Shown here: in pieces, positions 1 through 64,000 of the stretch | Layout of the letters: each line of letters opens with the position of its first letter | Position numbering within the stretch: position 1 is the stretch's first letter | Assembly (NCBI GenBank): GCA_963790305.1 | Contig: CAWBOC010000010.1 | Location: forward strand, 32,001 to 96,000 | Reading direction: 5' to 3' | Length of the DNA: 64,000 nucleotides | DNA from: an uncultured Gemmatimonadaceae bacterium | GTDB lineage: Bacteria > Gemmatimonadota > Gemmatimonadetes > Gemmatimonadales > Gemmatimonadaceae | Made by a program: the position numbers and the translations under genes | The notes under the pieces: model-generated | The model's database searches: none | Told to the model about the DNA's origin: nothing | What the model saw: the letters and a program-made list of their open reading frames with translations, nothing else

Positions 1-1
1 A

Positions 2-484
2 CGCTCCGGTGACGGTGAACCCGTGCACCATTCCTTTCGCGAAGTGCGGCACCTTGTCCGGCGTGTCGACGAAGCAGATGAGCGCATAGTTCCCGGGCGC
101 CAGATCGACCGTCGCATTGGCCTCCGCACCTGGATCGGGGACGTTCGGGCCGCCGATGAAGGTCACCCATGTCGGCGGCGGGCCCGGTGTCTTGAACGCC
201 GCCTGGAGGTCGGCGGCGGTCTTGCCGTCATCCAGCCTGGCGATCGTTGCATGATGGATCTGCTGTCCGGCTCCCTTGAGCACGAACTTCGTGAGTCCAG
301 CCGGAATCTGCGCCGGTGCGTCGAACTTGTAATCGTTGGCGACGACCGTGACGACGTTGGGCATCGCATGCCCCGCGTGCTCGGCCGCGGAATCGGCGGT
401 GGCGGCCTGGTCGGTCTCGCTCATGACGCAGGCGCCAAGGACCGCGGCCGCGGCGGCGGCAGCGAGAAGTGAACGGATGTGCAT
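2..484 (-). CDS. Cupredoxin-like lipoprotein, 3' end runs off the window
   Basis: Manual translation (not in ORF track): MHIRSLLAAAAAAAVLGAC lipobox, then QIHH...PGNYALICFVDTPDKVPHFAKGMVHGFTV, giving the H/C/H/M type-1 copper ligand pattern. Confidence 0.75.
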   Translation of the reverse strand, partial: MHIRSLLAAAAAAAVLGACVMSETDQAATADSAAEHAGHAMPNVVTVVANDYKFDAPAQIPAGLTKFVLKGAGQQIHHATIARLDDGKTAADLQAAFKTPGPPPTWVTFIGGPNVPDPGAEANATVDLAPGNYALICFVDTPDKVPHFAKGMVHGFTVTGA

Positions 485-556
485 GGTCTGGTCTTGGGGT
501 TGGTTGGGTTGGAGGGTTCTGGTCGAACATCAATACGGGTGCGGGTTTCACTCGGC

Positions 557-666
557 AAGGTTGTCTAGGTCGTCGAGGTCGTCGAGGTCGTCGAGGTGAT
601 CAAGGGAAGGTGGTCAAGGTGTTACCTGGACCACATCGACATCCTCGATGACCTCGACGACCTCGA
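557..666. repeat. Tandem-arm hairpin element, 9-mer family A (GAGGTCGTC / GACGACCTC)
   Basis: (GTCGAGGTC)n GAGGTGATCAAGG, spacer, then CCTGGACCACATCGACATCCTCGATGACCTCGACGACCTCG; lies between divergent genes. Confidence 0.9.
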
Positions 667-719
667 AGTTCGGCACACCCATTGCCCCCGCACGGTAGCG
701 TACCCTTTCGGAGTCTTAA

Positions 720-971
720 ATGGACATCCTCACCTGGATCATCGTCGGGCTGGTCGCCGGAGTGCTCGCGTCGCTTGTCGTGGGCGGCGGCTTCGGAATC
801 ATCGCTGACATCGTCATCGGGATCGTCGGTGCGTTCGTCGGCGCCTGGCTGTTCCGCACACTGGGCGTGAACAGCCCCTTCGGCGGAATGGCGGGGACGA
901 TTTTCATCGCCTTCGTGGGCGCGTGTGTGCTGTTGCTGATTCTGAGAGCGTTTCGCCGGCGCAGCGTCTAG
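720..971 (+). CDS. GlsB/YeaQ/YmgE family (transglycosylase-associated) small membrane protein
   Basis: 83 aa, WIIVGLVAGVLA...IVIGIVGAFVG...AFVGACVLL glycine-rich TM pattern; GGAG RBS. Confidence 0.92.
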   Translation: MDILTWIIVGLVAGVLASLVVGGGFGIIADIVIGIVGAFVGAWLFRTLGVNSPFGGMAGTIFIAFVGACVLLLILRAFRRRSV

Positions 972-977
972 CGCCAA

Positions 978-1062
978 AGGGTGTCGAGGGTGTGGAGGTG
1001 ATCGAGGAGAAGCAACGAATTTCCCTCGATCACCTCGACACCCTCGACATCCTGGACGACCT
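978..1062. repeat. Tandem-arm hairpin element, family A
   Basis: GAGGTGATCGAGG, 16-nt spacer, CCTCGATCACCTC, with 9-nt outer units; fills the convergent junction. Confidence 0.9.
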
Positions 1063-1067
1063 CTGCC

Positions 1068-2111
1068 TCACTGATACGGCCTCAAATTCCACTCCAGGAA
1101 CGCCCACGTGCGGTTCCAGGAGTCGCGCTGCTCCGGGGTGTCCTCCCGCTCGAGCGTCTCCCGATTCACGCGGCGCGAAAAGCTGTGACCGCTCGGCGGA
1201 TCGACATACACCTTCGTCTCCGCCAGGTCGGGCTTCTTCGCCCGCAGCGCGCTGATGATCTGCTCGCCTTCGACGAAGTTCACGTCGTCGTCATTTGTCG
1301 CCACGTGCACCAGCAGCGGCACTTGCAGCTTGTCGACGTGGTAGAGCGGTGAGCGCTCGACGTAAATCTCCCGTTTCTCGAAGGGCAGCCCGCCAATGCG
1401 GCGTTGCGTGGCAAAGTTGCGCTGATAGTTGGGACCCTTGTACGAGAGCCGGAAGATGAGATTGGTGACCGGCACGATCGCCACGCCGGCCTTGAAGGGA
1501 TGCGACTCCCGGAAGAGCAGGAGATTCGTGATGTAGCCGCCGTGGCTCCAGCCCATGATGCCGATGCGAGCCGGATCGACGTGTGGGAGCCGCTTCAGGT
1601 AATCGACCGCCGTCAGCACATCGTCGAGCTCGTACCCGCCGTAGTCGATCGCATTGTGAAACTCGCGGCCGTATCCCGTGCTCCCACGGTAGTCGGGGGC
1701 GATCACGACGTACCCGCGCTCAACCGCCTCGCGCACGAAGGGCCAGGCCGTCTCCGTCCAGCTTCCGTGCACACCGCCGTGTACCCACACCATCGCCGCG
1801 TGTCGCCGAGGGCCGCGCTTGTTGAGTGGCTGAAAGACGTACGCCGGGATGTCCATGTCGCCGACGCTGCTACGGTATGTCACCTTCTGATAGTCGACGA
1901 CCCCGCGAGTACGCGCGCGATAAATGCTGTCTGTGCGCGCCTTGGCCGCCATGTCACGAGCGAAATCGCGCGGAGGGTGGTCCTCCCAATTGTCGCTGAC
2001 GTAGAGAGAATCGGCACGAGTCACTGGGCGGGCTCGCTGCCCGTCCTGCGCCGGTGCGATGTTGACGCAGGAGATCAGGACGGCAGTGCCGAGCAGGAAT
2101 GCAAGCCTCAT
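1068..2111 (-). CDS. Secreted S9 (prolyl oligopeptidase family) serine peptidase
   Basis: Signal peptide MRLAFLLG; HGGVH, DYRGSTGYG, nucleophile GWSHGG, DDDV, GHSF. Confidence 0.9.
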   Translation of the reverse strand: MRLAFLLGTAVLISCVNIAPAQDGQRARPVTRADSLYVSDNWEDHPPRDFARDMAAKARTDSIYRARTRGVVDYQKVTYRSSVGDMDIPAYVFQPLNKRGPRRHAAMVWVHGGVHGSWTETAWPFVREAVERGYVVIAPDYRGSTGYGREFHNAIDYGGYELDDVLTAVDYLKRLPHVDPARIGIMGWSHGGYITNLLLFRESHPFKAGVAIVPVTNLIFRLSYKGPNYQRNFATQRRIGGLPFEKREIYVERSPLYHVDKLQVPLLVHVATNDDDVNFVEGEQIISALRAKKPDLAETKVYVDPPSGHSFSRRVNRETLEREDTPEQRDSWNRTWAFLEWNLRPYQ

Positions 2112-2119
2112 TCGTGAGC

Positions 2120-2161
2120 TCCAGGTCATCGAGGTCGTCGAGGTTGTCCAGGTGGTCAAGG
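2120..2161. repeat. Family A element, left arm only
   Basis: TCCAGGTCATCGAGGTCGTCGAGGTTGTCCAGGTGGTCAAGG; right arm degenerate. Confidence 0.8.
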
Positions 2162-2230
2162 CCACTTCCTCAATTCTGGGTCCTGCGTCATGATGTGTCA
2201 TCCGTCCCACACAAAGGCAACCCGGTTTCC

Positions 2231-3823
2231 ATGCGTCCTCTTGCGTTGCTCATCGGCGTCCTCGCGGCGTGTGCACCTCCCGCGACCGTTCGCACGACCA
2301 CTCCTGCCTACGACCTGCTGATCGCCGGCGGCACGGTCATCGATGGCACCGGTGCCGCCCGCTATCGAGCCGACGTGGCGATCAGCGGCGGTCGCGTCGC
2401 TCTCGTCTCCCGCACCACACTCGCGCCCTCCACCGCACGGCGGACAATCGATGCGACGGGCCTCATCGTCGCTCCCGGGTTCATCGACTTGCATGCGCAC
2501 CTCGAGCCGCTCCTGCAAATGCCGGATGCGGAGAGCCACCTTCGCCAAGGCGTGACCACCGCGCTCGGCGGCCCCGACGGAGGCGGCCCATGGCCGCTGG
2601 CCGCCTACCTCGACTCGGCCCAGTCGTTAGGTATGGGTATGAACGTCGCCTTCCTGATCGGCCACAACACCGTCCGGCGCAACGTCATGCACCTTGCCGA
2701 TCGCGACCCGACGGCGGCCGAGCTCGAGCAGATGCGTGCGATGGTCGCGCAGGGGATGCACGAAGGGGCGTTCGGACTTTCAACCGGGTTGCGCTACCTC
2801 CCCGGCACGTTCTCCAAGACGGACGAAGTCGTCGCGCTGTCCAAGGCGGCCGCCGACTCGGGCGGCATCTACACGTCGCACCTGCGCGCCGAAGGCCTCG
2901 GCGTCATCGAGGGTGTGGCCGAGGCGATCGAGATCGGCCGTCGGGCGGGCATTACGGTGGTACTGACGCATCACAAGGTGATCGGGAAGGAGATGTGGGG
3001 CCAAAGCGTGCGCACCTTGGCGATGGTCGACAGCGCGCGCAATGCCGGCGTCGATGTGCGCATCGATCAGTATCCGTACACGGCGACATCGACGGGGATT
3101 GGCGTTCTCGTGCCGACGTGGGCGCTCGCCGGCGGCGATACCGCCTTCGAGCGGCGCCTGAAGGACTCGGCGCTTCGCGACAGCATATCACGCGGAATCG
3201 TGGAGCTCCTGCTCACCGATCGCGGAGGCGGCGATCTCGCTCGTGTGCAGTTCGCCGGCGTTTCGTGGCAGCGCTCGCTCGAAGGACGCACGCTCAAGGA
3301 CTGGGCTGTCGAGCGAGGTCTATCGCCGACGCCACAGGCCGGCGCAGAGCTCGTGATCGAGGCGGTGCAGCGCGGCGGTGCCTCCGCGATCTATCACGTG
3401 CTCGATGAGCCCGACGTCGAGCGCATCATGCGGCACCCGCAGACGATGATCGCCTCCGATGGCCGGCTCTCACGGCTTGGCAGCGGTCATCCGCATCCGC
3501 GTAACTACGGCACGTTCCCGCGTGTGCTCGGGCGGTACGTTCGCGAGCGCAAGATCCTCACGCTCGAGAGCGCCATCCAGAAGATGACGGGAATGCCTGC
3601 GGCGGCGCTTCGACTCAACGACATTGGCCTAGTGCGCGTCGGCGCACGCGCCGACCTGGCGATCTTCAACGCGGACTCGGTCGCCGATCTCGCCACCTTC
3701 CAGGAGCCGCATCAGTATCCGGCAGGCATTCCGTACGTGATCGTGAACGGCACGGTCGCCGTTGACGGTGGCCGGTTCACCGGCGCTCGTGCGGGTCGCG
3801 TACTGAGGCGGGGACGTCCATGA
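2231..3823 (+). CDS. N-acyl-D-amino-acid deacylase (D-aminoacylase) family amidohydrolase, lipoprotein
   Basis: LAAC lipobox; PGFIDLHAH, GLSTGLRYLPG, SHLR, DQYPYTA, SDG, HPRNYGTFPRVLG. Confidence 0.92.
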   Translation: MRPLALLIGVLAACAPPATVRTTTPAYDLLIAGGTVIDGTGAARYRADVAISGGRVALVSRTTLAPSTARRTIDATGLIVAPGFIDLHAHLEPLLQMPDAESHLRQGVTTALGGPDGGGPWPLAAYLDSAQSLGMGMNVAFLIGHNTVRRNVMHLADRDPTAAELEQMRAMVAQGMHEGAFGLSTGLRYLPGTFSKTDEVVALSKAAADSGGIYTSHLRAEGLGVIEGVAEAIEIGRRAGITVVLTHHKVIGKEMWGQSVRTLAMVDSARNAGVDVRIDQYPYTATSTGIGVLVPTWALAGGDTAFERRLKDSALRDSISRGIVELLLTDRGGGDLARVQFAGVSWQRSLEGRTLKDWAVERGLSPTPQAGAELVIEAVQRGGASAIYHVLDEPDVERIMRHPQTMIASDGRLSRLGSGHPHPRNYGTFPRVLGRYVRERKILTLESAIQKMTGMPAAALRLNDIGLVRVGARADLAIFNADSVADLATFQEPHQYPAGIPYVIVNGTVAVDGGRFTGARAGRVLRRGRP

Positions 3824-5085
3824 TGTTCTATTTGCTGCTGATCGCGCTTGCATCGGCACTGGCGGCGTGCGTCGGCGCGCAGACGCCGACGGCTCCATCC
3901 CCGGCGACGATCGCCACACGGCCCGCCGTGCGCGCCGCCCTCGACAAGCTCCGGGCCGACAATGCCTGGACGCTCGAGCAGCAGGTCTCGATCTGTGAGA
4001 TCCCCGCACCGCCGTTCGCGGAGGCGAAGCGCGCCGAGGAGTTTCGCCGCCGCCTCCTCGCGCTCGGCCTGACTGATGCGCGCATAGACGCGGAGGGGAA
4101 CGTCATTGCGAGGCGACGTGGCGCGGCACGCCATCCGGCGGTGGTTCTCTCGGGTCACCTCGACACCGTGTTTCCCGAGAGCACGAACGTCAGTGTCACG
4201 CGTCAGGGAATGCTCTTCAAAGGGCCGGGCATTGGCGACGATTGTCGCGGTCTGGCTGTTCTGTTGACGGTGGCCCGCGCTCTTGGCAGCGCGGGGGTAC
4301 AGACGCAAGGCGACATTCTCTTCGTCGGCACGGTCGGCGAGGAAGGGCCGGGCAACCTGCGCGGCGTCCGTCATCTTTTCACCAAGGAAATGAAGGATTC
4401 GATCGACTACTTCATTTCCGTCGACGGGACCGGGCTGGGCCTAACGAATCGTGCCGTGGGAAGTCATCGCTATCGCGTGACCTACGAGGGGCCGGGCGGC
4501 CACAGCTACGGCGAGTTCGGGATGCCGAACCCGGCGCACGCGCTTGGCCGCGCGATCGCGGGAATCGCCGAGCTCCGCGTTCCCCAGGATCCGAAGACGA
4601 CGTTCAACGTCGGCGTGATCGACGGTGGAACGTCGGTGAACTCGATTCCAGCGGCGGCGGCAATGGATGTCGACCTGCGGTCCGTGTCTCCCGCCGCGCT
4701 CGACTCGCTCGATGCCGGTTTCCGCCTCGCGCTGCGTCACGCCCTGGACGCCGAGCATGCGCGGTGGCCCGAGTCGCGTGTCCGGCTGCGGATGCGGATC
4801 GATACGACCGGCATTCGTCCAGCCGGATCACAGGCCGACACCGCCCGTATCGTGCGGGCCGGGCGGGAAGCCGCGCGCGCGCTGGGCTTTACGAGCGAGC
4901 TCGCCGCCGGCAGCACCGATGCCAACCTCCCGATGAGCCTTGGCGTTCCCGCGATCACGATCGACGGGGGCGGTACGGGGCGCGGCGCGCATTCACTCGC
5001 GGAGGAGTACGACGACGGCGAGCGAGGATGGCTGGGGCCGCAGTGGGCGGCGCTTTTAGTGCTGAGTCTGGTGGGAGTACGATGA
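3820..5085 (+). CDS. M20/M25/M40 family metallohydrolase, secreted
   Basis: SGHLDTV, GIGDD, VGEEG, GPGGHS, GSTDAN, AHS motifs; ATGA overlap with the upstream gene. Confidence 0.9.
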   Translation: MMFYLLLIALASALAACVGAQTPTAPSPATIATRPAVRAALDKLRADNAWTLEQQVSICEIPAPPFAEAKRAEEFRRRLLALGLTDARIDAEGNVIARRRGAARHPAVVLSGHLDTVFPESTNVSVTRQGMLFKGPGIGDDCRGLAVLLTVARALGSAGVQTQGDILFVGTVGEEGPGNLRGVRHLFTKEMKDSIDYFISVDGTGLGLTNRAVGSHRYRVTYEGPGGHSYGEFGMPNPAHALGRAIAGIAELRVPQDPKTTFNVGVIDGGTSVNSIPAAAAMDVDLRSVSPAALDSLDAGFRLALRHALDAEHARWPESRVRLRMRIDTTGIRPAGSQADTARIVRAGREAARALGFTSELAAGSTDANLPMSLGVPAITIDGGGTGRGAHSLAEEYDDGERGWLGPQWAALLVLSLVGVR

Positions 5086-5132
5086 GAACGCGGAATGCGG
5101 ATTACTGATTCCGCATTCCGCATTCCGTATTC
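5086..5132. repeat. Tandem-arm hairpin element, 7-mer family B (GCGGAAT / ATTCCGC)
   Basis: GAACGCGGAATGCGGATT ACTG ATTCCGCATTCCGCATTCCGTATTC between two convergent stop codons. Confidence 0.9.
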
Positions 5133-5137
5133 TCTTC

Positions 5138-6018
5138 TCACCCCGCCTTCCGAATCTCCGCCCCGCCGCTGCCGGACACGATCGTGATCCGGCGTCCACC
5201 GCCACCGATCGTAGCGCGGAGACGGCGCGGGTCGAGACGACCCTCCACGCGAAGCGGGAAATCGCTTTCGAGGCGACCGTTGGGGAGGCGAGCGTCGATC
5301 TCGCCCTCGAAGTTCGCGGGAAGTGAAACGACGACGTCGCCATTGCCGGTTCGGAACGCCATGTCCGCCACGCCCGTCAGCGACGCCATGCGCGCATCAA
5401 TACTGCCGTTGCCCGTGGAGGCGGAGACTGGACCGCTGCGCGTCGTCACGCGGATGTCGCCGTTGCCGCTGCGTGCCGTGACCTCGCCGCCGGCCTCGCT
5501 GACCTCGATATCGCCATTGCCTGACGAGGCCGAGACCGGGCCCCCGCTCGAATGCCACACTCACCGCGCCGTTTCCGGATGCGGCGTGCACCTGCGCCGT
5601 CGCGCCGCTGATCAACACCTCACCGTTGCCGGACAGCGCCCGAATCTTCACGCCCCTCGGCAAACGCACCTCGAAGTCGACGCTTCCCTCGCCATCGTGG
5701 CTCCACTTCCGGGAGGAGCGAACGCCCTCGGCGTCGCACTGCGAGCCCTCGAAGTAAGCACAGAATGGTGACGTCGTCGCCGTTTCGCAGTGTCGTGATG
5801 CGAAGGTCGGCCGCATCGTCGCCGCTCTTGCGGCCAATGACCTCGACCTGGTCGCCCGAGGCCGCGGTGACCCGAATGTCGCCGTGAGTAGAATGCACGC
5901 GAAGCCACGCACCGGACGGTACGCGCTCGCTGAATCTGAAATCACGATCCCGTTCCTGCGCTCCCGCGATGGCGGGCATGGCGAGTGCAGTTACGAGGAG
6001 GATGACGCTCTGACGCAT
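5138..6018 (-). CDS. DUF4097 family beta-strand repeat (adhesin-like) secreted protein, two apparent frameshifts (~5760, ~5560)
   Basis: Signal peptide MRQSVILL; repeated SGNG/TGNG units continue across three ORF pieces. Confidence 0.8.
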
Positions 6019-6178
6019 GGACAACTCCGTGAACGGTCGCAGATGTGACAGCGAGAACAGGGCCGGGGTTTGAACCACCTGGCGCATCGGCATCTACGTC
6101 AGAGGCATGATGGAGTTAGCACCCGTTCCACGGCAACTACGCAGGTTCCCTCGACAACCGAACCAGAGGATTCCTCCC

Positions 6179-6361
6179 ATGGCACAGGACAAGAAGCTCA
6201 CCTGCGAGGCGTGCGGCACCGAGTTCAGCTCGCCCGAGCAGCTCGACCAGCACAACCGCCGCGAGCACTCGCACGAGGCCCAGCCCAAGTCGCCGCTTTC
6301 GACGGAGACATCGTCCCCCCGTCGCGAGGACCGCACGGCGGGACCGGAATCGGTCGAGTAA
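6179..6361 (+). CDS. 60-aa protein with one classical C2H2 zinc finger
   Basis: CEACGTEFSSPEQLDQHNRREH matches C-x2-C-x3-F-x5-L-x2-H-x4-H; GAGGA RBS upstream. Confidence 0.75.
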   Translation: MAQDKKLTCEACGTEFSSPEQLDQHNRREHSHEAQPKSPLSTETSSPRREDRTAGPESVE

Positions 6362-6376
6362 GGCCGGCTCGGCCCT

Positions 6377-6946
6377 CTAGCGGTCGCCTGAGCCGGCTTC
6401 GAACTCAGGCGCGTCGACGCGGCGGACGTCGCCGAGCTCCACGCGTCCGCCCGTCGCCATCGCCTTCATCACCTTGAACAAGGCGATGACGCGAGGGGTG
6501 TCGGATTTCATGTACGTCGCCTCCCTCGCCTCGATCTCGATCAGCAGGATGCGCGGATCGTCGGGGCCTCCGTCCCGCTCGCCACCTTCATCACCCAGGT
6601 ACGCCTTCCAATCCTTCTGGTAGACCTCGTGAATCAGCGCGCGGTCGCTGGAAAGAGTCGCGATACCGCTCACCGAGACCCATTCGCGGGACTTGTTGTT
6701 GTAGTATGCGATGTTGACCTGCGGGTGGCGCCTCAAGACGTCGGCCTTGTGTGTCTCGGTGCTGGTCATGAACCACAGGTCCACGCCATCGCGACGCTTC
6801 TGTGTGGCCATGGGACGGGAAGTCAACATTCCATCGGCCTCGATGGTCGTCAACATGGCGATCTCGATCCCCTCGATGAGCTCATAGAGCTCGTCGAGCT
6901 TCTTGTCGGACGAAACGGAATCGGCAAGAGGCTTTTGCTGCGGCAT
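6377..6946 (-). CDS. Pyridoxamine 5'-phosphate oxidase family / general stress protein 26-like FMN-binding split barrel
   Basis: IAMLTT...SRPMATQ...LWFMT...WVSVSG...GPDDP. Confidence 0.88.
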   Translation of the reverse strand: MPQQKPLADSVSSDKKLDELYELIEGIEIAMLTTIEADGMLTSRPMATQKRRDGVDLWFMTSTETHKADVLRRHPQVNIAYYNNKSREWVSVSGIATLSSDRALIHEVYQKDWKAYLGDEGGERDGGPDDPRILLIEIEAREATYMKSDTPRVIALFKVMKAMATGGRVELGDVRRVDAPEFEAGSGDR

Positions 6947-7000
6947 GGGTATCTCAATTTGAATTAGGTAGTTCTGGAAAAGGCGATTCCTGTGCCACCT

Positions 7001-7086
7001 CAGGTTGTCGAGGTCGGCGAGGATGTCGAGGTGATCCACGTGAAGTCACCTCGACCACCTCGACATCCTCGACGACCTGGACAACT
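7001..7086. repeat. Tandem-arm hairpin element, family A
   Basis: Four 9-nt units in each arm, short loop; between divergent genes, ends 8 nt before the namZ ATG. Confidence 0.9.
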
Positions 7087-7094
7087 CTTTTGAA

Positions 7095-8315
7095 ATGATT
7101 CCCTCCGCCCTCGCGCTATTCGCTCTGACGTTCGCCGTCCCGCAAGCGTCGCCTGCTCCCGCGGCCGCGGTCAGCCCGGGGGTCGAGCAATTCCTCGCCG
7201 ACGTTCCCTCGGTGATCCGAGGCAAGCGGGTGGGACTCATCACGAATCACACCGGCGTCGACGCACGTGGCGTCAGCATCATCGACCGCCTGTTCGCATC
7301 CCGGGATGTGAAGCTGGTCGCCCTCTTCGCGCCGGAGCACGGGATCCGCGGCACCGCCGCCGACGGAGCGAAGATCTCATCAGGCGTCGATCGCAAGACC
7401 GGCCTGCCGATCTTCTCGCTCTACGGAGATGTGCGCCGGCCGACGCCACGCATGCTCGCCAACGTCGATGCGCTGCTATTCGACATGCAGGACGTCGGTG
7501 CTCGGCCCTACACCTACATCTCGACAATGGGGCTGGCGATGCGCGCGGCAAAGGAGAAGGGAATTCCCTTCGTCGTGCTCGATCGCCCCAACCCGATCGG
7601 CGGGCACATCGTCGAGGGAAGCATTCTCGACACCGCGTTCAGGTCCTTCACCGGGATGTACCCGATCGCGCTGCGACACGGAATGACCATCGGCGAGCTC
7701 GCGCAAATGTTCAACGACCGATTCGATATTCGCGCCCAGCTGATCGTCGTTCCAATGCTCGGCTGGAAGCGCGAGATGTGGTTCGATGAGACGGGGCTGC
7801 CGTGGGTGAATCCATCGCCGAACATTCGCCGCCTCGAGACGGCGATTCACTATCCCGGTACCGTCTTCGTCGAGGCGACCAATCTGTCGGAAGGGCGGGG
7901 CACGGACCGGCCGCTCGAGCAGGCGGGTGCGCCATGGCTTCGCGCACGGGCTGTCGCCGACTCGATGAACGCGATGGCCCTCCCCGGCGTCCGTTTCGAG
8001 GCGACGCGATTGACGTCGGTGCGAGGCACGGCGAAGTACGGTGGTCTTGCGATACCGGCCGTGCGATTCGTCATCACCGATCGTGAGGCATACCGCCCGG
8101 TGCGCACGGCCCTCCAGCTCATCGACCTCGTCAGACGCATGCATCCGGGCACCTTTCGGTGGCAGGAGCGTGGCGCCGGCGTCGATCGCCTGGCGGGAAC
8201 GGGCGAGCTCCGGAGATCGATCGAGCAGGGCCGGCTAGTGCGACTGCTCGGCGACTGGGAGGCAGAGGCGCGGGAGTTTCTCGCTCTGAGGCGGGAGTAC
8301 CTCCTTTACGAGTGA
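7095..8315 (+). CDS. namZ: DUF1343 family exo-beta-N-acetylmuramidase NamZ-like
   Basis: GLITNHTG, FAPEHG, SLYG, DMQDVG, LDRPNP, RHGMTIGELA, PSPN, SEGRGT. Confidence 0.9.
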   Translation: MIPSALALFALTFAVPQASPAPAAAVSPGVEQFLADVPSVIRGKRVGLITNHTGVDARGVSIIDRLFASRDVKLVALFAPEHGIRGTAADGAKISSGVDRKTGLPIFSLYGDVRRPTPRMLANVDALLFDMQDVGARPYTYISTMGLAMRAAKEKGIPFVVLDRPNPIGGHIVEGSILDTAFRSFTGMYPIALRHGMTIGELAQMFNDRFDIRAQLIVVPMLGWKREMWFDETGLPWVNPSPNIRRLETAIHYPGTVFVEATNLSEGRGTDRPLEQAGAPWLRARAVADSMNAMALPGVRFEATRLTSVRGTAKYGGLAIPAVRFVITDREAYRPVRTALQLIDLVRRMHPGTFRWQERGAGVDRLAGTGELRRSIEQGRLVRLLGDWEAEAREFLALRREYLLYE

Positions 8316-8408
8316 CGGGGAGGACGAACGCGAGCCCGGGTGTACGGGTTTGGTGAGTTGTCCCCAGCCTGGCTGGCCTGTGACACGAAAAATTCGCACT
8401 TTGTTGAC

Positions 8409-10760
8409 ATGCTCGTTCCCCTCCTGTTGTTCGCGCAGCTGCAGACCGCCGCGAACATCGCACCGCCCGCCATCCATTCCGGACGAGACGATCGCACCGC
8501 CGTCCGCCCACCGCGCGCCGAGTTGTCGGTGTCGATCGACGGCGTGCTGGACGAGCCGGTATGGGCGCAGGCCGTCGTGCTGTCTGGCTTCTCGCAGTTC
8601 GCTCCCGTCGACGGCGTCCCGGCCAACGACTCCACGCAGGTCCTCGTGTGGTACTCGCCGACGGCGATCCATTTCGGCATTCGCGCGTTCGAGGCGCATG
8701 GAGCGGTACACGCCACGCTCGCCGATCGCGACCGCATCTTCGCCGACGACCACGTCCAGATCCTCCTCGGCACCTTCGACGACGGTCGTCAGGCCACCGT
8801 GTTCGCCGTGAATCCGCTGGGGGTGCAAGCGGACGGCGCTCTCGTCGAGCAAGGTGGGACACGAGCGGGCTCGTTCAGCGCCGCGCAGGTGGCGCGCGAG
8901 AGCGCGGACCTCAATCCGGACTTCGTATTCCAGTCCAAGGGACGCGTGACCGAGCAGGGCTACGAGATCGAGATCCGCATCCCGTTCAAGACGCTGCGCT
9001 ACCAGTCGCGTCCGGAGCAGCGGTGGGGACTGCATATCCTGCGACGGGTCCAGCACTCCGGATACGAGGACTCGTGGGTTCCGGCGAAGCGTGACGCGGC
9101 CTCCTTTCTGGCGCAGTCGGGCCACATCGAGGGACTCACTGGCCTTCGCCGCGGACTCGTGCTCGATGTGAATCCGGAAGTGACGGCGCGCACCGTTGGC
9201 GGCCGTGCGTCAGACGGGACGTGGGGCTCCGACACGGAGAATCCAGAGCTCGGCGGCAATGTGCGGTGGGGTATCACGAACAACCTGACGATGAACGGGA
9301 CCGTCAATCCCGACTTCTCCCAGATCGAGGCGGACGCCGGGCAGCTCGCTTTCGACCCACGCGCGGCGCTCTTCTTCTCCGAGAAGCGGCCGTTCTTTCT
9401 CGATGGAAGCGAGCAATTCAGGACGCCGAGCAACCTCATCTACACGCGCCGCATCGTGCAGCCGTTAGGTGCGGTGAAGCTGGCGGGCAAGCTATCCGGG
9501 ACCGACATCGCGTTTCTCACCGCGGTCGACGACGATCTGCCCACGACCAACGGTCACCGCCCGCGCTTCGTCATTGGGCGCGTGCAGCGCGACGTGGGCG
9601 CGCAGTCGCGAGTCGGGCTCGCGTACACGGATCGCGGCGTCGGTGACGAATGGAATCGCGTCGCCAACGCCGACGCGCGTGTCGTCTTCGGAAAGATCTA
9701 CGATGCGCGCGTCCAATGGGCGCACAGCTTCACCAACGAGCGCGGGCGCGAATGGAACGCGCCGCTGTGGGACGCCCGCTTCGCCCGCAACGGACGGCGG
9801 TTCGGCATTCGCTACAGCATCAACGCCATCGATCCCGAGTTCGTCACGCGCAGCGGGTTCATCTCGCGGCCCGGGATCACCAACGCGGGATTCTCGCATC
9901 GCCTCACCACCTTCGGAGCGCGAGGCTCGCTCGTCGAGACCTTCAGCACCGAGCTGAATCTGCTGGGCACCTGGCAGTATGACGTCTTCACGCGCGGCGG
10001 CGATGCGCAGGACAAGAAAGCGCATCTCAACACGACGACCACGTTCCGCGGAGGGTGGTCGCTCGGCGCCTCGCTGCTCGTCGAAACGTTCGGATACGAT
10101 CCTGGCCTGTATTCTGGCATTCTCATCGAGGCACCGAGGCCGGCCGGCGGCGTCGACACGATTCCGTTCACCGGCACTCCCGATCTTCCGAATCTCGACT
10201 ACGTCCTCACGATTGGCACGCCCGAATGGAAGCGCGGATCGGCAAGCCTCTTCGTCGTATGGGGGAAGGACGAGAATTTCGACGAATGGTCCTCCGCCGA
10301 CATCCTCATCGGGACGCTGGAGGGCGATTGGCGGCCCACCGAGAAGATGCGCGTGAACGCGACGTACAACATGCAGAAGTACAACCGCCGCACCGATGGC
10401 AGCACGGTGCGCGTCCGTCGCATTCCCAGGCTCAAGCTCGAGTACCAGATCGCGCGCCCGCTGTTCGTGCGATTGGTCGGTGAATACGACGCTGAGGACG
10501 TTGACGCGCTGCGCGATGACTCGCGCACCAACGGCGTGCTGTTGATCCCGAACGGCGACGGGACCTACTCGCCGTCCCAGCCCTCCTCGGCCAACGTCTT
10601 CCGCGGCGATTTCCTGTTCTCCTACCAGCCGCTGCCCGGAACGGTGGTCTTCGCGGGTTATGGAAGCGTCATGGACGAGCCCTTGGCCTTCCGCTTCGGG
10701 GACCTCGAGCGGCGGACGGACGGGTTTTTCATCAAGGCGTCGTATTTGTTCCGGCTGTAG
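8409..10760 (+). CDS. CBM9-like + DUF5916 outer-membrane protein
   Basis: IDGVLDEPVW, FAVNPLGVQAD, TVNPDFSQIEAD, EKRPFFL, YTRRI, C-terminal FFIKASYLFRL. Confidence 0.88.
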   Translation: MLVPLLLFAQLQTAANIAPPAIHSGRDDRTAVRPPRAELSVSIDGVLDEPVWAQAVVLSGFSQFAPVDGVPANDSTQVLVWYSPTAIHFGIRAFEAHGAVHATLADRDRIFADDHVQILLGTFDDGRQATVFAVNPLGVQADGALVEQGGTRAGSFSAAQVARESADLNPDFVFQSKGRVTEQGYEIEIRIPFKTLRYQSRPEQRWGLHILRRVQHSGYEDSWVPAKRDAASFLAQSGHIEGLTGLRRGLVLDVNPEVTARTVGGRASDGTWGSDTENPELGGNVRWGITNNLTMNGTVNPDFSQIEADAGQLAFDPRAALFFSEKRPFFLDGSEQFRTPSNLIYTRRIVQPLGAVKLAGKLSGTDIAFLTAVDDDLPTTNGHRPRFVIGRVQRDVGAQSRVGLAYTDRGVGDEWNRVANADARVVFGKIYDARVQWAHSFTNERGREWNAPLWDARFARNGRRFGIRYSINAIDPEFVTRSGFISRPGITNAGFSHRLTTFGARGSLVETFSTELNLLGTWQYDVFTRGGDAQDKKAHLNTTTTFRGGWSLGASLLVETFGYDPGLYSGILIEAPRPAGGVDTIPFTGTPDLPNLDYVLTIGTPEWKRGSASLFVVWGKDENFDEWSSADILIGTLEGDWRPTEKMRVNATYNMQKYNRRTDGSTVRVRRIPRLKLEYQIARPLFVRLVGEYDAEDVDALRDDSRTNGVLLIPNGDGTYSPSQPSSANVFRGDFLFSYQPLPGTVVFAGYGSVMDEPLAFRFGDLERRTDGFFIKASYLFRL

Positions 10761-10762
10761 CT

Positions 10763-10892
10763 TAGGGGTCAGGGGTCAGGAGTCAGGGATCAGGGGGTGT
10801 CGGGGTAGAGGTTCGAGGAGAACGGCTTTGCACTCTCCTGAAACCTTCGCCCTGACACCCCCTGATCCCTGACCCCTGACTCCTGACCCCTA
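10763..10892. repeat. Tandem-arm hairpin element, 7-mer family C (GGGGTCA / TGACCCC), ~58-bp imperfect stem
   Basis: TAGGGGTCAGGGGTCAGGAGTCAGGGATCAGGGGGTGTC ... GACACCCCCTGATCCCTGACCCCTGACTCCTGACCCCTA. Confidence 0.92.
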
Positions 10893-10952
10893 GGCTGTAC
10901 GAATTCCGTAAGCCCTATTGCTCCCCACGCGCGGGCACCCGACCCTTTACAA

Positions 10953-12707
10953 GTGTCCATCTTCAGACTCCGCCATTCGTTACGGGCTCAGCCGCGGTCC
11001 GCGATCACCGTCGCGCTCCTGCTGTTCGCGCTCGTCCTGACCGCGCTGCTCGCGCAACAGGCGCAGGTGGCGGCGGCCTCGCATCGGAAGACGGCCGAGC
11101 AGGCGCTCCTCGATTACGCATCGCTCGCGGCCTGGGAGTTTACGCGCCACGCCGAGGCGGACGTCCAGGCGACGCTCATGTCCGCCTTCGTTCCCTCGCT
11201 GCTTCGCCTCCCCGACGGCGATCCAACGAAAGGCCAGATCACACCGGAGAACCTTGCCAAGGCCGCGATGTGGCGCACGCAGTTCTGCGCGTGCATGGAT
11301 TCGGCGCGGTTCTTCTTCCGCTACGACTTCCGGGATTCGACGCTGGCCACGAGCGGGTTCGTGGTGTCGACCGAGCTGGCAGCATGGGTGCGCGACACCA
11401 TTGCCGGTCATTTCACGGCGACCGAGGTCGCTGGCGAGCCCGTGCGAACCGTGTACGGCTCGGTGGATGGACGCACGGAGATGTCGATCGTCCTCACCAA
11501 CGACGCCTACATCACGATCGTGGCGCGCTCGGCTGGCGCTCTGCGGCTGCTCGGATATGTCCTGACGCGCGACATGGAGGGACATCCGGTCGCCGCCTAC
11601 GGGTTCGAGAGCGATCCGGCGCATTTCACCAAACCGATTTTTGGCGAGATCGTCGCGCGTCAGGTGCTTCTGCCACCGTCGCTGCTGAAGGGGCTGCGCG
11701 GTGATTCCGTGCTCTCGATCGCGGTCCACGACCCGGCGGGCGAGGAGATCTACCGTTCCTCGGCGCGCTTTGCGCCTCGTTATGCGCGGGAAGACACCCT
11801 CGACGGGCGCTTCGGCAGCCTGCACGTGCGGGTCGCGATTCGCCCCGAGCTGGCCGGACAGCTCGTCGTCGGTGGCCTGCCGAGCTCGCGAATGCCGATG
11901 CTGCTCGCCCTGTTCATTCTCACGTCCGGTCTGCTGTTGATCGCGCTACTCAATCTCCGTCGTCAGCAGGAGCTGGCGCGACTGCGCACGGATTTCGTGT
12001 CGAGCGTCTCGCACGAGCTACGAACGCCGCTGGCGCAGATCCGCCTGTTCGCAGAGCTCCTCACGATGGACAAGCTGCGCTCCGACGATGAGCGGCGTCG
12101 CTCGGCGCGGATCATCGATCAGGAAGCGCGGCGTCTGACCTATCTGGTGGAGAACGTGCTCAACTTCGCCAGATCGGAGCGTCGCGCGAACCGCCTGCGA
12201 CTGGAGGACACCGAGGTCGCTCGCGAGATCAGCGACGTGCTCGACACCTTCGCGCCGCTCACGCGCGCGAAAGACGTGACATTGCACGCCGAGCTCACCG
12301 ATGGTCTGGTGGCGAGCGTCGATCGTTCCGCGCTGCATCAGATCCTGCTCAATCTGCTGGACAATGCGGTGAAATACGGCCCTGCCGGCCAGACGATCAC
12401 CGTGCGCGCGCGCGCAGCGGCCGATCGCCTGCTCATCGAAGTCATCGACGAGGGCGCCGGAATTCCCGCTGAGGAGCGTGAACGAATCTGGGAGCCGTAC
12501 CATCGGCTCGAGCGCGATGCGAAGTCGGTGGCCGGCAGCGGCATTGGCCTCGCCGTCGCGCGCGAGCTCGTCGATCTGCATGGAGGTCGCGCCTGGGTCG
12601 AGGATGCTCGCCCTCGCGGTGCGCGATTCATCGTCGCGCTGCCTCTCGCTGGTACCGTGGCGACGCCGTCACGTGAACCTGCGCCCGCTGAACCCGTGTC
12701 CATCTGA
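10953..12707 (+). CDS. Membrane sensor histidine kinase
   Basis: Two TM segments around a periplasmic domain; H-box [30 protein letters not shown]. Confidence 0.93.
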   Translation: MSIFRLRHSLRAQPRSAITVALLLFALVLTALLAQQAQVAAASHRKTAEQALLDYASLAAWEFTRHAEADVQATLMSAFVPSLLRLPDGDPTKGQITPENLAKAAMWRTQFCACMDSARFFFRYDFRDSTLATSGFVVSTELAAWVRDTIAGHFTATEVAGEPVRTVYGSVDGRTEMSIVLTNDAYITIVARSAGALRLLGYVLTRDMEGHPVAAYGFESDPAHFTKPIFGEIVARQVLLPPSLLKGLRGDSVLSIAVHDPAGEEIYRSSARFAPRYAREDTLDGRFGSLHVRVAIRPELAGQLVVGGLPSSRMPMLLALFILTSGLLLIALLNLRRQQELARLRTDFVSSVSHELRTPLAQIRLFAELLTMDKLRSDDERRRSARIIDQEARRLTYLVENVLNFARSERRANRLRLEDTEVAREISDVLDTFAPLTRAKDVTLHAELTDGLVASVDRSALHQILLNLLDNAVKYGPAGQTITVRARAAADRLLIEVIDEGAGIPAEERERIWEPYHRLERDAKSVAGSGIGLAVARELVDLHGGRAWVEDARPRGARFIVALPLAGTVATPSREPAPAEPVSI

Positions 12708-12710
12708 CCT

Positions 12711-13394
12711 ATGACGCAGATCCTCATCGTCGAAGACAACGCGGACCTGGCGTTCGGACTCAGTACGAGTCTCGAGGTAGAAGGCTATGAGGTTGCCGTC
12801 GCCAACGACGGACCGACGGGGCTCACCGCCGCGCGCGACCGCAACCCCGACGTCATCATTCTCGACCTGATGCTTCCGGGGCTCGACGGCTACCGCGTGC
12901 TGCGGACACTGCGCGAGGAAGGCCGCGAGATGCCGGTGCTCATCCTCACCGCGCGCGGCGAGGAAGCCGACAAGGTGCTCGGCTTCCGCCTCGGTGCCGA
13001 CGATTACGTGACGAAGCCCGTTGGCGTGCTCGAGCTGTTGGCGCGCGTGAACGCGCTGCTCCGCCGCGCGCGGGCACCCGAGAAGAAGGAGACGACGAAC
13101 GAGAAGTTTGGCAGCGTGGAGATCATTCCGTCGTCGCGTACCGTTCTCCGGAACGGCTCCCAGGTGGCGCTGACTCCCAAGGAGTTCGACCTTCTGCTCG
13201 CTCTGGTTCGGCGTCGGGGCGCGGTCGCCTCACGATTCGAGCTGCTCAAGGAGGTCTGGGGGCACCGGACGGCCGTCATGACGCGCACGGTGGATATCCA
13301 CATCCGTGAGCTCCGTCGCAAGCTGGAGGACAATCCCGCCGAGCCGCGGCACATCCTGACGGTGTGGAAGGCAGGGTATCGGCTGGAGGCCTGA
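12711..13394 (+). CDS. OmpR/PhoB family response regulator
   Basis: IVEDN, LDLMLP, LTAR, GADDYVTKP; wHTH LTPKEFDLL...RTVDIHI..LRRKLE. Confidence 0.95.
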   Translation: MTQILIVEDNADLAFGLSTSLEVEGYEVAVANDGPTGLTAARDRNPDVIILDLMLPGLDGYRVLRTLREEGREMPVLILTARGEEADKVLGFRLGADDYVTKPVGVLELLARVNALLRRARAPEKKETTNEKFGSVEIIPSSRTVLRNGSQVALTPKEFDLLLALVRRRGAVASRFELLKEVWGHRTAVMTRTVDIHIRELRRKLEDNPAEPRHILTVWKAGYRLEA

Positions 13395-13405
13395 AGGGCT
13401 AAAGG

Positions 13406-13472
13406 CTGCGAACGGCGAGCTGCGAACTGGAGCCGACTTGTTTGGCTTTGGTTCGCAGTTCGCCGTTCGCAG
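13406..13472. repeat. Tandem-arm hairpin element, 7-mer family D (CTGCGAA / TTCGCAG)
   Basis: CTGCGAACGGCGAGCTGCGAAC ... GTTCGCAGTTCGCCGTTCGCAG. Confidence 0.88.
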
Positions 13473-13560
13473 TCGTTTCTTTACACTTCCGTCATGCCAT
13501 GAAGCAAACCCTCCTTCACTCTCGTAGTGTCGAACCACGAGGAAACCAGAGAGTGACGTC

Positions 13561-14138
13561 ATGGCCATCGCATTCACGGAGTACTCGTTGCGACGTGCGA
13601 ACGACGAGTCATCCAACGGAAATCGTCAGCCCGGAGCCGCGTCGGTGCTGCCCTTCACCTCGTCCCTCGATCGAGCCTCTCAAGCCCCGCTCGTAAGGTT
13701 CGCCCTTACGTTGAATGAGCTCGAGCTCCATCGCGTGGTTCAGCTGCTTCAGCGGGGCGGTGTCGATATCTCCCGTGCGAACGTCGAAGAGGTGCGCGAG
13801 ACTCCTTCAGGCGCCGAATTGCCGCGTGAGGACATGCCTCTGCCCTGAGCTTCGGCGCGATCGAGGTGAACCTCGGCGCCCGTACCGTTCGGCGCGACGG
13901 CGTCGATGTGCACCTCGCCCCGAAGGAATTCGATCTGCTCGTCGCGCTGCTCCGCCGCGAAGGCGCCGCCGCCTCGCGCGAAGAGCTGGCGCATGAAGTA
14001 TGGGGCAGCGAGGTGGCGGCCTCCGGGCGCACCATCGATACGCACGTGTGTGCGCTGCGCCGGAAGCTGGAGGAAGATCAGCGGCGCCCGCGTCACATCC
14101 GAGTGGTCTCCAAGGTGGGGTATCGGCTCGAGCGGTAG
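13561..14138 (+). CDS. Receiver-less OmpR-type winged-helix protein, apparent frameshift at ~13845
   Basis: 95-aa unrecognised N-terminal part joins LSFGAIEVNLGARTV...PKEFDLL...RTIDTHV..LRRKLE...GYRLE if one C is added at CTGCCCTGAGC. Confidence 0.7.
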
Positions 14139-14149
14139 AGCGACCAACA

Positions 14150-14238
14150 ACTGCGAACTGCGTACTCCGAACCAAAACCCTCGGGAAGCTACCGCCGCCA
14201 CTGGTAGCCTCCCGAGGGTTTAGTTCGCAGTTCGCAGT
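14150..14238. repeat. Family D element enclosing a ~19-bp inner inverted repeat (possible bidirectional terminator)
   Basis: ACTGCGAACTGCG..AAAACCCTCGGGAAGCTACC-9nt-GGTAGCCTCCCGAGGGTTT..AGTTCGCAGTTCGCAGT; convergent junction. Confidence 0.88.
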
Positions 14239-14243
14239 CGCCT

Positions 14244-17200
14244 CTAGCTCCGAGCGATCTCGACGATCACCATGTGCGGCTGACCGTCATCGATGAGTGG
14301 AATGCCGCCGACGCCGACGGTTCGACCATCGGCTGTGATGCGCGTCGCCTCACGAGGAGCACCGTGCGTGATCCTCACGTCGATCGTGTACTGACTGGAC
14401 CCATACCGGTACTCGATGGTGAATCCCGGCCACTCACTCGGCACGCTCGGATCGATTATCACTGTCTCGCCAGTCTTGCGGAAGCCGAGGATCGCTTCGA
14501 GCGCGACCCGATACATCCAGCTCGCCGAGCCCGTGTACCAGGTCCAACCCCCGCGGCCGACGTGTCCCTCGGCGGTGTAGACGTCTGCCGCCACGACATA
14601 GGGCTCGACCTTGTACGTCTCCACCCCGACAGCGTCGCTCGTGTGCGAGAGCGGATTGATCATCTGCCAGAGCGCGAGCGAACGCTCATCATTGCCCATC
14701 ATCGCCGTTGCCAGCACGACCCACAGCGCGGCATGTGTGTACTGCGCCCCGTTCTCGCGCACGCCGGGGAGGTATCCCTTGATGTAGCCGGGATCGTTGG
14801 GTGTCTTGTCGAACGCCGGGGTCAGCAGCTTGATGATGCCGTGCTGGTTGTCGACGAGATGCGTCTCCAGCGACGACATTGCCGTGCGCGCACGGTCAGG
14901 ATCGGCGGCACCGGAGATCACCCCCCACGTCTGTGCCAGCGAATCGATCTTGCACTCGTCGTTCGCGTGCGATCCCAGCGGCGTGCCGTCGTCGAAGTAC
15001 GCCCGGCGATACCATTCACCATCCCAGGATGTCTCCTCCACCGCGGCGACGTACTCCTTCGCGGTGGACTCGAGCCATTCCCATACTCCCGCGTGACCGC
15101 GCTCTCGCGCATACCCGGCGAACGACCGCATGATCGTGGCGAGGAACCATCCCATCCACACACTCTCGCCCTTGCCCTCGATCCCGACGCGGTTCATGCC
15201 ATCGTTCCAGTCGCCGATCCCGATCAGTGGGAGCCCGTGATCACCCTTCGTCGCCGCGCGGCGCAGCGCGCGCAAGCAGTGCTCGTAGACGGTCGCGTGC
15301 TCCGATGACACGCGCGGCAGATCGAACACTTCGTGCTCGTCAGGCGCGAGCGGCCGCATCTCGAGGAAGGGGACGCTCTCATCGAGCACGCTGGCATCGC
15401 CCGTGACGCGCACGTAGTGGTCGACGACGAGCGGAAGCCAGGCAAGGTCGTCCGAGAAGCGCGTGCGAATCCCGCGTCCCTCGGGTGGGTGCCACCAATG
15501 CTGCACATCGCCTTCGACGAATTGGCGCGACGTGGCGCGGAGAATGTGCGCGCGCGCAATCGCGGGCTCGGCGTAGACGAGCGCCATCACGTCCTGGAGC
15601 TGATCCCGGAAGCCGTACGCACCACTCGACTGATAGACGGCCGATCGTCCCCAGATCCGGCACGCGAGCGCCTGATAGAGGAGCCACCGGTTCACCATGA
15701 CATCGAAGCCGGGATCCGGCGTCTTCACGACCACCGCCGAGAGCAATCGGTCCCACGAGGCCACCTGACGGTCGAGCTCCGCCGTTGCTTGCTGCGGAGT
15801 GCGATGACGACCCAGCAACTCTCGAACGCTCGCCTCGCCATGATCGGCACCGAGCAGGGCGATGATCTCACGCGTCTCGCCGGGCTTGAGGTCCACCACG
15901 CATTGAAGCGCCGCGCACGGATCGAGGGCCGGGCCGGCCGCTTCATGCAGCAGGGAACCGGGCTCGCGCAGCGCCGCCGGATCGCTGGCGTCGCCATGGC
16001 GACCCAGGAATTCGCGGCGATCCGCCGTCCACGTATGCACGCGCTCGCTCAGCGCCGCGAACGCCACCATCCCCGCGAACGGGGCATCGGTCGTGTTGCG
16101 AGCGAGAATGGCGCCGAGCTTCCGATCGTAATCGGTCACCACCTGATGCTGGGTGTGCTCCCGCAGGACGCCGAGCGTCCACTCGGCGAAGTAGGTGACC
16201 GTTAGGCGCTTCTTCTTGCGCCCGCGATTGGTGAGACGCAGGCGCGTGATCTTCACCGGATCACGCTCGGCCACGCCCACGTGCAGGACGGACTCGATAT
16301 CGCGGTGGAGATGCTGAAAGGTGCTGAAGCCGGCGCCGTGCGTCACCACGTACTCGGTCTCGTGACGAATGGGCGTCGGCGTCGGCGTCCAGAGCGTACC
16401 GCTGTCCTCCTCGCGGAGGTAGAGGACCTCGCCCGGAGGATCGGTCACCGGGTCGTTGTACCACGGCGTGAGACGGAAGTACTGCGAATTGTCCACCCAC
16501 GCGCAGCCCGCACCGGCCTCGGTGATGTAGAACCCTGCTCGCTCGTTGGCGACCACGTTCGCCCACGGGGCCGGAGGAAGCGCATCCCCGCGCAGGGTCA
16601 TGCGGTAGTTGCCCTTGTCGTCGAAATGGTGCTCGAGCGGGGTCGGCGCTTGCAGGGCCTTCTGGATAGGGCGTTCGGCGTAGGCCGCCCGCTCCGATCG
16701 GGCGACCGACGTCCCGCGCAGCCCGGTCTCCGGGAGGTCCAGCACGCTGTCGAGACGAGTGCCGTCGCAGCGCACGTGCACGCGTGCGACCCCACGGACC
16801 ACTGCCCAGTCCTCTTCGCTGATCAGATCGCGACGGCGGATGTGAACGCCTCCGGCTCGGTCGAGGAGGCCCGCCTCGGGCGATGACATCACCGTCGTCG
16901 TGATGGCATCGTTGAGCTCCTGCAGGTAGGAGGCAGGCCGCGTGTTGACCAGCACGAGGTCGAACGTCATTCCCTTGAGCCGGAGGTACTGGTGCGCATC
17001 GAGCAGCTGCCTAACGGTCGGCAGGCCCTCCGGTGCCTCGATGAGCGCGAGGAGGATCGGCCAGTCTCCCGACAGTCCCATCGCCCAGAGCGTCTGGAGC
17101 GAGCCCTTCGACGTCGTGGTGCCCGGGGGCGACGGTCGCAGCGCGGGGTGGCCGTGCAGGAGATGGCCGGCCAACTCCTGGTAGAGCGCGGCATCGGCGG

Positions 17201-20200
17201 GGGTGATGCCGAGGTCGCGCAGCTCGACCTGCGTGCGGGTCCAGGAGAGGTCCAGGGCGCGCTGCGCCGCGTACGGTTCATCGTATCGATCCACCAGCTC
17301 GATGGCGCGCTCGCGACTGTCCGCCATCAGTGTGGTGAACGCCACACGCGCCGAGCCGCCGGCGGGAATCGTGACGCGCACGCGCAACGCGAAGATGGGA
17401 TCGAGCACGGCCCCGGTGGTGTTCGACAGAGGCCCCGGCGCCTCGAGCGCAGCGGGGACGCGTGGGGTGCGGCCTCGGCCCAGGAATCGCGCGCGATCGG
17501 TCTCGCAGCTGATCGCGGAGCGCAGGTGTGACTCGACGGCGAGGACGTGCGCTCCCCAGAGCGGCTTCTCCGTGGAGCCTCGCGGGCGCCGGCTCGCCAG
17601 GATCGCGGAGTGCTCGGGACGCCATTCCGTCTGCACGAACAGATTCGCGAACGCGGGATGCGCGCGGTCGCCCACGATCGATCCGATCACGACTTCGGAG
17701 TAGCTCGTGAGCTCCACCTGGCGTTCCTCGCCGGACCGATTGGTGACGATCACGCGACGCACTTCCGCGCCGTCGTCGGGCACGACCGCGATCTCGGTGG
17801 TCGTCTCGAGATCGCCATCCTGCCGGTGGAACACCACGCGATCGAGCGCGAACACCACGTTGTAACTGTCAGCCGGGGCGGCGAGTGGCTGGTGGCCCAC
17901 CGACCAGGTGAGGTCCGAGGCGAGATCGCGCACGTAACAGAATTGCCCGTAGTTATCGCGCGTCCCATCGTTGCGCCACCGCGTGACGGCGAGACCGTTG
18001 GCGCGCGAATAGCCGCACCCCGCCGCGGTGATCATGATCGCGTACGGCACGTTGCCGAGCAGCGCGATGCGCGGCTGCGGCGTGTCGGGAGAGGTGAACT
18101 CTCGCACGGCGGGCCGCTCGGATTCGCCCGGTGTTCGCACGCCCTCGACTTGCGGCTGCTGTGCCTCCTGCCAAACGAATCGACGTGGGATGCGCTCGAA
18201 GAGCAGCAGCTCGGCGGCGCGCACCATGGGGTCACGGTGGAAACGCTGCTGCCACCGGAGGTGTGTCAGCATGTTGGTCAACGACGCCAGGCCCATTCCC
18301 AAATGATGCGCCATGAAGGCATGGACGACGCCAAAGCGGCCACCTTCCGGGCGCGTCCAATCGAGTGCGTCACGGAAGCCGAAGCTGCCGAGCGCGCCGA
18401 GCTCCTCGAGCGCCGCCGCGTTGCGGAGGGCGGCATGGGGCTCCACATGCATCGCGAGCAGCGAGGCGTAGGGCGCGACGACGAGATCTTTCGCCAGACC
18501 TCGTTTGAGCGCGAGGTCGGGAACGCCGAAGGCGCGGTACTGGTACGTGCCGATCCGATCTCGCAGGTTGTACGCCGATTCGGAGATGCCCCAGGGTACG
18601 CCGCGCTCGTGTGCGTACGTCATGTGGCGGCGCACCGCGCCCTGGTACGTCTGATCGAGCAACGTGAAGGGATACGAGCGCATGACGAGCAGCGGCATGA
18701 GATACTCGAACATGCTCCCGCTCCAGGACACGAGCGCCGTCGCGCCAGACCGCCGCGTGAGGGTGCGCCCCAGCCGGAACCAATGTTCGACGGGCACGTC
18801 GTTCTTGGCAATGGCGATGAAGCTGGCGAGCCTGGCCTCCGATGCGAGGAGATCGTAGAACGAGTTGTCGAGACCGCCGCGCGATACGTCATACCCGATC
18901 GAGAACAGCTTCCGGCGGTTGTCGAAGAGAAACCGGAAGTCCATCTCCATCGCGTAGTCGTGGGCCCGGTTGGCCAGCACGCCGAGACGCCCGACTTGCT
19001 CGGAGAGGAACGCGGAGTCAGGCGCGACGGTTCGAATCGGCGCTCTCATCGATGATGGCTTCGCGTCGAGTGCCACGAGCTCCGCGCGGTGGCGCTCGGC
19101 GAGGGCGGTTGCCCAATCGAGCCATGCGACCGCTTTCGACAGCGTCTCACGCGATGCGCCCGCCCGGCGTAGCGCGTCCGCCGTTTCGCGAGTCTCCCTA
19201 ACGACGCGCTCCAGCAGCGGCAACGGAGCGTCCGCCGTCGCTTCCTTGGCGATCGTCGCGCGAAGGGCGCGTGCCCACCGAGTGGCATCGGTTACGGCGC
19301 GCCATGCGACCGGATCTCCAACGCGTCCGGCAGACAAGGGCTCCTTGGCGGCGTCTTCGGCAAGCATCAACGCAGCCTGCAGCGCTTCATGCACGCGCGT
19401 ATCGACGATCGGCTCGTCCGAGACGTGGAGACAGGCCTGCTTCAGCGCCAACATGCATCCGGCGAGATTGCCACTGTCGACGGTGGAGACGTAGGCAGGC
19501 TCGAGGACGCGAAGGTCGGTCAGCTCATACCAGTTGTAGAAGTGACCACGGAACCGACGCATACGCTCGAGCGAGCGGAACGTGCCTTCCAGGCCGTCGA
19601 TCATCTCGCTGCGCGTGATGAAGCCCAGGTCGTACGCACTGACGATCGAGAGCAGCTGCAAGCCCGATGTTCGTCGGCGACGTGCGTTTGGCGACGACGG
19701 GCTCCGGATCCTCCTGAAAATTGTCCGGCGCGAGCCAGTGCGTCGCCTCGGTGACGAACCGCTCGAAGAACCGCCAATGGAGGAGCGCGTATCGCATCGA
19801 CTGTGAGCGCTCCTCGGCGCTCAGACGCAGCTCGCGCCGTACGGCGGGAGCACTGGACGCATGCGCCACGTGCGGTGCGCCGATCCATCCCGCCACGAGC
19901 GGAACGGTACAGACGAGGAACAGCAGCCACGCGCCTGCGCTGCCGCCGGCGCGGGCGCCGGCGAACGACGGTACGTACGGCGGCATTCCGACGGCCGCGA
20001 TTGCCAGCACGAGCGCGCTGACCATCACCGCGATGGCAACTGCCGAGGCCATGCGCTTCCAGACTTCGAGGCTGGCGCGGGAGGTCGAGCGCTCGGTCTG
20101 TGACGCTGTCTGCCACTCGAGCAGGTTGCGGCGGGAGATGAGCAGTCGCCACAACGTGCGGGCGATCGCGTCGGCCGAGACGCCCGCCTGGTGCGGAAGG

Positions 20201-22935
20201 AATACGAGCGCGAGCCCCAGCTGATGCAGGCTCGTCACGGTGTCGCGTCCCACGGCCGCGTAATACGCGCGCCAGGATGTGCCGCGCGGGGGACGGACGA
20301 GCGCGAGGAGCGTCGAGAACACCCACGGAAACGCGATCGTCGTCAGGGCGATCATCGTCCACAGCCACGGCGAGCCGGGCAGGACCACCCAGCCAAGGAG
20401 CAGCAGCGCGAGCTGCGCGATCTCGACCGTAGAGCGCCGCAAATTGTCGAAGATCTTCCAGCGCTGAATGGCTCCAAGAACGTTGCCCGCGCGGCCGTCG
20501 GCGGTCGGCACGCGTTGGGAACAGCCAGGGCAAGAGCTGCCAATCCCCGCGAATCCAGCGATGCTTGCGACGCGTGTACGTGAGGTAGCGCGTCGGATAG
20601 TCGTCGAAGACCTCGACATCGGTCACGAGCGCGGCGCGCGCATATGCGCTCTCGATGAGGTCGTGGCTCAACAGGGCGTTCTCGGGAAACCGCCCGTGAG
20701 TCGCGCGGTCGAACGCGTCGACATCGTAGATGCCCTTGCCGGTGAAGCTCCCCTCGCCGAACAGGTCCTGGTAGACGTCCGACACCGCCGTCGTATACGG
20801 ATCGACGCCCGGATGGCCGGAGTGAATGGCCGCGAAGCGCGAGCGGTGCGCACTCGTGAGGCTCACGCCCACCCGTGGCTGCAGGATGGCGTACCCTTGC
20901 TCGACGACGCCCCGCGACTCGTCGAACACCGGGCGATTCAGCGGATGCGCGAGGGTCCCGATGAGAATCTGCGCCGCGTCGTGCGGCAGGACGGTGTCGG
21001 AGTCGAGCGTGAGGACGAAGCGCGCTTGCCGCAGCGGGTCGACATCGCCCACGATCGTGGCGAAGGCGTCCTGCGCACCCCCGCGCAGGAATGCGTTGAA
21101 CTCGCGCGAGCTTCCCACGCTTGCGCTCCCAGCCCATCCACACGCCGCTGGCTCTGATTCCACTTGCGAGGGCGATGAAAGAGATAGAACACATCGTCGG
21201 CGCCGCCGGCGTAGCGTGTGTTGAGCTCGCGCACACCCTCCACGGCGGCGGCGACGATCGCTTCGTCCCCGGGGAGCGTCTCGCTTGCCGCGTCGGTGAA
21301 ATCGGAGAGCAGCGCGAAGTGCAAGCGCGGGTCGCGGTTCGCGAGATACTGAATCTCGAGGTGCTCGAGCGCCTCGCGCGCGGCGTCGATCGATGGCAAC
21401 AGCGTGGGGACGACGACCGCCGTGCGGTACTCCGGTGGAACTCCCGTGCTCGCGCATGTCCAGCTTCGGCACAATGCGCGGCGCGACGATCCATGTAACG
21501 AGCTGATTGACGGCCCCCACCGCCATCTCACTGGCCGGAACCATCGCCACGAGCGACGACGGCCAGCATCGACTCCCGCGCTGGCCGGTGGGAGGACGGA
21601 AACGAGAAGCGCGAGACCAGCCAGCATCAACAGGAGAATCGAGCCGAAGTACACCGCCTTGGCGTGCGAGAGCACCCCGCGATACAGGCGCTCGCCGGCC
21701 GTCGGCACGTACGCGGTGCCATGCTCGAGCTCCCGCGCCCCATCACCGATGAGGTAATAGCCCACGTGCGTTCTGCGCTCGTCATCAGGCGCGCGGTCCG
21801 CGGCGTCGCGAGCGAGCGCGATCGCTGCGCGTGCGACGTCAGCCTCCGCCAGGCGAGTTCGCTTCGCGATGCGCTCAACGACGTGCCGATACCGGTCGCG
21901 CGTCTCGAACGTCATGAGGCTGTGGACGCCGGCCGGGTCCTCACGGAGGACCTGCTCGACGACGCTTTGCGATTCAACGAAGCCTTGCCAGTCGAGACGC
22001 GCGATGGCGCGCAGGCTCGTGATGCTGTTCGCGACGGTGATCTGCGTGATGGCGAGCCGCTGGTTCGAGCTCGCCGCCGCCGCTTCGTGGCTCATGCCGT
22101 CTTCGGCCATCCACTGCTCGAGCCAGAGCAGCGGGGTGAAGTCGGTCTGGTACGAGCGGATCTGCTGGAGGAAGCGCGTGACGAACGCCGGCGTCAGCGG
22201 CGGATGACTGTCCACGAACGCGGCCAGATCATCAGCGAGCGCCTGGGGCGTGCGCTCCGACGCATCGCGCAGCCGGCGCGCCCAGTCGTCGGCGAGCTCG
22301 ACTTCGCGCGTACGCGCCATGACGCGCAACGCCATCCGGCGAATGTTCTCGACCAGTCCGAGTCGGAACATCGTCGGAATGGCCCAAAGCTCTCCGACCG
22401 TAAGAACCGAGACGCGCTGAAACTCACGCGTGAAGAGATCGATCGTCGCGAGCTCGAGGTGCCCTTCGGTATGCGCGATGAGCTCGATGGCGAGCTCGTA
22501 TACGCGCGGATATCCCGCCAGCGGCCCGGAGGCGAGCTTCGGCAGCTCCCGATAGAACCCGCGCGGCATGCTCGCGCCGATCTCCCGGATGTGCTCGAGG
22601 ATCACGTACCAGTTGTCGAGCAGCCATTCGCCAGCGGGCGAGATGTCGACACTCCGGTCGCTCGCCAGTGCCAGCTCGTGGCGTGCTTCGTCGAGGATGC
22701 GCCGGGATTCGGCGAGACGAGAGAGGAGGGGTCCCGGCCCGAGCGTTAGGCGGCTCGGCCCCTCGACGAGCCGTTGGCCGCGCGCGATCGCGCGCGCGTG
22801 CTCGGCGAGCCGCTCGGCGCCGAAGAGCTCGCCGCGGATGGGTCCGACGAGTGGTGGCGCGCCGCCGTCGCCTCCGAGCGATCGGAGACGTGCGAGAATT
22901 CGCCGAGTCCGGGTCGGGGGAGAGGCGGTCGCCAT
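14244..22935 (-). CDS. ndvB: Cyclic beta-1,2-glucan synthase (Cgs/NdvB/ChvB type: GT84, glucoamylase-like and GH94 regions), several apparent frameshifts between ~19660 and ~21550
   Basis: EWLLDN, WMGWERKRGKL, TLDSDT, GEGSFTGKGIYD, LLSHDLIE, RWIRGDWQL, RTSPTNIG, YDLLASEAR, SWSGSMFEYLMP, QSSGAYGFRDQLQD, GDWNDGMN, RENGAQYTHA, WTWYTGSA; ~2,900 codons in total. Confidence 0.93.
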
Positions 22936-22976
22936 ATTCGTGCGCGCGGCTGCGTCGACGGCGCGTGGCCGTGACC

Positions 22977-23204
22977 TTACGGCTTCTCGGACTCCTGCAC
23001 TGCTTGCTCCGCGCCCTTGAATCCAATCCTGGAATGCGTCGCGTCGCAGAACGGCTTCTTCATTGAGCCACCGCAGCGACACAGCGAGACGCGTTTCCCG
23101 GGCGTGGTGGGGATGACGGTGCCCTCGTGGTCCACGAGGCGGAAGTCCCCGGTGACCTGATAGGGACCGTTTTCGACGACTCGGATGACGGTTGGTTCGA
23201 TCAT
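22977..23204 (-). CDS. CDGSH iron-sulfur domain protein
   Basis: ENGPY...LCRCGGSMKKPFCDATH. Confidence 0.93.
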   Translation of the reverse strand: MIEPTVIRVVENGPYQVTGDFRLVDHEGTVIPTTPGKRVSLCRCGGSMKKPFCDATHSRIGFKGAEQAVQESEKP

Positions 23205-23255
23205 GGGGGCGCGGGGTGCAAGATGTTGGCCCGGTAGCGCGGTCGAGTGGCTCCC

Positions 23256-23705
23256 CTAGGCCCGCGCCTCGAGCGCGTGACGCTTGAGGCGCGCAACGAT
23301 TGCGTTCAGCCCCACCTCGCGCGCGCCAAGACCAATGTTCGACATCACGGTGCTCACGAAGTCCGGGGGCAAGGCGAGGGTCGTCTCCGGTGGGTGGTCG
23401 TTCACCGCAGTGAACACGATGGCGAGGAACGCGGCGACCGTCGGAGATTGCCGTGTATCGACGTCGGCGTAGAAGTGGAGCTTGCCGTCACGCATTTCCG
23501 GGATGATGTCGACCGGTGTTTGACATTCGTGGACGTGGAACGCCGCCCGGTCGACGGCCCGGAAGCGGTCAGGGAGCGGCTCGAGCTTCCGGGAATACGC
23601 GAGGAGCGTCTGCATCTTGTCCTCGCGGGAGAGATTGGCGAAGCGCTTGAGAGTCTTGCTGATGGGGTCGGGGGTGGCCGAGCCGGGCGAGGTGGAGTCG
23701 GGCAT
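23256..23705 (-). CDS. sufE: SufE family sulfur-transfer protein
   Basis: LLAYSRKL...VHECQT (conserved Cys)...HFYAD...SPTV...R.VGL. Confidence 0.85.
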   Translation of the reverse strand: MPDSTSPGSATPDPISKTLKRFANLSREDKMQTLLAYSRKLEPLPDRFRAVDRAAFHVHECQTPVDIIPEMRDGKLHFYADVDTRQSPTVAAFLAIVFTAVNDHPPETTLALPPDFVSTVMSNIGLGAREVGLNAIVARLKRHALEARA

Positions 23706-23743
23706 GCCGGATTGTAGCGGAATCGCATACGACTTGCCTTCTG

Positions 23744-23759
23744 TTAACTAAATGATTAA
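23744..23759. promoter_or_regulatory. AT-rich palindrome, probable TetR operator
   Basis: TTAACTAAATGATTAA immediately before the tetR start in otherwise GC-rich DNA. Confidence 0.6.
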
Positions 23760-23768
23760 TTAGTGCCC

Positions 23769-24407
23769 ATGACCTCGGTAGCCCCGGCCACCAGCCGTGA
23801 CGCGATCCTGGACGCCGCCATTCGCTGCTTCGCAGCACAGGGATTCGCCGCGACAACCATCAAGGACCTCGCGGCGGAGGCGGACGTGAACTCGGCGTTG
23901 CTGTACTACTACTTCACCGACAAGCAGACGCTCTATCGCGAAACGCTCCGCCACGTCGCGCAGCGACTCTCGGACTCGGCCGGCCGGCGTCTCGACGAGG
24001 ATCTTCCTCCCGACGAAGTCGTGCGGCGCTTCGTACAGCAGCAGGCGGAGTTCCTGATCGCGAATCCCCACGTTCCGCGGTTGATGCTCCGCGAGATGCT
24101 CGAGCACACTGGCCGCCACGCCGAAGAGGCGATCGTGTCGCTGATCGGCGGCGTCTTCACGACGCTATGCAACGTCATCCGTCGCGGGCAGGAGCAGGGC
24201 ATGTTTCGCCCCGATGTGAATCCCAAGTACGCGGCGATCTCGACGGTATCGCTCGTCGCGTATTTCGTGATTGCGCGACCCGTCGTCGGGGTCGCGCTCG
24301 GCGATGGCCTCACGGGCCCGACCGAAGAGCGCACGCGCGAGTACGGGCGCCATGCGGCCGAGTTCGCGTTGGCGGCGCTGGCCTCTCGCGGAAGGCGCGC
24401 CGTATGA
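23769..24407 (+). CDS. TetR/AcrR family regulator
   Basis: RDAILDAA..CFA.QGF.ATTIKDLAAEADVNSALLYYYFTDK. Confidence 0.93.
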   Translation: MTSVAPATSRDAILDAAIRCFAAQGFAATTIKDLAAEADVNSALLYYYFTDKQTLYRETLRHVAQRLSDSAGRRLDEDLPPDEVVRRFVQQQAEFLIANPHVPRLMLREMLEHTGRHAEEAIVSLIGGVFTTLCNVIRRGQEQGMFRPDVNPKYAAISTVSLVAYFVIARPVVGVALGDGLTGPTEERTREYGRHAAEFALAALASRGRRAV

Positions 24408-25412
24408 AGGTTTCCCTTTTCTCGCCGGTGATCGGTCTCCTCGCGACGCTCTTCGGAGCGTGCTCACGCGATGACGCCGACGCCATCGAGGCCGTCGGCA
24501 CGGTCGAGATTCGCGAGCACGACGTCGCGCCAATGACGGCAGCGCGTGTCGTGCGCCTGCTGGTCGACGAAGGCGCGGCGGTCGAGGCGGGCGATACCGT
24601 CGCCATACTTTCGATGTCGACTTTGGCCGCCGACATTGAGCAGGCGCGGGCGCGCCTCGCGACCGCGCAGGCCGTGCTGCGCGAGGCGGAGGCTGGCCCC
24701 CGGTCTGCCGAGATCGAGCGGGCGGAAGCGGACCTTCGCGCCGCCGGAGCGGAAGCCGATCGCGCGGCCAAGGACCTGGTGCGCATTCAGGCGCTGACGG
24801 AAAGCGGCGCTCTCGCCGAGCAGCAGCTCGATGCGGCACGCACGGTTGCGACCACGACCGCCAATCGGCGCGACGCCCTGCGCGAGACGCTGGGACTTCT
24901 CCGCCAGGGAACGCGTCCGGAGCGAATCGCCGGCGCGCGGGCGGAGGTGGCGACCGCACAGGCGGTGCTCGCCGCCGCGCAGGCGACGCGCTCCGACCTG
25001 GTCCTGCTCGCGCCGGCGAACGGCATCGTGCTGGGCCGGCACGCGGAGGCGGGTGAAGTCGTCCCGCCGGGAACTCCGGTGATGACGGTCGGCGAGTCGT
25101 CGAAGCCGTGGGTGCGCGTCTACGTTTCCCCGGCCGACGCCGCGCGCCTAACGGTGGGCGGCGCCGCGGTGGCGTCTCTGGACGATCTCCCCGACCGGGA
25201 GTTCCCGGGCCGCATCGTATCCCTGGCGACGAAAGCCGAATTCACTCCGCGGGTCGCCCTGACGGAAGACGAGCGCGCCGACCTGCTGTTTGCGGTGCGA
25301 GTGGAGCTGGAGGATTCGAGCGGAACGCTGAAGCCGGGATTGCCGGTCATCGTGAGATTTCTCGCGAATGCGGAACGGCGGAATGCGAAACGCGACGGGT
25401 TCGCGTCCATGA
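24404..25412 (+). CDS. HlyD family periplasmic adaptor (YbhG-like) lipoprotein; reads in frame into the ATPase as sequenced
   Basis: LFGAC lipobox, VDEGAAVEAGD, coiled coil, AEFTPR, LKPGLP; end inferred from the ATGA overlap at 25409-25412. Confidence 0.85.
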
Positions 25413-25433
25413 GCGATTCTGTCGCGCATTCCG
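25364..25433. repeat. Degenerate family B element at the HlyD/ATPase junction
   Basis: GCGAATGCGGAACGGCGGAATGCG ... CGCATTCCG. Confidence 0.65.
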
Positions 25434-26170
25434 ACGTCGCCGTATCCACCAGCCGCCTCAGAAAGACCTTCGGCTCCCTCGTCGCGGTCGAGTCGCTCGA
25501 TCTCCAGATCCAGCGCGGCGAGGTGTTCGGGCTGCTCGGGCCCAACGGCTCCGGTAAGACGACGACCATTCGCATGCTCACCGGTCTCATGCAACCGACA
25601 TCGGGAGAGGCGACGGTGGTCGGGTATGATGTGCGGCGGGAGTCGGAGGCGATTCGACGCAACATCGGCTACATGTCGCAGCGGTTCGGTCTCTACGACG
25701 ATCTCACGATCGCCGAGAACATTCGCTTTTACGCCGGCGTGTACGGCCTGATCGGGGCCGAGCGCGACGCTCGCATGGACGAGCTCATGAGGGAGCTCGG
25801 ACTCGCCGAGCGTGCGCATCAGCTCGCTGGAACACTCTCGGGAGGGTGGAAGCAGCGGCTCGCGCTGGCGTGCGCCACGGCGCACCGGCCCGCCATGCTG
25901 TTCCTCGACGAGCCGACGGCCGGCGTCGATCCAGCCGCCCGACGCCGCTTCTGGGAGACCATCTATCTCCTGGCGTCGAAAGGGACGACGATCCTCGTGA
26001 CAACGCACTACATGGACGAGGCGGAGCGGTGCCAACGCCTCGCGTTCCTCTCCCGTGGCCACCTGATCGGTGTGGGGACTGGGCAGCAAATCCTCGACCA
26101 GTTCAAGATGCCGTCCATCGAGGACGTGTTCATCGAGCTGCAGCGTCGCGACGAAGGAGCGGCCGCGTGA
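25409..26170 (+). CDS. ABC transporter ATP-binding protein (YbhF-like)
   Basis: GPNGSGKTT, LSGGWKQR, LFLDEPT, TTH. Confidence 0.95.
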   Translation: MSDSVAHSDVAVSTSRLRKTFGSLVAVESLDLQIQRGEVFGLLGPNGSGKTTTIRMLTGLMQPTSGEATVVGYDVRRESEAIRRNIGYMSQRFGLYDDLTIAENIRFYAGVYGLIGAERDARMDELMRELGLAERAHQLAGTLSGGWKQRLALACATAHRPAMLFLDEPTAGVDPAARRRFWETIYLLASKGTTILVTTHYMDEAERCQRLAFLSRGHLIGVGTGQQILDQFKMPSIEDVFIELQRRDEGAAA

Positions 26171-27300
26171 GCCTCGTCGACCGACTCCGCCGCGCGTCGT
26201 TCTGGCCGATGCTCCGCAAGGAGTTCATCGAGATGCGGCGCGACCGGTTCACGCTGGCGATGCTGATCGGCATCCCTGCGGTGCAGCTGGTCTTGTTCGG
26301 CTACGCCGTGCAGACGGACGTTCGGAACGTTCCGACGGTCGTGCTCGACGAATCCCGCACGTCACAGAGCCGCCGCCTCATCGACATGATGGCGAACACG
26401 CGCAATTTCCGGATCGTCGGGACGGCGGCCAATCGCGACCAGGTTCGCGAGGCCATCGAGCGCGGCAATGCAGCGGCCGCGATCATCATCCCGCCGGAGT
26501 TCGCGAGCGACCTCAAGCGGGGGAAAAGTGCCCAGGCACAGGTCATCGTCGACGCCGCGGACCCGCTGTCCTCCCAGGCGGCGATCGGCGCGGCAGCGCT
26601 CGCCGGTGCGCGGTCCGGTCCGGAGCTGACGTCGCGTCCGATACCAACGATCGCGGCGCCGGTGGAGATTCGTGTGCGCCCCTGGTACAACCCCGAGGGA
26701 CGGAACTCGCCCTACATCGTGCCTGGGATCATCGGCATCCTGCTGACGATGACGATGGTATCGATCACCGGAGCGGCGATCGTCCGCGAGCGCGAGCGCG
26801 GAACGCTGGAGCAGCTCGTCGTCACGCCGATCGGGAAGACGAGCCTCATGCTCGGCAAGACGATTCCGTTCGCCGTCGTGGGCTATCTCCAGGTGACGGT
26901 GATTCTGCTGCTCGGCAAGCTGCTGTTCGACGTGCCGATGCGGGGAAGTCTCGTCCTGCTCTACCTGCTCATCGCGCCGTTCATCATCGCGAGCCTTGGC
27001 ATGGGCCTCTTCATCTCGGCGGTGACGAAGACGCAGATCCAGGCGATGCAGCTGAGCTTCTTTTTCATTCTGCCGAACATCCTGCTTTCCGGCTTCATCT
27101 TTCCGCGTTCCGCAATGCCCGAGCCCGCGCAATGGGTCGGCGCCGCGCTCCCGTTGACCTACTTCCTGACCGTGATGCGCAGCGTTCTGCTCAAGGGCGT
27201 CGAGTTCGGCGACGTGTGGCGACAGGCGCTCGTGCTGACGGGATTCGCCGTGTTGCTCGTCGGGATGTCGGTGAGGAAGTTCTCAAAGACCGTGGAGTAA
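26167..27300 (+). CDS. ABC-2 type permease (YbhS/YbhR-like)
   Basis: KEFIEMRRD, LFGYA, WYNP, IVRERERGTLEQL.VTP, LLSGF.FP. Confidence 0.93.
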   Translation: MSLVDRLRRASFWPMLRKEFIEMRRDRFTLAMLIGIPAVQLVLFGYAVQTDVRNVPTVVLDESRTSQSRRLIDMMANTRNFRIVGTAANRDQVREAIERGNAAAAIIIPPEFASDLKRGKSAQAQVIVDAADPLSSQAAIGAAALAGARSGPELTSRPIPTIAAPVEIRVRPWYNPEGRNSPYIVPGIIGILLTMTMVSITGAAIVRERERGTLEQLVVTPIGKTSLMLGKTIPFAVVGYLQVTVILLLGKLLFDVPMRGSLVLLYLLIAPFIIASLGMGLFISAVTKTQIQAMQLSFFFILPNILLSGFIFPRSAMPEPAQWVGAALPLTYFLTVMRSVLLKGVEFGDVWRQALVLTGFAVLLVGMSVRKFSKTVE

Positions 27301-27331
27301 GCGCTGGCATCCACGTTCGTCGGAGCAGTAT

Positions 27332-27540
27332 GACTGGCATCCAGGTTCAAAGTTGGGACGCGGATCACGCGATTCAACGGAAACGGCCGGATCGTTCCTG
27401 GCGCATTCGTCCCTCATCTACCGCAACAAAAAAACAAGACCTTTGGGCGGCGCGAGGAGCGTTCTTGGCGACAGGAACGATCCGCCTGATCCGCGGCATC
27501 CGCGAAATCCGCGTCCCAACTTTGAACCTGGATGCCAGTC
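27332..27540. mobile_element. 209-bp MITE-like element with perfect 34-bp terminal inverted repeats and nested 9-mer arms
   Basis: GACTGGCATCCAGGTTCAAAGTTGGGACGCGGAT at 27332-27365 and its exact reverse complement at 27507-27540; inner 13-bp IR CGGATCGTTCCTG / CAGGAACGATCCG. Confidence 0.75.
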
Positions 27541-27610
27541 GCGAGCCCCGTCCCGGCCCCCGGCAGGCTGACCAGATTTACTTGGGCGAAGATCTCAAAC
27601 CGGAGCACGA

Positions 27611-28036
27611 ATGCCAACGCGGAAATCCAGCGCCGCCTGGGAAGGCGGACTCAAGGGCGGGAAAGGCAGCTTCAAGGGCGAATCGGGCCTGAGCGGTGCC
27701 TACTCGTTCGGGTCGAGATTCGAGAATGCCCCGCAGTCCAACCCGGAGGAGCTCCTCGCGGCGGCGCTGGCCGCGTGCTACAGCATGGCGCTCAGCGGGG
27801 GGCTCGAGAAGAACGGCACCCCGCCGACGCGCATCGCCACCGATGTCGCATGCACCATCGACAAGGTCGGCGAGGGCTTCAAGATCACCAAAATGCATCT
27901 GACCGTCCGCGGCAAGGTGCCTAACGTCAATGCCGCGACGTTCGACAAGATCGCCCAGGCGACCAAGGATGGCTGCCCGGTGTCCCAGGTGTTCAAGGGG
28001 AACGTGCCGATGACGCTGGAGGCGCGGCTGGAGTAG
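27611..28036 (+). CDS. osmC: OsmC family peroxiredoxin
   Basis: WEGGLKGGKG, YSFGSRFE, NPEELLAAA.AACYSMAL, GCPVS. Confidence 0.95.
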   Translation: MPTRKSSAAWEGGLKGGKGSFKGESGLSGAYSFGSRFENAPQSNPEELLAAALAACYSMALSGGLEKNGTPPTRIATDVACTIDKVGEGFKITKMHLTVRGKVPNVNAATFDKIAQATKDGCPVSQVFKGNVPMTLEARLE

Positions 28037-28129
28037 AGGTGCTCGAGGTGCGTCGAGGTGCGTCTAGGAAATCGAGGCGACTGCCAGCACTTGATCACCT
28101 CGAGCACCTCGAGCATCCTCGAGCGACCT
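28036..28129. repeat. Family A variant element (GAGGTGCTC units)
   Basis: Spans from the osmC stop to the next ATG; right arm CTTGATCACCTCGAGCACCTCGAGCATCCTCGAGCGACCT. Confidence 0.85.
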
Positions 28130-29155
28130 ATGTACAGCACCTGCCTCTTCTGCCACTCGTCGCTCGGCGCCAACGAGGCGATCGAGCATTTTCCCGTCGG
28201 CCGCCGGCTCGCGTTCGATGCGACGAAGGGCCGCCTGTGGGTGGTCTGCCGCACCTGCGAGCGCTGGAACCTCTCGCCGCTCGACGAGCGGTGGGAGGCG
28301 ATCGAGGAATGCGAGCGCGGGTTCGAGGGGACGCGCATGCGCGCGTCGACCGACAACATTGGCCTCGCGAAGTTGAAGGAGGGGCTCGAGCTCGTTAGGA
28401 TCGGGCCCGCGCTGCGGCCGGAGTTCGCGGCGTGGCGATATGGGGACCAGTTTGGCCGTCGCCGCCGACGGACGATCCTCCGGGCGGGGCTGGGCTTGGG
28501 CGCGCTCGGCGCCGTCGCCGCCGGTGGGATGGCCGCAGGTGTCGGTATTGGAGGTTTCGGCTGGATGATGGTCCAGTACGCGCGCTTCATCATCGACGGG
28601 AATCCGCGAACCGTCGTCGGCGAGGTGCTGGGCCCCGACGGAAAGCCTGTCGCCGTCCGTCGCCTGCACCTGAAGCACACGCGCTGGCAGATCGACCCAA
28701 CCAGCGGCGAGCACCGCCTCGCCATCGGGTTCAAGCGCGCCGGTACCATCACACTCGTCGGGGAGGAGGCACGCCGAAAAGCGGGCATCCTCGTCGTTCA
28801 CGCCAACCGGCGTGGCGGCACGCGGTCCGAAGTGCAGAGCGCCGTGGACCACGTACAGGAGGCGGGCAGTGCGGAGGCCCTCGTCACGCAAATGGCCACG
28901 ACGAACCAACCGCTCCCCGTGTGGCGGAAGGAGAGTCAGGTGCGGAAGGTCGACGCGTTCGGCATGAGTCGCGAGCGACGCCTGGCCTTCGAGATGGCCC
29001 TTCACGAAGAGCAGGAGCGCCGCGCCCTTCAGGGCGAGCTGCTCGCCCTCGAGCAGGCGTGGCGGGAGGCCGAGGACATCGCAAAGATCGCCGACAACCT
29101 CCTCGTGCCCAAGTCCGACGAAGAATGGCTGCGCAAGCACCGCGGGGAGGAGTGA
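28130..29155 (+). CDS. Hypothetical protein: N-terminal CxxC...CxxC zinc ribbon, central Gly-rich hydrophobic segment, C-terminal helical region
   Basis: MYSTCLFCH...VVCRTCERWNL; GLGLGALGAVAAGG; EMALHEEQERRAL. Confidence 0.8.
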   Translation: MYSTCLFCHSSLGANEAIEHFPVGRRLAFDATKGRLWVVCRTCERWNLSPLDERWEAIEECERGFEGTRMRASTDNIGLAKLKEGLELVRIGPALRPEFAAWRYGDQFGRRRRRTILRAGLGLGALGAVAAGGMAAGVGIGGFGWMMVQYARFIIDGNPRTVVGEVLGPDGKPVAVRRLHLKHTRWQIDPTSGEHRLAIGFKRAGTITLVGEEARRKAGILVVHANRRGGTRSEVQSAVDHVQEAGSAEALVTQMATTNQPLPVWRKESQVRKVDAFGMSRERRLAFEMALHEEQERRALQGELLALEQAWREAEDIAKIADNLLVPKSDEEWLRKHRGEE

Positions 29156-29553
29156 GCCGCGCCGCGATCTGCCTAACGCTGGCGGTCCTCATCGGCGCCT
29201 GTCGGGACGAGGACGCTCGGGCGCGTGCCCCACGCTCGGACACCGTGGCGCCAATCGGCACCGGGACCGAGCTCCTGCTCACTCGCGAGCGTCTCGCGCT
29301 GATCGAAGAGTGGATTCACGCCTCGATCGCGCGAGATGGAGAAGCGCCCACCTCGCTCGACGACGTGCGCCCCCCTGAGGCCGACGCGGCCCGCTACGCC
29401 CCGCTCGAACGGTTCCTGCGCGATGGGTGGGGGAGAGCGATCGAGTACGACTACATGCCTGCGACGCGATCCTTCGAGCTGCGCTCTCCAGGGGAGGACG
29501 GAGCGGTCGGGACAGCGGATGACGTATCGAGGGTGTCGAGGTCGTCGAGGTGA
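29152..29553 (+). CDS. Lipoprotein with a GspG-like (T2SS pseudopilin) C-terminal domain
   Basis: GTGA overlap; LIGAC lipobox; DGWGRAIEY...FELRSPGEDGAVGTADDV. Confidence 0.75.
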   Translation: MSRAAICLTLAVLIGACRDEDARARAPRSDTVAPIGTGTELLLTRERLALIEEWIHASIARDGEAPTSLDDVRPPEADAARYAPLERFLRDGWGRAIEYDYMPATRSFELRSPGEDGAVGTADDVSRVSRSSR

Positions 29554-29613
29554 TCGAGGCGGCTTCACCCTTGATCACCTCGCCATCCTGGACGACCTCG
29601 ACTACCTCGACCT
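29526..29613. repeat. Family A element supplying both convergent stop codons
   Basis: TGA 29551-29553 lies in GAGGTGATCGAGG; minus-strand TAG 29602-29604 lies in the right arm. Confidence 0.9.
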
Positions 29614-30159
29614 CTTCGGCATCCCCGTGACGCCCCCCGACACAATGAACGCCATCACCGCGGCGCTATCCACCGCCAGCGGCGTCACGCGCTCGCTCGG
29701 CACCAGCAGCAGGTTCCCCGCGAAGTTGTACGATTGGGGGAAGTAGACGGCGACGTGCTCTTCGATCCCCAGCTGGTCGAGCGCCCGCATCGTCACGAAG
29801 CCGAGCGCTTTCGCCCCGCCGTCGGCGGTCACCGCGACGACCACCGGACTGTCGAAGCGTCGCTTTTCTCCAACGAACGCGTCGAGGAGATCCTTGGTCG
29901 ACGTGTACAGGAGCCTGATGAAGGGCAGCTTCGTCATCAGCCGCTCGAGGAGGGACACCAAGCTGATCGCGAGCAGGTTGGACGCGAGAAAGCCGACCAG
30001 CGTGATCACCACCAGCGTCAGCACGAACCCAAGTCCCGGAATGGGCAGGCCCAGGAGCCCGTCGATGCTGCGGAAGATCCACACGCAGACGTATACCGTA
30101 ATCGCCACCGGCGCGATCACGACGAGACCGCGAAGGAAATACTGGGCGAAGCGTTTCAT
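29602..30159 (-). CDS. DUF502 domain membrane protein
   Basis: FLRGLVVIAP..IT, IPGLG, LPFIRLLY...KD, LGFVT, VAVYFPQSYNFAG, FIVSGG. Confidence 0.92.
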   Translation of the reverse strand: MKRFAQYFLRGLVVIAPVAITVYVCVWIFRSIDGLLGLPIPGLGFVLTLVVITLVGFLASNLLAISLVSLLERLMTKLPFIRLLYTSTKDLLDAFVGEKRRFDSPVVVAVTADGGAKALGFVTMRALDQLGIEEHVAVYFPQSYNFAGNLLLVPSERVTPLAVDSAAVMAFIVSGGVTGMPKRSR

Positions 30160-30331
30160 GGATGCCTGACGATGGGAGGTAATGAGGGTCGAAGAGGGGA
30201 TGACCTGGACCCGTCTTGTCAGCGACCGTGTCAACGGTAAGTTAGGGCTCCCGGACCTCCGGGATAGCTGAGCCTGGACCCTAGCCAGGCAGCTGGTCCT
30301 GCGCCTGGGCCCTCAACCACAGGAGTTGCCG

Positions 30332-31222
30332 ATGCGCCTGTCCTCGTTCCTCTCGGTTACATGCGGGCTCTTGGTGTTGGCGTCGTGCTATGAGAAGGAC
30401 CTGGAGGGACCAGAGCCAGTGAGCGTTTTCTCGATCGCCACGTCGGTACCGACGATGACACTGCGTCCCGACAGCGTGACGAGCTTTACCGTGGCAGTGC
30501 GAAATGAAACCAGAAACCAGGCGGTGTCGGCCATCGGTTCCTTCGCGGAGAGCGACGCGCCGTCCATTGTGAGAGTGGAGACGACGACGCGGCCCGACAG
30601 CTTCAAGGTCACCGCGGTCGATGGCGGAACGGCCCGGATCATCGTCGGATACACCGGCACCACGGGAAGCGCCCGGGATACGATCCTGGTGACCGCCACC
30701 CCGCGCCCCGTCGCCACCGTTTCACTGACACCAGACTCCACGGGCGTTTTCGTCGGAGCGACGACGACACTGCGCGCGGCATTGCTCGACGCGGCCGGTG
30801 ACACGATCCGTCAGCGCACAGCCACGTTCAGCAGTGTCGACACCACGCTCGCGACCGTCAGCGCAACCGGGGTCGTCACAGGGGTCCGCGTCGGACGGGC
30901 GAGGATCGTCGCCGCGCGCGAGGGAAGAGCAGATACGTCGACGGTCACGGTCACGCTTCGGCCGGTGAACACCGTCACCGTCGCTCCGGCTGATACGACC
31001 GTGCGCGTGGGCAATACCGTGCAGCTCACGGCGACGCTCCGTGCCGCGAACAACGCGGTGCTTACCGGCCGAACGGTCACCTGGGCCAGCTCGGATACCA
31101 CGATCGCCCGAGTGAATGGAAGCGGGCTCGTGACGGGAGTCGCGGCCAACGCTCAGTTCGTCACGATCACGGCGACGTCGGAAGGAAGGAGCGGAAACGG
31201 GCGAGTGATCGTCGTGCCGTAA
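30332..31222 (+). CDS. Lipoprotein with bacterial Ig-like (Big_2) repeats
   Basis: LASC lipobox; PVATVSLTP...TFSSVDTTLATVSATGVVTGV and PVNTVTVAP...TWASSDTTIARVNGSGLVTGV. Confidence 0.88.
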   Translation: MRLSSFLSVTCGLLVLASCYEKDLEGPEPVSVFSIATSVPTMTLRPDSVTSFTVAVRNETRNQAVSAIGSFAESDAPSIVRVETTTRPDSFKVTAVDGGTARIIVGYTGTTGSARDTILVTATPRPVATVSLTPDSTGVFVGATTTLRAALLDAAGDTIRQRTATFSSVDTTLATVSATGVVTGVRVGRARIVAAREGRADTSTVTVTLRPVNTVTVAPADTTVRVGNTVQLTATLRAANNAVLTGRTVTWASSDTTIARVNGSGLVTGVAANAQFVTITATSEGRSGNGRVIVVP

Positions 31223-31224
31223 GA

Positions 31225-31277
31225 GCGATTGCCGACTGCGGATTGCGGATCGGGCTGTAGCTCGATCCGCAATTCGC
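31225..31277. repeat. Family B variant element (GCGGATT)
   Basis: GCGATTGCCGACTGCGGATTGCGGATCGGGC TGTA GCTCGATCCGCAATTCGC; fills the convergent junction. Confidence 0.85.
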
Positions 31278-32437
31278 TATTTGACTTCGATCGGCACCCA
31301 CGCTTCACGATCGTCCCACCGCAGTCGAAGCACTGCGCCCGGCTCCTTTGGCTCCAGGCTGATCGTGAATTGCTCTTCCGTCGTTTCGGGCGCCTCGTCG
31401 TGCATCTCGACGCGGGCGATGTCCTGAGCGGAATCGTAGATGGTGCCCCACTGGCCCGTCTGCTTGTTGACGATGAGCGTCCAGCCCTCGGGCTTCGGAA
31501 TCGTCCACAGCGTGTAGGTTCCCGCGGGGACGGCGGCGCCACCGATCACAAGGTTCTTGTCGGTGTGAAAATGCGTTGCTTCGTTCGCACCGGTACGCCA
31601 GACCTCGCCCCAGGGAACGATCCCGCCGAAGACGACACGGCTGCGCTTCACGGGGCGAGAGTACGTGACGGTGAAATTCGCGCCAGCGATGTTCGTCCGC
31701 AGAGTGTCCCGTGGCGACAGCTGCGGAATCGCCGTCATCATCGCGATGGGCGTGAGATCCGTCATCGCCCCGCGCGTCACCACGACCTTGAAGGTCGAGC
31801 CAAGGGCGTGGGCACCCTGGATGCGGCCGGCCGCGTCGACGCGCGCATACATTGTTCCGAAAGGCGCAACGATCTTCATCGTATCGGCGTTGACGCGAAC
31901 GACGCTGACGACGTCGGTGCGCTGAGCACCGACCGCCCAGGTGGGGATCTGCAGGCTATCCACTCCGGAACGGGCGAGGTGGCGCGTGAGGATTCCGTAC
32001 GACGCGTAGGATTGCCCGAGCAGTGGCACCGTCCCGCGTGGCGCGGGCACACGCCGCGTGACCGTGCTGTCGTTGCGCTTCGTCTCCATCACGATCGTGT
32101 CGCCGCTGAGGGTAATCAGCGCGGTCTGTAGCGGCGGGCTCGCTGGGGTGTCCGTGGGGCGCCGCGTCGAGAACTCGAGCCGGATGGGGTTCCCCTCGTC
32201 ATTGAACGTCATCGCGTACGGACGTCTCACCGTCTCACGCAGTCGCGTCACGACCTCGCCGTCGATCCGTCCGCGGCCAAACCGAAAGCGTTCGGCGGCG
32301 ATGGTGTCGCGGCCAAGCGTAACGATGAAGCTCCCCTGGTCGGCGATGGCCGCGGCGAGCGACGGGGAGTCCACCTGACGAGGGCTCGAGGCGCAGCCGA
32401 TCGCAAGCGGTAGCAGTAACAGGGGCTGAAGGCGCAT
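31277..32437 (-). CDS. DUF2911 domain lipoprotein
   Basis: AIGC lipobox; SPRD...YSRP...VFGGIVPWGEVWRTGANEAT...AGTYTLWTIP...WG..YD. Confidence 0.9.
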   Translation of the reverse strand: MRLQPLLLLPLAIGCASSPRQVDSPSLAAAIADQGSFIVTLGRDTIAAERFRFGRGRIDGEVVTRLRETVRRPYAMTFNDEGNPIRLEFSTRRPTDTPASPPLQTALITLSGDTIVMETKRNDSTVTRRVPAPRGTVPLLGQSYASYGILTRHLARSGVDSLQIPTWAVGAQRTDVVSVVRVNADTMKIVAPFGTMYARVDAAGRIQGAHALGSTFKVVVTRGAMTDLTPIAMMTAIPQLSPRDTLRTNIAGANFTVTYSRPVKRSRVVFGGIVPWGEVWRTGANEATHFHTDKNLVIGGAAVPAGTYTLWTIPKPEGWTLIVNKQTGQWGTIYDSAQDIARVEMHDEAPETTEEQFTISLEPKEPGAVLRLRWDDREAWVPIEVK

Positions 32438-32559
32438 GGGATGAGTCCGGCGGTGGAAATGGTGCGGTCCAATGTCCCGTGTAGGATGACTGACGGTCTC
32501 GGTGGTCGCCAGCGTCGGGGCATGCGGATTGCCCGCCTCGACCCTAGCGAGGAGGGTTG

Positions 32560-33342
32560 GTGGCCACACGAGTGAAGCCGTACGCCGGAAGCGCCGCGTC
32601 CTACGTGCCGGAGCGTCCCACGCTCGAGAAGGCTCGCGCCGCCTCCAAGGCGTGCAAAGCGTGCTGGCTGTGGACGCTCGGGACGCAAACGGTGTTTGGC
32701 GAAGGGCCTCGTCAGGCGGACGTCATGTTCGTGGGCGAGCAGCCGGGCGATCAGGAGGACAAGGCAGGCCGGCCCTTCGTGGGTCCGGCCGGAAAGCTGC
32801 TCGACCGTGTGCTCGATGAGGCGGGAATCGATCGCACGACCGTCTACCTGACGAACGCGGTGAAGCACTTCAAGTGGGAACGCTCCGAGCGGAGCACCCG
32901 CCGCATCCACAAGAAGCCTAACGACGCCGAGATCCGCGCCTGTCGCCCGTGGCTGGATGCCGAGATCGCGCTGGTGCGGCCGCGCGTCATCGTCACGCTC
33001 GGTGCCACCGCATCGCAGGCACTGCTTGGCAAACAGTTCCGCGTGACGAAAGACCGCGGCAAGCCGATCGCATCGCCACTCGCCGAGGCGATCTTCGCGA
33101 CGGTGCACCCCTCGGCGGTGCTACGCGCTCCCGATGCCGCGGCACGAGCGCTCGCCGAGAAGGCGCTCATCGCCGATCTCACCAAGGTCGCCCGACACCT
33201 TCGGGCGCCGACCCGGCAAACATCGCCACGGGCAGCGCGTGCGACTGCGACACGCACCGAGACGCGCGCGACGAAGACACCGGGTACTCGCACCGGCTCA
33301 CGCGAGCTGTCGATGGCCGCGCGCGGCCGGCGGAGCGGCTAG
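32560..33342 (+). CDS. udgX: UdgX family uracil-DNA binding protein
   Basis: CxxC, GEQPGDQED, NAVKHFKW, R-loop TRRIHKKP, ACRPWL, HPSAVL. Confidence 0.92.
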   Translation: MATRVKPYAGSAASYVPERPTLEKARAASKACKACWLWTLGTQTVFGEGPRQADVMFVGEQPGDQEDKAGRPFVGPAGKLLDRVLDEAGIDRTTVYLTNAVKHFKWERSERSTRRIHKKPNDAEIRACRPWLDAEIALVRPRVIVTLGATASQALLGKQFRVTKDRGKPIASPLAEAIFATVHPSAVLRAPDAAARALAEKALIADLTKVARHLRAPTRQTSPRAARATATRTETRATKTPGTRTGSRELSMAARGRRSG

Positions 33343-33455
33343 ATACTCCGCAGCAACCAGTACAGCAGCAGGAAAATGAGGACGGTGGTAAAGCAGCCAC
33401 CGCCAAGCTTCTTCGCGCCCCAGCCGGCGCCGAGCGCGGCGAAGAGTCGATTCAT
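33339..33455 (-). CDS. 38-aa small membrane protein
   Basis: MNRLFAALGAGWGAKKLGGGCFTTVLIFLLLYWLLRSI; clean TM helix and host-like codons; RBS weak. Confidence 0.65.
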   Translation of the reverse strand: MNRLFAALGAGWGAKKLGGGCFTTVLIFLLLYWLLRSI

Positions 33456-33508
33456 GTCGTAATTGCCCGGTTCGAGGTTGCGGACGGCATGCGCAGGAAT
33501 GGAGCCAA

Positions 33509-33635
33509 AGGGTGGCGAAGATGTCGAGGTCGTCGACGTGATCGAGGGCTGGACCGTTGAGCCACTTCGCGCAACTCGGCATCTTAACGTGCCCCCCTCG
33601 ATCACTTCGACAACATTGACCACCTCGACTACCTC
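33509..33635. repeat. Family A element with a ~46-nt spacer
   Basis: GACGTGATCGAGGG ... CCCTCGATCACTTC; right arm overlaps the alkA 5' end. Confidence 0.85.
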
Positions 33636-34263
33636 AGCTCTGGAACTCCGCCGCGCCCTCGCGCATCTGCGGAAGACCGACGAGCGCATCGCGCGCGTCA
33701 TTGAGCAGGTTGGGCCCTGTCGCTTCACGCGTCGGGCCGAAGGCACGCACTTCGACGCCCTGCTGCGGGCCATCGTGTACCAGCAGCTCTCCGGGAAAGC
33801 GGCATCGACGATTCTCGGACGGGTGCTCGCCATCTACGGTGATCGGTACCCCACCGCGGCTGAGCTGCTCGCCACTCCCGAAGACCAGCTGCGCGCGGCG
33901 GGACTGTCACGGCAGAAGCTGAGCTACATCCGAGACCTCGCGCGGCACGTGCAGGAGGGGCTGCTTCCCGTCGACGACCTCAATGTGCTGGGGGACGCCG
34001 AGATCATCGAGGCGCTTACGGCGGTGAAGGGCATCGGTCGCTGGAGCGCGCAAATGTTCCTCATGTTCCGGCTCGGGCGGCCGGACGTGCTCCCTGAGCT
34101 CGACCTCGGCATTCGCAAGGGTCTGCAGCGCGCCTACAGGATGCGAAAGCTGCCCACCCCACAGCGAGTGAGGTCCATCGGCGCCCGATGGTCACCATAT
34201 TCCACGTATGCCTGTTGGTACCTCTGGCGGTCGCTCGACGGAGACGCGAACCTCGCCGACTAG
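33589..34263 (+). CDS. alkA: AlkA-like DNA-3-methyladenine glycosylase (HhH-GPD), start uncertain
   Basis: AIVYQQLSGKAA, GLSRQK, LTAVKGIGRWSAQMFLMF.LGRPDVLP..DLG, WSPY. Confidence 0.92.
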   Translation: MPPSITSTTLTTSTTSALELRRALAHLRKTDERIARVIEQVGPCRFTRRAEGTHFDALLRAIVYQQLSGKAASTILGRVLAIYGDRYPTAAELLATPEDQLRAAGLSRQKLSYIRDLARHVQEGLLPVDDLNVLGDAEIIEALTAVKGIGRWSAQMFLMFRLGRPDVLPELDLGIRKGLQRAYRMRKLPTPQRVRSIGARWSPYSTYACWYLWRSLDGDANLAD

Positions 34264-35407
34264 GTCGGCCACCGATCGCTTCGACCTGTTCGCGATCGCG
34301 GCCCCGGGACTGGAGCCACTCGTCCAGCGTGAGCTGAAAGCCCTGGGCATCGAGGGCCTCCACGTCGACGCGGGCGGCGTCTCCTTCACCGGCGGACGCG
34401 AGGCGATCTACCGCGCCAACTTGTACCTCCGAACGGCGACCCGCGTCATCGCGCGCGTCGCCGAGTTCGGTGTGAGGGGATTCCCCGAGCTCGTACGGCA
34501 CGCGAAGCGGCAACCATGGGAGCGCTACCTCGTCGCCAACCGTCCGATTCAGCTTCGCGTCACCTGCCGAAAGTCACGTCTCTACCACTCGGGTGCGGTC
34601 GCCGAGCGTGTAGCCGACGCGATATCCCAGCGGTTGGGGGTCGAGGGAGTCGAGGTGATCAAGGGTAGCGAGGACGAGGACGCCACGGGTCAGCTCGTCA
34701 TCGTCCGCGTGGCCCACGACCACTGCGTGCTGAGCGTAGACACGTCGGGCGAGCTGCTGCACCGTCGCGGCTATCGCGAGGCGACAGCGAAGGCACCGAT
34801 TCGTGAGACGCTGGCCGCCGCGCTCCTTCTGGCCGCGGAGTGGCGCGGGGACGCGCCGCTGCTCGACCCGTTCTGCGGATCGGGAACGGTCGCGATCGAG
34901 GGCGCCTTGCTCGCGCGTCACATTGCGCCCGGCCTCAACCGTCGCTTCGCCTTCATGGAGTGGCCCGACTTCGACAGCGCACTCTGGCGCCGCACTCACG
35001 ATGAAGCCGCGCGCGCGGTGGTCGCGCGCGCGCCATCACCCATTCAGGCGTCTGATCGAGACGCGGGCGCCATCGAGGCCGCGCGCGCGAACGCGGCACG
35101 CGCCGGCGTCGCCGACGACATCGTCTTTGAGAAGAGGGCGCTTTCGGCGATCGAGCCGCCGGTGGGGCTGGGCTGGGTCTGCACGAACCCTCCCTACGGC
35201 GTGCGCGTGAGCGAACGCGCCGAGCTGCGAAATCTCTACGCGCAATTCGGCAAGGTCATGCACGCGAAATGTCCAGGGTGGACGGTGGCGATGTATTCGG
35301 CCGACGCGCGTCTCGAGAAAGCGGCGAGACTCCCCTTGCGTCCGGTTCTGCGGACGGTGAACGGGGGAATTCCGGTGCGGGTCGTTAGGGGGATTGTCGG
35401 GCAGTAA
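34208..35407 (+). CDS. THUMP-domain class I SAM-dependent RNA methyltransferase (RlmL-like), start uncertain
   Basis: PGLE...EL, ANLYLRTATRV, DTSGELLHRRGYR, APIRETLAAA, DPFCGSGT, NPPYG. Confidence 0.9.
   Translation: MPVGTSGGRSTETRTSPTRSATDRFDLFAIAAPGLEPLVQRELKALGIEGLHVDAGGVSFTGGREAIYRANLYLRTATRVIARVAEFGVRGFPELVRHAKRQPWERYLVANRPIQLRVTCRKSRLYHSGAVAERVADAISQRLGVEGVEVIKGSEDEDATGQLVIVRVAHDHCVLSVDTSGELLHRRGYREATAKAPIRETLAAALLLAAEWRGDAPLLDPFCGSGTVAIEGALLARHIAPGLNRRFAFMEWPDFDSALWRRTHDEAARAVVARAPSPIQASDRDAGAIEAARANAARAGVADDIVFEKRALSAIEPPVGLGWVCTNPPYGVRVSERAELRNLYAQFGKVMHAKCPGWTVAMYSADARLEKAARLPLRPVLRTVNGGIPVRVVRGIVGQ
34637..34665 (+). repeat. Family A left arm inside a CDS
   Basis: GGGGTCGAGGGAGTCGAGGTGATCAAGGG encodes GVEGVEVIKG in the methyltransferase. 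Confidence 0.7.
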
Positions 35408-35424
35408 CACTCGTGGCAACAGAA

Positions 35425-36030
35425 TCAACAGCCCCGCGCGACCCGATTCCACCACCGCGCAATGCGCTCTCCCGCCAAATGAATCAGCACCGCGATCGTG
35501 AAGAATCGCGCGGCGCGGCCGGCGCCTAACGCCAGGGCGAATACCGGGAAGGGAATCCCGAACGCCCCCGCCGAGACGGAGACCAGCTTCGAGGGGAAGG
35601 GCGAGACCGAGCTGATGACGACGAGCATCCAGCCGTGCTTGGCGAAAAGCGTCTTCAACGTCGCCAGCTCGCTCGGCTCGATCCCGAACACACCGAGCAC
35701 CGGAGCGACCACTTCCTGAAAAGCGTAGGCACCGGCGGTGTAAGCGACGATCCCGCCGAGCGTCGATCCGAGAAGCGCCCAGAGTGCCAGGCGATAGACG
35801 CGTCGCGGGTCGGCGAGGCCGAATGGGATGAGCAGCGCATCGGCCGGACCGGGCATGGCCGAGCCCTGCGCGAACGTCCACCCCGCGGTGGCGGGACCAG
35901 ACCATCCCGATTCCGCCCATCCATGCAGGGCGGAGAGAACCCGACAGGCGCGTCCGCGAAGCCCCCCGAGCTGTGTCGCTGGGGGCGGCGGCGGAAGCGT
36001 CACTTGTCGAGGTGCCGAGGTGGTGGCCAC
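35425..36030 (-). CDS. YqaA/DedA (VTT domain) membrane protein
   Basis: PGPADALLIP, GSTLGGIVAY..G, SPFPSK..SVSAG, GRAARFF. Confidence 0.85.
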   Translation of the reverse strand: MATTSAPRQVTLPPPPPATQLGGLRGRACRVLSALHGWAESGWSGPATAGWTFAQGSAMPGPADALLIPFGLADPRRVYRLALWALLGSTLGGIVAYTAGAYAFQEVVAPVLGVFGIEPSELATLKTLFAKHGWMLVVISSVSPFPSKLVSVSAGAFGIPFPVFALALGAGRAARFFTIAVLIHLAGERIARWWNRVARGC

Positions 36031-36033
36031 GGG

Positions 36034-37827
36034 TCAGGCTCTTGGGCGCGTTCCCTCTTGAAACACCGGAGAGGGTACCTGGCGTTCCGTCCGACCCGCG
36101 CCATCGCCGCGATCGGCCACGGGAGTCGCGACCGCGCGGGGCTGCTCGACGTTCGACGGCAGCGAGAGTCGGAACGTGCTCCCTTCGCCGGGCACCGACT
36201 CGACCTCCAGCTTGCCGTTGAGCAGCGTCGCAAGCCGGCTCGAGATCGGCAGTCCGAGCCCCGTCCCCTGCTCGTTGTGCGTCTTCTGCAGCTGCACGAA
36301 CTCGTCGAAGATCTTGGGGATGTCTTCCGCGGCGATGCCGACGCCGTGATCCACGACGTCGATCTGTATGCCACCGTCGTCGATGGCACGGTACACGACG
36401 CGAATCGGGTTGCCGTTGCCGAACTTGATCGCGTTCGAGAGCAGGTTCAGCAGAATCTGCCGGACGCGCCGCGGATCGCTGACGATCTTCCGCGAGTCGC
36501 CTTCCACCACCAGCGATAGCTCCGATCGCCGCTCGTCGGCGAGCGGGCGAACGGTGACGAACAGATCCTCGATGAGCGTGGGGAAGGGAACCGGCTGGAG
36601 CTGCAGCTCGATCTTCCCCGCCTCGATCTTCGACAGGTCGAGCACGTCGTTGACGAGCTCCAGCAGGTGCTTGGCCGCCTTCTGCGCGCGCCGGACGCCC
36701 TGCGTCTGCTTCTCGTTGAGCGGGCCGTAGATGTGGTCGAGCAACAGCGTGTTGTACCCGAGGATCGCGTTGATCGGCGTCCGCAGCTCGTGCGACATCG
36801 ATGCGTAGAAGCGCGAGCGAGCGGTGATCGCCTTCTCGAGATCGATCTGCCGCCGCGCGAGCTCGTCGTTCACTGTCTTGAGCTCGGCCATCGTGTTGGC
36901 GAGGGTCGCCGTCTGGTTTCGGAGCTCGTTCTCGGCCGCCACCCGCTCGGTGATGTCGCGCGCGATGATCGTGTAGACCTTTCCCTCGGCGAGCTCCAGG
37001 CACGACACGGAGCACTCGATCGGGAACGTGTCGCCGGACGCGCGAACTCCCAGTGCGGACTCGAGCTGCGGCGTTACATGCGCGTGCGCGCGGCCGGGCC
37101 GGGCGACGGGGGCCGAGGCGCACACGCGATCGATGAAATCGGCGCGATACTCCGGCGGGAAGAACTCGCCGATCTCTCGTCCCACCGCGTCTTTCGCCGA
37201 GAATCCGAAGACGCGCTCAGCGGCGGCGTTGAAGAGCGTCACGCGCTGCGACTCATCGAACATGATGATCGCGTCGATGGCGGACTCCACGACTTCCGCC
37301 ATGCGGGCCTCGGACTCCGACAGGCGCACGCGGTGCTGGAGCTCGATCTCACGGCGCTCGTGCACACGGAGGCGCTGCTCCTGCTCGCGCAGCTGCCGAC
37401 CCTTCTCGTGCAGCTCCACGAATACCGACACCTTGGAGCGCAGCACGTCGGGGTGGAACGGCTTCGACAGATAATCCACCGCGCCGACGGAATAGCCCTC
37501 GAACACGTACTGCTCTTCCTTGCTGATCGCGGTGAGGAAGATGATCGGCACGTGACGCGAGCGCTCGCGTGACTTGATGACCTTCGCCGTCTCGAACCCG
37601 TTCATCCCCGGCATCTGCACATCGAGGAGGATGACGGCCAGGTCGCGTCGCAGCACCTCGCGGAGCGCTTCCTCACCGGACGAGGCTCGAATCAGGTGGA
37701 GCCCGAGCGGATCGAGGATGGCCTCGAGCGCGAGCAGATTCTCCTGGCGGTCGTCCACCAGGAGGATATCCACGTCCCGATGCGTCAGGGTGCTCTCATT
37801 GTCGGCCCTCGTCTCGATCGCGGTCAT
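36034..37827 (-). CDS. Receiver-PAS-histidine kinase
   Basis: LLVDD, LDVQMPGMNG, PIIFLTA; PAS FNAAAERVFG...[30 protein letters not shown]. Confidence 0.93.
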   Translation of the reverse strand: MTAIETRADNESTLTHRDVDILLVDDRQENLLALEAILDPLGLHLIRASSGEEALREVLRRDLAVILLDVQMPGMNGFETAKVIKSRERSRHVPIIFLTAISKEEQYVFEGYSVGAVDYLSKPFHPDVLRSKVSVFVELHEKGRQLREQEQRLRVHERREIELQHRVRLSESEARMAEVVESAIDAIIMFDESQRVTLFNAAAERVFGFSAKDAVGREIGEFFPPEYRADFIDRVCASAPVARPGRAHAHVTPQLESALGVRASGDTFPIECSVSCLELAEGKVYTIIARDITERVAAENELRNQTATLANTMAELKTVNDELARRQIDLEKAITARSRFYASMSHELRTPINAILGYNTLLLDHIYGPLNEKQTQGVRRAQKAAKHLLELVNDVLDLSKIEAGKIELQLQPVPFPTLIEDLFVTVRPLADERRSELSLVVEGDSRKIVSDPRRVRQILLNLLSNAIKFGNGNPIRVVYRAIDDGGIQIDVVDHGVGIAAEDIPKIFDEFVQLQKTHNEQGTGLGLPISSRLATLLNGKLEVESVPGEGSTFRLSLPSNVEQPRAVATPVADRGDGAGRTERQVPSPVFQEGTRPRA

Positions 37828-38444
37828 GGGCGCACCTCATCCGCGCCACCGGCGGGCTCGCGACGCGGCCGAGCATTCTCCTCGCTCGTCGCAAGCGACA
37901 CCAGATAGGGAGCAATGCGCTCGAGGGGGAGCGTTTGCGCCGCCGGAACGGCTTTCAACGCCGCGCGCGGCATGATCGGACTTTCCGCGGTCCTCGGATC
38001 CTGGACGATCGCCAGTCCTCCGCGGACTGCGATCTGCCGCAGGCCCGCCGCGCCGTCTTCGTTCGCGCCGGTGAGAACAATGCCGAGCGCCGAGGGGCCG
38101 AAGCGCTCGGCTACCGACTCGAAGAAGACGTCGATCGAGGGCCGGCTGTAGCGCACCGGCTCGTCGACGGACAGCGAAAATTCATCACCGTCGACGAGGA
38201 GGTGGTAGTCGGGTGGAGCGAGATACACGTAGCCGCCCATGATGGGTTGTTTGTCCTCCACCTCACACACGATGAGGGACGTGCAATCCTGAAGAAGCTC
38301 GCGCAGTGCGGCGGATTCCTTGCTGCGATGTTGCACGAACGCGATGGGCACGCGGAAATGCGGGGGGAGGCCATGCGCGATCGCGCGCAGCGCCTTGAGG
38401 CCACCCCACGATGCACCCACCGCGATCATTGATAGCGGCTTCAC
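37824..38444 (-). CDS. cheB: CheB-type methylesterase without a receiver domain
   Basis: GASWGG (Ser), VQH (His), LTGANEDG (Asp); APPDYHLL, RPSIDVFF. Confidence 0.92.
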   Translation of the reverse strand: MKPLSMIAVGASWGGLKALRAIAHGLPPHFRVPIAFVQHRSKESAALRELLQDCTSLIVCEVEDKQPIMGGYVYLAPPDYHLLVDGDEFSLSVDEPVRYSRPSIDVFFESVAERFGPSALGIVLTGANEDGAAGLRQIAVRGGLAIVQDPRTAESPIMPRAALKAVPAAQTLPLERIAPYLVSLATSEENARPRREPAGGADEVRP

Positions 38445-39363
38445 TTGACCTTCCGATAGATCTTTTCGCGACGATCCACCGCCTCATAGTCGTCCTCGAA
38501 CCCGGTGAAGCGAAGCGACTCCTTGCTTCCGAGGCCCAGATACCCGTAGACGGGAAGGGATTCGTGGAAAAGCTTGTGCACCCGCTGCTGCAGGGTGCGG
38601 TCGAAATAGATGAGAACGTTGCGGCAGAGGATGACGTTGCACTCGGCGAACGAGCGGTCGGTCACGAGATTGTGCTGCGAGAACACGATGTTCCGCATCA
38701 GCCGCGGGGAGAAGAGAGCCCCGTCGTACATCGCGGTGTAGTACTCGCTGAACGACCGTGTTCCGCCCGCGCGGATGTAATTCTGCGTGTATTCCTGCAT
38801 TCGGTCGAGCGGGAAAATGCCTTCCTTCGCCTTGCGGATGACGACCTCGTTGATGTCCGTGGCGTAGATCCGGGCGCGGTCGTAGAGATCCTCCTCCTCG
38901 AGGAGAATCGCCATCGAGTACGCCTCCTCTCCGGTCGAGCACCCGGCATGCCAGATCCGGATGAACGGGTACGTGCGCAGCGCGGGCACGACATCGCGGC
39001 GAAACGCGACGTAGAACCCGGGGTCGCGAAACATCGCCGTGACGTTGATGGAGAGATCGAGCAGCAGCCGCTCCATCATCGATGGATCGTGCAGCACGCG
39101 ATCCTGGAGCGCGCTGATCGTCTTCAGCCCGTCGCTATCGATGCGCTTCCAAATGCGGCGTCTCAGCGATGCGTAGGCGTACGCCCGGAAGTCGAATCCG
39201 TAGTGGCGGTAGACGCCTTCGAGCAGCAGCTGGATCTCGATGCGCTCGAGATCCGGGCTGTATCCGTTGACCGGCTGCTCGGCCGCCGCGGCGAGGTCGC
39301 TGGCCGTCGGGGTCGCAATGGGCTCGTCCACAGGTGCTGGCGCCGCGTCGGCGGCGGGCAGCC

Positions 39364-39379
<16 letters not shown>
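38441..39379 (-). CDS. cheR: CheR-type protein-glutamate O-methyltransferase
   Basis: [44 protein letters not shown]. Confidence 0.94.
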
Positions 39380-45099
<5,720 letters not shown>

Positions 45100-45341
45100 G
45101 TCACCGATGCCCACGGATTGACTCCTGATGTCTGCGTGTCTTGAGAAGCGACGCCTGGCCCGGAACACGCACAGTGGGGTGCACCGGCCTGGCAGATCTC
45201 GGATTGCTCTCGAGTAATTCGACGCTGTAGTGCAAGAAGCGAGCACTCCGATGCGCGCCCGCTTCCGAGAGGAGATCGACGGTCGCGGCGGCCCGCAGCG
45301 CACCCGATGGACCCGTTACCTTACCCCCAGTCCCGACCCGG

Positions 45342-46074
45342 ATGCGGACCTTGCGTACCTTCGATCTCCGAACGTTCGAGCTCCACGATATGCTCCGGTG
45401 TGGGCTCGATATTCGGCAGGCAGCGCGCAATGCCCCCTCCCTCGAAGAGGCGGCGACCTCGGTCATCCAGTATCTTTTCAACGCGTTTCGAGACCCGGCG
45501 TCAGGCGACCCGCAGCTGGCATTGGTGCGGTTTTACAAGACACTGCCCTATCGGGAGTTGGAGCCCGACCTGCGCCTGGTCGCGAAGACGGCCTTAGGCG
45601 AGGCGCCGCGCGACGAAGGGATGAAGTGTCTCACGCTGCTCGCGACCGCCGGTGTCGAGGAGGCGGTGGAATGACCGCCATCAATCCCGGGGTCACCGCG
45701 CCATTCCGCTCGCGAGCGTCCGTATGGTCCACCGAGCGCCGATGATCGCGCAGCTCATCGAGCAGTTGGGGATGGACGTCGAGCACCTCCTGCAGACGGA
45801 CACCACCCTGTTGCCCGACGCGGAGGGCCGCACCTACAACATTTTCTATGTCGAACGCGCTAAGGGAAGCCCCTACATCCCCGCGCAGGCCGACTTCGTC
45901 GTCCCGTTCGGGATTGAGTCGGTGGTGGGCTTCGGCGGGATCCTGCGGGGTGAGATGTTCGCCGTGGTGTTGTTCAGCCGAGTTCCGATCACCCCTGCCG
46001 CGGCGAACCGGTTTCGGAACATCGCGCTCGAGGTGAAGGCGGTGCTGCATTCGATAGACAGGGTGTTCGCTTAG
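45342..46074 (+). CDS. Conserved-looking hypothetical soluble protein, apparent frameshift at ~45665
   Basis: SLEEAA..VIQYLF...ALVRFYKT...CLTLLATAG + WNDRHQSRGHRAIPL...APMIAQL...SPYIPAQ..FV.PFGIESVVGFGG; divergent from the kinase. Confidence 0.75.
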
Positions 46075-46080
46075 CGACGC

Positions 46081-46156
46081 ATGCGGAATGCGGAATGCGG
46101 ATTGCGATGGCGCAGCAGCTCCAAGCCTTCAATCCGCAGTCCGCATTCCGCATTCG
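46081..46156. repeat. Family B element
   Basis: ATGCGGAATGCGGAATGCGGATTG ... CAATCCGCAGTCCGCATTCCGCATTCG; fills the convergent junction. Confidence 0.92.
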
Positions 46157-46159
46157 TCG

Positions 46160-48202
46160 CTACTCCTCCGCCACAAGCATGTCGTGGAGCTCCGCCATTG
46201 TCCTCGGCCTTTGCCCCCGGTCGCGGTGGAGAGCCGCGATCACGGCATCGGATAACCGCCGAGGGACCTCGGGTACCAGCTCGTGCGGGGGCAACGGGGC
46301 CTGCTCCAGCACGCGCGAGATGAGCTGCATGGGATTGTCAGCGGTGTGCGGCGTGCGTCCCGTGAGGCACTCATAGATCACGACTCCCACCGCGTAGATG
46401 TCGGCGCGCGCATCGACGTCCTCCCCAAGCAGCTGCTCCGGCGCCATGTACTCGGGCGTCCCCACCACCACTCCCGTCTGCGTCATCCCCTGGGTGCGCC
46501 CGAGGAGGCGCGCGATGCCAAAGTCCATCACCTTCAGCACCCCGTCAGGGGCGAGCACCATGTTGTGCGGCTTGATGTCACGGTGGACGATCCCCTGCTC
46601 GTGCGCGACCTCGAGCGCACGGCACAGCTGCCGGGCGATCGGCAGCGTCGCATGCACCGGGAGTCGGCCACGTTCGGTGATCAGCGCCTTGACCGACGTG
46701 CCCTCGACGTACTCCATCGTGATGAAGTACATGCCCTCGGTCTCCCCCAGATCGTGCGTGCGGATGACGTTGCGATGGGAGATGCGGCGCGCCAGGCGCA
46801 GCTCGCTCTTGAAGCGCGCCAGCGCCGTCGAATCGGACACGAATTCCCGCCGAAGCGTCTTGACCGCGACCGGCTCGGACAGCTCGAGATCGAGTGCCCG
46901 GTACACGATCCCCATCCCCCCGCTGCCGATCGTCTCAATGATCTCGTATCGACCGGCGAGCCTCTGCCCGGGTTGCAGCGCGTCACCAAGGTGCTGCGTG
47001 GGTGCGACCAGGGGGTCGCGTGCCATGTCCCGCGAACCGGCGTCCGCGCTCAGGAAGTCCACCAGGTCGCGCTTTTCGCGAAGGTCGGCGAGCATCGCGC
47101 GAACCGATTCGGCCAGCCGGCCGATCTCGTCGCCGCCGCGCACGGGGATCTCCGCCGCATAGTCTCCGTCGGCCGCACGGCGCGTGGCTGCTTCGAGGAG
47201 CCCGACGCGACGGGTAATCGCGCGCGCCATGAGATAGGACAAGCCAAACGCCAGGAGCAGCCCGGCGAGCGTCGCCAGCAGAATGGAGCGCTGCAGCGTC
47301 GTGAATGCCGCCATTTCCTCGTCGAGCGATCGCAGCGCGACGAACCCGCCCAGGGCGACTCCCCCCGCGGATCGAAGTGCCGCGCCGCTCGCGACCCAGC
47401 GCGTCTCGCCTAACGTCACGTCCGTGCGAGACACTGCGCCGGTCGTGTCCAGCTCGCCCGCGGTGGGCGCCGAGGGCGAGCCCGCATCGGCTGCCGCCCA
47501 GATCGGCGCGCGCTCGTCGAGGAACCGCGTGAGCGCAGCATCCCGCGCGACCGACGATCCGCTGATGCGCGGCCGTCCGGTACTGTCGAGGGCGAAGAAG
47601 ACCACGCCACTCGATGTCGCGGTGGTGATCTCGCGCGCCACGGAATCGTCGATTGCCTTGGTCGCCATGAGCACGCCGACGACGCGCGCCGACGCGCCCT
47701 CGATGGGCACGGCCACCGCCTGATGCAGCACGGTGTCGGCGATCACCGCCGCCCCCGCCGATCGGCGACCAGCCAACGCGCGCGCGATGAGCGCCGAGCG
47801 GGCCAGTGTGTCCGCCCCGGCGGCGGGATCGTCGCTGCGTGCGAGCCGCACCCCGTGTGCATCGGTGAGATGCACCGTGCTCGCGCCGATCCGCTCGACC
47901 GCCTCGCCTGCCTGATCGAGAAAGGTCGAGCGCTCGGTGACCGGATTCTCGAACAGCGCGCGAAAGTTGGGATTGCGGGCGAACACCTGCGCGCTCGCTT
48001 CCAGACCACGCTCCCGTCCCTCCAGCAGCGCGCGCACGTGCGCTCGCGTCGCTCCGAGTCCACGCGTCACCGCCACGTCCGCGGCGCGCTCAGCCGATCG
48101 TGCCGTGATGGCGAGCGTGAGGGCGGAAACGGCGGCGACGACCACCACACCGCCGAGGAAAATTTTCCAGGTGAGTGAAAGGGCGGGCGTTCGGCGGGCC
48201 AC
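46160..48202 (-). CDS. Membrane Ser/Thr protein kinase: TM, periplasmic (Cache-like) sensor, TM, HAMP, C-terminal Hanks kinase
   Basis: ITRRV..L..A....A.GDY...I...GGDEIGRLA (HAMP); IGSGGMG, VAVK, HRDIKPHN, DFG, GTPEYMAPE. Confidence 0.92.
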   Translation of the reverse strand: MARRTPALSLTWKIFLGGVVVVAAVSALTLAITARSAERAADVAVTRGLGATRAHVRALLEGRERGLEASAQVFARNPNFRALFENPVTERSTFLDQAGEAVERIGASTVHLTDAHGVRLARSDDPAAGADTLARSALIARALAGRRSAGAAVIADTVLHQAVAVPIEGASARVVGVLMATKAIDDSVAREITTATSSGVVFFALDSTGRPRISGSSVARDAALTRFLDERAPIWAAADAGSPSAPTAGELDTTGAVSRTDVTLGETRWVASGAALRSAGGVALGGFVALRSLDEEMAAFTTLQRSILLATLAGLLLAFGLSYLMARAITRRVGLLEAATRRAADGDYAAEIPVRGGDEIGRLAESVRAMLADLREKRDLVDFLSADAGSRDMARDPLVAPTQHLGDALQPGQRLAGRYEIIETIGSGGMGIVYRALDLELSEPVAVKTLRREFVSDSTALARFKSELRLARRISHRNVIRTHDLGETEGMYFITMEYVEGTSVKALITERGRLPVHATLPIARQLCRALEVAHEQGIVHRDIKPHNMVLAPDGVLKVMDFGIARLLGRTQGMTQTGVVVGTPEYMAPEQLLGEDVDARADIYAVGVVIYECLTGRTPHTADNPMQLISRVLEQAPLPPHELVPEVPRRLSDAVIAALHRDRGQRPRTMAELHDMLVAEE

Positions 48203-48204
48203 GG

Positions 48205-48894
48205 TCAGTAGCGATCTCGCTCCGTGGGAGGATAGTCCCGGCCGAACTTGTTCTTGTGCGACGCTGGCCGCCAGCCGCGAGCGTCGATCTGCTCATCGAG
48301 TCCCGTCAGCGCTTCTCCGGCCACGACGATCTCGCGTGTGCGCTCGGAGGCGCGCTCGTGCCACACGTGAAGCATGTACGTTCCTGGCGGAACACGCTCG
48401 ATCGTCCACGATCCATCCGCCTGCGCCTGCGTGTAGTGCGTCGTGGGCACTGCGACGACGAAGGCGCTCATCCGCGAGTGGATGTTGCAGAAGATCGGAT
48501 AGACGCCCACGCGGCGAAACGCGGCCGGTCGCGCGGTTCCTCGCGGGTACAGCCCCAGGTCGAAGGTGCCACCCGGCGTGTTCGAGAACACGTTGTGGCG
48601 AAAGGGATCCTGATTGGGGAAATTGACGCGGCTGCCGACCGTCACCACCCGCACGCGAGGCACGAATTGCTTCGATTGCATCGCGATTTCGACGTCCTTC
48701 GCCGCGACCGTCCCCTTGCCACCCGCGGTCGGCTCGAGAAAGATCACCGTGCTGCCGACGTCGGTGGCGACCTTGCCTGGCTGCTCGAGGATCGTGATGC
48801 GGCCGCTCACCGCGACTCCCTCGGGAGCGCGTGGCTGCTGTGCCGCGACAGAAACGGCGCTCACTGCGAGCGCCGCGATCCACATCCACGTCAC
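48205..48894 (-). CDS. Secreted cupredoxin-like protein with carboxypeptidase-regulatory-like flanks
   Basis: Signal peptide; KQFVP, VNFPNQDPFRHNVFS, FDLGLY, IFCNIHSRM, VPPGTY.LHVWHE. Confidence 0.85.
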   Translation of the reverse strand: MTWMWIAALAVSAVSVAAQQPRAPEGVAVSGRITILEQPGKVATDVGSTVIFLEPTAGGKGTVAAKDVEIAMQSKQFVPRVRVVTVGSRVNFPNQDPFRHNVFSNTPGGTFDLGLYPRGTARPAAFRRVGVYPIFCNIHSRMSAFVVAVPTTHYTQAQADGSWTIERVPPGTYMLHVWHERASERTREIVVAGEALTGLDEQIDARGWRPASHKNKFGRDYPPTERDRY

Positions 48895-48937
48895 CAATCA
48901 CCCCACCATTGAAAGAGTTCTCTCCGGGGCGAACACT

Positions 48938-50266
48938 ATGAGCCACCATCGAACGGCGTCAAGCGCGCGCGTCACGCTCCTCATGCTCGTGCTCCTGACG
49001 CGAGCCGTCGCGGCGCAGGAGCCAGACACCGCACGCACTGCGCAGGACTCACTCGCGGCACGGCTCGAGCGCGCCGAAGAAGCGATCGAGCTCCTCCGCC
49101 AGCAGCTCGCGGCGCAGTCGGAGTCGGAGGTTCGAACGGTGTCTCGCGTGAGCCTGGAGCTCACCGGGCGGGCGCTCGTGAATGCGTTCACCAACAGCGG
49201 TCGCGTCAACAGCGCGGACGTTCCGCAGTTCGTGCTCGCCGATGGCGCCGAGTTTCCTCCGCCCGAGGACTTTCCGCGAGGCTCGGTCGGATTGTCGGCG
49301 CGGCAGACGACCGTCGGCCTCATCGTGTCCGTTGCCGACGTGATGGGTGGCGAGCTCATCGGTGACGTCCACGCGGACTTCTTCTCCGTACAGCAGCCCG
49401 GTGCGGGCGGACGGATCGCCCCCACCATGAGATTGCGAACGTTGAAGGCGGCCGTGCGTTGGCCGAACGCAGAGCTTCTGGTCGGCCAGGAGGTACCTCT
49501 GGTGTTGGGCCTCAACCCGGTGGGCACGGCGAGCATCGGGACACCGACCTTCGCGACCGCCGGCAACCTCTGGCTGTGGCTTCCGCAGATTCGCGCGACC
49601 GTCGAGACGGGTGGCGCACTGCGGCTTGCGCTGCAGGGCGCGGTGCTCGCGCCCAACTCGAGCGAGCCCATCAGCGGAACCAATCGCGACCGCGATGCCG
49701 ATGTTGCCGAGCGCTCGCGCCGACCGTTCGTGCAGGGGCGTGTGCGCGCGCGGTGGGGAAGCGAGGAGCGGCCGGGTGAGGTGGGTGTCGGCGTCCATGG
49801 TGGGTGGTTTGCACGGCCCACCGTCGCGGGCGGTCGCGACGACATGCACGAGAGCTGGGCCGTTGCCGCCGACGTCCTGGCACCACTCGGCCCCCTCACG
49901 CTGCGCGCCGAGCTCTATCGCGGCGCGCTGCTCCGCGGCCTGGGCGGAGGCGGCATCGGCCAGAACTTCGCTCCGGATGGCACGCGCCTGCTCGATCGCG
50001 GCGGCTGGGCGCAGCTCGACCTCCGGGTCGCGACGACGACTTCGTTAGGCGGCGGGTGCGGCGTCGATGACCCGCGCGTGGCACGTCCCGCCTCGGGGTC
50101 TGTGCGCACGCGGAATGTGGCGTGCGAGGCCCACGTCCTGGTGCGCCCCGCGGGCCCCCTGGTGCTGGGACTCGAAGCGAGGCGGATGGAGACCACCTGG
50201 GTCGCGGCGGTGGAGCGGAAGTTCGCCAGCGACCACCTCAATCTTGCCGTGGGGTTCGAGTTCTAA
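48938..50266 (+). CDS. Outer-membrane beta-barrel / porin-like protein with an N-terminal coiled coil
   Basis: Signal peptide ..AVAAQ; LAARLERAEEAIELLRQQL; LLVGQ, GNLWLWLPQIR; C-terminal LAVGFEF. Confidence 0.75.
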   Translation: MSHHRTASSARVTLLMLVLLTRAVAAQEPDTARTAQDSLAARLERAEEAIELLRQQLAAQSESEVRTVSRVSLELTGRALVNAFTNSGRVNSADVPQFVLADGAEFPPPEDFPRGSVGLSARQTTVGLIVSVADVMGGELIGDVHADFFSVQQPGAGGRIAPTMRLRTLKAAVRWPNAELLVGQEVPLVLGLNPVGTASIGTPTFATAGNLWLWLPQIRATVETGGALRLALQGAVLAPNSSEPISGTNRDRDADVAERSRRPFVQGRVRARWGSEERPGEVGVGVHGGWFARPTVAGGRDDMHESWAVAADVLAPLGPLTLRAELYRGALLRGLGGGGIGQNFAPDGTRLLDRGGWAQLDLRVATTTSLGGGCGVDDPRVARPASGSVRTRNVACEAHVLVRPAGPLVLGLEARRMETTWVAAVERKFASDHLNLAVGFEF

Positions 50267-50270
50267 CCCA

Positions 50271-50341
50271 GAGGTTGTCGAGGTTGTCGAGGTGATCAAG
50301 GTGAAGTCGCCCCGACTACTTCGACGACCTCGACGACCTGG
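50271..50341. repeat. Family A element
   Basis: GAGGTTGTCGAGGTTGTCGAGGTGATCAAGG ... CGACTACTTCGACGACCTCGACGACCTGG. Confidence 0.88.
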
Positions 50342-50383
50342 AAAACAGAAACGCCGGCCCTTTCGGGCCGGCGTTCTGTTTTC
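50341..50383. terminator. Bidirectional intrinsic terminator
   Basis: GAAAACAGAAACGCCGGCCC TTTC GGGCCGGCGTTCTGTTTTC. Confidence 0.92.
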
Positions 50384-50395
50384 GACTCGAGCAGC

Positions 50396-51124
50396 TTACT
50401 TCGTGCCGGGGCGGATCGTGAAGCCGAGGCCGAACTGCGTCTCGCCTTCCTCGATGAACACCTTGCGGATACCGACGTTCGCGCCAATGCCATTGGCAAA
50501 GGCGAGACCGACGCCACCACCGACCATGAACCGCTGACCGCTCTCCGACTCATCGGAGACCTTGTAACGGCCGTAGGCAAAGCCAGGCGCCAGGAACGGC
50601 GACACCTTGACGTTCTTGCCAACGGTGAGCTTGATCGGCAGGCTGGCCGCGAGCGCCATCGCCTGCTCTTCCTCGGGGAACCCGAAGCCGAGCTCGCCCT
50701 CGAGACCCACCGCCCAGCGCGAGCCGGAGCGAGCGTCACCCAGCGTACCACCCGTCAGGCGGGCCGAGTAGCGCGAGCCAACGATCAGGTGGCCTTCGCA
50801 ATCGAGGCCCGTGGGGCAGTCGATCGACATGTAACCAGCGGTGAACCCAAGACGGCCAGAGCCGACGCTCAGGTCAAGACCGCCAGCGAACGAGCTCGAC
50901 GTCACGTCCGAGCCCCAGTCCATGCGGCCATACTGCAGGTGCCAGCCAATCCCGCCGGCGCCAGCCAGCGTGTTCGTCGCCAACGGCGGCAGAGCGCCAA
51001 CCGTCGAAGCGTTGATCGCCATGTACGCGGCGACGTCATTGATGCTGGGACCCTCTTCTTGCGCGCTCATCGCCGGGGCGGCGAGTACGAGCGCGGACGC
51101 TGCGATCGCAAAGATCTTCTTCAT
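50396..51124 (-). CDS. Secreted, probable small outer-membrane beta-barrel protein
   Basis: MKKIFAIAASALVLAAPAMSAQ signal; alternating Gly/hydrophobic strands; GAGGA RBS; own terminator. Confidence 0.75.
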   Translation of the reverse strand: MKKIFAIAASALVLAAPAMSAQEEGPSINDVAAYMAINASTVGALPPLATNTLAGAGGIGWHLQYGRMDWGSDVTSSSFAGGLDLSVGSGRLGFTAGYMSIDCPTGLDCEGHLIVGSRYSARLTGGTLGDARSGSRWAVGLEGELGFGFPEEEQAMALAASLPIKLTVGKNVKVSPFLAPGFAYGRYKVSDESESGQRFMVGGGVGLAFANGIGANVGIRKVFIEEGETQFGLGFTIRPGTK

Positions 51125-51303
51125 GTGAATGAAGTCCTCAAAGGGGTGGTTCTGGTCCCCGCGTTCGGCGCGAGGGGTGGGCGGAACAACGGCGTTCCGT
51201 AAGCACTCCCCTGCAAGACGAGTCGACTCCGGAATACGCAACGCTATGGAGCCACGTCACATGGCCGCGCTTCGGGTGACGCGCTGCTCCGGCGCCGACT
51301 GCG

Positions 51304-51336
51304 GACGTAACATATTGACAAATAACATGTTACGTC
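51304..51336. promoter_or_regulatory. AT-rich palindromic protein-binding site (IHF-like)
   Basis: GACGTAACAT-13nt-ATGTTACGTC, perfect 10-bp arms, in a divergent intergenic region. Confidence 0.5.
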
Positions 51337-51628
51337 ATGACAGCCGCATCGGCCCGCGGCGCGGGCGGGCCCGGCTAGCGCCGTAACCGGCGGACCCGCG
51401 TCACATCGCGCCGACGCCCCGACCTCCAGAGTCAGCGGTGCCCATAGTTGCGCGGCGACCCGCCGCCTGCATAACGAGACCGACAGCAGGCACGTCGCAT
51501 GGGAACACGAGGCCCTGGCCCCGGGCGTCCGCGCGAAGGATTTCTCTTGCGGGAATGTCGCGAAATCCCCACCATTCAGGCCGCCGTGCGCCGACGCACG
51601 ATCCCCTTCCGCGCCATCCGACGGGCCC

Positions 51629-52495
51629 ATGGTGGGACGACGTCTCCTTCCATTCCTCGCTGTTATCTCACTCGGTGCCTGCGAGATCGCGCGCACCGAC
51701 GACACCGTCGCGCGCGCGGCGTCCCTGACGCCGGACGCCGCCGGGATCGTGCGCCTCCCCGCGCCCGTCGACTCCGAGATACCGAGCGGCGCCTTGGGAG
51801 AGTCCATCCGACGCGGGCGCGCCCTGCTGGCGGCGACTCCCGATAGCCTTCCGCATAACGTCGGCGGGCGATTGCGTTGCACCAGCTGCCACCTCGATGA
51901 CGGAACGCGGGTCAATGCGGCGCCGCTCGTCGGCGTCTACGCCCGGTTCCCGCAGTTCCGCGATCGCAGTAATTCGGTGGCGATCATCGAGGATCGCGTC
52001 AACGATTGCTTCGAGCGCAGCATGAACGGTCGGGCACTGGCGTACGACTCTCGCGACATGCGCGACATCGTCGCGTGGCTCGCGTTTCTGTCGCGCGGCA
52101 GCCCGGTGCACCGCGACACGACGCCGCGTGGCATTCCACTGCTCGCCGCGATGACTCCGGACAGCGCCGCCGGGCGCTCGCAATTCACGACCATGTGCGC
52201 TGCCTGCCACGGCATGGACGGGCAGGGAACGCCAGCCGGCCCTCCGCTCTGGGGACCGAAGAGCTACAACATCGGCGCGAGCATGGCCCGGCTCCGCACC
52301 GCGGCGTCGTTCATCAAGTACAACATGCCGAATGACCGGCCGGGCACGCTCACGGCGCAGCAGGCTTTCGACCTTGCCGCGTACGTGAACTCGCAGTCGC
52401 GGCCGGATCTCGCTGGCAAGGAGAACGATTGGCCGAGGGGGGACGCACCCTCGGACGTACCGTACACGACTCGGGGCCGTTCGAGCGGGCGGTAA
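51629..52495 (+). CDS. tsdA: Diheme cytochrome c, thiosulfate dehydrogenase TsdA-like lipoprotein
   Basis: LGAC lipobox; CTSCH and CAACH; RVNDCFERSMNG (axial Cys motif); PPLWG..SYNIGA.M; NMP. Confidence 0.85.
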   Translation: MVGRRLLPFLAVISLGACEIARTDDTVARAASLTPDAAGIVRLPAPVDSEIPSGALGESIRRGRALLAATPDSLPHNVGGRLRCTSCHLDDGTRVNAAPLVGVYARFPQFRDRSNSVAIIEDRVNDCFERSMNGRALAYDSRDMRDIVAWLAFLSRGSPVHRDTTPRGIPLLAAMTPDSAAGRSQFTTMCAACHGMDGQGTPAGPPLWGPKSYNIGASMARLRTAASFIKYNMPNDRPGTLTAQQAFDLAAYVNSQSRPDLAGKENDWPRGDAPSDVPYTTRGRSSGR

Positions 52496-52498
52496 CGG

Positions 52499-52530
52499 AG
52501 ACGTCAGACGTCAAGAGCTCGGAATTCAGA
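52499..52530. repeat. Short heptamer array (AGACGTC), possible further family
   Basis: AGACGTCAGACGTCAAGAGCTCGGAATTCAGA starting 3 nt after the stop; no clear right arm. Confidence 0.4.
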
Positions 52531-52566
52531 AACGCGACCTTCCACCTGCCCCACAAAGGAGCCCTC

Positions 52567-53265
52567 ATGAGTGACACCATCCTGAACGTTCCTCGGCGCG
52601 AATTCCTCGCCGGGCTCGCCGCGGCCGGCGCCGGCGTGTTCGCCCCCGCCGCGGCCTTTGCCTCGACGCTCGATGACCGCCGCTTCCGCGTGGCGCCGGA
52701 CGAGAAGTGGCTCGAAAGCCTAACGGGCAAACACAAGCAAGTGTTCGACATGCCGAACCCGACCCACGGCCTCGGGATGATTCACATCCGCAATTACCTC
52801 AAGGCGTGGAAGGACAACTACAACCTCGAGCATCCGCAGGTCAACGCGGTCGGCACGCTCTACTTCATGACCATTCCCCTCGGCCTCACCGATCCAATGT
52901 GGGCGAAGTACAAGCTCGGCGAAGCGATCAAGGAGACGGACAAGAAGACCGACGCGTTCGCGGTGCGCAACATCTACCACAAGGCGGATCCGGGCGAAGC
53001 GACGCTCGCGATCAAGGGCATCGCCGACTGGCCCGCTGACACCTCGATCGACGGGCTGCAGAAGAAGGGGACGCTGTTCATCATGTGCAACAACGCGCTG
53101 AACTTCTGGGCGATGAACGTGGCGAAGGCGTCGAACCAGACGATGGAGGCCGTGCGCACCGAGTTCCTCGCGCACCTCGTGCCGGGCGTCGTCGTCGTGC
53201 CGGCAATGGTGATGGCGGTCGATCAGGCGCAGGCGAAGGGGTGCTCGTACATGCGGATGGGGTAA
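52567..53265 (+). CDS. Tat-exported hypothetical protein, possibly DsrE-like
   Basis: PRREFL twin-arginine signal; HKQVFD; LQKKGTLFIMCNNA; VVVVPAMV.A...AQ.KG.SY. Confidence 0.75.
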   Translation: MSDTILNVPRREFLAGLAAAGAGVFAPAAAFASTLDDRRFRVAPDEKWLESLTGKHKQVFDMPNPTHGLGMIHIRNYLKAWKDNYNLEHPQVNAVGTLYFMTIPLGLTDPMWAKYKLGEAIKETDKKTDAFAVRNIYHKADPGEATLAIKGIADWPADTSIDGLQKKGTLFIMCNNALNFWAMNVAKASNQTMEAVRTEFLAHLVPGVVVVPAMVMAVDQAQAKGCSYMRMG

Positions 53266-53267
53266 GC

Positions 53268-53346
53268 AGAGGCGCTAGAGGCGCTAGAGGCGCTAGAGGG
53301 CGGTTGCCCCTCAGCGCCTCTAGCGCCTCTACGCCTCTAGCGCCTC
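53268..53346. repeat. Tandem-arm hairpin element, 9-mer family E (AGAGGCGCT / AGCGCCTCT)
   Basis: (AGAGGCGCT)3 AGAGGGC GGTT GCCCCTC then about four AGCGCCTCT units; fills the convergent junction. Confidence 0.92.
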
Positions 53347-54751
53347 AGCTTTTCGAAATCTCTCCTACCACCGCCGTCAGCATCTTCTTCGCGTCACCGA
53401 ACAGCATCGCCGTCTTCTCGTTGTAATACAGCTCGTTGTCGATGCCGGCGAAGCCCGGATTCATGCTCCGCTTGATCACGATCACGCTCTTCGCGTGGTC
53501 CACGTTCAGGATCGGCATCCCGTAGAGCGGGCTCGTGGTATCCGTGCGCGCGGCGGGATTGGTGACGTCGTTCGCACCGATCACCAGCGCGACATCCGTC
53601 CGCTCGAACTCGCGGTTGATGTCGTCCATCTCGTACAGCTGGTCGTACGGGACGTCCGCCTCGGCCAGCAGGACGTTCATGTGGCCCGGCATGCGGCCGG
53701 CCACCGGATGAATCGCGTACTTCACGTCGACGCCGCGCTTCTCGAGCAGGCGCGCCAGCTCCTTCACCGAGTGCTGCGCCTGCGCGACGGCCAGCCCGTA
53801 GCCGGGAACGAAGACGACGCTTCGCGCATAGCCGAGCATCACCGCCGCGTCCTCAGCTCGCACGGTGCGGACCGGACGATCCGCGCCATCTCCCGCCGCC
53901 GTCGTCGACGTCGCCCCAAACGCGCCGAAGAGCACGTTGGTGAGCGACCGGTTCATCGCGCGGCACATGATCTGGGTCAGGATGATTCCCGAGGCCCCGA
54001 CGAGCGCGCCGCTGATGATCAGCACGTTGTTGTGCAGCACGAATCCCGCGGCCGCGCCCGCCATCCCCGAGTAGGAGTTCAGGAGCGAGATGACGACGGG
54101 CATGTCCGCGCCCCCGATCGGAATCACCAGGAGGACGCCCAGCGCGAGCGACAGCACCGTGAGCGCGACGAACACCGCCGACATGTCGAAGTCGGCGACC
54201 AGCCACGCCGAGAGGCCGACGGCCACCGCGAGCAGCGCGAAGTTCAGCGTCTTCTGCGCGGGGAACGTGATCGCCCGTCCCGGCATGAGCTCCTGCAGCT
54301 TCGCGAACGCGATCATGCTTCCGGTGAAGGTGATCGCGCCGATGAGCATCGTGGCCATGATGCTGACCACGACGTCGGTCGCGCGCAGATCGGGGTGCAG
54401 GAGCAGCTGGTAGTACTCCGCCGCGGCGACGATCGCCGACGCCGCGCCGCCGAAGCCGTTCAGCAGCGCGACCATCTGTGGCATCGCCGTCATCTTCACC
54501 GAGTGCGCGAGCCAAATGCCGGCGACCGTGCCGATCACGAGGCCGAGCAGGATCCATCGGAACGCGATGATCTGCTGATCGAGCAGCGTCGCACCGATGG
54601 CCAGCAACATGCCGAGCGCGCCAATCGCGTTGCCGCGGCGCGCGGTCCGTGGGGACGACAGCAGCTTGAGCCCGACGATGAACAGGACCGCCGCGACGAG
54701 ATACGTCAGCGCGATGACGAGAGCGATACTGCGGGTGGGCTCGGCGTTCAC
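53345..54751 (-). CDS. pntB: NAD(P) transhydrogenase subunit beta
   Basis: MTAMPQMVA, PIGGADMPVVISLLNSYSG, VPGYGLAVAQAQ, HPVAGRMPGHMNVLLAEA, GANDVTNPAA. Confidence 0.97.
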   Translation of the reverse strand: MNAEPTRSIALVIALTYLVAAVLFIVGLKLLSSPRTARRGNAIGALGMLLAIGATLLDQQIIAFRWILLGLVIGTVAGIWLAHSVKMTAMPQMVALLNGFGGAASAIVAAAEYYQLLLHPDLRATDVVVSIMATMLIGAITFTGSMIAFAKLQELMPGRAITFPAQKTLNFALLAVAVGLSAWLVADFDMSAVFVALTVLSLALGVLLVIPIGGADMPVVISLLNSYSGMAGAAAGFVLHNNVLIISGALVGASGIILTQIMCRAMNRSLTNVLFGAFGATSTTAAGDGADRPVRTVRAEDAAVMLGYARSVVFVPGYGLAVAQAQHSVKELARLLEKRGVDVKYAIHPVAGRMPGHMNVLLAEADVPYDQLYEMDDINREFERTDVALVIGANDVTNPAARTDTTSPLYGMPILNVDHAKSVIVIKRSMNPGFAGIDNELYYNEKTAMLFGDAKKMLTAVVGEISKS

Positions 54752-55081
54752 GTCAAACGGCGGCTGCGACCTGCGAACAATGTCATTCGCGTGGAGTCGC
54801 GGAGCGGCGGAACATTCGCAACATGCGATCGGTCACGAGGAATCCGCCCACGACGTTGATCGTCGCCAGCGCCACCGCGGCGACGCCGAGGATCGTGTCG
54901 TACGGGGTCGACGAGACGTCCGGCGATGATGGATCGAGCCGATGACCGAAATGCCGGAGATCGCGTTCGACCCCGACATGAGCGGTGTATGCAGCAGCGT
55001 CGGCACCTTCGCGATGACCTCGAAGCCGACGAACACGGCCAGGACGAAGATGTACAGAGCAACGAGCAGCGCCTCGGTCAC
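54748..55081 (-). CDS. pntAb: NAD(P) transhydrogenase subunit alpha part 2, apparent frameshift(s)
   Basis: IFVLAVFVG.EVI.KVP.LLHTPLMSGSNAISG + LATINVVGGFLVTDRML.MF. Confidence 0.92.
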
Positions 55082-56225
55082 GCGGAGCTTCCCTCCACGA
55101 CGGCACGCACCCGGTCGTTCACGACATGTTGCCCTCGCGCGTGATGCACGCCTCGCGAATGATCTCGTCGTCGAAGTTGAGCGTCAGCGCCCCATCCTTG
55201 ATGAGCAGCTGAAGCAACGCGGCATGATTGCGCGACAGCATTTGGCTGGCGTGCACCGGCATCGACGACACGAGATCGAGAGGCGCATGGATCGTGACGC
55301 CATGCTCGACGACGGTCTCTCCGGGCCGCGACAGCTCGCAGTTTCCGCCCTGCTCGCCGGCGAGATCGACGATCACCGACCCGGGACGCATCGCGCGCAC
55401 CGTCTCGGCCGTGATGAGCACCGGCGCGCGTTTTCCCGGAATGAGCGCGGTCGTGATGACGACGTCCGCCTCACGAGCCCGGCTCGCCACCAGCTCGAGC
55501 TCACGGCGGTGCGCGTCTTCCGAGAGCTCTTTCGCGTACCCGCCCTTGTCCTCGGTTTCCGCGACGCCGAGCGCCGCCTCGACGAACGTGGCGCCAAGGC
55601 TCTGCACCTGCTCCTTCACCACGGGTCGGGTGTCGAAGGCCTCCACGACCGCGCCCAGTCGGCGGGCGGTGGCGATGGCCTGCAGACCCGCGACGCCGGC
55701 GCCGATGACGAACACGCGAGCCGGGGTCAGCGTCCCGGCCGCGGTCATCAGGAGCGGGAAGAATTTCGGCAGCGATCGGGCCGCGGTCAGCGCCGCCGCG
55801 TACCCCGCGATCGATGCCATCGACGAGAGCACGTCGAGCGACTGCGCACGCGCGATGCGCGGGATCGCGTCGGTGCTGAACGATGTCACGCGGCGCTCGC
55901 GCGAGACTGCGAACGACGTCGGGATTCGACAAGCGGCTGCAGGGGCGCGACGAGCACCGTGTTCCTCGCGCAGCAGCCCGAGGACGTCCGGTCCGGGACG
56001 TCGCGCGTGAAGCACCAGGTCACTCTTGGCGTACAGCTCGCGCGCGTCGCCGGCGATTGTGGCGCCGGCCTTCGTATAGGCGTCATCGGCGTGGAACGCG
56101 CGATCGCCCGCGCCGCGCTCGATCATGACGCCGACCCCGGACCGCACCAGCTTCTCGGCGGTCTCCGGGATCAGCGCCACGCGTCGTTCGCCAGGAGCGG
56201 TCTCGCGAGGAACGCCGACAATCAT
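55078..56225 (-). CDS. pntAa: NAD(P) transhydrogenase subunit alpha part 1, apparent frameshifts (~55950, ~55135)
   Basis: GVPRE..PGERRVA, RAQSLDVLSS, GAGVAGLQAIATARRLGA, DVVITTALIPG, GGNCE. Confidence 0.95.
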
Positions 56226-56387
56226 GCGGGGAGAGTACCGTCGCGAGAGAGAGTGTCAAGTGTGCGAGTCGGGCCGTGCAGCGCGTAGTTTCCCTGCTCA
56301 CCGTAGCCCGAGCGCCCGTCGCCTTCCGATTGTTGACGCTCCCCGTACCCAGCCGTATGCTGCCCCACCTTCACGCGGAGAACCGGA

Positions 56388-57290
56388 GTGCATTCCCTCG
56401 TCTGTCGCAGAGCGCTCGCGATCGGCTCGATGGTGCGTCGTTCAGGTCGCAACGGCGTGGGCGCAGGAGCGCGTGCGTGAGCGGCACGACTTCGACGACC
56501 CCGAAGGCCGGTTGATCGGCTACTACTCGGCGGCGTTGTTCTACTCTCCCCTCGGTGCGCCGGAGCGCGCGAAGACGTGGGCACTCGATGCCGGGCCTCG
56601 AGATCACCTACATCCCGCAGCTTTCCAAGTCGCAGCGCACGGCGTTCCAGGACAAGCCGGAAGCGACGAATCTGGCGCCGATCCTCCCCCGGCCCGCGTG
56701 TCGCGTTCGTGCTCCCGGGCGCACTGCACGCGCAGCTGAGCTGGGTGCCGCCAATGCGCGTGTTCGATGTCGAGGCAAATCTCATGTCCATTGCGGTGAC
56801 GCGCGCGTTCGAGCCGGGCGGCATCACCATCGCGCCGAGGTTCGTCGCCACCTGGGGGAAGGTGCGCGGATCGATCACCTGCTTCGAGGACCTGATCCGC
56901 GGCACCGAGAATGAAGCGGTGTATTACACGCAGATCTGCAACAGCCGCAAGAGCGACGACCACTTCAAGCCGCAGCACTTCGCGCTCGAGGTCCTCGCCT
57001 CGCGCGCGGTCGCTGCGACTTCCATTTCTCCCGTACGGCGGGGATCGGCGTGCTGCGCGAAAAGACGATCTTCGACATTGGGGTTCTGCGCAACGGATGG
57101 CTCGCGCGATCCCGATCACCCGATCCTCGAGCTGCGCGCGACCCGGCCGTACGGGTTCGTCGGCGGCACGGTGAACGCGTGGCGATCCACGCGGTTCACC
57201 GGCGAGCTCTTCTACGCGCCGGGCAGTCTGTTCACCGCTCGCGTGTTCGCGGGGATTCACCTTCACCGGGAGACGGGCGATGCGCGCTGA
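56388..57290 (+). CDS. Secreted, probable outer-membrane hypothetical protein, several apparent frameshifts
   Basis: Pieces join as ..TAWAQ..RLIGYYSAAL..LEITYIP.L..KPEATNLAPILPRPRVAF..LSWVPP..GELFYAPGSLFTAR; GGAGA RBS. Confidence 0.65.
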
Positions 57291-57767
57291 GCCTCGCAGG
57301 ACGACGCCGGCGCACGCGCTGATGCGAGTGGTGACAGCCGGGGTCGGTAACGGCGATCACCCTCGCGTGGGGGTGCGCGGACTTCGAGTCGACCGTCGAT
57401 CCAACGGGAGGGTTGCCCAACGTGGAGATCGCGAACCCGTCGTTTGCCACCGACATCCAGCCGATCTTCACCAGGCGCTGCGCGATCGGTGGCTGCCATA
57501 GCCTCAACTCGGCCCGTGCGGAGATGGTGCTGGTCGCCGGCCACGCCTACGACTCGATCGTGAACAAGCCCTCGTTCCTCAACCCTGCGCTGGACCGGGT
57601 CGAGCCTGGCGATGCGGCGAACTCCTGGCTGGTGCGCATGATCGAAGACGATGAGAATCGCGCGCCTGCAGTACTTCGCGCGGATGCCGCTCGGCGGTCA
57701 GCCGTTGACGCCCAACCAGATCGCGACGATCGTGAACTGGGTGGAGAATGGTGCGTTGCGGAATTGA
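57280..57767 (+). CDS. Probable lipoprotein c-type cytochrome-like domain with a CX4CH motif, apparent frameshifts
   Basis: PSFATDIQPIFTRRCAIGGCH...RVEPGD..NSWL...RMPLGG.PL...QI..I..WV..GA. Confidence 0.7.
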
Positions 57768-57800
57768 GTTCGGCGTATCCGTGGCAAACGTCCGTTGATA

Positions 57801-58338
57801 TTGAAGGTTTCTGCGGCCATTTCCGGCCATGCGCGGTTCCGCCGTTCAGCGCTCGCGTTGACGCTGGCGGCGGCGCTCCTCGCATGTGGCGAAGAGCGGT
57901 CGGCAGACACGACGGCGCAAGCGAGCTCGGCGGCCGGAGATTCAGCGGAAGCGCAGACGCCTCTGGCGGCTGCGCGAGGACGAGCCCAAACAATGGACGC
58001 AGCGTGAAGTCGCGAGGCGACTCACCGATGGCGGGCTCGTGGTCACCGATTCCGGTCGCGCGAGCGTGCGGCATTCCTTCCTCGCCGTGGAAGGCCACCA
58101 CATGAAGGTCAGTGGCTCCGACCTTCACGTCTTCATTTATCCGGATCCCCGTACCCGAAAGGCTGACAGCGACCGAATCGATCCCGAGCGCGTCGCGCCG
58201 CCCGACATGATCATCGACTGGGTGGCGACCCCGCATCTCATCGCGTCGGGTAATCTGCTGGCGATTCACCTCACGCCCAACGAGCGGATGGCGGAGCGCG
58301 TGCGACTCATTCTCGAGGCCTGGCACGCCGAGCCCTAA
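57801..58338 (+). CDS. Hypothetical lipoprotein, apparent frameshift at ~57970
   Basis: LLAC lipobox, then WT..EVARRL..GGL...LHVFIYPD...PHLIASGNLLAI. Confidence 0.65.
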
Positions 58339-58360
58339 CGGGATGTCTCTCCTGGATGCA

Positions 58361-58390
58361 CAACGGGCCAGGCTTTCGCCTGGCCCGTTG
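58361..58390 (-). terminator. Terminator hairpin downstream of the pilin gene
   Basis: CAACGGGCCAGGC TTTC GCCTGGCCCGTTG (GAAA loop on the minus strand). Confidence 0.85.
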
Positions 58391-58419
58391 CCATAGTGGT
58401 CGAACTTCGACGCACTACA

Positions 58420-58788
58420 TTAGGTGCAGATAATCACACCATCGGTGGCCGAACCGTCGCCAACCGTCACCGCGCACGTACGCGGGGTCTGGTTGTGCGA
58501 AGCGTTCGCCGAGTAACCAGCGGCCGGCGGAGGAGCCGGGGTCGCCGTAACCGTCACACCCTGCGACGACGTGAAGTTCACCGCCGCGGCCGAACCGAAC
58601 GCCTGGAAGTCAGCAAAGTAGCCTTCCTCGGCAGTCATCAGGTTGCGGAGGTCGCTCTTCATCGCCGCAACGTACGCCTTCTCCTTCGTGTTCGCGAACT
58701 TGGGGATCGCGATCGCCGCGAGAATGCCGATGATAACGACTACGATCAGCAGCTCGATCAGCGTGAAGCCCTTCCGATTGCTACGCAT
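58420..58788 (-). CDS. pilA: Type IV major pilin
   Basis: MRSNRKG/FTLIELLIVVVIIGILAAIAIP; C-terminal Cys pair; GGAAGGA RBS. Confidence 0.93.
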   Translation of the reverse strand: MRSNRKGFTLIELLIVVVIIGILAAIAIPKFANTKEKAYVAAMKSDLRNLMTAEEGYFADFQAFGSAAAVNFTSSQGVTVTATPAPPPAAGYSANASHNQTPRTCAVTVGDGSATDGVIICT

Positions 58789-58850
58789 TGTGTCCTTCCT
58801 CCGGTACGAGTCGGCGCGAGCATATGTGCACCGCGCTCGGCCGCTGATAA

Positions 58851-58866
58851 AGCAGGGGCGGTGCCA
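58851..58866 (-). promoter_or_regulatory. Sigma54 (-24/-12) promoter of the pilin gene
   Basis: Minus strand TGGCACCGCCCCTGCT has exact GG-N10-GC spacing. Confidence 0.8.
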
Positions 58867-58880
58867 TGTGAGACCCCTGC

Positions 58881-58966
58881 GCTAAGCACTGGATGGACGA
58901 ACACTTAGCATTCTGAGTCACAGCTAATGGCATCGAATCGCATTGCGTTTCGCCAAAGCGATGCGA
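58881..58966. promoter_or_regulatory. Candidate DNA-bending site and upstream activator site for the sigma54 promoter
   Basis: GCTAAG-N17-CTTAGC (58881-58909) and TCGCAT-N17-ATGCGA (58938-58966). Confidence 0.5.
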
Positions 58967-59045
58967 AATGCAAGGGGACCTGGCGCCGGTCACGATGCCC
59001 GCCTCGTCTTTACATTGCGAGGAACTTGCCCCCTTTTACGTAGCA

Positions 59046-60621
59046 ATGCCCGCTCCTGACAGCCGCCGATTCTCCGCGTCGTCTCCACCGTTCGATCCCG
59101 AAGGCGCGCTGGACGCGCTCGACGAGCCTCTCTGTGTCGTGTCGACCGCGTGGCGATTGGTGTACATGAACCGAGCGTTCGCCGAGCTCGCGATTCAGGG
59201 GGGCGAAGTCGCCCTGTCGAAAGATCTTCGGGAGATCTTCACCGCGCTCAGCACACGCGATGACTGTGATCTCGCGACCCTCGACAGCGACGCGAAGCGC
59301 CAGTGGCGCATTCCCGCGTTTGGCAGGCCTCCGCGCGCACTCGATCTCAGGGCCACGCGCTTGCGCGACGACGCCGTTCTGCTGCACGTGCGCGACCTGG
59401 GCGACGCTGACGCGATCGAGCGCGCGCTCGCCGAACGGGATGAGGAGAACGCCGCGATGCGCGCAGGTCACTATCGCGCTCGCGCGCGAGGCCGACCTCG
59501 ACTCCCTGCTGCGCGTGATCTGCGAGCAGGCATCGGCGCAGTGCGACGCGAGTGGGGCGACCGTCGTGCGATTGGTCGGAGATCGTGGCGACATCGTGAG
59601 CGCGAGCGGATCGCTCGAGGCCATGGTTGGTACCTTGTTCTCGCTCGCGGGCTCACTCACGCAGCGTGCGATCGACGAGCGACGCCCCGTTCGTGCCGAC
59701 GATTATCGCAGCGAGCATCCCCGGTTTCGCCAGGTCGCCGAGGAGTTCGAGATCGGTCCGGCGCTCTTCGCGCCACTCCTCGCGCATGACCACATGCTCG
59801 GGGCGATGACCGTCGCGCGTCGTCGCGGCGCCGCAGCCTTCTCGACGCGCGACGAGCGCCGCATCTCCGCGATCGCCGATTACGCGGCGCTGGCCTTGTG
59901 GAAGGCGCACCTCACCGACGAGGCGCGCGTGGCGAACAAGGTGAAGGGGGAATTCATCGCCACCATGTCGCACGAGCTGCGGACGCCGCTCACCGCCCTG
60001 CTCGGCTATGAGGAGCTGTTCGCCGAGCATATCCTCGGCCCGCTCACCGATCAGCAGGAAGTCGCCGTCGATCGAATGCGCACGAGCACGCAGCACCTAC
60101 AGGCCATCATCGATGAGGTGCTGACCTTCTCGCGGCTCGAGGCCGGCGAGGAGCGTGTGCACCGTCGTCAGGTGCCCGTTGGCGACATCCTCAATGGCAC
60201 CATGGCGGTCCTCGCGCCACTCGCGCACGCGAAGCGCATCGCGTTGTCGATGGACGCCGCCGAGGAGCCGCAGGTCATCCGCACCGACCCGGACATGATC
60301 CGGCGCATCCTGGTCAACCTGGGTGGCAATGCGGTGAAGTTCACCGAGCAGGGGTCGGTGCGTGTGAACGTGAGGCTCGAGGGTGAGTGGCTCGTGTTCG
60401 AGGTCTCCGACACGGGCATCGGCATCGCGACCGCGGATATCACACGTCTCTTTCAACCCTTCACGCAGCTGGATACCGGCTTCACGCGCCGCTTCGGAGG
60501 GACGGGGCTGGGGCTCTTCGTCTCCCGTCGTCTCGCGGAGCTGCTCGGGGGAGATATCGGCGTGGCGAGCGTCCCGGGTACCGGCAGCACGTTTACGCTG
60601 CGGGTACCCCTGGAGGAGTAG
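59046..60621 (+). CDS. PAS-GAF sensor histidine kinase, apparent frameshift at ~59460
   Basis: WRLVYMNRAF (PAS); GAF APLL...[35 protein letters not shown]. Confidence 0.88.
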
Positions 60622-60623
60622 CG

Positions 60624-60672
60624 CTGCGGGCTGCGAACTGCGAAGTCTCCCCGCCGTGTTCGCAGCTCGCAG
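60624..60672. repeat. Family D element
   Basis: CTGCGGGCTGCGAACTGCGAA ... TTCGCAGCTCGCAG starting 2 nt after the stop. Confidence 0.82.
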
Positions 60673-60712
60673 TAGCTTCCGACCCTCTTTCCCCGCGCGT
60701 TAGATTACCCGC

Positions 60713-63483
60713 ATGTCCCCCATCACGGGCGCGTTCAACGACGCCTTCATCGCGGAGATGTACGAGCGCTTTCGGCAGAATCCCGAAAGCGTCAATGCGT
60801 CGTGGCGGCAGTTCTTCGGGTTTGCGCAGTCGCTTGCGGGAACTGCGCCAGGCGCGACCGATGAGTCGCTGCTGCGCAAGGTCGCCGCGGCTGCCGCACT
60901 CGTCGAAGACATCCGTCACTACGGACACCTCGCCGTCCGGCTCGATCCGCTCGGTACGCCGCCCGCGGGTGCACAGGAGCTGACGCCGGAGTATCCACGG
61001 CCTTACCGCAAGCGATCTCGATCGCATCCCCGGGTCCGCGCTCGGCTTCAGCGACGCGACGGCCGCGGACGTCGTGAAGCGCTTGCGCAGCATCTACGCC
61101 TCGACCATTGGCTTCGACCTCGAGCACATCGAGGAAGAGGCGGAGCGCGACTGGTTTCGCAAAGTCCTCGAAGGAGGCGATGCACGCCTCACCCTGACAC
61201 CCGACGAGAAGAAGATCGTCCTCGGTCGGCTCACCGAGGTGGATTCACTCGAGCGGTTCCTCGCGCGCGCGTACGTCGGCAAGAAGCGCTTTTCCATTGA
61301 AGGCACCGACGCGCTCGTGCCCATGCTGGACGCGGCCATCGAGCGCGCCGCGGTCTCGGGCGCTCGTCACGCGGTCATTGGGATGGCGCACCGGGGGCGG
61401 CTCAACGTGCTCGCGCACATCCTGAACAAGCCGTACGCCAGGATCTTCGAGGAGTTCGAGGAGAAGCACGCCAAGTCGGACGCGGTCGATACCGGAGATG
61501 TGAAGTACCATCTCGGGGCCTCGACGACGCGGACTCTCCCGAGCGGCAAAGTCGTCGAGCTCGAGCTCGTGCCGAACCCGAGCCATCTCGAGTTCGTGAA
61601 TCCCGTCCTGGAGGGCGTCGCGCGAGCGCTTCAGCGGACGAACGGCGCGCGCGACGAATCGAGTGTGCTTCCGGTCGTCGTGCACGGGGACGCCGCCTTT
61701 CCGGCCGAAGGCGTGGTTGCCGAGACGCTCAATCTCTCGCGCTTGCGCGGATACCGTGTCGGCGGCACGCTGCACATCATCGTCAACAATCAGGTCGGCT
61801 TCACGACCGATCCGCAGGACGCGCGTTCGACCTACTACTCGAGCGATCTCGCGAAGGGCTTCGAGATTCCGATTTTCCACGTCAATGCGGACGACGCCGA
61901 AGCCTGTGTCGCCGCCGTGTGGCTGGCCATCTCGTACCGCAGCCGGTTCGCAAAGGACGTCCTGATCGATCTGGTTGGATACCGGCGTCACGGGCACAAC
62001 GAGGGTGACGAGCCGGCGTACACGCAGCCGAAGCTCTACGACCGTATCAAGGCCCACGCGACTCCTCGGGAAGTCTGGGCGCAGCGTCTCATCGCGGAAG
62101 GAATCGTCACCGACGAAGAGTCGAAGCGCCTCGCCGACGAGATGATGCGCAAGCTCGACTCGATCCACACCGGGCTCAAGAGCGGCGGTCCCCAGGCGCC
62201 TGCGCAGGAGTCGGAGAAAACGGGCCGGGCTTCCAGGCCCAGGCAGCTCAGCACCTCCGTGAAGGCGGAGACCCTCATCGCCGTGAACGAGCGCCTGCTT
62301 GCGTGGCCATCCGACTTCGTGCCGAACCCGAAGCTGGTCAAGCCGCTCGAGCGTCGCCGCGCCGCCATTGGCGATGAGGGCGGTATCGACTGGGGCCACG
62401 CCGAGGCGCTGGCCTTCGGGTCGCTGCTGCTCGAGGGAACCAGCGTCCGCCTAACGGGGCAGGACACGGCGCGCGGCACCTTCTCGCATCGGCACGCCGT
62501 CCTGCACGACGTCAAGACCGGCGCCGAGTTTATCCCGTTGCAGCATCTCCCGTCGGCGAAAGGCGCGTTCGAGATCTACAACTCGCCTCTCTCGGAGACC
62601 GCCGTTCTCGCGTTCGAGTACGGCTACTCCACCGCCGCGCCCGAATGCGCTCGTGCTGTGGGAAGCGCAGTTCGGCGACTTCGCGAACGTGGCCCAGCCG
62701 ATCATCGATCAGTTCATGGCCGCCGATCGCGCCAAGTGGGGACAGGACTCGAGCGTCGTGATGCTCCTGCCGCACGGGTACGAGGGGCAAGGGCCCGAGC
62801 ACTCGAGCGCCCGCCTCGAGCGCTTTCTCCAGCTGGCGGCCGAAGGAAACCTGCGCGTCGCATATCCGACGACGCCGGGGCAATACTTCCACATCCTGCG
62901 GCGGCAGGCGCAAGTCGAGCCGGGGCGCCCGTTGATTCTCATGCAGCCGAAGAGTCTGCTTCGCCTGCCCGAGGCGGCATCGCGCCTCACTGATCTTGCG
63001 ACCGGGTCGTTCCAGCCGGTGCTCGATGACCCAGCCCGCTCCCCCGTCCCGCGAGAGGTGAAGCGCCTCGTGCTGTGCTCGGGGAAGCTCTACTACGATC
63101 TCGCCGCGGCACGCGCGAACGGCAGCGCGGCGAAGCATGCGGCGGTCGTCCGCGTCGAAGAGCTGTATCCGTGGCCGCACGAAGAGATCGCGCGCATCAT
63201 CGATCGCTACGGCGGAATCGAGGAAGTGGTGTGGGCGCAGGAGGAGCCGAGGAACATGGGCGCCTGGTCGTTCGTGTGGCCGCGTCTCCGCGCGTCGACC
63301 GGAAACGCCATCCCGATTCGGTACATCGGGCGCCCGGAGCGGGCGAGCCCGGCCGAGGGATATCACACTGCCCATGCGGAGCAGCAGGCTCGGATCGTGA
63401 CCGAGGTCCTCGCGCCGTCGAGCGGCGGACGCGAAGCGAGTACTGGCTCGACACGAGCAAAGAAGGAAGCCGGCCGCGGGTGA
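60713..63483 (+). CDS. sucA: 2-oxoglutarate dehydrogenase E1, apparent frameshifts (~60995, ~62645)
   Basis: [78 protein letters not shown]. Confidence 0.97.
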
Positions 63484-64000
63484 GACACGCGCGACGCCTC
63501 GGAGCCACGCTCTTCCTGCTCTGGTCGTCAGCGGCTCTCGCCCAGGAGCGCGGCTCCGCTGCGCTTGGCGAGCTGGTGGACGGTCTGGGTGTGAGCGCGC
63601 GCGTCCTGCTGATTGCCGCGCACCCCGACGATGAAGACACGGCGCTCCTCGCCTGGCTCGTCCATCGTCAGCACGCCGACGCCGCCTACCTCTCACTGAC
63701 ACGCGGCGATGGCGGACAGAACCTCATCGGCGACGAGCTCGGCGAGGCGTTAGGCGTCATCCGCACCGAGGAGCTGCTGGCCGCACGCCGCCTCGATGGC
63801 GCCACGCAGTATTTCACGCGCGCCTACGACTTCGGGTTCTCCAAGAGTGCGGACGAGACCTACACGCACTGGCCGAAGGACTCGGTGCTTCGCGACGTCG
63901 TGACGGTGATGCGGGCATACCGTCCGCACATCGTCGTCGCAATCTTCAGCGGGACACCGCGCGACGGGCATGGACACCACCAGGTGTCCGGCATCCTCGC
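63480..64000 (+). CDS. PIG-L (LmbE-like) family deacetylase, secreted, runs off the window
   Basis: Manual translation: [43 protein letters not shown]. Confidence 0.9.

Follow-up and report, generated by a model that had tools for sequence, protein, structure and literature searches.

Tandem-arm hairpin elements in a Gemmatimonadaceae genome and the small genes found in or beside the same arms

Introduction

What lies behind a set of hairpins that are built from different words and follow one layout? We met this question in a 64,000-nt stretch of an uncultured Gemmatimonadaceae genome (the window; GCA_963790305.1, contig CAWBOC010000010.1, positions 32,001 to 96,000), where an arm of tandem units is followed by a spacer and then by the reverse-complement arm. 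A sequence-only reading of the window had proposed that one common machinery, encoded elsewhere, serves all of the words, and that the hairpins could be empty forms of small gene cassettes. We analyzed the source genome (G000, a 4.31 Mb assembly in 13 contigs that is 94% complete) together with its relatives.

Elements in the window

In the window we count 16 complete elements (arm, spacer, arm), which fall into six families, along with two single arms that are conserved and a degenerate intragenic copy. The sequence-only reading had counted about 20 elements made of five units; the elements are real and all five words are where it had placed them, and a sixth family (at 27335..27535) has to be added. 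The family words are GCGGAAT (A), GGGGTCA/GGAGTCA (B), CTGCGAA (E), GAGGTCGTC (F), AGAGGCGCT (G) and CGCGGAT (K). Compared with shuffles, the folds of the 16 complete elements have z scores of -4.7 to -18.6. No strand is assigned to the complete elements or to the degenerate copy.

Several F elements have F counterparts in relatives, such as those at 556..668 (also F in G004, G005 and G008) and 7001..7085 (G004 and G008). At 977..1066 an F element spans a convergent stop-to-stop gap and the relatives differ, with the CAGGGTCCT family in G004, G005 and G008 and a plain hairpin in G003. The junction of the F element at 28036..28130 has CAGGGTCCT in G005 and G008, F in G001, and is empty in G003 and G002; by eye, no target-site duplication was evident at this single junction. 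For the F element at 29526..29612, the right arm is decayed in G004 and G008, mostly lost in G005 and absent from G001. The F element at 50270..50345 is followed by a separate terminator-like hairpin, and its junction has GGAACGA in G005 and F in G001. A lone F left arm (2122..2165, + strand) has divergent genes on either side and is a single arm in G004, G005 and G008 too. The F element at 33515..33635 has a promoter-like spacer core (TTGAG, 17 bp, CATCTT), on which a promoter scan made no call. This core is kept in 6/6 genomes though the arms changed, being F in G000 and G001 and CAGGGT(C/G)CT-type in G003, G004, G005 and G008.

The A element at 5087..5133 corresponds to the GGAACGA family in G001, G004 and G008, and the spacer at this junction is inverted between G004 and G008. 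GGAACGA arms are also found in G004, G005 and G008 at the junctions of the A-type (GCGGATT) element at 31226..31281 and of the A element in the convergent gap at 46080..46157, which is empty in G003. The degenerate A-type copy, within a predicted gene at 25365..25450, folds weakly (z -2.5), and G005 has a GGAACGA element at its position.

For family E, the element at 13405..13475 has a CTGCGTA variant in G004 and G008 and is absent from G001 and G003. The one at 14148..14240 encloses an inner palindrome, and family H (GxxExxY type) takes its place in G004 and G008, while the one at 60623..60675 is E in G004, G005 and G008 and A-type in G001 and G003. A lone E left arm (40580..40616, + strand) has a similar arm in G008. 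The single B element (10763..10893) has a core type found in 36 copies, and its junction carries GGGCCA(A/G) in G001 and G005 and GGAACGA in G003. The G element at 53267..53348 spans a convergent stop-to-stop gap; it is G in G004 and G008, and GGGCCA(A/G) with a double-hairpin core in G001 and G005.

The K element (GxxExxY type) at 27335..27535 stands where a four-helix-bundle cassette was lost, and a decayed GGGCCA-like arm comes after it. At this junction (27.3-27.57 kb) G001, G002, G005, G006 and G007 have the full cassette, G004 and G008 have a collapsed K footprint, and G003 is empty. The five full cassettes support the idea of empty cassette forms.

We dropped an arm-like stretch at 34634-34668, which is coding sequence in relatives, and set aside an unrelated 276-bp array at 42382-44571, which lies within a sensor-kinase ORF. 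No Rfam family matched in the window.

Genome-wide census

A scan of G000 without prior words found 404 arm pairs, or 367 elements once overlaps were removed. The purine-rich arm comes first in 366 of the 367, as had been claimed for the window. Periods of 7 (203 elements) and 9 (147) had been noticed before, and periods of 8 (10) and 10 (7) also occur. Elements are present in 314 of 2215 intergenic pieces and in none in each of three shuffles; likewise, contig C9 has 82 raw pairs (period at least 7, spacer below 150 bp) vs 0 in its one dinucleotide shuffle. A search seeded with the family words gave 465 inward-facing pairs, which double-count a few where H/I and I/K overlap, vs 3 outward-facing ones. 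Of the 465, 16 are inside predicted genes.

G000 has 11 repeat families. The arms are non-palindromic tandem words with a position-specific order of units. Spacers had been described as unique, and 151 of 251 long spacers are indeed singletons; the GGGGTCA family, however, has two conserved core types (36 and 24 copies) and the CGCGGAT family has one shared core. There is only one pair of identical copies, and the median nearest-neighbour identity is 0.67-0.90 depending on the family. With identical copies almost absent, nothing indicates that copying was recent, and we rejected recent copy-paste bursts. We also rejected the insertion of families into each other as a general route: 9 of the 465 rows were flagged for nesting, and the clear ones among them are a full and a half case of K within E.

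The same junctions carry arms in five independently assembled relatives, so the arms are not an assembly artefact. A search of listed sequencing runs turned up no raw reads or RNA run of this organism and no run that matched more than 0.14 of the words; four assembled contig sets showed only fragments of relatives and were left out of the evidence.

Partner genes

G000 has six four-helix-bundle (IVP/Avd-like) genes and four GxxExxY nuclease genes. All ten are in or beside arms, as the sequence-only reading had suggested for such genes, and the arms belong to ten different families (P=1e-5 for one gene per family, given family sizes). None of the ten is in the window, which agrees with the claim that the machinery is not encoded there. 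What did not hold up was the single machinery for different words, since there is instead one gene per word family. The 7-mer families and two 9-mer families have a four-helix-bundle gene and the 8-10-mer families have a GxxExxY PD-(D/E)XK nuclease gene. No cognate gene for family E was found in the 94% complete assembly.

The six four-helix-bundle genes match PF05635 (TIGR02436 score of 111.6 bits, cut-off 24) and are all flanked by protein-coding genes. The best structural match of the protein is the solved structure of XCC0516. Foldseek places it close to Avd (4dwl/8ub7; TM 0.72-0.77), and the Avd profile matches weakly (29.5 bits vs a cut-off of 80). Four-helix-bundle proteins are not known to have catalytic activity. 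The GxxExxY protein (TIGR04256, PF13366) scores 149.1 bits against a cut-off of 35. E, D, ExK and QxxxY are invariant in 20/20 rows of its alignment, and we take these residues to be the PD-(D/E)XK catalytic motif; a search with the alignment found no solved structure.

The arm word follows the protein clade. In a tree of 68 proteins, the rows that share a word form a clade or a group of sister rows separate from those of other words; the 16 genus proteins with 9-mer arms make up a single clade (support 98/93). Arms are found at 57 of 77 distant homologues, and control flanks have none (0 of 71). Four genes of G000, those of families A, F, G and K, are frameshifted in this assembly, which is more than expected from the background rate of 0.184 per kb (P=0.006). 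Families A, F and G rank among the four largest.

Genes and hairpins across relatives

Gene and elements tend to occur together. The GGGCCA(A/G) cassette, whose site is at 27.3 kb in the window, is present in five genomes with 217, 99, 169, 223 and 79 matches to the word, and the four genomes without it have 0, 0, 1 and 0. As these nine genus genomes are related, one or two loss events may underlie this pattern. In G005, which lacks a GxxExxY gene, there are 3 H/I matches, vs 85, 85 and 74 in G000, G004 and G008. In 5 of 7 genomes, the gene at a fixed slot has arms made of whichever of the three tested words that genome has most often; the exceptions are G004 (71 GGAACGA matches without such a gene) and G001 (44 GCGGAAT matches with a GGAACGA-like gene). 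G007 has a G-type gene and 0 matches to the pattern used, as the G007 word differs. Genomes without a PF05635 match have 0 elements in 267 kb (191 kb minus the unpublished G015). Having the gene is not enough by itself: with 12 and 13 genes, G016 and G021 show 0 elements in 80 kb of each.

The family swapping that had been predicted at orthologous junctions is observed. Out of 54 such junctions, 25 have another family, 12 the same family, 11 a single arm, and 6 are empty (background occupancy is 11.6% for junctions and 29% for convergent gaps). Spacers in the 25 swaps score at background, so we rejected conversion of the arms around a retained spacer as a general route; the 33.5 kb site is the sole one with arms swapped around a kept core.

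Proposed explanation and alternatives

We think it probable that the hairpins are non-autonomous elements, with each family tied to one cognate gene that sits within the same arms elsewhere, and that they spread by protein-guided overwriting. The gene-hairpin swaps in relatives point to a mobile-DNA partnership without a known transposase. We infer that the proteins generate or recognize the arms, which would involve binding and mobilization. Under this explanation, the protein would read its tandem word in extruded hairpin DNA, and a resident hairpin would be nicked or broken, in the GxxExxY families by the nuclease itself and in the four-helix-bundle families by a host enzyme. The break would be repaired by copying a donor element over the resident hairpin, and slippage during copying could produce the variable unit numbers. 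Overwriting would be slow, which would give diverged copies. Once a gene is lost or swapped, its family would decay and families with a gene present would take over the sites. Against this explanation stand the four frameshifted genes, the missing E gene, the exceptions among relatives and the near-absence of identical copies.

It is also conceivable that movement is confined to the cassette with its gene, which would insert downstream of stop codons or in old hairpins; hairpin deletion would later remove the interior and leave empty arms. We consider this unlikely. It would account for same-clade cassettes at different junctions in relatives (four sites for G-type, two for B-type), for the empty G element in G000 at the site of the G005 G cassette, for the interior collapse that we observed (K footprints in G004 and G008, a truncated cassette in G003) and for the many unique spacers. 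However, most cassettes have a site that is fixed across the genus, and the empty copies of B, K and H, with some of A, have gene-free family cores of 30-190 bp in common, which argues that empties were copied from empties. For B and K, the cores already suggest common derivation of empty copies at unrelated sites.

The elements could instead be useful to the host as RNA, with 3' untranslated hairpins acting as RNase III sites, stabilizers or anti-collision blocks, retained by selection, and with the proteins as word-specific RNA binders. Their position would suit this. Elements start a median of 3 bp behind the stop codon; of 72 roomy junctions, 50 have the element no more than 12 bp from the stop, where 14 would be expected, and the entire gap is occupied by 71 of the 115 convergent copies. 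Convergent junctions are enriched for elements (odds ratio 4.2). The repeated use of junctions also fits selection, and the fold is like that of Avd, a protein that works on RNA together with a reverse transcriptase. The stems themselves speak against it. Mismatches are strand-symmetric (G-T 307 vs A-C 295, P=0.65), as expected for a DNA-level element, and we rejected an RNA-level pairing bias because there is no excess of G-U over A-C on the sense strand. A role as intrinsic terminator is unsupported, as there is no U-tract 3' of the stem (in the sense-strand test, mean T in 10 nt 2.79 vs 2.65; TTTT in 5 vs 1 of 193). In addition, many junctions are empty in some relatives, and a host RNA role alone leaves whole-element replacement unexplained. 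We doubt that it is the main explanation, although it can coexist with protein-guided overwriting.

De novo writing, in which an enzyme would extend the two 3' ends at a break with purine-rich units, in the manner of telomerase, before they are joined, would yield the 366/367 polarity by head-to-head joining as well as unique spacers, and it suits the changed arms and kept core at 33.5 kb and the fact that nearly all copies differ. We regard it as very improbable, given the position-specific unit order and family cores, the spacers that are not retained in the 25 swaps, and a search of the 94% complete G000 that found no reverse transcriptase (PF00078). That the genes are mere passengers, landed in hairpins made by slippage or template switching, fits the two arms of one element being somewhat more alike than arms from different copies, and fits broken genes being common, but it is largely refuted by one gene per family, the word-clade congruence, the armed distant homologues and the match between gene presence and hairpin population, and we give it very little weight.

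Relation to known systems

The protein family of ORF-bearing 23S rRNA intervening sequences (IVP/S23p; PF05635, TIGR02436) is the same, and it too sits within a long inverted repeat. Intervening sequences of 23S rRNA are excised by RNase III. The six genes here, in contrast, are not in an rRNA gene, and there are hundreds of gene-less copies. Avd of diversity-generating retroelements has the same fold, but the profile score is below the Avd cut-off and G000 showed no reverse transcriptase. MITEs are likewise small, non-autonomous and inverted; here, however, no transposase of a known type was found tied to the element ends, which are shared with non-transposase genes. Cyanobacterial STRR repeats also have heptamer units.

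By analogy, the element-gene system appears to work like REPIN-RAYT (PMC3116915; REPORTH, 10.1101/2024.10.14.618302; REPtrons/TIRtrons, PMC3733652), though we found no RAYT (HUH/Y1 transposase, PF01797; 0 matches in the 94% complete G000). Both have extragenic inverted repeats within 200 bp, a distinct single-copy gene per family, and overwriting upon gene exchange, with G001, G004 and family E as exceptions here. The partners differ, being a four-helix-bundle protein or a PD-(D/E)XK nuclease here. REPIN-RAYT arms are short palindromes with a GTAG/CGTC tag whereas ours are tandem 7-10-mers, the gene here is in the loop of the element, and near-identical copies are almost absent.

A similar layout is that of the Xanthomonas GGGAATC heptamers (Rehm et al. 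2015, PMC4692102), which are inverted convergent arrays that start with the G-rich arm and mostly follow genes at a distance of a few bases. Repeat no. 15 there, for which no partner arm is listed, lies 6 nt downstream of bccP, in overlap with the start of XCC0516. That paper treats its one family as G-quadruplex sequences, and its main text does not mention XCC0516; here there are 11 families, mostly without G-runs. Our search of published work, which covered few subscription papers, found nothing relevant on a gene-repeat link.

Significance

Two very widespread families without an assigned function, four-helix-bundle/IVP and GxxExxY, now have a concrete, clade-specific candidate substrate, and bacterial heptamer repeats, which have been without a cause for decades, have a candidate maker. 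With two unrelated proteins, one of them not known as an enzyme, the REPIN-RAYT population logic is seen again, so there may have been several origins of gene-plus-hairpin partnerships. In G000 an element is present at about one junction in eight, and many of these have been replaced in relatives that are about 85% identical, which would make this a major route of 3'-end turnover. The ten matched word-protein pairs in one genome make a direct specificity matrix possible.

More tentatively, the four-helix-bundle proteins may be a very large family of programmable readers of tandem words, each clade with its own 7- or 9-base unit, whose hairpins are written over residents behind stop codons through host repair and without a transposase. 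If this is true, the Xanthomonas and cyanobacterial heptamer repeats would be explained by the same system, and swapping one 130-residue gene would rewrite the 3' ends of about 100 genes.

Hairpin families

The tandem-arm hairpins described by the sequence-only reading are real, and its five repeat words are all present at the positions it gave. The window, which is C10:32001-96000 of the studied genome (G000), holds 16 complete elements (a purine-rich tandem arm, a spacer and the reverse-complement arm) of six families, together with two lone arms and a degenerate copy. A scan of G000 that used no prior words returned 367 elements with spacers of at most 200 bp, with a period of 7 in 203, 9 in 147, 8 in 10 and 10 in 7. 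The purine-rich arm came first, as had been claimed for the window, in 366 of them. The excess over shuffled DNA is clear: contig C9 gave 82 raw close pairs versus 0 in its shuffle, and 314 of 2215 intergenic pieces carried an element versus 0, 0 and 0 in three shuffles.

A family-seeded search of G000 gave 11 families, which we lettered: A (GCGGAAT, 105 elements), B (GGGGTCA, 82), C (GGGAGTG, 8), D (AGAYGTC, 6), E (CTGCGAA, 10), F (GAGGTCGTC, 117), G (AGAGGCGCT, 55), H (ACAGAGGGC, 38), I (ACGCAGAGG, 26), J (CCGCAGATGG, 5) and K (CGCGGATTA, 13), where the H/I and I/K counts overlap slightly. Outward-facing pairs numbered 3 in all families together. Only one pair of copies is identical and nearest-neighbour identity has a median of 0.67-0.90; the copies are old or error-prone.

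Some arms enclose further structure. There are 24 B elements (e.g. in the C10:49534 region) with a double-hairpin core and a TCATCAGATGA-like centre, and the same core lies inside GGGCCA arms in the relatives G001 and G005 (at window 10763 and 53267), so that two arm families share one core. An inner palindrome of the CCCTCGGGA...TCCCGAGGG type lies within E arms at window 14170-14222, and also in A arms (C6:298333) and in E elements of G004 and G008. A single unpaired F arm between divergent genes (window 2122-2165) is kept in four genomes and may have a role of its own. The 276-bp tandem array of 7.9 copies at window 42382-44571 is within a sensor-kinase ORF, and we take it to be ordinary, likely repeated HAMP-type domains.

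Position relative to genes

We called 3856 genes in G000 with our own codon model, so gene ends are approximate. By these calls, 465 elements divide into 248 at co-directional, 150 at convergent and 50 at divergent junctions, 16 intragenic and 1 at a contig end. The median distance from the upstream stop to the element start is -3 to 3 bp in families A, B, F and G. Where a co-directional junction leaves 60 bp or more free, the element begins no more than 12 bp from the stop in 50 of 72 cases versus 14 expected; of 115 convergent copies, 71 reach both stops. The G000 elements have no U-tract after the stem, and their stems have no sense-strand G-U excess (307 vs 295).

Partner genes

Each partner gene in G000 is paired with its own hairpin family. 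It had been guessed from the sequence that the hairpins could be empty forms of small gene cassettes, and the genome supports this: its six PF05635 (four-helix-bundle) and four PF13366 (GxxExxY) genes all lie in or beside arms, of ten different families. The four-helix-bundle genes have arms of families A (C10:203260), B (C5:70534), C (C7:167359), D (C9:163389), F (C7:227884) and G (C9:787676); the GxxExxY genes have arms of H (C5:638951), I (C5:66), J (C9:843183) and K (C5:741652). Ten genes would fall in ten families by chance with P=1e-5 by family sizes, or 0.0015 with equal families. We found no partner gene for family E in G000; E-armed genes are present in G004, G005 and G008.

Among the 16 inward pairs in G000 with 100-1300 bp spacers we found no other cargo, and the non-cassette pairs are long empties, weak chance pairs and three housekeeping-like stretches between arms. 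At C7:189542-189910, strong A arms surround a stretch of about 300 bp that matches neither PF05635 nor PF13366; this is possibly an ordinary small gene with one arm per side. In the H, I and K types of GxxExxY cassette (L009, L010 and L007; L081-L110 in relatives), the gene is often followed directly by an entire empty element instead of a lone right arm.

The B protein scores 111.6 bits against TIGR02436 and 29.5 bits against Avd, below the cut-off of 80, and the H protein scores 149.1 bits against TIGR04256. E, D, ExK and QxxxY are invariant in 20 of 20 GxxExxY rows, presumably a PD-(D/E)XK active site. For one partner protein, the closest named homologues are in Gemmatimonadaceae assemblies, which probably places the host in this family. 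The predicted B structure (pLDDT 94.8) best matches Xcc0516 (2gsc), next BT_0352 (2rld) and then Avd, for which a pentameric state and a role on RNA are described (10.1101/2023.10.23.563531).

In this assembly, four of the ten partner genes (A, F, G and K) are frameshifted. Frame changes in G000 relative to the relatives' proteins occur at 0.184 per kb, which predicts 0.7 broken genes where four were seen (P=0.006), and relatives also have broken partner genes. The four may be real pseudogenes, and if they are, three of the four largest families are now without a working gene. The splits in the window's genes for a GH94 enzyme, a long sensor kinase and a dehydrogenase E1 (e.g. 14244-22935, 39364-45114 and 61074-62993) may be sequencing errors.

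Arm words and protein clades

Paired arms were found automatically at 58 of 75 four-helix-bundle loci in G000 and its relatives; among the remaining 17, several sit at contig ends or carry degenerate arms, two have long inverted ends that are not tandem arrays, and one has no arms at all. In G016, two loci (L020 and L038) are bounded by nearly perfect long inverted ends and no clear tandem units. A tree was built from 68 of these 75 proteins (105 columns; 7 unlabelled or too short were left out); in it each word corresponds to one clade or a group of sister rows, with word labels assigned by us and many forks open. The 16 9-mer-armed rows of this genus form a single clade (support 98/93). We also took 80 homologues across many phyla: 57 of the 77 testable ones have paired arms (55 purine-first, 52 with period 7), versus 0 of 71 control distal flanks.

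Populations across relatives

The following counts are not independent events, because the genomes are kin. At window 27.3-27.57 kb, five genomes of the genus (G001, G002, G005, G006 and G007) have a GGGCCA(A/G)-armed cassette; the site holds a K element in G000, a collapsed K footprint in G004 and G008 and nothing in G003. The cassette genomes have 217, 99, 169, 223 and 79 GGGCCA(A/G) matches, versus 0 in G000 and 1, 0 and 0 among G003, G004 and G008. No GxxExxY gene was found in G005 (89% complete), which has 3 H/I matches versus 85, 85 and 74 in G000, G004 and G008. Among 31 genomes, the G pattern matches only G000 (117), G004 (83), G008 (15) and G005 (4), all of which carry a G-armed gene; G007 has such a gene and 0 matches.

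At a fixed gene slot, the arm word is GCGGAAT in G000 and G006, GCGGATT in G002 and G004, and GGAACGA in G001, G005 and G008. It is the genome's commonest of the three tested words in five of seven cases; the exceptions are G001 and G004, in which no additional gene of the fixed-slot clade turned up by protein search. Five genomes without PF05635, four of which have GxxExxY genes, yielded no element in 267 kb, nor in the 191 kb that remain once the 76 kb of unpublished G015 are left out. Five gene-bearing distant relatives had 10 elements in 400 kb, with 0 in G016 and G021.

Overwriting at orthologous junctions

One family overwrites another at the same site. Family swapping, which the sequence-only reading proposed to look for in relatives, was seen both in the window and in an unbiased 800 kb of G005 and G008. 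In the window, 12 of the 16 complete elements have a counterpart of a different family in one or more of five relatives. The 800 kb held 62 elements, of which 8 had no orthologous flanks and 54 were used. At these junctions G000 shows another family in 25 cases, the same family in 12, a lone arm in 11 and no element in 6; a few of the relatives' words were given the letter of the closest family. With site occupancies of 11.6%, 29% and a generous 40%, 25 of 42 has P=1e-13, 4e-5 and 0.008. Some of this re-use could be due to a scarcity of permissive sites.

Spacers are usually exchanged together with the arms. One exception is at 33.5 kb, where a TTGAG-17-CATCTT core is kept in 6 of 6 genomes between two kinds of arms. 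This promoter-like core is within the element loop (window 33545-33585), and the gene downstream could be affected if the element flips or is extruded. At the 5.1-kb junction, the G004 spacer is the exact reverse complement of the G008 spacer, so the segment between the arms has been inverted.

Known systems and a possible mechanism

REPIN-RAYT is the closest described system. Bertels and Rainey 2011 (PMC3116915) report that each REPIN group is adjoined by one RAYT, REPORTH (10.1101/2024.10.14.618302) reports that 13 of 20 conserved spaces contain a mixture of REPINs and proposes that these are overwritten when one RAYT gives way to another, and Di Nocera 2013 (PMC3733652) describes repeat-specific REPtrons and TIRtrons. 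We found neither a RAYT nor a reverse transcriptase in G000 (94% complete), and therefore the hairpins are not a member of this system, though similar in working. In Xanthomonas, Rehm et al. 2015 (PMC4692102) describe GGGAATC arrays in convergent pairs (70 and 75 cases). Their repeat no. 15 overlaps the start of XCC0516, a gene that the main text does not name, and their table gives no partner arm for this repeat.

We lean towards the view that the cognate proteins are what acts in trans. Each would recognise its tandem word when the DNA is in hairpin form, and a donor element would be copied over the resident hairpin by cut-and-repair. The pairing of genes with families and the overwriting are observed, and we infer recognition, cutting and copying.

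The repeats alone (in Xanthomonas) and the overwriting logic (in REPINs) are already in print. We found no published link of tandem-arm hairpins to these two gene families in a search that most subscription papers lay beyond. What is added here is the match of one gene per family within a genome, the match of gain and loss across the genus, and a measure of how families overwrite one another.
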